The position numbers and the translations under genes are program-made. From contig OZ176053.1 of the NCBI GenBank assembly GCA_964247055.1, positions 434,001-498,000 on the forward strand: a stretch of 64,000 bases of DNA, read 5' to 3'. Below are positions 1-64,000 of the stretch, piece after piece. This DNA is from Paragordius varius. Taxonomy: Eukaryota; Animalia; Nematomorpha. The notes beneath the pieces were generated by a model. It saw nothing but the letters and a program-made list of their open reading frames with translations. It searched no databases and had not been told where the DNA came from. Every line of letters begins with the position of its first letter. Positions within the stretch are counted from its first letter, which is position 1.

Positions 1-14
1 ACTCCCTCACTTAC

Positions 15-358
15 TTTTTGCAAGTCCATAAGTTTTGATTTCGTTTGACCCGTAAACATTATTCGAATGTACTTATTGGATGATATCTTACAGCAACCAT
101 TCAATTTTCCACCAATGTTAGCCGACAATGTATTTTTAGGGGAGGAATGATCAAATATTTCAACATTGTTTGCGCTGTTTGAATTGTTTAAGGGTATTAT
201 TGTGTTTGATGATAGGGATATCCGTTTACTTAACATTGCGGCAACTTGAATTAATCGTTTTTTATTCGCCATCTCCCATGTTGCCTGTGAACTGACACGG
301 TTTTATAATAATAATAAAATTGAAATTACAATTAAAAAGTTTGAGAACGAGATCAGCA

Positions 359-389
<31 letters not shown>

Positions 390-3300
390 AATTGTTGAAA
401 ACTTTCATTCGTATAAAGTTAAATACATTGTTTATTAAAATAAGAAATGTGTTTCGGATCTGCTAAATATCCACAATATCTTATCATTTTAGTAAATTTA
501 TAATTAGATTACATAGAATTATTAACAATGTATTAAATTATAAAGTTATAATAACTAAAAAGTATAAGATACTAATATTTGTTCTCTATCTATCATAAAG
601 GTAATCATAATATCCTTGATTTCCTTTATTTTTAATATACAATCAATTAAATATATGAATAAAAGTATGATAAATTATGAAATTAAATGTGTCACCAATT
701 TATTTATTCCTTACTTCGTGAGAGCGATAAATAGGATAGGTTATATTGAAAAAACACATAAAAAAGTTATGAAAAAAATGGTTTTCTTTATAATAGTAAA
801 AAATTAATGCATATTTTAAACATTACCACTATATAATTTAAATTTTTACTTTATATCTGGAGCAGTGCTAAGATCCACAATTTCTGGCGTTTGTTGAGTA
901 ACGTTATTACTAAATTTTGATTCTAAGCCTGAAAGATTGTGGCCATTTTTATGGTCAGGTTCTGTCGTTATTTGATCAAAAGATCGTTTTTTCCCACCAT
1001 TTCGTTTTCTATATTATGAGAAAGAAATAAAAAAAAAATAACCATAAAAAAGGTAAAAATTAATGAAACCTTTTTTTTCGTAAAGAAACGTAAAATTACT
1101 CTAAAAGCAAATTATTAATCTAACCTACAAAACATTTTTTTAAATAGCTTTTCTTATGTAAAATTTAACTTTTTATTACACAAAATTTTGAGTTTTCACG
1201 TTTTATGTTGTATATCTTTACATTGTATTCAAGTCAATAAAGACAAACCAATATTTTTGCAAATTTTTTTCGCAATCTATATATATATATATATATATAA
1301 AATTGAAATTATACGGACAAAATGTATAAATATATAGACAAATATATCTAAAAGACAACCATGCTTTTTAAAATCTTAATTTTTCTCATATATGCTATAT
1401 AGTTACAATTATAAAATATAAAATTGATTGTGTAAATAATATATATCTCTATTTCACATTATGCCATTTAAAACAATGAGTTAAATTGAAATAAATCAAG
1501 ATTCAAAAAGTATGGTTGTTGTGTTTTAGAAAAAAATATTTGTCTTGATATTTTTACGTTTTGTCCATAGTAAATTTTAGTTTTTACTGTATTTTATATA
1601 TATATAACATATACTCTGATGACAATTGTTTTGAACCGTTGGTTTTAGATAAAGTGTCATGCATTTTTATAGCTTCTTGAATCGTTGAGTTACTTAAAGT
1701 TAGGGGTTTCTTCCAGGGTTCTATGTATGAATGAATCAAAAATAGATAAAATTTAAATAAATTTTAATTTTTACTATTATATACCACCATTTACGATTAT
1801 TCAAATTGGCCCTCCTAAAAATAAATTATGTGCGTTAAGGCCTATATATATCCACATTAATATGAAACTTTATGCATACATAATTTATTATTTTTTCATG
1901 TATTAATTAAATTTTAAGCTAATAATATAAAAAATATAGGTGATTTTTAATCTTAAAAAAACACAAAAATTATTTTAGGGTAAATTTGAATTGTTCAAGG
2001 GTGAATTTAAAGTGTAAATGGTATATATATATATATATATATTTTTGTGCAAAAAAATATACCCAATAATTTAGGCACTTCATTCCAGTACTCCAAAAAC
2101 AAGGGTTTATATATTGTTTTAGGATTTTCAGAGCCTAACCCATTTATATCTGGCAAAAATTCAGCATTTGAATTTTGTTCAATATCATACATATAAGTAT
2201 AAGGAAATTTCGACGAAAGTTCCACCTTAGAATCATTTTTTACCGTTTTTTCACGCAGGAAAAAGGGTGTTTGTGAGACCATTTTAACAGCTTTATACTT
2301 GATATTTATATCAGAATTTTCTTGATTTTCATTATGATTATTGTTATTAAGAGAAAGAGTTTTGTTTAAAATTTTTATTTCAACATTTTCTGGTTCTAAT
2401 TCTTCTGATGGTGATATATTGGCTTGAAACATTTGTAACGTTAAACAATCAATAAGCCATTGACTGGTTATTATGGGAATATTCCATTCCAAAGCCTTTT
2501 CAATTTTTTCGCTTTCGATATCGATTCCCGCATTATTACTAAAGGCGAGTTAGTTAAATGAAAATATGCTTTAAAAGATTATTGATAATAAATAATTATG
2601 TTTTTTAACAAAAGAATAGTGAATTGGTTGTTTAAGGATGGAAACAATGTAATAAAAAACAATTTTGTTGAACATATTATTTACAAGTTCTATCGTAAAA
2701 ATTTGTTTTGTAAAAAATTGTAAGATTATCTTATAAAATATTTTTTTATAATACTGTAAATACAGTAAAAATTAAAATTATACCGACAAAACATAAAAAT
2801 ATAAAAGCAAATATTTTCAAAAAACAACCATACATAATTACACCTAAATTTTTCCAATATAAATATTTAATTACCTGAGGTAAAACTAAACTCACTTTGT
2901 TGTACAAAATGCAGAAATTGGGTCCATAAAAAATGTTCCAACATAAAAGGAAAGTTAATTAATAATAATAATTTCATCTGCACACCATGTGCTTCATCAA
3001 TACCACTGCCAATATCGAATCCATGTACTTTAAACTTTAACGGAGACAAACTAGAAGTTGTAACATCTTTTCCATATCTGGGCGATTATATAGCATCTGA
3101 TGGTTCTTTGAGGGATGCCATTTCTCATAGAATCAGACAAGGATGGGCCAAATTCAATCAATTAAAATATATTTTAACTAATAAAAATATCAAATCGAAT
3201 CACAAGATAAAGATTTACAAAATGGGAATAAGACCAGCTATGACATACGCTACAGAAACCTGGGCCCTTACAGCAACAGACCTAAATAGACTTACTAGAG

Positions 3301-6300
3301 CTGAAAATCACATGCTCAAAATCTGCAACAATAATTTTGATAATACCATAGAAGAGGATGAACCCATAGCTTTATTCATCCAGCGCAATCGATTGCGATA
3401 TTACGGACATAATCAACGTATGAATTCCGATAACTGGGTCCAAAAAATACAACATTTAGATATACCCGGTCCAAACAGAAAAGGCCGCCCTAAGCTCACA
3501 TGGTCCAAACAGCTGACCCAAGATCTATCACACTTCAATATTGAACACGAACAAGTCTTTGATAGGACATTGTTCAGGAAGTTGGTGCATGGAAACCCCA
3601 GATACCCTGGGACCTAAAATGAATGGATGGATGGACAAATGTAATTTATACAAATTTACACTCTATTTCATACTTTGCAGTTTAATATAATTGTGGAATT
3701 ATATTTGAAAAAATCAAGTTGATTTTTTTGAAAAAAATCAATACAGTAAAAACTGAAATTATACGGACAAAACGTAAAAATATAAAGACAAATATTTTTT
3801 TGAGACAACCATACTTTTTAAATCTATAAATATAACACACTGTTTTAAATGGCAAAGTGTGAAAATGAAATATATAATACTAACACAATCAATTCTATAT
3901 TTTACAATTGTAACTAAATAGCTTATATGAGAAAAATTAAGGTTTTAAAAAGTATGGGGTTGTCTTTTACAAAAAAAATCAATAATTGTCTCTTTATTTT
4001 TACGTTTTGTCCATCCATTATATAATTTCAATTTTTACTGTAATTGTCTATATGTTTTTAAGTTTTGTCTGTATAATTTCAAACTTTTTTACTGCAAAAT
4101 AAAATGTTTAAACCTCTTGGCAATGAGTATGGTGGTAACATTCCTATTAAGAGTTCCGGAATATTTTGCGCCAGCGCGCCAAATCATAAGCTTAAGTTGT
4201 TCCCTTTCTTCCCCATCAAATTGTGTGATTGATATTATCTGATACGGAGAGATTTATATTATTGCAAAAAAATATTAATACGGTGTAAAAATTTAAAATG
4301 ATTTAATAAATTTTGTAAAAGATATTGAATATATATAAAAATTAAAGAAGTTTGTGATGGAATGGAAAAAAGAAGATATTTTGGTTTTAAAATAAATAAT
4401 TTATCTATACAAAAAACATTTTTTATAAACATTTTTTATGGGCTGATGATATTAAGAAAAAAATGGTTTATAGTATCGCGGAATTGAAAAATACTGTCAA
4501 ATTTCGGTATTTAATGAATTATTAAAACCATACTATACATAGTAAATATATATATGAATCAAAATTAAAATAAAATTAAAATTCTACATAAAACTATTTT
4601 GCATATGTATCTATGACCTTTAATTTCTAAACATATTAAAAATTTATTAGTAATATCCTAATCAATAGTATTTTTCCCAAATTATAAATAACCTATATTA
4701 CGGAAAAAATAAATTAACAAAAAAATTAAATTGGTATAAAATGAAAAATCAATATCACACTTTAAATAATAAAACTCAAAAAAAATTGTCCAAAAAAATA
4801 ATAATAAAAACAAAAAAAAACATTTAAAACTTTTTACAAAATAAATAATTTTTTTTCTACATAAAAAAGCGTAAAAAAACCACACCTGTGATTGCATAAA
4901 ATGCGTAATGTTAGAGGGTAGGGTTGGCATAGGAAAATGTAATATTTTCCAAGGAGGTTCAGCTAAGATTTCAGGAATTTTATTCAAAGAAATTTTTTTC
5001 CTCGTTTCAGAATCGTCGGATTTGACATTTTCATTTTTGGCATTTAAGTCTGATGCAATGGTAGATGTCTTAGAGTTATTTGTGTTACATCGAGATATAA
5101 CATCATTTAACCAATGGGCTGTTATACATCTTTTTCCTGCTTTGTGTGCCTTTAAGAATTAAATAAAAAACAGTAAAAATTTATATACGGACAATACGTA
5201 AATATACCATTTACAGTTCAAATTCACCCTTGAACAATTCAAATTCACCCTTGAACAATTCAAATTCACCCTTGAACAATTCAAATTCACCTTTGATCAA
5301 TTCAAATTCACCTAAAAATAAATTATGTATTTTCGAACTAATATAACTAATTATTAATATGAAATATATGTTTATGGTATAGTTTATTATTTTTTAAATA
5401 CATAAAATATAGGTAATTTTTAATCTTTAAAAACTTATGGGTGAATTTGAATTATTCGAGGGTGAATTTGAATTGTTCAAGGGTGAATTTGAATTGTAAA
5501 TGGTATATATAAAGACATTTTTTTTCTATCAGAAGACAACCTCATACTTTTTCAAACCTTAATTTACCCTATTAAAATAATTTAATTACAATCCTATATA
5601 TAATACATAAATTGCTTCTGTTATCCATTTTTTGCAATATAAAAACATAGAGTTATTATTATTATAAAATTTAGCTTTAAAAAGTATGGCTGTTGTCTTT
5701 TAAAAAAAAATAATTGTCTTTATATTTTTACATTTTATTCGTTAATTTCAATTTTTTTGTAAAAATTAAATATATACAAAGATAAATATTTTTCCATAAA
5801 TATAACCATATTTTTTAAACCTCCTCCATTTTCATTAAATCACAAAATAAGGAATAGAGATGTAAATTGGTGTTGTTTATATATAAAAAAATAAAAAAAT
5901 TATGTATGGCTGTCTCTTTACAAAAAAAAATAATGGAACTTTAGATGTTACGTTTTGTCTTTATATATTTTTCCTGTAATAAAATTTGGAAACAAAAACT
6001 TTATTTATAACCTATATTTTATAAAAAAATTTAGTTATTATTCAACATATCCATTAGTTTTCTTTTGAAATCACACTTGGTAGGCTGCTATATAATCACA
6101 GATTAATAAGTATAAATTTATTCATAATAAAAAAATTTTTATCTTTATTTTATTTTACCTTTATAACTATACGTACCATTTACAGTTCAAATGTACCCTT
6201 ATTCAAGTACACACCTTAAACAACTCAAATTCACCCCTGACAATTCAAAGTCACCTTCGAACAATTCAAATTCACCCTAAAATAAATTATGTATTTTTTT

Positions 6301-9084
6301 TAAGATTAAAAATTACCTATATTTTTTATATTTTTAAAAAAGAAATTTATAATAACCTTTGCCATAAAAATATATTTAATTTTAATGATGAGTTAATTAT
6401 ATTAGACCAAAATTTCAAATTTATTTTTAGTGTGAATTTAAATTGTTCAAGGGTGAATTTGAATTTGTGTTCAAGAGTGAATTTGAATTTGTGTTCAAGA
6501 GTGAATTTGAATTGTTCAAAGGTTAATTTGAATTGTGAATGGTATATTATTCTATTCTGAATAGTTGAATACAATAATTTTAAAACTCAAAATCGCAAAA
6601 ATTACAAAATTCTATTAAATTTTGGAGGGTTCAACTTCAAAAACTTTTTTTATCAAAAATTACAAATTATTTTCAAAATTAGCTTCAAAAAAAATTATTT
6701 TTTTTCTTAAAGTAAAAATTCTCACCTTTTGCCATAACTCAGTTTGACTGGAGGTGAGAAAATGTGTAATTTTAGAATTGTTTAAATCTATATCATCGTT
6801 TCCTGTTATATCAATTTCTAGCAAAATCTTTCCACCATGTAGGGTTATAACCTATAAAAAAAATTATATAAAGACAAAAAACCTATAAAGTACAAGGTTA
6901 AATATTGAATAGAAACCATATATTACAAGGTTAATTATTGAATAGAAACCATATATTTTGATGCTTAGCTTTTTGATATAATTTTATTTTAATAAAACAA
7001 TTTTTGAATATTTATTAAGTTGAGTATTTTATCAATTTAGATCTATTATAAACCCGAAACGATTAGTCAGATAGAAAAACTATGGTAAAAATATTGTTTT
7101 AAAAAAATAGTTGTCTCAACTATGCCATTTTTCAGTTAAAGGCAACATTTTTTGAACAAATGCAACAATTTCAACATTTTTTCAAGCAAAGACAATGTTT
7201 TCGTTTGTCTTTGCCTGAAAAATGTTGTGGTTTGAAAAAATGTTAAAAAGTTGCATTCGGATGAAAAAATATTGCTTTTGTCTGTAAAATGGTAAATATA
7301 AAAATTAATTTATTAAATAATATCAAAAAGCATTCTTAAAACAAAATATAAAAACCTTTTTCCATGATTTAAGTAAATGAGCCGGTATAGTTTCAGCATA
7401 ATCGTCAATGTAAAATATGCAACCGAGTAAACATAAGTTGCTGGGAGCTATATAGTAATATAAAACGGGTTTTATAACTCATTTAAATGATTAACTCAAA
7501 TTTAAAAGTTAATTATATAAATATTTGGAATAAGTGATTCATTAGGTGCATAAATATTGGATCATTTATCAAAATATTACATTTTTAGCAATGTTTTAAC
7601 CGCTGACAAGTATATATATCATTTAGAATTCAAAGTCACCCTTAAACAATTCAAATTCACCCTAAAAATAAATTATGTGTTTGTGAACTAATATAACTTA
7701 TAAATAATATGAAATATATCTTTATGGCAAAGTTTATTTTTATTATCCTGATTTAAAACAAAGTTTTATTTTTTTTAAAATAAGTAAGTAATTTCTAATC
7801 TTAAAAAACATAATTTATTTGAGGGTGAATTGGAATCGTTCGAGAATTTGAATTGTTCAAGTTAAATTTAAACTTTAAGAGTAAATTTGAATTGTAAATG
7901 GTATATCAATTTTAGCTATTTCAAAAACATTCAAATTCAGCCAACTTTTATATCATGATTATTTTTTATGACGTAAAAATAAATTTTAATTTGCTACCCA
8001 ATTTTTCGTCCACACATGTGTTTTCAAGGCTGGTAGATGGCACATAATCTATATTCCAATGACCATATAAAGCTAAATTAATAATTGTCGTTAATTGAAA
8101 CGGATATTTAAGAGTTATATTATCAGCTGTTATTTTATCAGAGTTCGTTTCCATTGGTTCTGTCGGCAAACTCGTTGCCATAGTAATCGGAGCGGCAGAC
8201 GAAACAGTCAAAATGGCGTCTACGTCTGGGGTGAGACAAGTAGAAAAAGAATTCAAATATTTTGGATGATATTTAAGTGTATCCGCCACAAGGGTAGATA
8301 ACTCAATAGAATCTGTAATCCAATCTGGGGTTATAAATGTCAAATTTGTTGTTAATTGGAAAAACTCATTTAATTTCGTGCCTTCGGATAAGGTTTCAAT
8401 CCAATTCTCAATCGTTTCAAACTAAAAAGGAAAAATAATTATATATGTTTAAAAATAATTTGTATTTTTGTAAGAAATTATATATTGGTATTACATTAGT
8501 ATCTGTGATAACGTAAAAATCTTTCTCTTTGATTTCTTCCATGTATTTAGTGATATTTTCTATTTCAGGATTCGTAAACACTTTAAGATTTAGGATATGA
8601 CCACCATTAGTTAATATTAATGTCCAAAGAACATCGATATCTGACATCTAATCATATTTATTAAATCAAATGACAATACATCATATTGTGGAGATTTTTC
8701 GAGATCCACAATAAATATTTTATCTGTAAACAATTTGCGTTTGGGATAAAATAATTCTTGCCTATAATATATAATTTATATATTTTAATTACGGTAAAAG
8801 TTGGTCACAGGTTACTGATAACCTAACCCAATCGGGACTTACACAACTAGTTTCATGAATATCTCTAGCTTCTTCGATTTCGGGTGGGTCTTCCTCATTG
8901 ATTCCAGGAGTTTCTGCGATAACCAAACTAACTTGACCAGTTAAATAGCTATATTTTTTAGCACCTCGAGACTCTAACAAATCATCGATTATGTCCTAAT
9001 TACATGTTATATTAGACGATATGAAACTTCATCTTTAAGGTTTCCAACCACATAATATTTTATATTTTGAAAAAGTTGGTCCAT
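15..9084 (-). CDS. PAXIP1: PAX-interacting protein 1 (PTIP), multi-BRCT protein; 13 exons in the window, 3' end beyond the left edge
   Basis: Phase-consistent exons 9084-9028, 8995-8793, 8761-8680, 8647-8495, 8421-7998, 7447-7356, 6851-6726, 5149-4886, 4238-4114, 2538-2063, 1720-1615, 1008-850, 291-15. Peptides follow PTIP BRCT order: MDQLFQNIKYYVVG, SPDWVRLSVTCDQLLP, FITPDWITD, LLGCIFYIDDY, KRCITAHWLNDV, IISITQFDGEEREQLKLMIWRAGAKYSG, EKALEWNIPIITSQWL, PWKKPL, IMFTG. Confidence 0.9.
1300..1589. mobile_element. Family B Tc1/mariner-type MITE (TIR CAGTAAAAATTGAAATTATACGGACAAAA, TA TSD); left end lost in (TA)n
   Basis: The right end TTTTTACTG-TA is present and the internal sequence matches the other copies. 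Confidence 0.75.
1784..2021. mobile_element. Family A foldback MITE (21-bp repeat arms)
   Basis: TA-CC(ACC)ATTTAC ... GTAAATGG-TA ends; GGGTGAATTTGAATTGTTCAA units. Confidence 0.7.
2875..3636 (+). mobile_element. 5'-truncated RTE-clade LINE (PHD-like zinc finger, RT thumb and C-terminus, (TGGA)n tail)
   Basis: The frame is open from 2871 to 3617: NSLCCTKCRNWVHKKCS..FICTPC, then LEVVTSFPYLG, RIRQGWAKF, KIYK..IRPAMTYATETW, RLRYYGH, GRPK.TW. The 3' end reads aatgaatggatggatgga. It interrupts a family B MITE. Confidence 0.9.
3744..4040. mobile_element. Family B MITE (inner nested copy)
   Basis: TA-CAGTAAAAACTGAAATTATACGGAC ... TTTTTACTG-TA. Confidence 0.85.
5171..5976. mobile_element. Two adjacent family B MITEs (the first contains a family A insertion)
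   Basis: CAGTAAAAA at 5171; the first copy ends at about 5760 and a degenerate second copy runs to about 5976. Confidence 0.65.
5207..5503. mobile_element. Family A foldback MITE nested in a family B MITE
   Basis: TA-CCATTTAC ... GTAAATGG-TA; four repeat units on the left and two to three on the right. Family B sequence resumes on both sides. Confidence 0.85.
6176..6542. mobile_element. Family A foldback MITE
   Basis: Same termini and 21-22 bp repeat arms. Confidence 0.8.
7125..7290. repeat. Small imperfect palindrome (foldback relic)
   Basis: GCAAAGACAA / TTGTCTTTGC centre with inverted CAACATTTTTTCA motifs. Confidence 0.5.
7620..7901. mobile_element. Family A foldback MITE (left end eroded)
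   Basis: CACCCTAAAAATAAATTATGTG core and GTAAATGGTA right end. Confidence 0.75.
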
Positions 9085-9106
9085 CCAGTTATTTAAAATA
9101 TTTTAC

Positions 9107-9432
9107 ATGTTGATGAGCCCTTTATCGCGTTCGTCAATTCAGCGCGTTGATGTTTTAATGAAGTATGAAAACGACAGTTTGAATTTTCGAAAACAACGCT
9201 ATCGGCTTAATTCCTTAATTTATGAACAAAAATGCTTTTACATACAAATTAATAAGATTTTGGATATTCTAACAGTATAATCAATTTTTTAATTACCTTA
9301 AAGGATAAAATATATTCTTGTGTCGGCCATCTTAATTTTGAAAATCAAAGGGTATGGAACATTATAAATCGTTTACTTGAACGCTATGAAAACAAATTAT
9401 TTGTGGCTGAAAGGTTTATACAATATTGCTAA
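9107..9432 (+). CDS. Putative small orphan protein (98 aa from ATG 9107; alternative ATGs at 9113 and 9158), two exons
   Basis: Open frame 9107-9274, a 29-nt GT-AG intron (9275-9303), then open frame 9304-9432 ending TAA. The intron size matches the local micro-intron class. No homology recognised. Confidence 0.5.
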
Positions 9433-11396
9433 TCAGTAGTTCACTCAATTTACCCTCCTTAAATACCGGTGCTTCCTCCAATTTAACCAGAGGTCAAATT
9501 AAAGCAGTTTTATTTAATCGGCTTAAACCGTCAGTATCAAAATTGTGTAATGAAATATATATGCCATTTGAAAACTCTAAATAAATTTTATAAATTATAT
9601 TAGATGGGTGTATTTATTTGGGACATACGACATATAAAAAAGTGTCTTTTATATCGAGTATAAAATAATTTTTTTGTTAAACCGCAACGGTTTCAAACCG
9701 TTTTTTAAAAAGTTAGATATTTTTAATATGTTACTATATTCTTTTAACCTATTTCACCTTAAATTATAAAAGTAATTTTGTCTTTATATTAAGGAAAAAA
9801 TGCTCTAGGAAATTATACTACTAGGTTGATTTTATTTTATTAGATAAATCTCAATTATATGCTTACACCTCCATAAAAAATCATTCCCTTGAAGGATTTT
9901 TTTAGAAAATGTTTTCAGTCGAAAATACAAGGTTCATGGTCGTCATTTATGTGAAACCTATATTTTGATATTGTTGAATGTGTAAAATTTTATTTATATT
10001 TAATTATTTATTTGCAATTTATCACCAAGCTCATCTTTTTGATTAAAACAATTTTTTCAAAAATTTATCATTTATTAATGTGTTAAGTTAAATAGCAACA
10101 TAAATAGTTCACAAATTAAATCGCAAAGTAATTTAAGTAGACTAATTTTTATTTTCTGTCCATTTACATTTAATTATGCGGACAAAACATAAAAATGTTT
10201 TTTATCATTTATAAATATACCTGGAAATATTTTCGATTAAATTGAAAGTTCCTAAAACATTTTACAAAAAATACCACAATAGAATAATCTCAGTATTAAA
10301 GGGTTAATAGTAGCCTATTGGTCACAAAAGAACAAGCTTGGATATCCGAATCTTATCGAAAAATCAACTAACACTTTGTGCAAAAAAGAGCGTCAATTTT
10401 TTTAACAAATTTTTTTGAAGATAGCTAACCAGCGAATTCATTTGCAGCAAATATTTGAATTTCAATCTAACTTTTGATTTACCAATATTATAGGGCACAA
10501 GAACAATTAAAACAAATTTTCTAAATGCTCAGCCATAAAATTATACACAAAATGTGTTTTTATAAGCTAAGACGTTTTTATATCGTTAATATTATGCCTT
10601 AAAATAGTATGAAGTATTCCACAAAATTTGGCTGTTACTATTTTTTAGCAAATCCTCAATTTTCCTCCTTTTTTGATGTGAAAGTTATGTTTGATATTGC
10701 ACAATCTTGGCATTTTTACGAATTTTAAGATAATTAGCCCATTTAACACAAATCATTATTACTGAGATTTGTACGGATTTTTGGTTGATATTCAAATATG
10801 TCAATCTATTTTATTATAATTTATATATTTATGATTCCCGCTTTCATGTAAAATTCCAAAATAAAACAGCAAATTTATTATACACTCATAAAACAAATGA
10901 CAAAAAATAAAAAAACAATATTTTTAGCTATATTTTGATGTATAAATTTATTTGCATAAAATATGAATGTTGAGATTTTATAAGTGAGTTTAGCTAATAA
11001 ATAATTTAAAAAAATTATTATAGTTTCATAAAAAAGTTTGTATATTAATTATGTTAAAGGAAAACATGATTTTTGATCCTAGTTTTAATAAAAACCCTAA
11101 CTATACGATTTTGGGCTATTTACAAATCGTAAATATCAGATAAAATGATAAAAAAAATTTAACATAATAACTTTTATCAGTATTTTTTTGATTATCCTTA
11201 ATTTACATTTTTGCCCAATTCTTAATTTCTTCTACTATTTCAAAGGTAGTTCGTCAACAAATAAAAATTGCTGCGGCCAATATATTAGCTTTTTTATGCT
11301 CTATAATAAAAAATTTGCGTACATTGTAATATTATGAAATAAAATAACAATATTTTTTCAGCAATTAAATTTATTCATTACACATGTATTTATAGT

Positions 11397-12371
11397 TTAA
11401 TAATAAACATCATTTCCCGCGTTCCCTTGGTCTATATGAATAGTTTGAACGAGCGTTTGATTTATGGCAATGTCATATGTCCCAACAAGATTAGAGCTAA
11501 ATTCTTCAATAATTATTTCATTGTCAACGTATTTGATGCTCTTTTTAGGGTTTACCTGATCGTTGCGAACAGAATTCGAATCGACTAAAACACCGTTTCG
11601 AACTGGTTTTATAACGCATCGTTTGCCAACATTACAGATAACTGTATCGTTCCTAACTATAGTAAAAAAAGCCAATGAATAAAAAAAATTTCAAAATGGG
11701 TTGAGAATTCTTAAATCTGCGTAAAAAATTATCTGCAATTCTTTTTTTAACTAACCTTATTGACTAAAAAATATTCGAGATCACTGAATATATTCATGTT
11801 ACCAATTGTAAAACCGAGAAAATTGCAAAAAAAGTAGATCACTTAATTACTTGTTTACATTTTATTATTGAATCAATTAAAATATCAATGAAAAAAATAA
11901 TCTTTTTTTACCTTGAAACCTTAAATGGCCATGGATGGTAGCAATTAGTTCCTCAGTATTTTGGTTATTAGCCGGGTCTCCAACCGAAACTAATTTCATG
12001 GCAAAGTTAAAGCGTCCGTTATAACCCGGTGTCAAAAAATGTGTCATAAATTTCCTATTTTGTACGAGCGTTTGAAAGTGTACATCCCCATACTTAAATG
12101 AAATCTGGATCGAGGTTTTTGCCTCAGAATTTGCAAATACCTCTGGACAATTGGTTAGAACCTCACGAGCTAGATTATAGATTAGACTATCATAGATGTG
12201 ATAAGTTATATTTCTTTCTTGCGACGTTACAGGCAAATTATTGGCATCTTTTAAACAACCTTGTTGATGAGCTTCTGCAGTGTTTCCAACGTCGCTTGAA
12301 GGCTTCGAGTCCGGTATAGTGTGACCAAAGGAAAAAGTTAATAGATTGCATATAACAAATAACCAAAACAT
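11397..12371 (-). CDS. Secreted orphan protein (239 aa), two exons
   Basis: Exons 12371-11912 and 11656-11397 join in frame (FQ-V-RNDTV). The N-terminus MFWLFVICNLLTFSFG resembles a signal peptide. No family recognised. Confidence 0.7.
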
Positions 12372-13594
12372 TATGATTTTAACTTTGAGATTTTTTCGAT
12401 AAAAAATGGTAAAAATTTCAAAAAAATTTGATTGACTTAAACTTTGAAATCAGAGTGTAGCTTATATAGAAGAGTTTAAATTTCTCATAACTCTATATGA
12501 GTACAAACATTATAAAATTTTAGGTTAGGATGATACTATTTTTAGCAAATTTATTTTAGGATGGAAAACATAACTCGTGTTAGGTGCTGAGATGGTCAGT
12601 TATTGTTATACTTTTTAATTTTAAAACACTATGGCCATCATAACTTGGTTAAATATGTATCTAATTTTAAATATTTTTCTGGGGTTATTTCAAACTAAAT
12701 ATAGATGATTTTATTTTAACCACACATGTACCTTTAAATTTAAAATTAAAATAAATTAATTTGACCTTGTTATTTATTTTTGTTGTTGAAATCTAAAAAT
12801 AAAACTTGTGCAGATATTGTTTAAACCTAAAAATAATTATTATTGAATTTCCAAATATTATTTTTAGGAATCGATTAAAAATATATTCTTTTATCAACCA
12901 ACTCTTTAATAATTGTTGGCTAACATAAATTTTGAGATAAGATAGTAAATTATACCGACAAAAAATAAAAATTTAAAAAATTATTTTCTATTAGACCATA
13001 CTTTTCAAAACACTAGATTACGGTGGTAAAATAATAAATAGATATGTAAATTGGTAACATTTTTAATTATTCACAATTTTATTTATATAATTTATGTCAA
13101 AAACATAGAGGTTTAAATTAGTATAGTTTGTAAAATATTTAGTATCTTGTTTCAATCTTTATTTATAAGTAATGTGACCAGATATTTTTAACTTGAACGC
13201 AGTACAAAATCAAAATATACTTTGCCTTGTTTTTAAACCATCGGTGTGGAATATTCCACAGTTAAAAATATCCTGATGAAATATAATATCTATATATATC
13301 TATATTCTGATAGGAAAATATCAGGATTATCATGGTGCTTTTGGTTTGAACCTTTACGAGTTATTAAAAAAAGTTATTTACAATAAGTGCTCCGTATAAA
13401 ATTGCAAAAGGGGCGCAATTTTTCAAATATATTTTTTGGTGAATGCTAAATGATAATTTCAAAAAATATCACTAAAATATAACATAAACTCCATATAAAA
13501 AGCAAAACAATGTTTTAAGTTTTTAGATGTGGCTCTAAAAGTCCCAATTGGCTCTTTTAAAATTAACCGTTCTCTTAAAATAAACGTAAAATTC

Positions 13595-13900
13595 CCTTTC
13601 ATACTATTTTGAGCATGATGGAAACGATATAAACGGTTGAGATGTTATAACATTTTAAATATATAATTCGATAATGCTAATTTCTCACACGGATTTTGAT
13701 TGAAATATTTCTTCGTTTTCAAAATTATATTAGATAAAAATTGTTTTTTTTTCACAAAAATGCACCAAAATTTGCAAGCAAACATTAAACTATGAATGTT
13801 CAACATCATCGAATTATTTGGAAAAAGAATTTTATTATATCTCAAAGCGTTATATAGTTTCCATCATGCTTCAAAACAGTTTGAAGTACGCTTCAACAAA
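13595..13900. mobile_element. TIR element (family H)
   Basis: TTTTGAGCATGATGGAAAC (about 13607) is inverted relative to GTTTCCATCATGCTTCAAAA (about 13857). The right end recurs at about 40230-40275. Confidence 0.6.
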
Positions 13901-13958
13901 ATATCTCAGTTTTATTTATGCAAAAAAATGAGATAACTAATAAAAATTAATGTTCAGA

Positions 13959-14031
13959 GGCGTGATGGTATAGTAGGTAGGGCGCCGGACTCTTGCACTG
14001 CATGACAGAGTTTGAACCTCGAAATTACGCA
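13959..14031 (+). pseudogene. tRNA-derived relic (degenerate tRNA or SINE head, CTT in the anticodon position)
   Basis: A-box-like TGGTATAGTAGG and B-box-like GAGTTTGAACC. GCGTGAT pairs with ATTACGC, and a T5 run follows. The D, anticodon and T stems are broken. Confidence 0.5.
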
Positions 14032-15102
14032 ATTTTTCCATCATCACTGTCAGCCCTGGGCAGGCGAGTATTAAAGCCTTCACAAGTCCGGATACAATTT
14101 AAGTCCTTGCCCTTTAATTAAAAGGGAAAAAAGAGACTCTAAACTGTATAAAAAAAATAAAATTTAATGTTTAGGAAAAAATTAAGAAATATTATACCTA
14201 CAACCTAGTGAGTATGGATATCGTAAAAACTCTATTTTTTACGAAAAAAGGTTATTTCGAAATCATCTGTCATATATAATAAATTTAAATTTTTCTATAT
14301 AATTTTCCGTTTAATAATTGAACAAAAAATTCTAACTGTCAAACATTTATAAAAATATCATAAATTAGATTTTTAATTTTAAACGAAGCCCTAAGTGAAA
14401 GAACCATTAGCCTGAATCTTACGGTGTAGACTCCGAGATTTATAGTTTCGCCACTGCGCGAAAGGTCGTAATCCTATGTTTTATGTATATTTCGAGCAGA
14501 TTAGTTTTGTACCTCAAAATGCATTTTTTTACCAATTATGAGGTTATTTTTACAGAGGGTACTATATTAAATTCTAAAATATTTTTTTTGAATAAATAAA
14601 AGGTAAATAATGTATTTTAAAAATTATTTTTTTTATTTCAAAAAGCAGTACAAAAGTGGGCGCAGTACAGGCGCAGTTTTTTTCAGAAAACCCAGTACAG
14701 TACTGCGAAAAACAGCCTATCTGGTCACTATATTTATAAGGAGCTATAATTATCATATAAGCAAGGCCAGTTTCAAAGCAAGATTTAGCTAATTTTTAAT
14801 ACAATTAGCAGTTTCGGCACATTGATGCCATTTAAATAAATAAAAACTTGTCCATATTATGCCAACGTCAGACTACATTCAAGAAGCTTTAGTGTAGATT
14901 AAGTCAATCCTTGTTTCTTTGGATCAAGAATAATGAAAACATTCAAAAATTTAGCACGCCAAGTTTCACCTCAATAGCTTAAATTGAGTAATATGCGAAT
15001 CGCTAAAAATTTTCACATGATGGCTGTCAACTTGTAAAAATACTTTTAATAATATAAAATAAATTTTTCATTTACATTCCAAATCCTTCTGTACCCGAAA
15101 TT

Positions 15103-15755
15103 CAGAGGCATTTCTGGGGCCCGGTGCATAAATCAGTGATGGCGCCCCCCTCCATGCCCCTTGCATTAAAAAAATTAATCAAATATAAACCGTAGTCATA
15201 ACCACTCATAAATGGGCCATCATTTTGTATAATACATAAAATAATAACTTTTGCTATTTTTTTGAAATAAAATAAATTTTTTTCTAAAAAAATCCGGCAC
15301 CCCTTTGACTATGGCCAGTGGCGTACCGAGCATTTGCGGCGACCGGGGCATAAATTAATATATATATTTATATGATACTAAATTTATTCCTTTTTAAATC
15401 ATAAGCATTTTAAAAAATAATGTTTTTGTTGCAATATTGAATTGATCTTATGATAATGGCGAATATTGATTTAAAAATAATTGTAAATCTAAGCGAATTT
15501 TAAAATACAATTTTAACAGAATTACAATGCAATTTATTTAATAAAATATTAATTATATGAAGATATTATCACTTGCAAAGGAAAAAAGCAACTAAGAGAA
15601 AAAATATTTTTTATGTAAAACTTTTTCTGGCTTTTGATATTGCAAAATTATCAATTACATCATTAAAATCTATCATATTAAATTAGGCGCCCAATAACGG
15701 CGCCCAGGGCAGGATGCACCCCCTTGCCCCCCCCCCCCCCCCCTTGGCTTCTATA
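15103..15755. mobile_element. Two adjacent GC-rich-ended non-autonomous elements (hAT-Tip100-like), about 15103-15310 and 15316-15755
   Basis: CAGTGGCGTACC start, GGCGCCC motifs and C-rich right ends; AT-rich interiors. Confidence 0.45.
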
Positions 15756-15779
15756 CATTTCGCCCATCTCTAATAAATA

Positions 15780-16590
15780 TGAAGGCCGTGCTAAAAAATC
15801 TGATTATTGCGGCAATCCATTAGTCATATTTTACCACGTCGTCGAAATTATTGAAGTGTCGCACTGCGAGGGGTACCCCATTCATGAGAAGTTGTATTAG
15901 TCAGAAGGCGGCAAAAATACACAATACCGCTATGGTCTTACGAGACACATAGCACGGTCTTGTTGCAGAAGCGATTTGACACTGGTGCGGATGGACCTGC
16001 AAGGTGAAAGCTATAATTTTTCCGACAAAATAAAGTGGTCATTACTCATCACGTTTTTTTTACTTCATAAAAATGATTTTTTTGTAACGTTTAAGGAGGA
16101 TTTTACAAGCATTTTCCTATTTGTATTCAGCAGTACTTCGTGTGAGATACCGAATTTGTTGGTGTTTTCCATTGCTTGCAGATATCTAATGATTGTTTTT
16201 TGTTACTTCTGCAAATTGTTGTTCAGTTTGAGTTGCATCATCAAATAACTCTTGCATAGCTTCTTCGCAGTTTGTGATCTATCAGAGAGCGCCACACTCT
16301 TTTACGTGAAATAATAACTTTGATCTTCGAAACCATGTTATTCATGAGTTAATCGATAATTCACCATATGTTTCTACCAGAAAACGATAACTTTCAACAG
16401 CATTCTTCTAATGGAAATACATGCCGCAAATGTTTTTTACAGCCACAAAATTCGACATGATTAATTAATGATACAAATAAGACGCTAGTTTTTAGTGAAC
16501 TCAACATGTGTATTGTCTTTTACTGTCAGATGAACAAAATGGGGTTGGTATCAAATTAATCGTATGCGTATTTTTTGTTAACCTCTTCTT
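15780..16590 (-). mobile_element. Decayed mariner (Mos1/mauritiana-like) transposon with internal deletion
   Basis: From ATG 16458: MSNFV..YFH*KNAVESYRFLVETYGE..WFRR, ELFDDATQTEQQFAE, CKILLKRYK, GDE*, NRFCNKTVLCVS*DHSG, RHFNNFDDV. Multiple stops and frameshifts. Confidence 0.85.
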
Positions 16591-17546
16591 TATAGTTAAA
16601 CCATTAATAACTTATGACTATATCCGCTAACAATGGTTCATAAACTAATATATAAATGTATATATATACCTTGTAATTTAAGCAACCACAATAATTTTAA
16701 AAGGGAAAAAAGTCTAAAAGCCGTTTTTATTTTCCATTTTTAGACACTTTCGGTGCTAGCTCATCATCATATTTAAATTTCTAAAACCGTCTTCAAACCT
16801 TTTCTTAAAGTATGGAATCCAGTTACGGTAGAATAAGTTTTCAATCTCCTGAAATCGAGTCCTGTTCAAAAAAAGCTAGTTTATGCTATTTTCATCAATT
16901 AGGCTTAACCCTTTCAAAATTTTAGTTATGGATGATACTGGGTACTACAAATGTTCTTTCCTGTATTCAGGTAACATTAATTATGTGTTCTAAATTCTGC
17001 AGAAAAATGATATTTCTTATGTTTAAAGCGTATTTAGCCACACATATATGCTTCATTATAGAGGAAAAATTAACTCGAATATAATGCTAAAGGTAGTGTT
17101 GCGGGTATTTTATATTTTGCTTAATAATGCTTCAAAAATAGTTATACGGATAATGAAACGAATACCTTTCATCTTTTACCGACGAAAACAGATTAGAGGC
17201 TTTTATAATTAAACTAAAGCGATATTTGTTCGGCCAACTATGGAAAAAAGTACCATATCATTTCATCTACCATAAAAATATATTTTCTTGCGCAAAACTT
17301 AATTGCTGATTTGATGTAATCGGTCTGTATATAACTTGAGCCTTGAATTCTGAATATAGGACCTTATAAGTTAAAATTGCTTATTATTAAAATTAGCATG
17401 GAAAAAACTGTATAGACACTGATCTAACGAATCTGTTATGTTTAAACATTCATTATCAATTTCTAGAATGTTTGTCTGTATTTTAAAATATATGATAAAA
17501 TTATTATAATGATACATTATAACTAAAATGTTAGCCATAACTAATA

Positions 17547-20500
17547 ATGATCATAATTATCATTAGATTACAAATATATTTTATAACTATCATATTTACC
17601 ATTTGGATCAGGTAATGTTTTAAATTTTTCATTTAAAAAAATGGTATTAAACTGTGTTTGCGCTTCTAAAACTATGCATTTTTTAGATATCGTTTGTCAG
17701 AACTTTGTAAAATTTTTAACTACAAATTTTTATGATATTTTTTTAAAGACCTATGGCTTGTCTACCAAACAGCGATGAAATCAAGATGATTTTAGACACT
17801 CACAATGATTTGAGAGCTTCGGTGGATCCCCCGTCTTCAGCTATGATGAAATTGGTAAAAAATATAAAATTTTGATTTAATACCGTTTAAATTTGCTGTG
17901 CAATAATGTTATTGACCTTAGTAAATAGGATCAAATTTATAAATATATATATATAGCAGCCACGTAATTTACAAAAATTAACTTTACCGTATAATTACTT
18001 TTGATGTGCTTTTTAGTTTTATAAAGGAAATTTTCAAACAAACCATGTATATGCAGCTTAAGGTCGGTCCCATACATAAATGTATGTACATATATTTAGT
18101 AAATCAAGGATACAAAACTTTTCTTCGGTCTATAACCTTTCTTTATCCGGACATTTGACATCTAATTTTGTTAGATATGAATTATAGCGACTTTTAGATG
18201 TGCAATCCAATTTTAAAATATATTAATAAAGCTAATATCAATTCCATATGAAGAGATCCGTTTTATTTAAATATTTTCTCATGTTTAAAAGCATAAACTT
18301 TTTTTTTGCCTTATTAAAAACGACCAAAAATAGATGGCAAATATCTCTATATAATTTTTTGTGATTTTTGACTGTCCCGTGACCTGCAAAAAAGCGGTTC
18401 GACTGTATATGGACATCTAAATTAATAAATACGCTTGGAATTTTAAAAAACACATATGTTTTAGAGCTGGTATCCTGAAGGCGCCCAAAAATCAGAAGCT
18501 ATGGCATCCAAATGCGTTTTTGAGCACGATACTCCAGAGATGCGAGCCACAACAGGTAGTTTAATACGAGTTAATATTTCAAGGTTTTTGCAGTAAATTT
18601 TTATATTATAAGGAAAAGTATATAAACTAAATGACTTGTATTTATATAATTAAATGGTAATTTTGTCAACGAGAGCGAAAATTTTACGTTAAAATTATAT
18701 AATTTGAATTCTCGTAAAATTTATTTGTAAATTGAACTATATCCAAAGGTTTCGATACATGGTTGGTTGTATCTTTTTTAATGGATTAACTAAAAAACAA
18801 AAGAAAATTATAATAATAACCAATTTACATCTCTATCCTTATTCAGCAACGCAAATATAGAGTATATAAAAATAAAGATATCCAACACAGATGGCTTCGC
18901 GGGCGGCATTTTTAACCCAAAAAATCCAACGGGCCGTATTCGCAATGGCATTAACAAATCTTTTATTAGTTTTTATAATAAGTCTGTAAAAACTACCATT
19001 TATTTTGAAAATTTTTGCTATTTCTTTCCAAAATTCTGAAAAACTTAATCAATACAATTGTTTAAAAAAGTCAATTTTATTTGGATTAAGGAAATCTTTG
19101 TATTAAACATTTCTCGTGGGTGGCAGAAATATTTTGGAAGGCCGTGTGTTGGATACAGCTGAAATACTATAAAAATATTGTTGCCTTTATAAAATTCTAA
19201 GTTTTTACGCGTTTTGTCTTCTTTAATTTTTTACTGTAAAATTTGGGGGTTTGCATAATTTTTACCCAAAGTTTTTTATACAAAACTAACTTAAAAAGAT
19301 TATGACAATGGGGGCCAAAATCTTTTTCAAACCACAGGGACCGCGGAATGGAATGAAGTAGTTTTAGCTTGGCACAGTGAAATACAAAATTTTCGCTTCG
19401 GACAGGCTACTAAACAAGTTATTGGACATTATACACAAGTAAAATATAAGGTGCCACTACTTGAAATTAATCAAACCCTAAAATTATTTAAAGTTTTTCC
19501 TAAATAATAATTACTTTCTGATAATTGACATTTTTAAATTTTTCAAAAACGGATATCTAATATAACATTCAGTAACAAAATGGATTTTTTTATAACTTAT
19601 CTCAAAACCACACAAATAATTTTACGGGCCGCATTCGAAATATATGTAAGGCATTCATAAATATTTTATTAGATTTTAAACATATGGCTGTAAAATGCAC
19701 CACAATTTACCGCTTTTTTCTAGTGTGTTGTCGATTGAATAATACACTTTTTAAAAAAAAATTGCGTAATAAATAATATTTTTACTAAGATTTTTTGAGT
19801 AAATTTTCCAATTATGGATTTCCAAATTTTTCGTGGACCGCACATAATATCTGAAAGGGCGGTCTGTTGGACACCCCTGCTATACCCATTAATATTAGAT
19901 TAATCATTGTATCAAAGGATATTTTTATAATGGATAAACCACTGTATTTCCCAGCTACAGAATCGTAAAATATTGATTAACATATGTTTACCTTTTGATA
20001 TTTGGCTACATTAGGTTTAGAACAGGGGTGTAACTGGAGAACCGTATTTTTTACTCAGAAAATGGCGGGTCGCATCCGATATATATTAGGGCATTAATTA
20101 TTATTTAGATTTCTAACATAAGATTATAAAATGAAGACACAATATAAGACTTTTTCTAGTTCGTTGCCAATTATTTAAACATATTCAAATAAGATGTTTA
20201 AGAAATATCATTTTTATTAATATTTTGGTTTTGCAAATTAAATTTTCCAAATTTTTCGTGGGCACATAATGTCGCGGAGGGCCGCGTGTTTATATGATTA
20301 CAATTGCGAATATAATTAAAATACCTATATAAAAAAAACAAAATCGAAAGTTTAAAATATTTGTTTTTATATATCTTTTATATTTTTTTAGGTTGTTTGG
20401 GGTGCTTCTAAACTGGTTGGATGTGGAATGTCAGATTGTGGGAATGTTAAGATTTACACATGCAATTATTATCCCCCGTATGGTATTATCATATCTTTGT

Positions 20501-21852
20501 TTTTTACCATATTTCGAAAAAAATAAAATGGATAAAGGACTGAAATATTAACGTATTTGAGACATGTTTCAAGTCAGCTTTTAGCTCTGAGCGTATTGTT
20601 TTCACAAATTTAGAATAAAACTTTTTATTATTTTACAAGCAAAAAAAAACATTTTATGTGACGATTCTAAAAAATATTTTGCCTTTTCTGGTTACGTTGT
20701 TTTTAGTCAATTAGTTATGTGATTGATTTTATTTTTTATTTATTGCCCTAAAATTACATCTTAGAATATTTTTTCAATTTCTTAACGGTACAAGTTGATA
20801 GTTTTATCAAAGCTGAGCTGACCTGAACATGGGGCATTCATGCACTTCTTGATAATTTCTAAGAATTATCAAAAATTAATAGATACTAATAAAATATGTC
20901 AAATGTAAGAGAAAAATAAGACAAAAAAATATGATTTCGTTATTTTTACCAAAGCCATTCCTGTCCATGTAAAACAATCACTCTATTTTGTCTCAAAATA
21001 TGGTTTTAGATTTTCGCCATTAAAATTTGATTTTGTTTTTATTTTTCAGGGGTAATTACATCCCGATAGAGTTTCCATACCTAAAGTCTGAAAGCCGCTC
21101 ATGCCATGGTTGTACTAATGGGGCCACCTGCGTTAGTTCTGGTCCCTACAAAGGAAAACTTTTAGAGAATTGTGGTAAATATTTTAGATATCGATCAAAT
21201 ATAATTTTATAAGAAAAATTTTTTTTTTAATTTTATAAGAATTTACAGTCATGTGTCCTTTATTTTATCAAAAATTTATTTTCTTGCGTTAAATGCGTAT
21301 AAATATATGTAAAGAATGGAAAAAACAAGAGCTCTATGGTATTAACAATATCATATTCATCAAAAAAGTAAAAGAATAACCATAGAGCTCTTGTTTTTTC
21401 CATTCTTTACCAAATATTTATGCACATTTAACGAAAAAAAATATTTTAATATAATAAAGGGTGCATGACTATATATTTTTTTCTGCTATCAGATTTCATC
21501 TGTAGGATGGAAGGTGACTGTCAAGATGTTGACAAAAAATCTGAAAAAAGTATTAACGCCTTTTTTTCGAAAAAAATTTCTTTTAAATTTTATTTTTTTA
21601 TTTTTTTTTTATATTTAATTTATATTAGATGGTGAGTGGTTTCCCCATGGAACATTTTTCGGTGATGATCTCTTTATAAAAATGAATCAACTGTATAACC
21701 AAACCAAATTTAGAAATATGCAAAAATCAAAAACTGCTAAGAAGAACAGCGCCAACTCTCACAAAGAATTAAACATTGTTGTCAACATTTATTTTTTATG
21801 CTATTTAAGTCTGTACATAATTTACAATTTTTATTATAAATTCTTTGTATAA
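17547..21852 (+). CDS. CAP/SCP superfamily (GLIPR1/CRISP-like) protein, 297 aa, with signal peptide and hydrophobic C-terminal tail
   Basis: Exons 17547-17611, 17749-17854, 18465-18555, 19299-19438, 20392-20477, 21050-21174, 21493-21549, 21629-21852. Motifs HNDLR, KCVFEH, GQNL, GHYTQVVWG, VGCG and YTCNYYPPGN, followed by a Cys-rich hinge. Confidence 0.9.
18879..20290. mobile_element. Cluster of hAT-like non-autonomous elements (about 18879-19161, 19600-19879 and 20023-20290) in CAP introns
   Basis: Ends ...GTTGGATACAGCTG, ...GTTGGACACCCCTG and CAGGGGTG..., with subterminal GGGCCGCA motifs typical of hAT MITEs. A related fragment lies at about 40065-40095. The span also contains CAP exon 4. 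Confidence 0.6.
20562..20830. mobile_element. TIR element (MITE)
   Basis: CATGTTTCAAGTCAGC versus GCTGACCTGAACATG inverted ends. Confidence 0.5.
21246..21470. mobile_element. Palindromic Tc1-like MITE with a perfect 32-bp inner stem
   Basis: CAGTCATG / CATGACT ends; 21309-21340 is the exact reverse complement of 21379-21410. Confidence 0.7.
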
Positions 21853-22697
21853 TTTATTAGAATATGTTATTTGAGAACAAATTTTATAAAATGAAATTAA
21901 TGATTATAGGAAAAAAACAGGGCTTCAAATCGGAATTGGAACCACATGGAACGGAACGCGAATCTTTAGATTTTAGCAGGAGTTGGTATCATTGGTTTGA
22001 AGCAACTTCCAAAATAAGTGTTTCGTTCCCATATTCTTAATTTTTAAAAATTTCCATATAATTTCTAAATTATTATACAAAGTTGATTGTATGATAACAT
22101 TTTTCTTCACGTTTTCCATGAAAATGGAATAATCATACCAAAAAATTTTATTTTAATACAATTCTAGAAATATATTAACAACTTCATTTCTATCCGATTC
22201 AAATCAATTCACCATGTTGACATTTTTTTCAGATTTTTAATCTTTAAAACTTTAAGACGACTGCAGAGCAGACATAAAAGTTAACTTTGTGTAAAATTTT
22301 ATAAACTATATGTAAGTGTCTCATAGCTTAGGAAATACGATATCCAGGATATGCCTTATTTTCCCTGCTATAAATTATAAATTATTCTCTTTAAATAATT
22401 TGACAACCTAAATTTTTTTCAATCTTAAAAATTATAACATCTATAATCAATTACCCATAACTAAAAAAATCAGCCACACTATATTTCAGTGGTAGTGCTT
22501 AAACCGTTGCACACCGGGTGTATGAAGCGGTTGATTTTTTTTGTCCACAGATTTTGAAAAAATATTAAAATTTTACCATGTAAGGGTACATTAGCGGGCT
22601 CCCAATACAATATATGTTTGATTTAGCAAAAATATATAAAACCAGGATCTGGCCATTTAGAATTTTATAATTAATTAAGATATTTATATATATTTAA

Positions 22698-23252
22698 CAT
22701 TTTGATTCAAATTGGGGTATCTAAATACCACAGACTTAATTTAAGTTTGGATTTTTAAAAAACTATTGAAGGAAACGGTTCCAATTTAAATTTATGTTTA
22801 TAACCTAAAAAAAATTATAAAATATGCCAAAATATCTAAATAAAATTTTGTTTTGAAAAAAAAGTTCCATGTCAAATTACTTCGACGCCATTTTTTTTCA
22901 CAAAATTTTTGCAAAATATCTTCTTCACTAATTTTAAGGGTAAATATTTAAATTATAATTAACAATGAGAGAAATAGAAAAAGCTATTTATTTTGTTTTA
23001 TTTTTCTATTTTACCATTTTACGCATGTCATGTTGACTAAATTTTTACCTTTCGGTTTTAGCTTAATATAAGTAATATCAAGTATTTTTGAATTATTTTT
23101 ATATATTTCGGTTTATTAATGTTATAAGTGCAAGATTTTGCCATGGTTACGATTCCTTCCATATTTTTAAAATTTGAATTTATACAGGCTTGGGGCATTT
23201 AATTACCCTAATTTGAATCGAAGGACTAAAATGAATGTGTTGTATCCAAGTG
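22698..23252 (+). mobile_element. piggyBac-like MITE, family D copy 1
   Basis: TTAA at 22694-22697 and 23253-23256; right end ATCCAAGTG; subterminal inverted repeat GATTCAAATTGGGGTA. Homologous along its length to copies 2 and 3. Confidence 0.8.
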
Positions 23253-24382
23253 TTAACAGCCAAGTATCCGGTAATACGTTGTAAGTGAGTGCAACTGCTC
23301 TTTACACATACTCTTCTCCAAACCTAAAACTAAGTGCTTAATAATTTATAAGCCACGAATCTGTTTTAACATTAGGAATTTGGCTTCCCCAAAGGGCATA
23401 ATAATTGTGAAATAATACACAGTGACAGCTTACAGTTCGATAACAAACTATCAACAGAAGTTGTTACGTACCATATTTTCTTTTAAATTATGTTTTAAAT
23501 CACAACTGATGGATTTTAGTCTCATATCATAATAAAAATGTTAATAGTATAATGAAAAGTCAGGGGCTAAAATGGAACGGGTTTTTTATGTAAGAAACTG
23601 GTCATGAACAGTTTTTTAGGAACCAATCCGGTTCCCTTTTTCTTTGATCAGGACCCAGGTTTCCATTCCAAATTTTAAGAAGTACCCCAGTTTTATTTTT
23701 AAAATTTTGGAGCCCAGACCGGTTCCGGTTTTAACCGTTGTGAAACCACTCTGTACCTTTTCACTGTTTGTAGCCATGGAAAAAATCTTGAATGAAATTT
23801 GTAATTGGAAATTGGATCAAAACAAACATTTTAAAATCAAGTACCTTTTTCATACACTACATTACTTTTTGGGGTAGTTTTCTATCTTAGAGCGATTTGT
23901 AATTTGTATACCCCAATATTTAAGCTATTAAGCTTAAAAAAATATGCTTTCTTTAGTCTTTTATACTTATTATGTAAAATTATTTTTTGAAAAAATATAA
24001 AATTTAAAACAATCCCAATCTAAAACATTTTTGGAGCCATTTTCTTTCTAATTTTTTTTTAAATTTTTTATGGAACAAGTAAATAATTATATATTATATA
24101 GAAAATATAAATAGTTAGCTTAATAAAGCTTTCAGGCTACATTTTCCGGCAAATGTTTGGATCGGTCCATTTTTAGACTCTCTGTGTTACAAAACTAATT
24201 ATAAGTTTTTTATATAATACAGGAGAACAATGTGTGTTAAATTTTATCTATAACTTTCCAAACTGCAGTTTATTTACAAAATTCAGCTCTGGTATATCCA
24301 AAAGTGAAAAAAAGCAGAGAGCAAAACCCACGCGCAATAAAAATGTAATTATATTTTACCTTTCGAAATTCGGTGATTTCAC

Positions 24383-27300
24383 ATGGATTTGTTCACACCT
24401 TACAAGAAAATAGGAGCATATTGTGATAAGAATCCGTTTGTTTTGAAGTTTAACGAAAAAACAAAAGATTATGAAATAATATGTAGCGTAGGAAATGTTT
24501 TCCATATTTACAAAGTATTTATATTTTTATTTGTTTATTGATGGTTATTATATGAATATATAATATGATTATTAGATAAATGGGTTGCGGTTAATAGCTG
24601 TTTCTAAACCCTTTGAGAGCCCAATAAACACGATTGCTGCGGATTACAAATTTATATATGTTGCTTGTGGATCTGATATACACATAATTAACATACATTT
24701 TGATTTCCATAAAACATTGTCTTTAATCGATAAAGATAAGCACATTGAAAACAAAACTTATATTATAAAACATTTATTACCTTTTGGAACAAAACATTTA
24801 ATATCTGTGGATTCAATTTCAACTGTTAGGGTATGGGAAATTGAAACGCAAACCCTTTATTTTGTCATTAACTTTGGTGTGGCCCAATTTGCGGTTAGTA
24901 ACTATTTGTTTATTTAATCATATTATTAAGGGAAAATTAAATGACATTTTTTCTTATAAAGGATTCATACTTTTTATAACGACCTTTATCATTGATATAC
25001 GGACAAAACACAAAAATATAAAGACAAATATTTTTTGTTAAAAGACAACCAAACTTAAATCTTCTTTTTTAATTATAACTCATTGTTTAAAATTGCAAAG
25101 CATGGAGTCACGGATATCGGTAACACAATTAATTTTATATTTTATAGTGGGAATTAAATATTTTATATAAAAATTATGCGTTTAAATAAAAAGTATTGTT
25201 GTCTTTAATAAAAAAAATTTGTCTATATATTTTTACGTTTTGTTCGTATAATTTCAATACTGTAATAGAATTTCCAAATTACACTTCTATATTTGGAAAC
25301 CCAAATATATGAAATAAATCTAATAAAAGTTATGGTTATCCTTAAAATAATATTTGTCTTTTAATTTTCACATTTTTTCTTTATAAACATAATAAGAGTT
25401 TACTTAAATTGCTTAAAAAAACTAAAAACATCAAAATTTTGTGCTACTGTTCTCTCTTAAAAAATGTATTTAATATTTTTTATAGACTTTTTAAAAATTA
25501 ACAAATTAATATTTCATTTGAATCAAATCAAATTTCTTTATTAGCCCGGTTTTTGGTTTTCCAAATACGGTTTTAACTTACAATCAAATGTTTTAATCTT
25601 TATTTAATGTACCGCAAAAAAGTTTATTTTATTACAGTATGCATTTTAATGGTTGCTTATTTCACACTATAATAGATTGCCAGACAGTAGTGTATGGAAA
25701 AAACAATATAATGTTGATTAAACAATTTGTTCTTTTCTTTTTTTCCATACCCTACTGTGTAGGGCGAATTGCCCCCTAATATAGTGTTGTGGAATAAGCA
25801 AGCAACCCTAAATGCATATTGTATATTTATATATTCAAACTCATTGAACATTTTTATAAAGTATATTTATGTAACCGCTAAATTTAATTTTTTCTAAACA
25901 TTTATTGATATCCAACATTCATAATGAAATTGATATTGATATAAGTACCTTTAGAAAGATAGATATTCTTGTTTATGCGGATGTTTTTTGATGCCAATAA
26001 AAAAAGTTTTGTCTGTTTAAACCAACCAACTATTAAAGGTAACTAAGACAACGATTTCTTTATTTCATGATTGCGCCATGGTTTTAAAGTGTGATTTTAT
26101 CCTTAAAAAAAGGAAGAAAGTGACTTTAAACTGTATATATGTATATATATATATATATATGTATATATATTTAATAATTACAGTAAAAATTAAATTATAC
26201 GGACAAAAGGTGAAAATATAAAGACAAATATTTTTTGTTTAAAAGGACAACATACTACTTTAATCTTGAAGTTTTTAAATATAACTCATAGTTTTAAACT
26301 ACAAAGTATAATATAGAGAAATGTAAATTGGTAACATACACAATCAATTGTGTATTTTACGATTGCAATTAAATGTTTTTTATAGTATAGGATAAATTAA
26401 GGGGTTTAAAAAAGTTTATGGTTGTGTCTTTTGAAAAAAAAATTTGTCTTTATATTTTAGCATCATTTTGTCCGTATAATTTAAATACTTACTGTATTTT
26501 CAGATAAATTGTTTAATCCATCCCCACACTTATCTGAACAAAATTTTGTTTGGCTCTCAACAAGGATCCCTCCAACTCTGGAATATTAAAAGTGGTCAAT
26601 GTATTTACACCTTTAAGGGTTGGGATAATTCCCCCGTTAATGTGTTACAACAGGTTTTTGTTTTTCGTTCTAACATTTAAAGATTGAAAAGATACATAAG
26701 TTTTTAAAAATCACTTTTTTAGCTTTTTTTATTTAAAAGATTAGATTAAATGCTATTTATGGCATTTAAGGACAGTTTTAGGCATTTTTAAGAGGCATTT
26801 TATATTTAAAGCAATATATATTTTATTATAGATAGCAAAATAACCACACTTTTTGATTGAAAAATAGTATTTTAATGGTTACTTATTTCAAAGCTATAGT
26901 AGAGCAATTTGTAATACAGTATTGTATAGAAAAAAAGGAACAAAAACTGTTGAATAAAATAAACATAAATTTGGTCAACTATTCTGTTAAATAATCATAT
27001 CCATTAATATACATACTCTAAAAGTAGAGCATATTTTCTTATAAAATAAAAATTTTTTTTGCTAAAAACAATTTTTTCAGTTGTGTAAAAAATAAAAATT
27101 TAATTATTATAGATTATAATTGCATTATAAACTGCTCGAATTTTTTAAAATTATCAATTTCATAAAATGTGGAAAAATAACTACTATTTCTATTTGTTGA
27201 TAATAAGATATAATTTGAATTTATTATATTTATAAGTTGATTTTAATTTTTATTATTTAACTCATTTTTTTACAAAGTTTTATGCTCAAAAAATTATTTT

Positions 27301-30300
27301 TATTGTTTCAGAGTACCGCAATAGATGTAATTGGAATTGGTTTAGAAAATGGTCGCATTATTTTACACAACATTAAATCGGATGTGACACTTTTTAGCTT
27401 TCATCAAGCCTGGGGTCCAGTCCATTTTTTGTCATTTAGATCTGGTCTAACTTTAATTTTATTTAATATATGAATTAATTTTAAAATTTCTTGTTATAAA
27501 AAACCATATTTGGCGCTTAAGATCATCCTTGATTTTGAATTTTTCTTTCAAAAAAATTTATTTATTGTAGGGTTTTATAGATTAGTAGGATAAAAATCTG
27601 GCTCTGTTAAAGGGAATAATATTTAACTTTTAACAAATTAACTTAGCTCTTAAATATTACCTATTTAATTCCGCAAATTGTGTATATGAAACTGTTATTA
27701 AAATGAAGGAAAAAATTATTAAGAAGTACAATCAAAAATCTGCCTTCATAAAATGGCTTAATCATGAGAATAATGGCATAGTTTTCCATGTATATAGTGA
27801 AATTTATAAGGATAAGGTGCCTAACATATTTAGTTAAAAGTAATTAAAGTTTTTTTTATAGAGAGTGAACTAACTCCAGTTTATAATACCACTTGGATGC
27901 TTTATGTCTTTTATTGAATCAAAACAATCATACATCGTTGCTAAATAGAGTGTTTTCTGAAAGAAATTAAAGAGTTGATGTTCTTATATTTACACACATA
28001 TTAAACATTTAATTGTTGAAAAAAATGGTTTAATTTGTATTTTAATCAAATTTTTTTCAACTTTCTACATTACACCCACGTCGAATCTGTATAATATTTA
28101 CAAAACCTAAAGACACCACAAAATATATATATAATTCAACTTTTTATATATATTTATATAATTTGATATATAAGTTTAATTTAAAATAAATTCTCCCTTA
28201 TATTTTGCATATAACAGATAATGTATGTCACTTGGTTAGTGCATCCAGAAACGATTTTGAATCCAAATGCGCCATCTGGGATTTGAAAGAACGCACGTTA
28301 GTTACCACATTTTCTCACAATCTCAATAATTTCAATAATAAATCCAAAACTATAACAGGCAAAAATATGCAAAAATATATGCAGAGATGCCATTTATATA
28401 ACATAAAAAATGTTGAGGAACATGTGTTTCAAACTTTGAATGGTGTAGCATATATACCTCATAAACCTTTACTTATTACTGGATCGGATTCGTTTACCTT
28501 TCATGGTTTAAAGTGTTGGCGTTTTGACGATAATCCCAACAATTTTGTTAGCTCTAATGTAAGTTTTTTTTTGTTTTTTACAATTTATAAATTGAAACTA
28601 TACTCTGGTCAAAACATAAAAATATAAAGACAAATATTTTTAAGAAACAATTCCATACTTTTACTAACTTGAATTTATCCTATAAAAATTGTTAAAATGC
28701 AATTGAATGTGTCGGTTTAGATATCTATAATATACTTTAGAACAATAAGTTGTATTTTATTAAATTTAGAATTTAAAGTATGGTGTCTTTTAGAAAAATA
28801 ACATATGTCTTTATATTTTTACCTTTTTTCCATATAATTTCAATATTTACTGTACATTATATACGATATATGTGTTGAACGTGAAATGCATCGATAAATC
28901 CATAATTTTTGTTTTAAAAGCAACCATATTTTATACATTAGATTGGCAAAAAAATTCATAGTATTATGGTGTTAAGTTATAACTTTATATATTATTCAGT
29001 AAATTTTACAAATCTAACATAAGTTTAGCTAAAAAAAGTCCATATTTCTTTCATATTTAGGATGCTATGGATATAATTTTTATTTATTTGTGATATATAC
29101 CATTTACAGTTCGAATTCACCCTTGAACAATTCGAATTCACCCTAAAAAACAATTATGTGTTTTTGAACCAATATAATTTATTATTAATATGAAATATAT
29201 CTTTATGGCATAGTTTTTTATTTTTTCAATATTATTTTAATTTAAAAAATTTTATTTTCTAAAAATATATTAAAATATAGGTGATTTTTAATTTAAAAAA
29301 AACACATAATTTATTTGAGGGTAAATTCGAATTGTTCTAGGGTGAATTTGAATTGTAAATGATATATAATGTATATTATAGAAGTAAAAAAAGGTGAGAA
29401 TAAAGATTAATTATTATAGATTCAAAAGTTTACAGCTGGTTAAACGAACGATCCGTATATTAGAGAATGCGTAATTTATTTTTGACTACGAAACCCAGAA
29501 TTTTTTTCTTAACCATGTTTAATAATTTAAACTTAAATTATATTCTATGACTTTTTTAATAGGCATTAATATCCAATGTAATTGTCTAAAAAACCAATAT
29601 TTTACACATTTTTTAAGGTTTTTTTCCTTACTTTTATATATTTGTTATAATTATATATATAATTTTCAACAACCCATTGTTTTCCAATGAAAAATTTGAC
29701 ATATAAGATATGGTAAAAATACCCTTTTACATATATTTTAGAATTCTTATGGATTAGGTTTACCTTTATTACTTTACGTTCGTGAAGGTCATAGTCAACC
29801 AATTAACCAGATTAAATTTTACAAACAAAAGTTAGATAATAATAATGCTACGTTAGAATGCGAAAATATGGAAAATAGTTTGATTATCAGTTCAGGTTTT
29901 TCCATATATATAATAAAAAGTTTTGAAATTTTTAGTTTTTGTTAAAATGATGTGTAAAAGTTAGTAAAATTGAATAAAAGTAAATATATATATATATATA
30001 TATATATAAATTATATGGACAAAATGTTAAAATAAAGGGAATTTTTCTGAAAAATTACTATTATTTTTTTATAACCCTAAATTTTTTATATAAATAATTA
30101 TTTAATTACAATCGTAAAATATATAATTGATTGTGTTATCACATTTTTAATTCATACTTTGCTATTTAAAACAATGAGTTTTATTCAAAAAAATTCAAGT
30201 TTAAAAAAGTATGGTTGTCTATTGAACAAGATAATTGTCTTTATATTTTTAATATTTACTGTATGTTTAATTTATACAGAAAAAAATTTAAAAAAAAGTT

Positions 30301-30865
30301 TAATAAAATTGAATGCATATATATATATATATATAAATAATATTTATATACCATTTAAAATTCAAATTCACCCTTAAACAAATTTACCCCAATTTAAATT
30401 CACCTTCGAATAATTTAAATTCACTCTCAAATAAATTATATGTTTTTTAAGACTAAAAATTACCTATATTTTTATATATTTTTAAAAAATAAAATTTTGT
30501 TTTAAATTAAAATATAATGCTGAAATAATAATAAACTATGGCATAAATATATATTTCATATTAATATTGAGTTATAAATTAGTTCGAAAACACACATAAT
30601 TTATTTTTAGGGTGAATTTGAATTGTTCGAGGGTGAATTTGAATTGTTCAAGGGTGAATTTGAATTGTTCAAGGGTGAATTTGAATCGTAAATAGTATAT
30701 ATATATATAAATATATATGGCATAAAAATATATTTTATATTAATATTGAGTTATATTAGTTTGAAAACACATAATTTATTTTTAGGGTTAATTTGAATTG
30801 TTCGAGGGTGAATTTGAATTGTTCGAGGGTGAATTTGAATTGTTCAAGGGTGAATTTGAATCGTA

Positions 30866-30902
<37 letters not shown>

Positions 30903-33900
30903 TATTAATATCGAGTTATATCAGTTCGAAAACACACATAATTTATTTTTAGGGTGAATTTTAACAACTGTAAATGGTATATATTTTTTTGCAATTTTAA
31001 AAGGTTATGATAATACACTTCGTATATTTTCTTGGGAGAATGCTGGAGTCTGCAAAAAATTTAAATTACCTGACCATATTGCACAACATGCCCTTGAATA
31101 TATGCGCCACCTATCTTCCCTGCTTTGTAAAAAACGTTTAAATGGGAAATCACTTAAAAATAATAAAAATAAAAATTATTATACGGAAAATAGTTTGGAT
31201 ATCGATTATAATTATTTCAAGCTTTTCCCTCATACGTTTGCCTTTGATTTTGGTGAGTTTTTATTTTTTATTTTCTAATTTATATGTTTAAGCCGGTTTT
31301 GAATGAAATTAATGATGTACTTGTTTAATTTAGCTTTGAAAAAATTATAAATAAATCATAATTCATTCTATATATTTAAATTAATATATAGTATTATCGT
31401 TTTTAAAAATTTCCCCCAAATATTTCAAATAATTTCAAGTTGTTCCCAAACATTTTTGCTTTTTAATGAGTTTTTTTTATATTTAAAATGTAATTATTAA
31501 AAGTTTATGTCAATTTATTCCCAAACATTCTTGCTTTTTAATGAGTTTTTTTTGTTTTTAACTGTTATACTCAAAGTGTATATTTTAATTGTGACTTTCT
31601 ATTTCAAAATTTTTTTTCAAATTAAATATTATGTGATTATAAATAGCTACCAATAAACGTACAAGATGGGATGATATTATAACGTTACACAATACTCTGA
31701 GGGGCCCTCTCACCTGGTCTTCATTGCGTTTAACTTCGATCCTTAATGAGAAATGCAATAATCGAGCAAACTCATCCGCTAAAAACTCTGAAGAAAACTT
31801 AAAACATTTACACTTTAAATGTACGGATAGAGTTATAAATGATTAAAATTATAAAGAATGTACGTAGGTAAAAATTAAAAGACAAATACTTTTTATGCTT
31901 TCCAAAAAAGAGGGCCATACTTGCATAAAAACTATCATTTTTGATTAATATAACTTGAATGCTTAAGATTTTGAAAAAAGGTGATTGGTTATTAATTTAC
32001 CCTATTTCTATTCTCATAAATACCCAAATCGATAGATTCAAATCCAAAAAAAAGGTTAAGGTTAAAAAGTACTGTCTCCTTTCGATACCAAAAAAAAGAT
32101 TTTTGTTTTTTAGTTTTTTTTACCCCAATATCTATTTTTTGTGTTAGATACTGACAATGAACTTGATAATTATATACCGCCTAATAGGGGTAATGTTTTA
32201 CCCCTGGTTCCAAGTATTATTAATCAAGAAAAAAATAAAACTCAAATCGTTCAAAAGAATGGTCAAAATATTGAATTTGATCCTCCTAACTATGGTGAAA
32301 TTTGCACAGTTTGTGCACTAAGTCCTTGTGGAAATTTTGCGTTCATTGGTTATGTTAATGGTAAGGTTTTATTAAATAGTTTTCAATAATTTTTACTAGT
32401 ATTTTTGGTAAAAACACATGGAATTCTTTAAGGAATCGATCGATTATCTTACAGTTATGAATACCGGATCAAAAAACGGATTTTTTTTACGTCAAACTAT
32501 TGTCTTCCATTAATGTGAAGTTGTATTAATGGTGAGCGGATATGGAAATTTTTTTCCATCAAAGCGTTTTTAAGGTGTCTTTTAGTGGTTTTGCTGTGCA
32601 AGACGAAGCATTCACGATTTGTAACAAAATTGTTTTTGCCAAGTTTTAATAGCTCATTTTCCGGTTTTTTGTCGATTTATATAAAGTAGTTTTTAGTTGG
32701 TAATTGTTAGCGATTATGTTATATATATCTATAATGTCACACGGGAATCGAAAAGTAAGTTTATAATTACAGATTACCGCTCTGGTCTCTTATAAAACAC
32801 AACATAGGGCATAGTTTTTTTTTGCAGAAGCGATTTAGCCTTATTGAAACGGCTTGGTAAGGTAATTGCCACGATTTTTCCGCTTTGGATTTACAAAATA
32901 AAGAAGACATTACTCATCACCTCTGTTCCATTTTCATAAATATAATTTCTTTTCGTGTGACATTGAGATAGGACACAAGTTATACTTTGTTTTCGAGTTG
33001 TTCTTGCAAATTATGTGGAATTCTTATGCCAAGTTTGTTGGACTTTTTCCCTATTACTCGTAGACATATACCATTTACAGGTCAAATTCACCCTTGAACA
33101 ATTTAAATTCACCCTTAAACAATCCAAATTCACTCTAAAAATAAATTATGTGTTTTCGAACTAATATAACTCATTATTAATGAGTTATATATCTTTATGG
33201 CATAGTTTATTATTTTTCCAGTATCATATTAATTTAAAACAAAATTTTTATTTTTTGAAAATATACAAAAATATTGGGTAATTTTTAATCTAAAAACATA
33301 TATTTTATTTGAGGGTGAATTTGAATTGTTTAAGGGTAAATTTGAATTGTTCAAGGGTGAATTTGAATTGTTCAGGGGGTAAATTTGAATTGTTCAGGGG
33401 TAAATTTGAATTGTTCAAGGGTGAATTTGAATTGTTTAAGGGTGAAATTGAATTATTCAAGGGTGAATTTGAATTGTTTAAGTGTGAAATTGAACTGTAA
33501 ATGGTATATTATTATTGAATGCAAACGGTAAGTTTTTTAACAGCCTTTTTTTCTGCTATGGGCATGTGTGCCCTAAATTTTCTTTTTCAGTCACACTAAA
33601 TTTGACATAACTACTAAATTATAGAAGTATAGCTTTTTTTTGGTAAACACATAACTTGTCTGTGTTTGTAGTTTAATATGTCAAATAATAGATGAATAAA
33701 ATGCAGTGCGATATTAAATTAATCATACTTTTGTTTTATAGTTAAACCGGTTATATATGAATACCTGTACTTTTTAAAATAAAAATGTTAAAAAAATTGG
33801 CCACACAAATATTAGTTTAGGTCTTTGCTCTTTTTAATTCATTTGATTTTGTTTTTAGTTTTGCGAAAAATTGCATTTTTTATTCAAACAAAGATGATTT

Positions 33901-36900
33901 AAAAATTTATTGTGTTTAGAAATTAGATATACCAGTTTTTTTTGTAAAAATTATCCAGGTAAAACATGGACACAAGGATTTTAGTTTTAATTTTCTTTTT
34001 CCTCAAATAATGGTTTTAAATAAAATGTTTGTAAAAATTTTGTATTTCAAACGCAAATTTAGTAATATTTTTTTATTTACATATTTTTGGCTCAAATTTT
34101 ATTTGTTTTTTCAAAAAACGAAAATTTAGATTTTTTTGTTTTAAATATTGTTTTCGATGTGATTTTATCCAAATTTTTACAATTAATTATGGATTATAAT
34201 TACGAAAAAGCAAACTAAGATTTTTTATTCAAAAAATTTAATAACTTTGATTCCGTTTTATCTTTTTATAATTTAAAGTTGAAAAATACAGTAAAAATTG
34301 AAATTATACGGACAAAACGTAAAAATATAAAGACATATTTTTATAAAAGACAATCATACTTTTAAAACTGTCTCATATAAACTATTAGGTGACAATCGTA
34401 ATATATAGAATTGATTGTGTTAGTAATATATATCTTTATTTAGTTGCCATTTACAATGAGTTATATTGAAATAAATCAAAATTTAAAAAAGTATGTTTGT
34501 CTTTCTTTCTATTTTTGTTAATTTATTGCATAATTTAAAGTTGAATAAATATATTTTCAATTTCCATATTATATTTTAAATTTTTTTCTGTTTTTAGGAC
34601 GCATCGATAAATACAATATGCAATCTGGCGTTTATCGTGGATCTTTCTATCTAAATCATATGTTCTCCCCATCATCATATGTATAAATTTATTTTTTATT
34701 GTATTTGTATATAATTACAGTTAAAATTGAGATTATACGGAAGGACAAAACGTAAAAATATAAAGACAAATATTTTTATTTAAAAGACAACAATCATACT
34801 TTTTAACCTTAATTTTTGTCATATAAGTTTAATTATAATTATAAAATATAGATTTGATTGTGTTGGTAATATATATATATATATATATATATATATTTCA
34901 CATTTTGACATTTTAAACAATGAGTTATATTGTATAAAAGCAAGATAAAAAATATGTTTGGTTTTAAAAAAACCTTTGTTTTTATATTTTTACGTTTTGT
35001 CCATAGTGTAATTTCAGTTTTTACTGTAATATTAAAAAACTTTCTGTTGTGTTTTCGCCTATAAAAACGTTAAACTTACTTGTTGATGGATATTGATTTA
35101 TTTGCGGAATAATTTATATTTTAATTAAAATTTTAGGGATATAAAACAAGAGTGGAAAGTTTTTAGTTTAAAAAGGAAATAATATATTACAAACTTGATT
35201 TTTTACATTAAATATACAGTTGTGCAAAATAAGGAATAACCATGTAAAATGGTAATTTACTCACATGTTGATATAGGTTAAAAATCGAGAGAGGAATAAA
35301 AAAAATATTTTTTGTGTTAATTTTTATTAAATTGATTTTTAATAAAAAGATATTTTTGATTTTTCTTAATATAACTAAGCCCCTTGTTTTGCGTTGCATA
35401 ATTCGAGGATTAGACATATAAATTGGTAATTGACTCAATTTTTTATGTTATTAAGATAGATAAATCATGATATCTTAAAAGTGTGGTTGTTTTATGGAAA
35501 AATATATATGCGTATTTTATTTCCACTTTTTGGCTGAATAATTTAAAAAATAATTTTTTATTGCTCATAGAAAACAACCACAAAATCTACCACCATCTTT
35601 AAACATGACAACAACCCTATGATGAAAAGAAGTCATTTTAACAATTATTACATCCATGCAGTTGATCAAATATCACTACTAAATTTGCCACATAAAAGCA
35701 ATAATTTTTCAAACAATAAAAAAAGCAAAGAGGGGACCCTTTGCAAACCTTTAGCTGTGATGGCTTTGTGCGTTGATAAATTATCTCGATACCTTATCTC
35801 AGCTCACAATGGATTTGATAATCCTACAGAGCTCAAGTCAAATAAGTCAACAAGAAGAATATTTCAACACCCTACAATACGCATTTGGAGTGTTAAACAC
35901 AAATATTTGCTTAAAACCTTAACCCTAAACCGGGGTAATTTAACCAATTTTTTTAGAGTGAATGTTTAAATGTTAGTGGTTTAAAAAAAATGTGTTATAT
36001 GATATAAGAATTATTGATTATTTCGGCATTTTTAGCTTAAAAGATGATGGTGGTCTAATGTTAGATTTTGTGGTAAAAAATTTTGGCAACACCTTAATAA
36101 TTCAGAGATATACATATAAACCTAAAACATTTAATTTACTATTTTTATCTATTTAATATATTGATTTATGCCTTTATTATTTATTTAAAAAACATTCTTT
36201 CTATACAACATTTTATCCTTAAATATCCATAGTTTTAATTAATATTATATATATATCTTTATATTATTAGCCTCAATCATTCCTAAACAAAAAATGAATC
36301 CAATTTTGATGCCAAATGGCAGAAAATCACAATCATCGCCTGTAGATTCAAGTTTTTATTGGCAATGTTTTGGTTATGACATGTCTTCCGATATGTTGGC
36401 TCTTGCTTGTATTATTACAAAAAAGCAAAATGCCGCAAAATCAAAAACATTAGCTTATAATATTGCCATTATAAATACTACACTTTGGTCTTTAAGGCTT
36501 GTAAGATTTTTCAAACAAGCTCATACCTCTCATATAACTGCCTTAGTTTTCAATAATTATACGGGTAACAATTGTCCAACACTCATGAGTACTTCCATGG
36601 ATAAAACGTTAAAAGTTTGGGATATCTTAGCTAATCAGTAATTATTATGATTAAACATTTTATTAAACATTTTATTAAACTTTATATGTTGAGACAAAAT
36701 AAGTTACAAAGTTTTCTTTGAGGCGTAGTTTACAGTTAAAACTGTCTCGTTTTTTATGAAGTTTTGGAAATTTAGACTTTATTCAGCTTTAGCAATATTA
36801 TAACTATAATTTTTAGTTGTAAATTACCGAAATAAGATGATATTTACAATAATAGACAATATTGTTTAAACAAGATAACCTCATTTTCATAACCTTGATT

Positions 36901-38883
36901 TGTAAATTAAACTAACTTATTAGCGTTTAAACAACAGAGAGATTTAAATTGTTATAGAAAAATTAAGATTATATACTATTTTTTAAGTTTAAAAAGTTGG
37001 CTACCTGTCTTCTAACTATTGCATACTAATTTTTTCCTTGTTTAGATTATTGCACGTTATGCAATTCGCCCAACCAATTGTAAGTTTTGATGTTTATGGT
37101 CCTATGCTGGCTACAGTAACATTCGGTCAAAATTATATTCAACTTTGGTCAAATACTACTTGTTATAACAATAATGCAACTTTTAATTTTACCAATCAAG
37201 CAAAAACTGTGGTGGAAAAAAATTTGGTTCAAAGCGAACAAAATTTCCCCGAGCATAGCTTACATTTTTCCGATAAAGCCCTTAATTATGCCCTTAGTCT
37301 TTTTTATTTGAATGTGATTCGAAGAAAAACGCAAAACAGCCATACATTTAATAATGGGTCAATTATTATACATCATCAACATCAATCAAATAACCGTTTT
37401 TATAAGGGAAACACAACCGCAAATGCTCTAGTTATCAACAGTGAAACTAAGAATAATGGAATCGTTTCGAAAATTAGTACGAACTTTTAATATACCACCC
37501 TTTATTTTGAATATTATAACATTTTTTTTATGTTTAAAAATGTGAATTATTATAGTAGTTTTTGACCTAAAATATTAAAGGGAATTTTAATAATGGTTGT
37601 GAATTTTATTAATGGTTTCTTAACTTTATCTAAAGGTTAAAACTTATTTCTCATTATACACATCTTATATTTCTTATACTTTTTTAATTATGTATCTACT
37701 CTTATATAGATATTTCAAATTTTGAATCATCCGATAATACCCATTCCCTTTCAAATTTACTCCAAAATTTTTACCATGTCTCCTCTAATGAAAATGAAAA
37801 CAATACAACAATCATCCAAATAAAAGACATTATAAATGTTTTAATAAACAAACTGTGTGTCCAACTGTCACCAAGCCAAATAGATTGTGAAATTCAATGG
37901 TTATCCCCTCAACTTCAAATTAGCATTTCAGAAATATCGCCAAATTCAACCAAGTAATGTTAATTTTAGTTTTTTTTGAAATTTTCATAACCTTAATTTC
38001 GATAGGGCGGGCATACATATGAATATGGTTAATTGTGAGTTATACCTTCTTTATATATCGGTTTAAATTTAATAAATCAATAACCTGAATTAAATATTAA
38101 GGTGACCTATTTTATATAAGGGTTCTTTATCCAATAATTTTTTTTCTTTATATCTTAATATTTTACAGTATCTTTTAAATTATAACTATAATTTTAGATT
38201 TATTCCACTGGTTGCTTTTTTGCAATTGATTAGTTTACCTGAAATGCCTTTTGATTTGGCTCAAACATTTTTGGGGTTGGTTATAAAGGTAAGTCATTTG
38301 TTTTTTTCGTTAAATATAATAAATATTATATCAATATATTTTTATATTTTGCTTTCATACATATATATCACTAATATACCATTACAAATCTTATTTATTT
38401 GAAACCTCCTTTAGTTTTTATTATAGTTTTTTTTTGTTACATAAAAAAATTGTTAGATATATTTAAATTTAATTTATATAAAATGAATATCGTGTCCTTT
38501 TTAAATATAAACATTTTCTTTGTTCGCCCATCCTTCTTCGCTAAAAAACTAAATTGTTGTTTTTATAATTTTTGTCAGTTTTTATACCTCAAAATTAATT
38601 TGCTACCCCAACATGGTAAGTTTATACAAAAATCAAGGTATCAATTATTGGTGTTTTTTCAATATTTACGTTTGGTATTTTTTATTTGACATTAATATGT
38701 ACCAATTTTTTATTATATTTTCAGCATCATTTCAGTGATATAACTGACACTTCTAGTCCCGAAACACTCAAAACAGTTTTCAATCAAACTTGTAAGACTG
38801 TGTCCGAAAAATGGAATGCTTTTGAAGATTTATCAATAAAATCACTTTCCCTTATTGATTCATTCAAGGGATTTACCATTTAA
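24383..38883 (+). CDS. WDR36: WD repeat protein 36 / Utp21 (SSU processome), 16 exons, about 1200 aa
   Basis: Exons 24383-24514, 24576-24893, 26504-26653, 27312-27444, 28218-28558, 29742-29895, 31004-31252, 31647-31820, 32148-32360, 34598-34680, 35571-35934, 36271-36637, 37046-37476, 37710-37953, 38198-38288, 38725-38883, all phase-consistent. Diagnostic peptides: HPHTYLNKILFGSQQGSLQLWNIKS, HNIKSDVTL..FHQAWGP, SPCGNFA, YNMQSG, LSPSQIDCEI, FDLAQTFL. Confidence 0.92.
24991..25262. mobile_element. Family B MITE
   Basis: TATACGGACAAAA ... TTTTGTTCGTATAATTTCAATACTG-TA. Confidence 0.75.
26181..26494. mobile_element. Family B MITE ending 9 nt before the WDR36 exon 3 start
   Basis: TA-CAGT ... ACTG-TA; both TIRs intact. 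Confidence 0.85.
28588..28852. mobile_element. Family B MITE
   Basis: Degenerate left TIR; right end ATTTACTG-TA. Confidence 0.7.
29100..29362. mobile_element. Family A foldback MITE
   Basis: TA-CCATTTACAG start and conserved core; short arms. Confidence 0.8.
30008..30261. mobile_element. Family B MITE following (TA)n
   Basis: ATTATATGGACAAAA ... TTTACTG-TA. Confidence 0.7.
30351..30977. mobile_element. Family A MITE with triplicated core and right arm
   Basis: One left arm followed by three successive core/right-arm units separated by (TA)n. Confidence 0.8.
32430..33050 (-). mobile_element. Second decayed mariner fragment (catalytic region) in WDR36 intron 9
   Basis: Fragments GDE*, FVNPKRK, NRFCKK, DQSG, KKPE and CTAKP, with frameshifts. 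It shares the sequence tgcagaagcgattt with the copy at 15.8-16.6 kb. Confidence 0.75.
33071..33504. mobile_element. Family A foldback MITE with expanded right arm (about nine 21-mers)
   Basis: TA-CCATTTAC ... GTAAATGG-TA; repeats at 33311-33500. Confidence 0.85.
34289..35026. mobile_element. Two family B MITEs flanking WDR36 exon 10 (34289 to about 34500 truncated; 34718-35026 complete)
   Basis: TA-CAGT starts at 34289 and 34718; ACTG-TA ends at 35026. Confidence 0.75.
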
Positions 38884-40849
38884 TAAATAAAATAATCAAA
38901 ATAATATTCACTTTTTCTGTTTGCAAGTATTTAGCAAGATTAAATATTTTTACTCAAAACAATAGAATAATTTTATTATTAAAGTGAAACATTAATAAAT
39001 CAAAAATTTGGAGGTATTTAAAAGGTTTCGCATTATTAAAAAAAGTTAAATTATGTTTCTGTCATATCACCATACTGCAATGTACCATAAAATACGGTTT
39101 CTCAAAATTGTGTTTAAATAAAATTTTTTCAACAATGGTTACATTTTTACAAAATAATTTTTTTGATGTCCAAATCTACCATATATTAAAATTATCGCGT
39201 AATCTCGAAATTTTGGCGTTTATATCCAAACTAGTTTGTTTTAAAGAAACTAAAATTTGAGATTTCCGATTCCCGCATCTAAAAGTGAAAATTTTATAAA
39301 GAATTCAAACATAGCATATTATATAAAATATGCATAAATTTTGCGATTTTTCGATAATATCCCCAAAGTACTCCAACTTTCTTAAATTACTTCGAAGGCT
39401 TAAAATTTTAAACAACAAACTACATTAATATTAAAAAATTATATTATCAAAAATATTTTCTTTATATATTAAGCTCTGGGATTGGAAGCCCCAAACACAT
39501 AAAATACCATAGGTAATAAGTGATTTTATAATGCAGGATTTTTAGTGATTTAGTAAATACTCTAGAAAAGTTTCTATTCAAAATTTTAAGAATATATTGA
39601 TAAAAAATTCCATACGCTTAAATTTATTTTACGAACCAAGGCAAATTTAAATATTTTTTATATTTGTATAAAAATGTGTGCCTTCTCTGATTCAGGTTCA
39701 TTATTTTAAAGAAAATTAAAATAAAAATTCTCATCTCACACAATTAGCCACCAAAATTAAATTTTTAGTTTGTTTTATATAGCTAAAATAATGGCAATCG
39801 AAAATGTAATATGGATAAATTATAAACTCATTAATTATGCTTGATGGTAATTTGAGAATATATTTTAAAATTATTTAATTTTAGTGTATTGAGTGCTTAA
39901 ATTTTTGTGTGTATACCATAAAAAACTGTAAAAAGAGGAACGCGCCAAAATATATGTAATAATATATCATTCTATTGAAATAATAAATGTGGCTTTAAGC
40001 AAAAAATATTTTTATACGACCTTAGGTCGAATAAAATTAATAAGTATAGAGAAATGATACTCTAAACGCGGCCCACGGGCCGCATGCAGCCTTAAAAGTA
40101 TTTAGCTCTGATTCCTCATTTATATGGCCCTATTTAAAGTATAAATATATGCATATGTCAAACAGCTATGCAATATTTGTCGGTATTATATGATACAGTA
40201 AAAGTTTATTTTAAATTTTAAAGCGCTTCTGTTTCCATCATGACTCAAAATAGTATAATGTACGTTTCAACAAAATTTGTTTAACCATTACTTATTAAAG
40301 GTTTTTAATATCCCAGAGCGATTAAAAATTGAATATCTTAAAAAGTTTGGGTATTAGCGGAATTTAAACATATGTCTTTAGTCTTTTAGGCACATTCAAA
40401 CAATATATTTTCAAAAAATTTAATATTGTAAAATTTTCATAAAAATGTAAAATTGTATATAATCCTCATCTCAAACTTTTTTGCCACCGTTTTTTTCAAT
40501 TTAATACAACAGGTATTGGATTTGTTATGGTTGAAAATGTAAATAATAACTCAAATAAGCTTTCAGGCTAAATAATATTTGCAAAAACTTGATATATTTT
40601 GATTTTTAAATCAGCTGTTTGTTGAATCTTGCTTTGGCGCTGTCCCAATTTTAGTATACAATTCACAAAACTGTAAACTAAGCCTTTTCAATAGAGAACA
40701 ATGTTATATTCCATGAGTATTATAGGTAGTTGATACTTATCTTTAAACTGATCCATAGTGAATTATTTAAACTTACTAGAAAAGCAAAATTTAAAATTTT
40801 TTTTAAGCGAAAACTCAGCAAAAAACAAATTTATGTTTATGAACTACAT

Positions 40850-41660
40850 AATTTGCTTTAAGCCTTGGACCTTACAATCATTCAAGTAATTACACTTTTA
40901 TGGTTATTGGTTCATAAAATCGCAAAATCTGCGGAAATAATAAAAATTTTTGGGGAAAGCTGAACGATTTAAACCAAAAGACTGTTGTATTCACATTATT
41001 GTTACTTACTGATGAGTGCTAACAAGCACGAAACTAGTCTACGATTACTATTGACGAAAGGGTTTCACATATCATCTATAATTTCTGTTAATAATTATCT
41101 TTCTATTAATTTTCTATTAGATTTTCGATTATTTTTATATTACGGATTTTACAACTGTCATAAATACTGTAGAACCATTTTGGCCAACAATAACGTCAAT
41201 AGGCCTGCATAAATGTTTATATACATTAAAAATAATCTTTAAAACTTTTATCATAGTTTTTAATGCAGGCCCCGAAAATAAATTAGATTTTTAAGCAGAA
41301 TATTTATTTTTTCGCAAAAACTTTTTTGATGAAATTTAGCATATAATTAATATTGGTATCGCGCAAGCTAGGCTTATTCGCTTTCATTTTAAGAGAATAG
41401 GCCCTTTTCTATGGGAAAAAATGGCATTGTTAAAGCTCACATCTGAAAATTAGAATTTTGTAAAAATTAATTTTTTAAAGATTATTATATATTTTAGTAA
41501 TATTTTTTGTGATGAAGCATTTGGCTTTCACCAAAAATTTTTATTTAGCAAAATGTGCGCTATTTTGCCATTTTATAATAGGAGATAACACCACAAAAGT
41601 GTAAATAACTTTTTCAATTTTTCGTGACTAAAACCAAAATCACATAATAATCCTAACATT
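40850..41660. mobile_element. Long-TIR foldback element, family G copy 1
   Basis: 40897-40970 is the reverse complement of about 41520-41605. The right arm is similar to 61380-61535. Boundaries are approximate. Confidence 0.55.
41001..41045 (+). ncRNA. Minimal type I hammerhead ribozyme (Penelope/retrozyme-like)
   Basis: CTGATGA at 41009-41015, stem II GTGCT-aaca-AGCAC, GAAA, palindromic stem III ACTAGT and a GTC cleavage triplet ending at 41039. Stem I is only weakly paired. Confidence 0.75.
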
Positions 41661-41667
41661 AACTTCT

Positions 41668-41669
<2 letters not shown>

Positions 41670-41708
<39 letters not shown>

Positions 41709-41718
41709 TATATATATA
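41670..41718. repeat. (TA)n microsatellite; others at about 363, 1279, 26135, 29986, 30869, 34876, 45613, 58572 and 61585
   Basis: Read directly from the sequence. Confidence 0.95.
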
Positions 41719-41745
41719 TTTATTATTTCATCAGATATTTTTTAA

Positions 41746-42282
41746 CACCTTTATTCAAATTGGGGTAAATATCCCACATATTTTAAAAAACTACTGGAAT
41801 AAACGGTTTCAAATTAAAATTATGCTTCTATCCTAATAAAAATTATATATATAAGCCAAATATCTAAATATAATTTAGATTAAAAAAAACCGTATCAAAC
41901 TACTCGGACGCCATTTTATTTTACAAAATTTTTGCAAAATATTGTGTTTAATTGATTCTAAGGCTAAAATTAAGTTTATTTTTTATTTAAACCACATTTA
42001 ACATTAATTTAAACATAAAAAGTGGTAAATTTTGGATTATTTTTATATTTGACTTATGCACACATGTCAATATGGCCATTTAGAATAGGGTTTTACCTCT
42101 GAATAAGATATACCAAGTAATCTTAAATGAATTTTTTATTATTTGGTTGATTAATGTTATATAAGTGCAAACCTTTGCCAGGGTTTCAATTTATTTAATA
42201 TTTTTTGAAATATAATATTTTTAACAAGCCTGGGATATCTAACTACCCCAATTTGAATCGAAAAATGAATGTGTTGTAAGTG
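41746..42282 (+). mobile_element. piggyBac-like MITE, family D copy 2
   Basis: TTAA at 41742-41745; the right flank is TTGA. Same internal sequence as copies 1 and 3. Confidence 0.75.
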
Positions 42283-42354
42283 TTGAACCCTCGATTTTGG
42301 ATAAGGCTTTATAAGAATTTTGTTTTATGGTTAAATGTATGTAATGAAATAAAT

Positions 42355-45300
42355 ATGAAACACACTCAAATCAAATTTCAAGCAGATTTGGGTCGTTTTG
42401 ATCGGGACACAGATTCTTTGCTTATTTGCTGTCAACCTAATGAACTATCCAAAATTGATTTTAATAATAAAATCAAAGAATTTATATCTGATAACATTAA
42501 TTTTCAAGTATGTTTTTTGCCAAAATAATATATAGATTATCAAAGACATCTATTGCACTGCCATAGATACTTATCAGGATAGACATATTTTTTTGACTGG
42601 AGATAGTTATTACCCATATTTACTTGACAGAGAAAGTGGTTTATACATTTTACCTCCTCATTCATCTCGCCACAATGCCCCAAATCGTCCTATATCGTTA
42701 ACAAAATTTTTAACAAGCAAAAATTTTCGCCTCAAATATAAAACCTGTCTTGAAATTAAGGATGAAAATAATGCACCGGTTCCACCCGAAAATGTCATTA
42801 CTCCGATGGGAGTAGTCACCATATCCAAAGACACTTCAAACGTACCCAAAATGGTAATTTTTTAAATTTGAATAAAATTGTATTTGACCCTTTTAACTTT
42901 GGTTTAGGCCAGGTAACTTTGAATTATTTATTTAATAAAATATGTAATTATTTTGTTTTCTATTCATCATTAAATTATAATACATTTACACTTAAAATCA
43001 GTTTGTCGACTTTTAGCTTTCTATCATTTGGGAGTTTCTCCTCTAAAGTTATACGTAATAAAATTTTTTAATATGTAGTTTATACATTAAGCCACAATTC
43101 CATAGTAAAATTATTGATTGAATTATTTAAATATATAATGTTAGTTAGCCATATTTATAAATTTTAATATTCGATTATTAATTTATGACAATATTAACAG
43201 CATATATTTTCAAGTTTGCTTTCCACATTTAATTTTTTGCAATTTGTTTTTTAACAAAGTTCATATTTTAAGTTTTCAAACTACTTTCCAAACTACTTGC
43301 TAGAAAATTATCTTTATAAATATAAATTTTGCTAAAATAATAATTTAATTTTTATCGTTTTTTTTATCGTTCATTATTACAGACAAATCTTGCATTATCA
43401 CGCCTACATTTGCTTATAGCTTGTCCCAGGTCACATATGATATCATATGGGGTAGCTATAGCCAGAGCTTATCCAGCCTACTGCGTTAAAACATCCGAAT
43501 GTGAAATGCCTTACATTAATCTTTCTACCGTGGAAGTAGACGGCGTTACCATGGCAACGACAACTCATGAACGCCGAGTTAGTGCCATTGACCTTAAAAA
43601 ACCGTTTCAAGGTAGTGGTTATTTTACAGTTAGAGGTTTTATTTCCATTTTTTTTTATTTTGAGATTTTAGAGAACTTTTGTTTATAAAATGTTTTAAAG
43701 AACTATTGTTTTCCTTGTTTCCTTACATCAAATACAAGTCATATTTTCAAACTCTTGAAATTTTCTTTTCTCCGATGTTTTAACTTAAATAATTACATGT
43801 TGACAACTTACGAAAGCCGAAAAAGCGCCATAGCCTTTTAAAAAAACTGTTTCAAGGTTACCTAGCTGGCTTAGTTTTTCAGTTTTACAATTTAAGATCC
43901 TTATTTTCTTTTTTTGATTGTGAGATAGATTTTAGATTTTTTAATCATTTCTAAGGGGTCCCATTCCTCCGAGTTTTTTAATTATTTCTTTATTGTGTAT
44001 TGGCACGTATTTTTTTCCAACTTTGGAAAAGTTCTATCCTCTCCATATGTTTAAACCTTAAATATTAGAAACTCTATTGATAATAACGACATAACTCTCA
44101 AGAAATGTTTTTAGGGACTGGCTTTTTTGGATAAAAGTCTATTTTAATTTTTAAAAGTTTAAGATTTTTTGGAAAACTTTGGTTATATTTAATCTATTAT
44201 ATTATAAATATTTGACATTTTTGGTTAAATTATAGTTTTAATTCTGATAGAATTATTTGTATATTCTTAATATACTGATTTACAAAAGATTGGAACAAAA
44301 AGATTTTCTCTTTAATGAGACCCTAATTGTTTTAGTTTTTAAAATTTATCATTATATTGTAAGTATATTCAATATGGTTAGTTTTTATCCGACTTTAAGT
44401 TTATTGGATATTTTAATCATTTTGAATTCATATATATATATATTTATATATATATATATATATATCTGTTTGATGTAACTATTGTTTTTGGAAATTAAAT
44501 TTTTGATATTATAGTTTTTTAAACCCATTTGCAATAGATATAAATGATAATAAAATTATTAATAAATTTTATTTAGTTTTTTTTTAAAAAAAATTCATTC
44601 TTTCCATATATTTTTAGATAAAGAAACTACGAATGATAAAAATAAGGCATCCGATGATTTTGCCCGTCAAATTATCGTACATTATCAATTTACTGATGAC
44701 AATGAGGTAATATATTGTTAATTAAAAAATCTTACTAAAAAATTAAATTTTTTATAAGTTTTTTGTAAAAATAATAATTAGTTTGATACATAAAAACTTA
44801 AAAACGTTATAAATATTGTGTTTTTTTCATATTTACACATTAAAAATTTCATTATCAACTTAAAATCTTTATAAATTGTTATGTATGACAAAATGTAAAA
44901 ATTTTTTGACACCCTAAAAAATACTTTAATATCTATCTTTTTATGCTAAATTATTATTATTTTTTCCTTCATTATTTGATTACAGGATTCACCAAGTTTC
45001 TTAACGAAAGATGAATGTTACTTGTTGGAACATTTAAGTTATGGCGTCCGTTTAGCTGCAATTTTGGTTGATATGCCTTGCAATATACTTAGTACTAATG
45101 AATTTATTCAAGTTTTTTTTTTACATTTATTATTTCTACTAAGATTTAGAATATTAAAGTTTTTTTTAATAAATAACATAAAAATTAAAAAAATATTGCA
45201 AGAAATATAAAAATTTTTGGACTTTGAATAGGTTATCTTGAGATAGAACATATAAAAATTACTTTGCGATCCAAAATGACGCGAAGGTTTAATACCATTT

Positions 45301-45610
45301 ATTATTTAAATTCACCCTTGAAAAATTCAAATTTACCCTAAAAATAAATTATGTGTTTTCGGGCTAATATACATCATTATTAATATGAAATACCACATCT
45401 TAATGGCTTATTTTTTTGTTTTTATAAGTATTGTTTTAATTTTAAACAAAATTTTGTTTTAAATATAATAAAAATAGGTAATTTTAATTTTGAATTTGAA
45501 ATGTTTAAGGGTGAATTTGGTATGTAAATGGTATTGATTTTCTTTTGAATTCTTCATCTTTTAATTTTATGTTTACTCCGTATACATTTAATTTTTATTT
45601 TCTCAACTAC

Positions 45611-45644
<34 letters not shown>

Positions 45645-48600
45645 TTTAAATTTCAAATTCACCCCTTAACAAGTCAAATTATATTTTAACTTAAATTCAC
45701 GCTTAATTAAATTATGGTTTTTTAAAATTAAAAATTATTTTTAATAAAATGAAATTTTAGTTTAAAATCAAAATAATACTAAAAAAATAAATAGGAATTT
45801 ATAAATATATTAGAATAACTTTTTTTATAATTTATATATATTTAGGAAATCGAGCGGATTGGCAAAGATTTAGGAATCGAAGCTAAAGTAATTCGAGGCA
45901 CAGAATTACAAGCCAGGGGGTTTGGAGGTTTTCATTTTATTTAAATTTTTTGATTTTAATAATATATTTTTCAAAATATATACAGACCGCCCCCTAATGA
46001 CCACAACAAAATATGTGCATAGCTCAATATTTTTACATTTTTAAGAATTAATATTGATTTTTTGAACTAAGTTTAATTATAATTAATATTGGATTTTTTT
46101 CAATCATCTGGATTTTAACTGTAACCTTACAATTATATATAATGGTAGTAAAAATTGATAGTTTTTTAAGTTTTAGTTCATTTTTGTTTTGAAAAAAGGT
46201 TTAAATGATAAAATTATATATTTAAAGACTTTGAAAAAAAATATTTTTTTATTCTAATAAAGGCATATATGGAGTTGGTAAAGCCGCCGTAAATCCGCCA
46301 GCTCTCGTCGTTTTAAGTTATGCGCCATCAGCTGATACAGAAAATTCTTCTGGAATTGACGAACAAAAAATCTTGAATATAGCTTGGGTTGGAAAGGGGA
46401 TTGTATACGATACAGGCGGCTTAAGTCTCAAAGGAAAAGTATATCATTTTTTATAATTTTATTTAACAAAAAGTGTTTATGTATAATTAAAATTACTCTA
46501 TATATACAGTAAAAATTGAAATTATACCATGGACAAAACGTAAAAATATAATAAAGACAATATTTTTTTGAAAAGATAACCATACTTTTTCTAACCTTAT
46601 ATTTTCGTATATAAATTACTTAATTAAAATAGTAAAACAGATAATTGATTGTGTTAGTAATTTATATATCCATGTTATACTTTAAAGTTTAAAACATAAT
46701 ATTATATTTTTTAATAAAATGTTGATTAACATATATGTTTTATTATGCCAATTAAAGTCAAAAACATCTATTTTAATAATTAAACATTTGCAAAAAAATT
46801 TATTTAATTGTTTATGTTTATTAAAAATAATTTTACCTATTTTACTAGTAAAATCAAATTTTTATGCAATTGATATACCATAGAATTTTAGTGATGATTT
46901 TACGGAAAATTTGCGATTATATTTATTAAAATAATTTTTTTTATATTTCACTTGTTTTAAAATACTGTTCGATATTATTTAACCATTCGTGGGATTTTTT
47001 ATACGTGTTTCATGTGTACAATAAATATATTATTTAACTCATTGTACTAAAAATTAAAAAATGTTTTGTCTTTTTCTATTGTCTGTATTTTATTTGAATC
47101 CTATTATATTTTTCAGACCGCTATGCCAGGAATGAAAAGGGATTGTGGAGGTGCAGCGGCTATCTTGGGCGCTTTTTATACCACCATTAAAATGGTTTTG
47201 AAATTTACAAAAAAAAATTTTTTAAGTTTTTTTGAGTTTTTTATAAAAAATTTGATTTATAATTGATTTGGTTTGAAATATCTATAAATTACTATTTTTT
47301 TTGAAAAATTGTTTGTAATAATTATGATGTTTTTTCCAACGTTTTTTATATGTAGTGAATATTTTTATAAAACCATATTTATTTTCTAACCTTAATTTTT
47401 TGGTCCATTTACACTAAAATTTCATTCTTGAACATTCAAATTCACTCTAAAATAAATTATGTTTTATGAAGATTAAAAATTGCTTAATTTTTTATACTTT
47501 TAAAAAATAAAATTTTGATTAAAATTTTAATAATATTCAAAAAATAATAAGCCAAGTCATAAAGATATATATCATATAAATAATGAGTTATATTAGTGCC
47601 CGAAAACACATAATTTATTTTTCGAGGGTGAATTTGAATTGTTCAAGGGGGAATTCGAATTGTAAATGGTATGTTACAGATATAATTGATAAAACACTTA
47701 TATTATATTTTAAAATTGGATTATAAAGCTTATTAACATAATTATTGTTGTTTCTTAATAAAAAAATTAGTTTTTTTATTAAAGTTGATTCACTTGTTTT
47801 ACAAGAAATTAAGATTTTTAAAATTTATCAAAACGGTTTTCAAAATTTTAAACACTTTCAAAATTTTATCTATCGTCCTTTTTAGGGTTTCAGACATAAC
47901 TTACATGCCGTTTTCTGTTTGGCTGAAAATGCTGTAGGCCCTAATGCTACTCGACCAGATGATATACATACTTTGTATTCAGGAAAGTTTGAAATTTATT
48001 TTTTTACTAAAAACATTTTTTTTACTAAAAAAACACTTTTTAACCTTTTATAAACTATTATCTGTATTAAATTATTAATTTTTTTTTAATATATATCGTT
48101 GTAATTACAAATATATATACTTGATTAATATTTATAATATTATTGTTTTATCGAAAATCATTTTATTGTGTTGTGAAGCATCATTAAAGTAAAATATTCT
48201 TTAATTTTAGGATAAATCATTATTAAAATTTTGTTTTCTATTTAGAACGGTTGAAATTAACAATACTGATGCCGAGGGGCGATTAGTTCTTGCTGATGGG
48301 GTAATTTTTTACCCTCCTTATACATTTAATTAACCAATTATTTTTATGGATTAATTTTAACCTAATTTTGTTTTGATTAAGATTTATTTATATGATCTCA
48401 TTTTAGTATTTCATATAATTTTTTAAATTCTTTCTATGGAAAGTCGGTGTAGATGATTATCATTTTATCATCCAAAATATTTTTATGGATTACCTATTTT
48501 TTTATTAAGATTATAAGATCTCCTCATTTGAAATCCATAAATTTTTTTCAATTCTTTCTATGGAAATTGGGTTAATTTTTATATATTTTTCGTTTTGTTT

Positions 48601-51600
48601 TTTTATGGATCACCTATTTTTTGATTCAGATTTATAAGATCTCATTTGAAATCCATATATTTTTTTCAATTCTTTCTATGGAAAATGGGTGATCAATTAA
48701 CTATCCAAAATTTTTAAATAGCCTATTCTTTGTAGGATTTTAAGGTTTATATGATCTTTGAAATTTATAATTTTTTTAATTCTTTCTATGGAAAATGGGT
48801 TTAGATTTTAAACATTTAATTATCCAAAATATTTTTATGGGTTCCTATTTTTTTTGATTAACATTCATAAAATTTCATTTGAAATCCATAAATTTTTTTC
48901 AATTCTTTCTTTGGAAAATGGGTTAATTTTTATATACTTTGTTATCCAAATATTTTTATGGATTACCTATTTTTTTATTAAGATTTATAAGATCTCTTCA
49001 TTTGAAATCAAATTGTTTTCAATTCTTTCTATGGGAAATGGGTGTAGATTTTTATACATTTAATTATCCAAAATATTTTTATGGATTACCTATTTTTTTG
49101 ATTAAGATTTATAAAATCTCTTCATTTGAAATCCATAAATTTTTTTCAATTCTTTCTATGGAAAATGGGTTTAGATTTTATATATAGAAATTTTAGTTAT
49201 TTTTGTGTTTTGCTTTGCGTTAAACATAGGTAGCTTATGCTAGTACAGGTTCTTGCTGATGGGGTAATTTTTTACCCTTAAACATTTTATTACCCAAAAT
49301 ATTTTTGTAATATTTTAAGGTTTATATGATCTCTTCATTTGAAATCCATAAAATTTTTTTCAATTCTTTCTATGGGAAAATGGGTTAATTTTTATATATT
49401 TGATTATCCAAATTATTTTTATAGATTAATTTTAACCTATTTTTTTTAATTAAGATTTATATGATCTCATTTTTGTATCATATAATTTTTAAATTCTTTC
49501 TATGGAAAATGGGTTGATTTTTATATATAGAAAATTTTAGTTATTTTTGTGTTTTGTTTTGCGTTAAACATGGGTAGCATATGCCAGTACAGGTTCTTGC
49601 TGATGGGGTAATTTTTTACCCTTAAACATTTTATTACCCGAAATATTTTTGTAAAATTTTAAGATTTATAAGATCTTATTTGTAATCCATAAATTTTTTT
49701 TTCAATTCTTTCTTTGGAAAATCGGTTTAATTTTCTTTGTTTTATGTGTGTTAAATATAGGTAGCTTATGCCAGTACAGATCTCGAATGTGATATTATAG
49801 TGGATATGGCAACATTGACCGGGGCTCAGGGCATATCAACAGGAAAATATCACGGGGCAGTTATAACTAACAATGCCGATTGGTAAAAATATTTTTGTAC
49901 ATTTTTAACCAAAAAAAACTAAATAATCGCAAAATAATTTTACGTAATTATCAAAAAAAATATGTGTTTTATAGTTTTTTTATTATATTATATAGCTAGG
50001 GTTAGGTTTTTTTAAGTTAATAGTTTTATTTTTAATTATTTAGCTTGAGTTAGGTTTTTTTTCGTTCAATAAAAAATAACGGATCTGTTCGCTTATGAAA
50101 GTATTCATTTATGCACATAGGCAGTAATTACAAATGTAAATATATATGTTGTAACTACATAAAAAATTGAAATTATACTATGGACAAAACATAAAAATAT
50201 AAAGACAAATATTTTTTTCTAAAAGACAACAACCATACTTTTTAAATCTTTCTTGATTTATTTCAATATAAATCATTGTTTTAAAATGGCAAAGTGTGAA
50301 ATAGAGATATATAATACTAACACAATCAATTCTATATTTTACATTTGTAACTACCTAATAGCTTATATGAGAAAATTAAAGGTTTCCAAAGTATAGGGTT
50401 GTCTTTAAAATATTTCTCTTTATATTTTACGTTTTGTCCGTATAATTTCAATTCTTACTGTATTATACACTTCTCACTTAAAATCTCCTTAAGTATTTAC
50501 ATAATTTTTTAAAAATTTAGACCTTCAATTAATTTTTTTTATGAATCCTTTTTTAAAATCTGATTTTAGGGAGACTTTTGCTTGTCAAGCTGGTCGAATA
50601 AGCGGTGATTTGGTTTTCCCACTTCCCTATTGTCCAGAACTGCATATGAGTGAATTTTCTAGCACATTTGCGGATATGAAAAATTCTGTCGCTGTATATA
50701 AACATATATACATATTTCCTTTTTACAATAATTTTTTTGGGCAAAAATGTTTTTTAGTAAAAAAACGATATTATAAAGATATAATATTGACAATAAAATG
50801 CTAATATTTGTTTAATTTTAGATATATTTTAATTCTATAAAATATAGCTTAATTAAAAATTAAGATTTAATAAAAATATGGTTTTATTTATAAACTTTTT
50901 TTAGTATTTTATATTTTTTAAATTTTGCCATATAATTTAAATGTGAAAGATTCGGATTTATAAAAAATAACTATGATCTTTGATTATGACATACTTATGT
51001 AATGATTATTCTAAAATAAAATACAGTAAAAACTAAAATTATACGGACAAAACGTAAATATATAAATATAATTATTTTTTTCTAAAAGACAACTAACCAT
51101 ACATTTTCAAACCTCAATTTATCCTATAAAAATCATTTAATTCCAATTGTAAAATACAATCCCTATTTTATATTTTGAAGATCAAACAAAAAGTTATAAT
51201 TAAAAAAATATAAAAAGTATGTTGTCATTTGAAAAAAAAATATTTGTCTTTATATTGTATTGTATGTTTATCCGTATAATTTCAATTTTTACTGTAAGTA
51301 ATTTTTTTTATAATTTTTACTGCAAATTTTTTTTTGTAAAAGAATTGTGTCTTTATTTAATTTATTTTAGAATCGAGATAATGCCCAAAGCTCTTGTGCT
51401 GCCTTGTTTATAGCTTCGCATTTAGTTCAAGATTTCAATTTTCCTGGCGTTTGGATGCATATTGATATGGCCTCACCTGTTCATAATGTAATTTAATTTA
51501 TGAATGTTAAAACTTTCATTTAAGATTTTGTCTTTTTTGGCATATTTCAAAAGGGTTTATCATTGTTTTAGTTTATATAATATGGGCCAGATTGTGTTTG

Positions 51601-52082
51601 GGAATTAATTTAAGGCGATTATAATATATATTTGTCATAAATTGAAACTTTTTAACATTTTACGCCAAAACTTATTATTTATGGTGTGTTTGATCAATTC
51701 TATAAAAAAATTATTATGCAACCTTGGCAGAACACAACATTAAAACTAAAAACCGCAGTTTATGGAGTAGTTTTATTTACAATATTGCAAATAGTCGACC
51801 TCGACTGTAGCAATACTTACACACATAGCATATATATATATACATATATATAGTTTTCTCAATATTTCTTTTCACATTTTATATTATTTTTTATGGATTT
51901 TGATATAGGGTGAAAGAGCAACCGGATATGGGGTGGGCTTGTTAACAACCCTTTTTGGGTTCGGTTCAAATAATACGCATCTACAATCTGTGTCTCCTGT
52001 TAAGGCCTTAACAAGGGGTGATGGACAAAATTTTCCAATTTTTCCTACAGTAAAACATTTCTTTTTTCATTTTTTGAGTTAA
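42355..52082 (+). CDS. NPEPL1: Probable aminopeptidase NPEPL1 (M17 family), 14 exons; possible 15th exon at 52607-53146
   Basis: Exons 42355-42507, 42536-42853, 43383-43611, 44618-44706, 44986-45111, 45846-45927, 46263-46438, 47117-47194, 47886-47986, 48246-48300, 49761-49882, 50570-50693, 51371-51487, 51909-52049/52082. Motifs SRHNAP, GVRLAA..VDMPCN, GFGGIYGVGKAA, WVGKGIVYDTGGLSLK, MPGMKRDCGG, NTDAEGRLVLADG, DMKNSV and GERATGYGV; M17 metal ligands are intact. Confidence 0.95.
45295..45531. mobile_element. Family A foldback MITE
   Basis: Both termini are present. A partial left arm follows at about 45642-45800 after a (TA)n tract. Confidence 0.75.
46507..46680. mobile_element. Family B MITE, left half
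   Basis: TA-CAGTAAAAATTGAAATTATAC...GGACAAAACG. Confidence 0.7.
47405..47669. mobile_element. Family A foldback MITE (opposite core orientation)
   Basis: CCATTTAC ... GTAAATGG-TA. Confidence 0.75.
48310..49740 (+). repeat. About 120-bp minisatellite (about 10 units) filling NPEPL1 intron 10, including two exon-junction duplicates
   Basis: The anchor ATTCTTTCT(A/T)TGG recurs near 48428, 48551, 48668, 48779, 48901, 49021, 49148, 49362, 49492 and 49703. Confidence 0.9.
50158..50460. mobile_element. Family B MITE (reverse orientation)
   Basis: Right end TTTTGTCCGTATAATTTCAATTCTTACTG-TA. Confidence 0.8.
51024..51294. mobile_element. Family B MITE
   Basis: TA-CAGT ... ACTG-TA. Confidence 0.85.
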
Positions 52083-52606
52083 ATAGTAAACTTTAAACTA
52101 TTTTAATTTAAAAAAATTTAAGTGACGCCCTTTTTTGATATCGGAACGAACTACCTTTTTTTCGAAAACTTGACGGTTTAATTGTATTTAAAATTTTGGT
52201 TTCATGTTTTTTTTGTTACAATTTTAGTAAAGCGTTTTTTGCAATCAAATTATAGCTTATTGATAGTTTAATGTGAATAAATAAATAAATAACTAAAAGG
52301 TATAATTTTATATATTTTGGTGCCTACTTTATTCTCAGATTGTATATAAAATTCTCTATTTGATATTTTATAAAATGTAACAAAGTAATATGGAGCTATA
52401 AAAATTTAGAGTTCACATCTTACAAATTAGCATCAAAAAATTTAGGTTCTAGTTATTGATTTTGGCAATTGCCACATTTTTTTAAAAAAAACTTGTGTTT
52501 AAAATAAAATATATCTAGGGTTTTAAATGTATATATATTTCTTGTTTTTCGATAGTATTGTTTTGAATTAACACAAAAAAATTCATTTTTTCGTACACCC
52601 ATATAG

Positions 52607-53146
52607 GAAAGAACAGTTATAAATCGCAATGAATTCGGTAATGTTGTTTCCACACGCTCAGGTCATGAAGACCCATTCGGTTTGATTGGGAAAATGATGA
52701 AAACACGTACTCACCCTAATACAAATAACTACTCAAATAATCCAACTCCTAAAACATTAACAGAAGAACAATCGCCAAAAATATCGAATAGCGTGTCACG
52801 TGCTCACGCACCTCGTGATAATGTAGGAAATGTCGTGTTTTTCTTAGGTGTCCCTGGTGGAACTCAAGACGCTAGGAATTCTGGGGCAAGAAATCAAAGC
52901 AATAATCATACAACTAATTTTGAAACTTTAACCATTTCTTCGACCTGTTCCTCACACCTCAATAAAGAAGATAAACTTGAAAATAGTCCCCCCATATTAA
53001 CAAATAGTGTATCAGATAATTCGATCAAGAATTCAGCCTTGAAAAAATCTATCATATCTCCGCGTCGCAATCGACTCTCTTTTAACAACGAAAATAAAAA
53101 TGGTGCTAAAATGGAACAACTGCCCTTAATTAAGGGTGGTTATTGA
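52607..53146 (+). CDS. Low-complexity Ser/Asn-rich coding exon (179 aa), probably an NPEPL1 C-terminal extension
   Basis: The frame is open from acceptor atatag|GAA at 52607 to TGA at 53146. It is phase 0 and compatible with the donor ACA|GTAAAA at 52049/52050 in NPEPL1 exon 14. Confidence 0.55.
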   Translation, partial: ERTVINRNEFGNVVSTRSGHEDPFGLIGKMMKTRTHPNTNNYSNNPTPKTLTEEQSPKISNSVSRAHAPRDNVGNVVFFLGVPGGTQDARNSGARNQSNNHTTNFETLTISSTCSSHLNKEDKLENSPPILTNSVSDNSIKNSALKKSIISPRRNRLSFNNENKNGAKMEQLPLIKGGY

Positions 53147-53169
53147 ATAAAACAGACTACCTCTTTATA

Positions 53170-53461
53170 ATTTGTTAAAATTGAAGATATACGGACAAAA
53201 TGTGAAAATATAAAGACAAATATGTTTCAAAAGACAACCATGCCTGTTCAATCTCGATTTTTTTTCGAATTTATATTTTTTCTTAAAATTGCTAAATATG
53301 AAATAGATATGTATATATTGGTAACACAAATCAATTTTATATTTGATGGTATGTATATATAATTTATAAAAGAAAATTTAGATATTAAAAAGTATGGTTA
53401 GAAAAAAATATTTGTCTTTATATTTTTACGTTTTATCCGTTTAATTTTAGTTTTTATACTG
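53170..53461. mobile_element. Family B MITE
   Basis: TATACGGACAAAA ... TTTTATCCG ... ACTG-TA. Confidence 0.75.
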
Positions 53462-53662
53462 TAATATGCATGATTAGTAAATTATAATAGTAGGTGTAGG
53501 ACACAATACTCTTTAACTTAGTTTTCCTATTACTCTATGCACAATAATATTTTTTTCTAGAAAATTATTATATGTATTGCATATATTCATTAGTAAATTA
53601 ATTTATATGAAACATATATACTAATAAATTTTAATTAATTTATTTTTTTTATATATCATATA

Positions 53663-53920
53663 CCATTTACAACAAAAATTTACTTTCGAACAACTCAAAT
53701 TCACCCTAAAATAAATTATGTGTTTTTAATATTAAAAATGACCTATATTTTTTTATATTTTCAAAAAATGATATATTGATTAAAATTAAAATAATATTGA
53801 AAAAACAATAAACTATGTTATGAAGATATATTTCATATTAGTGCGGAGTTTTATTAGCCAGAAAACACATAATTTATTTAGGGTGAATTTTGTTCAAGGG
53901 AGAATTTGGATTGTAAGTGG
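53663..53920. mobile_element. Family A foldback MITE
   Basis: TA-CCATTTAC ... GTAAGTGG-TA. Confidence 0.75.
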
Positions 53921-54564
53921 TATAGTAAGATTAAATTAGATATAGAATATTTGACATTTTTTTTGAAAATAACTATGATATTTTGCACCTAGTTTGTAAT
54001 TGCCAATGAATATTCTTTAGTGATTCATAATAATAATAATATGAAAAATGCGTCTTGTTATAACCGATAAAATATTTGCATTTAAAGACATTACAGGTAA
54101 TGTTAAATATTTTTAATTAATATTATATTTTGTGGTGCTATAAAGACATTGTCTTTTAAACATATAAAAAAATTTATTTTTATTTTTCAGATGTAGGACA
54201 ATAATCCGAGCGAAAACGTTAAATGAGTGCAATACTTAACATTAAATATTTAAAGAAAGCCTAATTTTTCATTTTTTTTTCAAAAAAAAATATTTTTAAT
54301 TATATTTTTTTCATTTATTTATATGTATACCAGATTTTTAATGTGTTAAGTTTTAAAAAAATAAAATCGGCATTACACACAATTTTTTTTTGAAAAATCT
54401 TGTAAGACATATTTTTACCTTAGTTTAAATTAGAGACCAGATATCCATCCTTATTTTTTGAAAATTTTATTATTTTTTATTGCAAAACCTAGTTGTGTAA
54501 TGTTTAACATTTGAACACAACACATTATATATCTTTTACTAATTGAGTATAAATCATAAATTCT

Positions 54565-57500
54565 ATGCAAGGGGAAAGCCTTGATAAAAATTATTTAACG
54601 AGAAAAATGCAAACAGAAACCAAAATGAAATTACAATCATCCTCAAAATCAAAACCCAATTGGAGTAATTCTTTAGTTGGGATTTTCGGCATTTTTTCCG
54701 TTTTTTTCATTGGGGCTTTTGGTCTTTGGCTTACGGGTCAATATTTCACCATGTTATCGGGTTCAGAAGTGAGTGTTATGCGAAATTTCAATAAAACAGC
54801 TATCATAAGCTTTGAAAAAGGATTACGCTCCATCATTCCAAACGAAAAAATTCATCAAATCCCTCCATTAGTTTCAGTTAATTTAGAACCGGTTCCTCTT
54901 ACGAGTTCATTCAATTTTAACCAAAATCACCAATCCGTCAAAGATGATCCATCTTCCATAAGCACAGGTGAACTGCAAAGGAGACAAGAACCTAAAACGC
55001 TTAGTTATTCTTTATTCCCATCTATTTTACGACAAATGGTTGGTTGGTTTATTAGCTTACGTTAAAATATATATACTACTCAATATTTTTTATAAATTAA
55101 TCTAAAATAAAAATTTTTGTCTCAAAGATTACAGCTTTTAGTCGACGGAAAAAACGTAGCGTTGACCAAGATATAGATGAGGACGAAAATGTAAACCTAG
55201 AAAATTTGACAGAGGAAGAAAAACTGGAGAGGGAACGGAGAACCTATGTAGCTGGACATTACGAAAAAAGTTTTATTTAAAAAAATGAAATTATACGGAT
55301 AAAACCTAAAAAGGGACAAATATTTTTATCTAAAAGACAACCACCCTACTTTTTAAACCTCCTTAATATTTCCTATATATAAATTATTTAATTACAATTA
55401 AAATATATATATAATTGATTTTTATACCAATTTACATATCAATTTCGTATTTTGCAGTTTAAAACAATGAGTTATATTAAAATAAAGATTTAAACTACAG
55501 TATGGTTATCTTTTGGAAAAAATATTTGTGTTTTTTTTGTCTGTATTCAGTTTTTACTTAACATTTTCTCAAAAATACTTAAAAGGTTTAGAATTAAGTT
55601 ATAAATTACTTTTAATATAAAATGTTGGAGAGAGATTTGAATTTTGGTATGGGTCTTAAATTTAGATTTATGGATATATAAAAGTGTATATGCATACCAA
55701 ACTTTATTTTTGCTAGAGAAAATTAGGATCTAAGGTTTGGAAAATTTTAATAAAGTTTCGCGTTTTGCAAAATATTAATAAAATGTTCATTTTTTTAATT
55801 TTCGAAATATAGGACTTTTACTTTTTTTAAAACTGCCAGTATGACCTTTTTTGGAAGGTAAATTTTCCTTTTTAGACAAAACATATTTTCCAGAATGTAA
55901 TTTTTGGCACCGAATGCCTGGCGTATAATAATAACATAATCTTTAAAAAAGCTTGACGAAAAATTGACCTAAAAACCTAATATATAAATATATATATGTA
56001 TACATTTATAAACATTATGAAATATTTTTGCTAATATAGCACATACATACCTACCTATCCACCTCTTTTAAGTAATTCAACAGGATAATAAATATTATAT
56101 ATACTAAATTAAATATTAAAATGACATTTTGTTATGCATGAATCACGATATCTGTAATGGTAATATTTTACATCAAAAATTTAATCCTAAATATCAAAGA
56201 TGTTAACTATAGCTGCCTTTTATAATCTGTGGCGCGTACCGTAAAACGGCTAATAAATTTTTATTGATTGATTCTTAAACATTTTTTGCATCTCCCATCA
56301 TCAATAATTTATATGATAAAAGAGAAAACAAAAAGATTAAATTGAAATTAGGAAAAATTTCACCAAATTAATGCATAGACAGAATGCTAAAAATATTTAA
56401 AACTATAACTCGTTTTTTTTCGTAAGGAGTAAACTAATTTTCTTAATAAACATATAATGATCTCACAATTTTCCCCATTTTAATTAATACATACGCTGCT
56501 CTTTTATTTAGAGTGCAGACCATGTTTGGATGGTATAGTGGGGCGGGCTGGTGCCCCAGGTATGCCTGGCTCTCCCGGGGAAAATGGGCGCCCTGGGCGA
56601 GATGGACCCCCTGGGCCAGATGGAAATGCTGGTAGAGATGGAATTCCTGGTCGATATGGGACTCAGGTAACATGCTTAATTTAACATAATTTTCCCAAGT
56701 CTTTTTCCAGGAACTCATGTAAAGTCTTAGAAAATGCGTGTTTAATATATACGATACAATGTGTTTACGCCTATAGTTAATGAATAAAATTGTCGATTTT
56801 TCTTGGATGCCTTTTTAATATAATACCAAATTGAATTTATTTTCTTGGACACATGGACATAATATTCTCTAAACCTTGTTATGAGTATTAAATTGATCGA
56901 TTTCGAACCAAATAAATAAAAACATGTGCAAGCATTTCTATGGAGTATAGTTTTTTATCATTAATAACAACACAAATGTATTTTTACTCGTAGGGACCCC
57001 GTGGACCTCCTGGATTAGATGGAATTCCTGGTTCCCCCGGCAAGGATGGAGAACCAGGGCCTCCTGGAAAAGATGGCTTACCAGGCCGTGATGGAACATC
57101 TGGAAAGCCTGGGATCTTAGTAATAATAATTTACATTTTATATTTTTCTAAAAAACAAAAGATTGTCCAGTAGAGGTTGGATTATATAATTTGAAAATAT
57201 ATATAACTACTTATCGGGATAGAATTTCACTTGAAGTGTATGAAATTTTTTTAAAAGGGCCCGAAAGGTCAACCTGGACGAGATGGATTCCCTGGACGCG
57301 GTGGTCTTGATGGAATTCCCGGGAGAGATGGAAAGCCTGGAGAGCCGGGGCGAGATGGGCTTCCTGGTTTACCTGGGGAGCAAGTATATATATACATCAT
57401 ATTATCATAACATTTTTTAACCTTTTTTTTCCAATATTCTTATGCATTCAATGGTGTGTATGTGTGTGTAGGGATACCCGGGACCTCCAGGGGAAGATGG

Positions 57501-58571
57501 CTTGCCAGGAAGTATTGGCCTTCCAGGAAAAGATGCAAAACCTGGTATTCCTGGAGAACCTGGGCTTGATGGCGGACCCGGTTTTGATGGCCCACCGGTA
57601 AATATCTATCAATTCATATATTTTTGACACAAATTCAAAGAAATCCTACTTTCCGAAACATACATTATAAAAAATGTCAATGTATATGAGTGCTTTGACA
57701 CGCTCAAAATTAAAATGCAATTATCCAAATATTTTTTTCTCCGTAAATATAGGGTCCACCAGGACGTGATGGTAGACCTGGGTTGGATGGCGCTCCAGGG
57801 CGACCAGGGAAAGATGGGAATCCGGGCAGAGACGGGAACCCTGGAAAAAGCGGAGTTCCTGGAATCAAAGGAAATCCTGTAAGTGTTTCTATTTTAGCTA
57901 AAAGTAAAAGGTGATTTATATAATTTTTAATTAGGGCCCCAAAGGATCCCCTGGTAAAGATGGTAAGCCCGGAAATAACGGACATGACGGTTTACCTGGC
58001 AAAGATGGGGAACCCGGAAAGCCTGGTAGTGATGGTCTACCTGGAAGTCCTGGAGAAAAAGTTTTTTCCTAACATCCTAATTATTTCTCTCTTATTTTAA
58101 GTTTCTTCCCCAAAATATTACTTCAATCATATTTTGATAAAAGTGAAATAAAACACATTCAATCAAAACTTTTTTGATTCACTTTTATCTTTTTACAGGG
58201 TCCCTTGGGACCAAGCGGTAAACCCGGTAAAGATGGGCACCCTGGTAGTGATGGGAAAGATGGGATTCCTGGAAAAGATGGAAACCCTGGAAAGGACGGA
58301 ATTCCAGGCTTACCTGGACCACCTGTATCCTCTAATAATATATTAAATTTCTTTTACCCTTAATTTTTATTCCATATATGCTTGTATTTATATTCGTTAT
58401 GATTAAATTTTCATTAACATAGGGTAAGGATGGCAAACCTGGTAAAGATGGGCATCCTGGCAAACACGGAGAAAAAGGCAACCCAGGAAGCCCAGGGAAA
58501 GATGGATTACCAGGGAGAGATGGCGAACCAGGAAAACCTGGTCCAAGGGTAACTGCTTATTTATTATACAA

Positions 58572-58607
<36 letters not shown>

Positions 58608-59746
58608 TATTACAATTGTTAATGACACATACGAGAAAAAATATTTAAAAAATATAGGGACCCCCAGGGGACAGGGGTGAACCCGGTCGAGACGGGAGTG
58701 AAGGTCTACAAGGACCGCCCGGTGAAAGAGGAGCCCCCGGTGGCACTGGTTCCATCGGGCCGCCAGGACCGCCTGGTATTGATGGACATCCTGGGAAAAA
58801 CGGAACGCCAGGCCCGATTGGTGAAAAAGGACCACCTGGCCCGACCGGTAGACCAGGTCAAGCCGGAAAACCCGGAGCTACTGGACCCCGAGGTGACGCT
58901 GGAAACGATGGGAAACCTGGGCCTCCAGGCACCGACGGTATTCCAGGCAAGGATGGATCGAATGGAATAGATGGTGAAGCCGGCATCTGTCACAACTGTG
59001 TCCGTGTCGGTCCTACTGGTATGATATTAAGTTCAATTGATCTATCTTAAAACTATTATATTGGTAAAAATTAGGGTATAAAAGGTATATTTTATAAGCT
59101 ATCTGCATTATTTTATAGTGGAAAAGGAATATCACTCATGTTATGTCCATTTCGGTAAATCCTCATGCCAAAATCCACAAGGAGATGTTGAAACCATATA
59201 TGACGGTATGATATATATTTGTAATTTTCAATCTCTTTCATTCTCATGGTTATACCGTTTATAGGTTATATCTCGGGAGGCCATTATTTTTTCTCTGGAT
59301 CAGGGTTTGATTACCAATGTTTGCCTCGAAATCCAGATTTCAAGTTCAAATTAGACGGTTTTCAATCCAAAGCCACCATATACGGGGCTGAGTATAGGGT
59401 ATATGATGAACATTCACCTTTTACTCGCCGCGGTCACAAATTTAACGTGGGTCTATGTGCCTTGTGCTGTGTCCCCAGACCTGTAAGTATCATGTTTCCT
59501 GGGTTCAAAGAATGTCCTTTGGAATCTGGACAAAATTGGCAATTATCATATCGGGGCTACATTATGTCCGCTAATGAGGAACTTTCTCGCTCCAATTATG
59601 TGTGCATTGATGAAAATGCTGATTTTGAATCAAGTGGTACACCAGGGGACGGATCTGCACTTTACATTGTAGAAATTAAGAATGCCCATCTGCCAGATAA
59701 TTATATTTCGGGCCGCGAAATACCATGCGTAGTTTGTTCGCAATAA
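54565..59746 (+). CDS. Type II transmembrane collagen (860 aa): TM, furin site, CRPC, 150 Gly-X-Y triplets, CHNC, then a spongin/short-chain collagen C4-like C-terminal domain
   Basis: Exons 54565-55038, 55128-55269, 56512-56666, 56994-57119, 57258-57383, 57472-57597, 57753-57878, 57935-58060, 58199-58324, 58423-58548, 58658-59018, 59119-59205, 59265-59746. [22 protein letters not shown]; RRKKR|S; C-terminal motifs [54 protein letters not shown]. Confidence 0.9.
55283..55560. mobile_element. Family B MITE (degenerate) in collagen intron 2
   Basis: GAAATTATACGGATAAAA and AAAAGACAAC motifs; degenerate right end. Confidence 0.65.
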
Positions 59747-60584
59747 TCATTATTTTTTGAGTATTTGTTTGCATTGTTTGATAATATTAATATAGGCATG
59801 TTATGACTCAATTGTACTCCCCTTATTATCATATTTTATAATTTTATACACAATCATCACCGTTAAATAAATATTTTTCTTCTTTTGTCTATCTCTATTC
59901 TATCGTATGTTAGGGTATATATAGTACTTAAGCAAGTTTGCGTAAACTAGCCATATCAACAATTTAAAAAGACCGTGCAAAAATTTGACAAATTATTTTT
60001 TACTACCATGTACATTTTTTAAGGACATAAGCTAATTCAGTCATTTATCACATTTTTAAAATTTTTATTTATGACAAACTATATTAAATGAAAAAATTAA
60101 AATATAAGTATAATTAGGTAATTAGGTCATGGTCATTTATACAATATTGTTGGTAACGAAGGTGCAAATAGACCATTAAATTTTATGCAATATATAGGGG
60201 AATACAAATAATTGAGCTTAAAATTTTAGAGAGGTTTGTATAAATCAGACGGAACATTCTTCGTCAGTGTAGTTGTTAAATTTAAATTTTAATCTTTATC
60301 AATGATTATAGATATTTATCACCTATGAAATTATTTAGATAAAATATATAAATCCTAGAAAAATAATTTAGAATTCTCATGGTGATTATAGCTTTGGGCC
60401 TCACGAGTAATATAAAGATAAGATTAACCCTTTGTGTGAATCGCAACATGTAGAAAAAGCGTATTTGCGCACATAATGAGTAAATTTTTTTGGTGGTGAA
60501 AACTAATGCTTCAATATCATTAATAATTATACACAGTATCCACAAAAAAATATCCTAAAATTAAAAGAATAGTTTGTCAAAATT

Positions 60585-61535
60585 ATCATGGTATACTTTT
60601 GGTTTTGACTTTTTCGAGTGATTTAAGAAAGTTATTAATTTTTCCATAAAATGGCAAAATCTTTATTCAATAAATATCACTAAATTAAACTACAACAAAG
60701 GCATAATATTTTAAATTTTAATGGATGGGGACTCCAAAGGTATGAAATTTTTGTACTCTTTCAAAATGAGCTAGTTCTCTCAAAATAAGCGCAAAAATGC
60801 CGGGATTTAGCGATATAAATTTTTATTATATGCTAAAATTTGATATCAACTAAAAACATATACCTCACTTCATAATAATTTGAGGCATGATGGAGACTGA
60901 TAGAAAAGCTTTAAGATGTTATAATTATGCTTTTTCTCTATATGCTGAACGTTTTTATCGTCAATTCTTATCTAAGGGTTCGTTTTTTAAATCAGTGTTT
61001 AATATGTGTTTTTTGCAAATATTCACCAAGAAATGAAACGATCCTTTAAATTTAAATTGTGAAGCATAAAAATGTTCAGCATCATCTAAATATTAAAGCG
61101 TTTTTATGCAGTTACTATCATGCCTAATAGCATAAAACAAACTTTAACAAAATTTACTTAAAATTAAATTTTTGAAAAAAAACAATGCATTTTATAAAAA
61201 ATATTTTTAGTTGATATCAAGATTAAGCAATTAAATATTTTTTGCGCAATCTCGGGTGTTTATTCTAAAATAAGTAGCTATTTAAAAAAAATGGGACTTT
61301 CACAGTCCATATCTAAACATTATTTTAAAATATTGGTTTGCTTTTTATAGATAGTTTATAATATATTTTAGTAATATTTTTTGGATTGCAGCATTTATTC
61401 ACCAAAAAAATTAATCTAAAAAATAAATTATGCATTTTTCAGATATAGAGCACTTATTATAAAAGTGTATAAAACCTTTTGATATCACTCGTAAGAGCCA
61501 AAACAAAAAGCCGCATAATAATGATATATTTTTTA
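60585..61535. mobile_element. Long-TIR foldback element, family G copy 2
   Basis: Inverted arms, for example ttgatatcaacta (about 60840) and tagttgatatcaa (about 61208), and ttttggttttg...cgagtg versus cactcg...ccaaaacaaaa. Confidence 0.55.
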
Positions 61536-61581
61536 ATTAGAATATATATTCCAACAGCTTATATTTATGTGGATGTGTATT

Positions 61582-61625
<44 letters not shown>

Positions 61626-61668
61626 AATTACTATAATTCTATTTGAAGCCCACAAAAGTGCAAATTAA

Positions 61669-62244
61669 CACTTCGATTCAAATTGGGGTATCTAAATACC
61701 CCAGACTAAATTTAAATTATTTTTAAAAAACTACTGAAAGAAACGGTCCCAATTTAAATTTATGCTTCTATCCTGATTATTATATAAATATGCCAAAACA
61801 TCTTGATAAAATTTTGTTGTGAAAAAAAAGCTCCATCTCAAACTACTACGACGCCATTTTTATTTTACAAAATTTTGGCAAAATATCGTCTTTATTTAAT
61901 TTTAAGGGTAAAACTAAAGCTAATTTTTTATATAAATCACATCTAACATTGATAGAAATGGAAAAAGCGGTTTAGTTTGTATAATTTTTTAATTTTACAA
62001 ATTGACACATGTCATGTTGACGAAATTTTTACCTTTCGGTTTTAGCTTAAAATAAATAATATCAAGTATTTTTGAATAAACTTTTTTATATATTTCGGTT
62101 TATTAATGTTAGATAAGTGCAAAATTTTGCCATGGTTTCGATTCCTTCTATATTTTTTTAAAAATTTAATTTTAAATAGGCCTGGGGTATCCAACTACCC
62201 CAATTTGAATCGAAGGACTAAAATGAGTGTGTTGTATCCAAGTG
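61669..62244 (+). mobile_element. piggyBac-like MITE, family D copy 3 (best preserved)
   Basis: TTAA-CACTTCGAT ... ATCCAAGTG-TTAA, with an asymmetric subterminal repeat TTCGATTCAAATTGGGGTA / TACCCCAATTTGAATCGAA. Confidence 0.85.
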
Positions 62245-62620
62245 TTAATTTTTATATAACTCATAAGGCCATAAACAAAACTACCCATTCTGTTGCATAT
62301 ATGGACATTTTTTTCCACCATTTTTATTGTAAAATTCACTTATTAACTTTCATCGCAAAAATCAAACAAATATATAAAAGGTTTTTAAACTAATAGATTT
62401 ATCTATCAGATACATACTTCATCATGTTTTATTTTATAATGCCAGATTTTGTGTACTGTGAAAGCAAAAAAAATGCTAAATTATTGCACACTCATCTTTA
62501 TTTTATTATAAAATATACGAGTTTTTATATAATAAATTTTGGCCAATTTAATCTTATAATCATACCTTTTTCATAAATATATTTTTAAACCTGATCAACA
62601 CATGCTTTAGGTTTTTTATA

Positions 62621-63579
62621 ATGGGTATCACTGATCTGCGGTTTAATCAGCTTCAGGATTGCTTTATAATCTCTTCGAATGATGGGATTAAAGTCTTTAA
62701 TTTGGAGCCTTTGCATGAATTACTAAACTTAACTGTGGACCAAGTGGGAAGTGTATCTTTTGCAGAAATGATTTTTAGGTTTCAAAAAATTCTTTTTAAT
62801 AACGTTTTAGAACAAATTTAACGGCATTTGTAAGCGGGGATCCTAAACCAAAGTACGCTGAAAATATTGTTGCCGTATGGGATGATGTTAGAAAAATGGT
62901 TATATTTGAATTCCATTTAAATTTACCCGTTTTTCAAATACGATCCACTCATTCACGCCTCCTTATTCAATGCCAAAATCAAGTTAGTATATCAAAATTT
63001 TTATGAGTCATTCTGTTGTTTTTAAAACTGCTTTAAAGCAAATAGTTCCGGTTCTGTACCTTAGCTAAAATGGTTTGGATTCCAGTTCATTTTTCCAATT
63101 AATAAAACAATATTATTTAGCAATGTGAACCAATTATATTTGGAAGCTAGTCAATTTTATTAGATGAGAATAATTATAAAATTAAAATCTATAAAAGTAT
63201 AAGATTCTTATTAAAAATAATGTATTTTATGACTTTGCGATTCCGAATCGGTTCCAAAATAACTCTTCAAGTTTGTTATCTTAATTGCAAAAACATTTTC
63301 TCTTTAGATTCACATATATCAATTCGATATAAATCCACCTGTTCATTTACAAACTATCGATACATGTGATAATTTTCGAGGGCTGTTAGCTCTTTATTGC
63401 CCAATTAAAGAATCATACTTTTGTGATTTATCATCTAACCATCACCCGAAAGATGAAAAAACTCCTAAAGGTAACCAACATGGTCAAAATAACAATCAAC
63501 TCCATTTAATAGCATTCCCTGGCATAAAGTGTGGTACCGTTCAAATTGTCGATATTGATTCCCAGCCGTCTGAAAAAAA
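62621..63579 (+). CDS. WDR45: WD repeat domain phosphoinositide-interacting protein 4 (WIPI4, PROPPIN); 5' part only
   Basis: Exons 62621-62778, 62811-62982 and 63308 to about 63579 (last donor uncertain). GITDLRFNQLQDCF, DQVGSVSFAEMIFR, VWDD and FPGIKCGTVQIVD look more like WIPI4 than WIPI3. The gene continues beyond the window. Confidence 0.85.
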
Positions 63580-64000
63580 GTTTAAAGTTTTTTTTGTTTT
63601 TCAAGTTTATTTCGGGTTGCGTTTTTGACCGCTAAAAAATATTCGGTCTGATTGCTTATAAGTGTTGTATTAAATACGTTAATATTAAGCCAGAGCAATA
63701 AAGTTAAATGTTTAAAATGTTTAATTGACAATATATTGATAAATACTAATTGAAATATGATTAATATTAAAATTGTCATTTTTTTTTAATAAATTTTATT
63801 AGACGATAAATACATGCTTAAAAGTTTTTAATTGTATTTAGCAGTTACCTCTATATATAACCGGTCAGAACCAACCTTAGTTATGATACTTAGAGTTTTT
63901 TTAACAAAAGCAATTGTACTTACTTTTATATGAAATTTAATTTATATGATATACTTTTAATTTTAAATGTTTTATGTAAAAAATAAATAAAATATAGTTA

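Follow-up and report, generated by a model that had tools for sequence, protein, structure and literature searches.

Does the regular placement of three copies of one small repeat immediately upstream of three housekeeping genes reflect the way in which the repeat inserts, a function that it has acquired there, or nothing more than chance? The question arises from a 64-kb stretch of Paragordius varius DNA (the window), in which copies of a TTAA-flanked element of about 580 bp, called family D, precede the start codons of WDR36, an NPEPL1-like aminopeptidase and WDR45. An initial annotation, made from the letters of the window, had proposed either strong targeting of transcription start sites or co-option of the element as a portable promoter or 5'UTR module. 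The copies are probably best explained as insertions of a piggyBac-derived miniature element (MITE) that prefers gene 5' ends whichever way it points, their shared orientation in the window being coincidental.

Three copies of family D and the genes behind them

Copies were located by BLAST of one copy, D3, against the 64-kb window. Exactly three full-length copies are present, all on the + strand: the query itself, which spans 61665-62248 with both TTAA, D1 (match 22694-23256, 83.6% identity, E 1e-178) and D2 (match 41742-42278, 75% identity, E 8e-105). The remaining matches are AT-rich pieces of at most 33 bp. A pattern search for TTAA followed by CACTTSGAT likewise returned 3 occurrences, against 0.24 expected. 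The copies and the first coding exons downstream of them are as follows.

22694..22697, no strand: TTAA target-site duplication, left of D1
22698..23252, + strand: copy D1, piggyBac-derived MITE, 555 bp, 89.7% identity to the 59-copy consensus
23253..23256, no strand: TTAA target-site duplication, right of D1
24383..24538, + strand: WDR36/Utp21 first coding exon, ATG at 24383, 1130 bp past D1
41742..41745, no strand: TTAA target-site duplication, left of D2
41746..42282, + strand: copy D2, the oldest, 83.3% identity to consensus
42355..42510, + strand: M17 aminopeptidase (NPEPL1-like) first coding exon, ATG at 42355, 72 bp past D2
61665..61668, no strand: TTAA target-site duplication, left of D3
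61669..62244, + strand: copy D3, the youngest, 576 bp, 97.4% identity to consensus
62245..62248, no strand: TTAA target-site duplication, right of D3
62621..62760, + strand: WIPI4/WDR45 first coding exon, ATG at 62621, 376 bp past D3

The distances of 1130, 72 and 376 bp that the initial annotation had given for three co-oriented copies are thus exact. The copies differ in preservation. D3 is 94-96% identical to other genomic copies, whereas in D2 the right end has lost small segments and the TTAA beyond it has degenerated to TTGA (42283-42286), the left TTAA being intact.

Window genes were searched exon by exon, not as joined spliced protein models. Because the first exon of WDR36/Utp21 is too short to match alone, the identity of this gene rests on the exons that follow, among them 24576-24914, which matches PF25171 from profile position 16. 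Against solved structures, neither this short first exon nor another WDR36 exon gave a match. The later exons of the aminopeptidase match PF18295 and PF00883, and residues 2-55 of WIPI4/WDR45 align with residues 8-61 of human WIPI4 (PDB 8kbx).

By itself the window does not show that this arrangement is non-random. Three of three copies would share the orientation of their genes with a probability of 1/8, and every one of the five genes from 24 kb to 64 kb lies on the + strand. With roughly 36% of the window intergenic (from rough gene spans), three of three intergenic copies have a probability of about 0.05. (AT)n tracts lie directly left of D2 and D3 and were considered as a trait of the family, but they occur in only 2 of 59 genomic copies on each side, compared with 4% at random sites, and this was ruled out.

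Family D is a piggyBac-derived MITE

Genome-wide, a 29-mer from the right end of the element has 984 forward and 981 reverse matches (1,965 altogether; none for the reversed control), and a first look gave 3,591 candidates, so that the copy number is about 2,000 or more. For closer study, 59 copies outside the window were sampled, each with 1-1.5 kb of flanking DNA. TTAA is found on both sides in 49/59 copies and on each single side in 52/59, and the tips read CACTTCGAT in 49/59 and ATCCAAGTG in 48/59. Some copies are nested within others: two TTAA flank the insert where intact copies have the same internal TTAA once, and these empty sites prove the duplication of the target.

The ends of the element carry an outer inverted repeat of 13 nt and an inner inverted repeat of 60 nt, which is set in from the tip by 2 nt on the left and by 29 nt on the right; the asymmetry claimed in the initial annotation is therefore real. 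Within the subterminal repeats of D3 lie two matching palindromes.

61684..61703, no strand: 20-nt palindrome, left subterminal repeat of D3, 15 nt from the left tip; the left end is complete at 35 nt
62183..62202, no strand: matching palindrome, right subterminal repeat of D3, 42 nt from the right tip; the right end is complete at 62 nt

These asymmetric palindromes give an end geometry of LE35/RE62, which is of piggyBac type. As for coding content, a single listed open reading frame of at least 90 aa touches D1-D3, and it runs from D3 into the flank. Small, non-coding and present in high copy number, family D has the properties of a MITE.

A relative that bears a transposase gene was found at locus L062. 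It has the exact left end of family D, followed by a decayed transposase gene of the PF13843 (DDE_Tnp_1_7) family, and the comparison covers that end: the first 174 bp are aligned with the MITE by BLAST at 79% identity, and similarity runs to about 236 bp. The transposase gives a PF13843 match with E 3e-18, includes a DNYFTS motif and aligns to residues 298-371 of the piggyBac transposase (PDB 6x67); the T. ni piggyBac transposase was the sole solved-structure match to the short fragment searched. Family D derives by deletion from a piggyBac transposon and is non-autonomous, recently active and high in copy number; TTAA duplication, end geometry and a left end in common with a transposase-bearing element confirm the assignment to piggyBac that had been made from the window.

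Comparison with known elements

The ends of T. ni piggyBac have been defined as LE35/RE63, with asymmetrically placed palindromes (PMC11707139), essentially the same geometry as the LE35/RE62 of family D. Both T. ni piggyBac (IFP2) and family D target and duplicate TTAA, and both combine a short terminal repeat with a palindrome of about 19-20 nt at unequal distances from the tips, about 15 nt at one end and about 42-44 nt at the opposite one. The DNYFTS-type catalytic motif is common to the transposases of T. ni piggyBac and of the family D relative. In contrast to T. ni piggyBac, family D comprises thousands of copies of a non-coding sequence of 580 bp, and its tips begin with CACTT rather than CCCTAG.

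The tips are closer to those of piggyBat from Myotis lucifugus, another element with a TTAA target, whose left end begins CACTTGGATT (Table 1, PMC13405395). The first 9-10 nt of this left end equal the outer tip of the family D right end: over the piggyBat-like tip CACTTGGAT, the right end is identical for 9 nt and the left tip has one mismatch. The resemblance to piggyBat noted in the initial annotation was therefore correct, but a 9-nt match is weak evidence, and the tip alone does not establish membership of that subgroup. Moreover, piggyBat is without clear asymmetric palindromes at both ends (PMC11707139), whereas family D has them, like T. ni piggyBac.

MITEs that accumulate close to genes are known from other organisms, including mPing of rice, which belongs to a different superfamily (PIF/Harbinger), and the TTAA-specific Wukong, Wujin and Wuneng of Aedes aegypti. 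Like these elements, family D is small, non-autonomous and high in copy number, with a preference for the 5' flanks of genes.

Family D lies preferentially on the 5' side of coding segments

Positions of genes around the 59 sampled copies were taken from a codon log-odds model, with exons chosen by hand from the window as its training set, and not from an annotation. A self-trained codon model was discarded after it drifted toward GC-rich, collagen-like sequence, and CAGCTG, tried as a coordinate-only proxy for exons, proved too rare, with 6 occurrences in the window. The nearest coding segment reads away from the copy (which then lies on its 5' side) rather than toward it in ratios of 22:6 within 300 bp, 33:14 within 600 bp and, with other repeats removed, 42:17 within 950 bp (P values 0.0015 to 0.014). 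No distance or score cut-off removed the asymmetry, p was about 0.05 or below at 15 of the 16 applied, and 915 random TTAA sites of the window gave an away:toward ratio of 0.96-0.99. Within 300 bp it is seen both in young copies (10:2) and in unselected copies (12:4); beyond this distance it fades in the young subset (15:9 at 600 bp, 20:15 at 950 bp) and persists in the older, unselected sample (23:7 at 950 bp).

The start-side bias is real. Strong targeting of transcription starts, as first suggested, holds in a weaker form: relative to the nearest coding segment, copies are about 2.4-3.7 times commoner on the 5' than on the 3' side, where random TTAA sites give about 1:1. In absolute terms, 18.6% of sides lie close (within 300 bp) to a gene start, compared with 16.9% at random TTAA sites, a baseline taken from one gene-dense window. 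Copies just downstream of coding segments are 3.5-fold rarer than at random TTAA sites, a scarcity that selection could cause as well as targeting. Most left-side segments reading away from the copy are without homology confirmation, and ten left-side open reading frames gave no Pfam match.

Orientation and distance to start codons

Seven sampled copies lie 21-609 bp upstream of verified or probable start codons. Past the right end, homology-verified starts belong to GALT (+21), BTB (+28), PSMC4 (+78), alpha-actinin (+114) and SMC2 (+317) genes; past the left end, the verified case is a TMEM245-like gene, whose start lies 179 bp away, and an unverified one lies at 100 bp. Homology-verified first exons thus number five or more on the right side and one on the left. 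At locus L047, the left-side gene was settled only by a full HMMER search; a protein atlas search for L047 and L045 gave no match.

The claim that copies always share the orientation of the gene finds no support in the sample. Co-oriented and anti-oriented upstream copies number 12:10, 16:17 and 22:21 at 300, 600 and 950 bp, without the excess of co-oriented copies expected of an oriented module, and the anti-oriented copy before the TMEM245-like start is verified. Intronic copies are found in both orientations. Since the 59-copy sample has no orientation bias, the co-orientation of D1-D3 in the window fits chance (1 in 8); most likely it is just that, and no sign of a borrowed promoter.

Overall, the co-option proposal, of an oriented promoter or 5'UTR module, is thus unsupported, and the spacing to start codons is what keeps it under discussion. 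It holds that the right end carries core promoter or 5'UTR-compatible sequence, so that copies pointing at a gene are tolerated or favoured as a portable module. Right ends reach within 21, 28, 78 and 114 bp of verified start codons in 4/59 copies, and within 72 bp in the window, the nearest verified left end being at 179 bp. With just 21-28 bp remaining at the GALT and BTB loci, the core promoter region must overlap the right end, and transcription likely starts in or at the end of the element there, to judge from the spacing. The element has an ATG of its own 22 nt inside the right end, and in 4/4 sampled cases its frame differs from that of the gene ATG, which would argue that transcription starts downstream of this internal ATG. 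The difference in distance between right and left ends is, however, not significant (Mann-Whitney p 0.25; 5 versus 1 within 130 bp, p 0.22), and in the old copy D2 the right end is not especially conserved but has deletions. Experimental piggyBac insertions occur directly at transcription starts, in nucleosome-free DNA, equally in sense and antisense (PMC4786924), which also speaks against an oriented role. We therefore consider co-option unlikely, and the same holds for its more specific form, in which the right end could act as or replace a core promoter or 5' leader and left ends would not be tolerated so close to a gene.

Insertion preference or later selection

A start-side bias could also arise from gene-blind insertion at TTAA, if copies in 3'UTRs, or in introns a short way past an exon, were afterwards purged. 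The shortage of copies that a coding segment reads toward (5% of sides within 300 bp, compared with 18% at random TTAA sites), with no enrichment of those it reads away from (19% compared with 17%), would fit such purging, as would a bias that extends to 950 bp among older copies and fades among young ones. Yet the youngest copies, at 97-98% identity to their consensus, already show the bias within 300 bp, and an insertion 21-114 bp before the ATG of an essential gene should do at least as much harm as one in a 3'UTR or intron. Experimental piggyBac, furthermore, prefers start sites before any selection at the level of the organism (PMC4786924). Selection as the source of the bias is accordingly doubtful, though somewhat less so than co-option. 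Least probable, and very unlikely in our view, is a random spread of the family with no genome-wide counterpart to the window pattern: weak as the statistics within the window are, the independent sample is asymmetric throughout and the random control is symmetric.

We infer instead that the bias stems from insertion preference. A piggyBac transposase supplied in trans would mobilise family D, cutting at TTAA and pasting the element into another TTAA, with duplication of the four bases. Integration would most likely favour nucleosome-poor DNA at gene 5' ends, in either orientation, and the element would often re-insert into or beside existing copies. D1, D2 and D3 would then be three separate insertions of different ages (90%, 83% and 97% identity to consensus) into gene 5' regions, and the nearby genes would keep working if transcription can start at or just past the end of the element.

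Implications for piggyBac biology and genome annotation

Most of what is known about the preference of piggyBac for start sites comes from insertions engineered in insects and in cultured vertebrate cells. Family D is a natural family, with thousands of copies in Paragordius varius, and has the same signature of start-side bias and neutral orientation, which suggests that the superfamily has long had this start-site preference. Enrichment at gene starts without a preferred orientation has likewise been reported for T. ni piggyBac (PMC4786924), with the difference that the preference of experimental piggyBac is read from fresh integrations and that of family D from fixed natural copies.

Natural insertions tens of bases from essential start codons also offer material on how compact promoters tolerate or use insertions. 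Were the right end indeed to serve as a promoter or leader, family D would be a natural source of promoters, dependent on orientation, within an animal genome that is AT-rich and very compact, and gene-pointing copies would be tolerated 21-114 bp from the ATGs of essential genes (GALT-like, BTB, PSMC4, alpha-actinin and NPEPL1-like). For genome annotation, a copy of family D marks a nearby gene start, not the direction of the gene.

Family D copies in the window

BLAST with D3 as query recovers exactly three full-length copies of family D, a TTAA-flanked element of ~580 bp, all on the + strand of the window (C4:434001-498000 of a non-human animal assembly of 110.6 Mb in 44 contigs), which is very AT-rich (GC 20-40%). 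Boundaries were drawn from sequence reading and alignment of the copies, identity was scored against the consensus of 59 genomic copies, and the downstream genes were identified by homology searches per exon, not on a joined spliced model. D1, D2 and D3 are three insertions differing in age.

Family D copies in the window and the start codons that follow them
22698-23252, +: D1, flanks TTAA/TTAA, 89.7% identical to consensus
24383: ATG of WDR36/Utp21, 1130 bp after D1; exon 2 matches PF25171 from profile position 16
41746-42282, +: D2, flanks TTAA/TTGA, 83.3% identical to consensus
42355: ATG of an M17 aminopeptidase, 72 bp after D2; PF18295 and PF00883
61669-62244, +: D3, flanks TTAA/TTAA, 97.4% identical to consensus
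62621: ATG of WIPI4/WDR45, 376 bp after D3; residues 2-55 match residues 8-61 of PDB 8kbx

The number and strand of the copies, the gene names (by domain and structure matches) and the gaps to the ATGs all agree with the initial annotation. Between D1 and the WDR36 start, positions 23560-23830 are dense in short ACCGGTTCC-type palindromes and may be another small repeat; a similar-looking stretch lies in the right flank of a copy elsewhere in the genome (L032). Elsewhere in the window, an open frame of 248 codons with a high coding score (2871-3614, +), antisense to the enclosing minus-strand gene, looks like an intronic transposon fragment.

Identity of the element

The right-end 29-mer has 984 forward and 981 reverse genome matches with up to two mismatches, and the reversed 29-mer, used as a control, has none in the genome; a first BLAST look gave 3,591 family D candidates. 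The family makes up at least 1% of the genome, with ~1-2 copies expected per 64 kb. Among 59 copies sampled elsewhere in the genome (L002-L060), TTAA flanks both sides in 49, and the tips CACTTCGAT and ATCCAAGTG are present in 49 and 48, respectively. Several copies are nested within others at an internal TTAA; the insert is bordered by TTAA on each side and intact copies have a single TTAA at the same site, which provides empty-site evidence. Both ends contain a 20-nt palindrome, set in from the tip by 15 nt on the left and by 42 nt on the right, which makes the complete left end 35 nt long and the complete right end 62 nt. The minimal ends of T. ni piggyBac (LE35 and RE63) contain identical 19-bp palindromes in asymmetric placement (PMC11707139), and the left-end tip of piggyBat is identical to the right-end tip of family D over 9-10 nt (PMC13405395).

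A genome search with PF13843 yielded only three transposase loci.

Transposase loci
G000:C2:8855291-8858887 (L062): transposase-bearing family D relative, running past the sequenced stretch examined
G000:C2:8848432-8852028 (L063): inverted duplicate of L062, 99% identical, ~6 kb apart
G000:C1:9364014-9365074 (L061/L064): second, better preserved piggyBac transposase gene with 204-aa and 214-aa open frames

In L062, an exact family D left end and shared sequence precede the transposase N-terminus. The match is seen at the left end only: in BLAST its first 174 bp align at 79%, with resemblance to MITE copies continuing to ~236 bp. The N-terminus is split by a tiny intron, the N-terminal exon being followed by a 20-nt GT..AG micro-intron; farther downstream lie decayed PF13843 segments, one of which aligns with piggyBac transposase residues 298-371, including the DNYFTS motif. 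In the short region that was compared, the C1 transposase shares only ~33% identity with the family D-linked one. No family D ends lie within 1.5 kb of it, and it may represent another family or a domesticated gene.

Copy number, TTAA duplication, empty sites, end geometry, tip and transposase link together identify family D as a piggyBac-derived MITE. The piggyBac assignment, piggyBat-type tip and asymmetric ends proposed initially are thereby upheld. Two otherwise normal copies, L056 and L058 (G000:C1 near 5,282,368 and 5,388,737), have ATAT on both sides and lack TTAA, which may reflect non-canonical target integration.

Placement relative to genes

The 59 sampled loci, with flanks of 1-1.5 kb, comprised 29 young copies chosen solely by similarity to D3 and 30 'unselected' copies along contig C1 chosen solely by a perfect right-end motif. 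Family D sequence was fully masked and the nearest coding segment was noted on each side of every copy. These segments were not taken from an annotation; they were predicted by a codon log-odds model trained on ~10 kb of window exons, which mostly calls the right strand in the window's gene regions and, at scores of at least 10, made only three wrong-strand calls, in a repeat tract and a collagen gene. Copies on the 5' side of the nearest segment were scored 'away' and the opposite 'toward'; upstream copies were co-oriented when the gene followed the right end and anti-oriented when it followed the left. The control comprised 915 non-coding TTAA sites, all from this gene-dense window.

Placement and orientation of 59 copies (away:toward; the same without segments overlapping other repeats; away/toward ratio of control TTAA sites; co-oriented:anti-oriented upstream copies)
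Within 300 bp: 22:6; 19:5; 0.96; 12:10
Within 600 bp: 33:14; 30:13; 0.97; 16:17
Within 950 bp: 43:22; 42:17; 0.99; 22:21

Family D is biased to the start side of coding segments (P = 0.0015 to 0.014 after repeat filtering). Within 300 bp the bias is present in both young (10:2) and unselected (12:4) copies; in the young subset it fades farther out (15:9 at 600 bp, 20:15 at 950 bp). Upstream copies show no orientation bias at any of the three distances among the 59 loci. The consistent co-orientation with genes described for the window does not extend beyond it, and the shared orientation of D1-D3 has a chance probability of 1 in 8. Start-side bias without orientation bias is also the pattern of piggyBac, whose insertions coincide with transcription start sites, where the DNA is free of nucleosomes, and occur equally in sense and antisense (PMC4786924); D1-D3 fit it.

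Targeting of transcription starts, as initially suggested, is supported in weaker form by the bias relative to control TTAA sites, but there is no enrichment of the 'away' class: within 300 bp it accounts for 18.6% of the sides of copies, against 16.9% for random window TTAA sites. It is the 'toward' class that is depleted (5% against 18%), and selection against copies just behind exons is therefore a live alternative to targeting as the source of the start-side excess.

Two 'coding' neighbours (L014, L036) are retrotransposon ORFs. The same ORF-like sequence (QEKGVADP...) adjoins the MITE right end at two unrelated loci (L024, L060), which indicates a separate repeat family.

Intronic copies occur in both orientations: L008, L049, L054 (beside an internal PH_RBD exon) and L023 (exons on each side resembling urocanase by eye).

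Gene starts close to the element

Gene starts near sampled copies (ATG distance from right end unless stated)
L009, +21: GALT-like, PF01087, profile positions 8-68
L007, +28: BTB protein, PF02214, profile positions 1-32
L028, +78: proteasome subunit PSMC4, residues 1-116 against 1-112
L019, +114: alpha-actinin, N-terminus match
L032, +317: SMC, PF02463, profile positions 1-103
L024, +565: VAP-like, by eye only
L013, +609: DENN protein, uDENN domain
L047, 179 bp from left tip: TMEM245-like first exon, 213-aa ORF, by homology

Judged by homology, L047 is a verified anti-oriented counterexample: ORF residues ~25-176 align with residues ~4-146 of 820-910-aa proteins, and both homologues scanned have a C-terminal AI-2E transporter domain. 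Four verified starts lie 21-114 bp from right ends, in addition to that at 72 bp in the window, and the left end nearest to a verified start is 179 bp away; this asymmetry is not significant (p 0.22-0.25), and no Pfam family was found in ten left-side ORFs. Given gaps of no more than 21-28 bp and an out-of-frame ATG located 22 nt within the right end, the genes concerned probably start transcription at or just past the element end.

Clustering

Copies cluster strongly, as at L019 (G000:C3:7357832-7360779): 31/59 loci have at least 100 bp of extra family D sequence within their 1-1.5-kb flanks, against ~8% expected by chance, as roughly estimated from the copy number. Head-to-tail arrays occur as well, those of four to five copies sharing their TTAA, and nesting recurs at one internal TTAA (about position 234). 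This clustering fits local hopping combined with self-targeting of the family's own TTAA sites.
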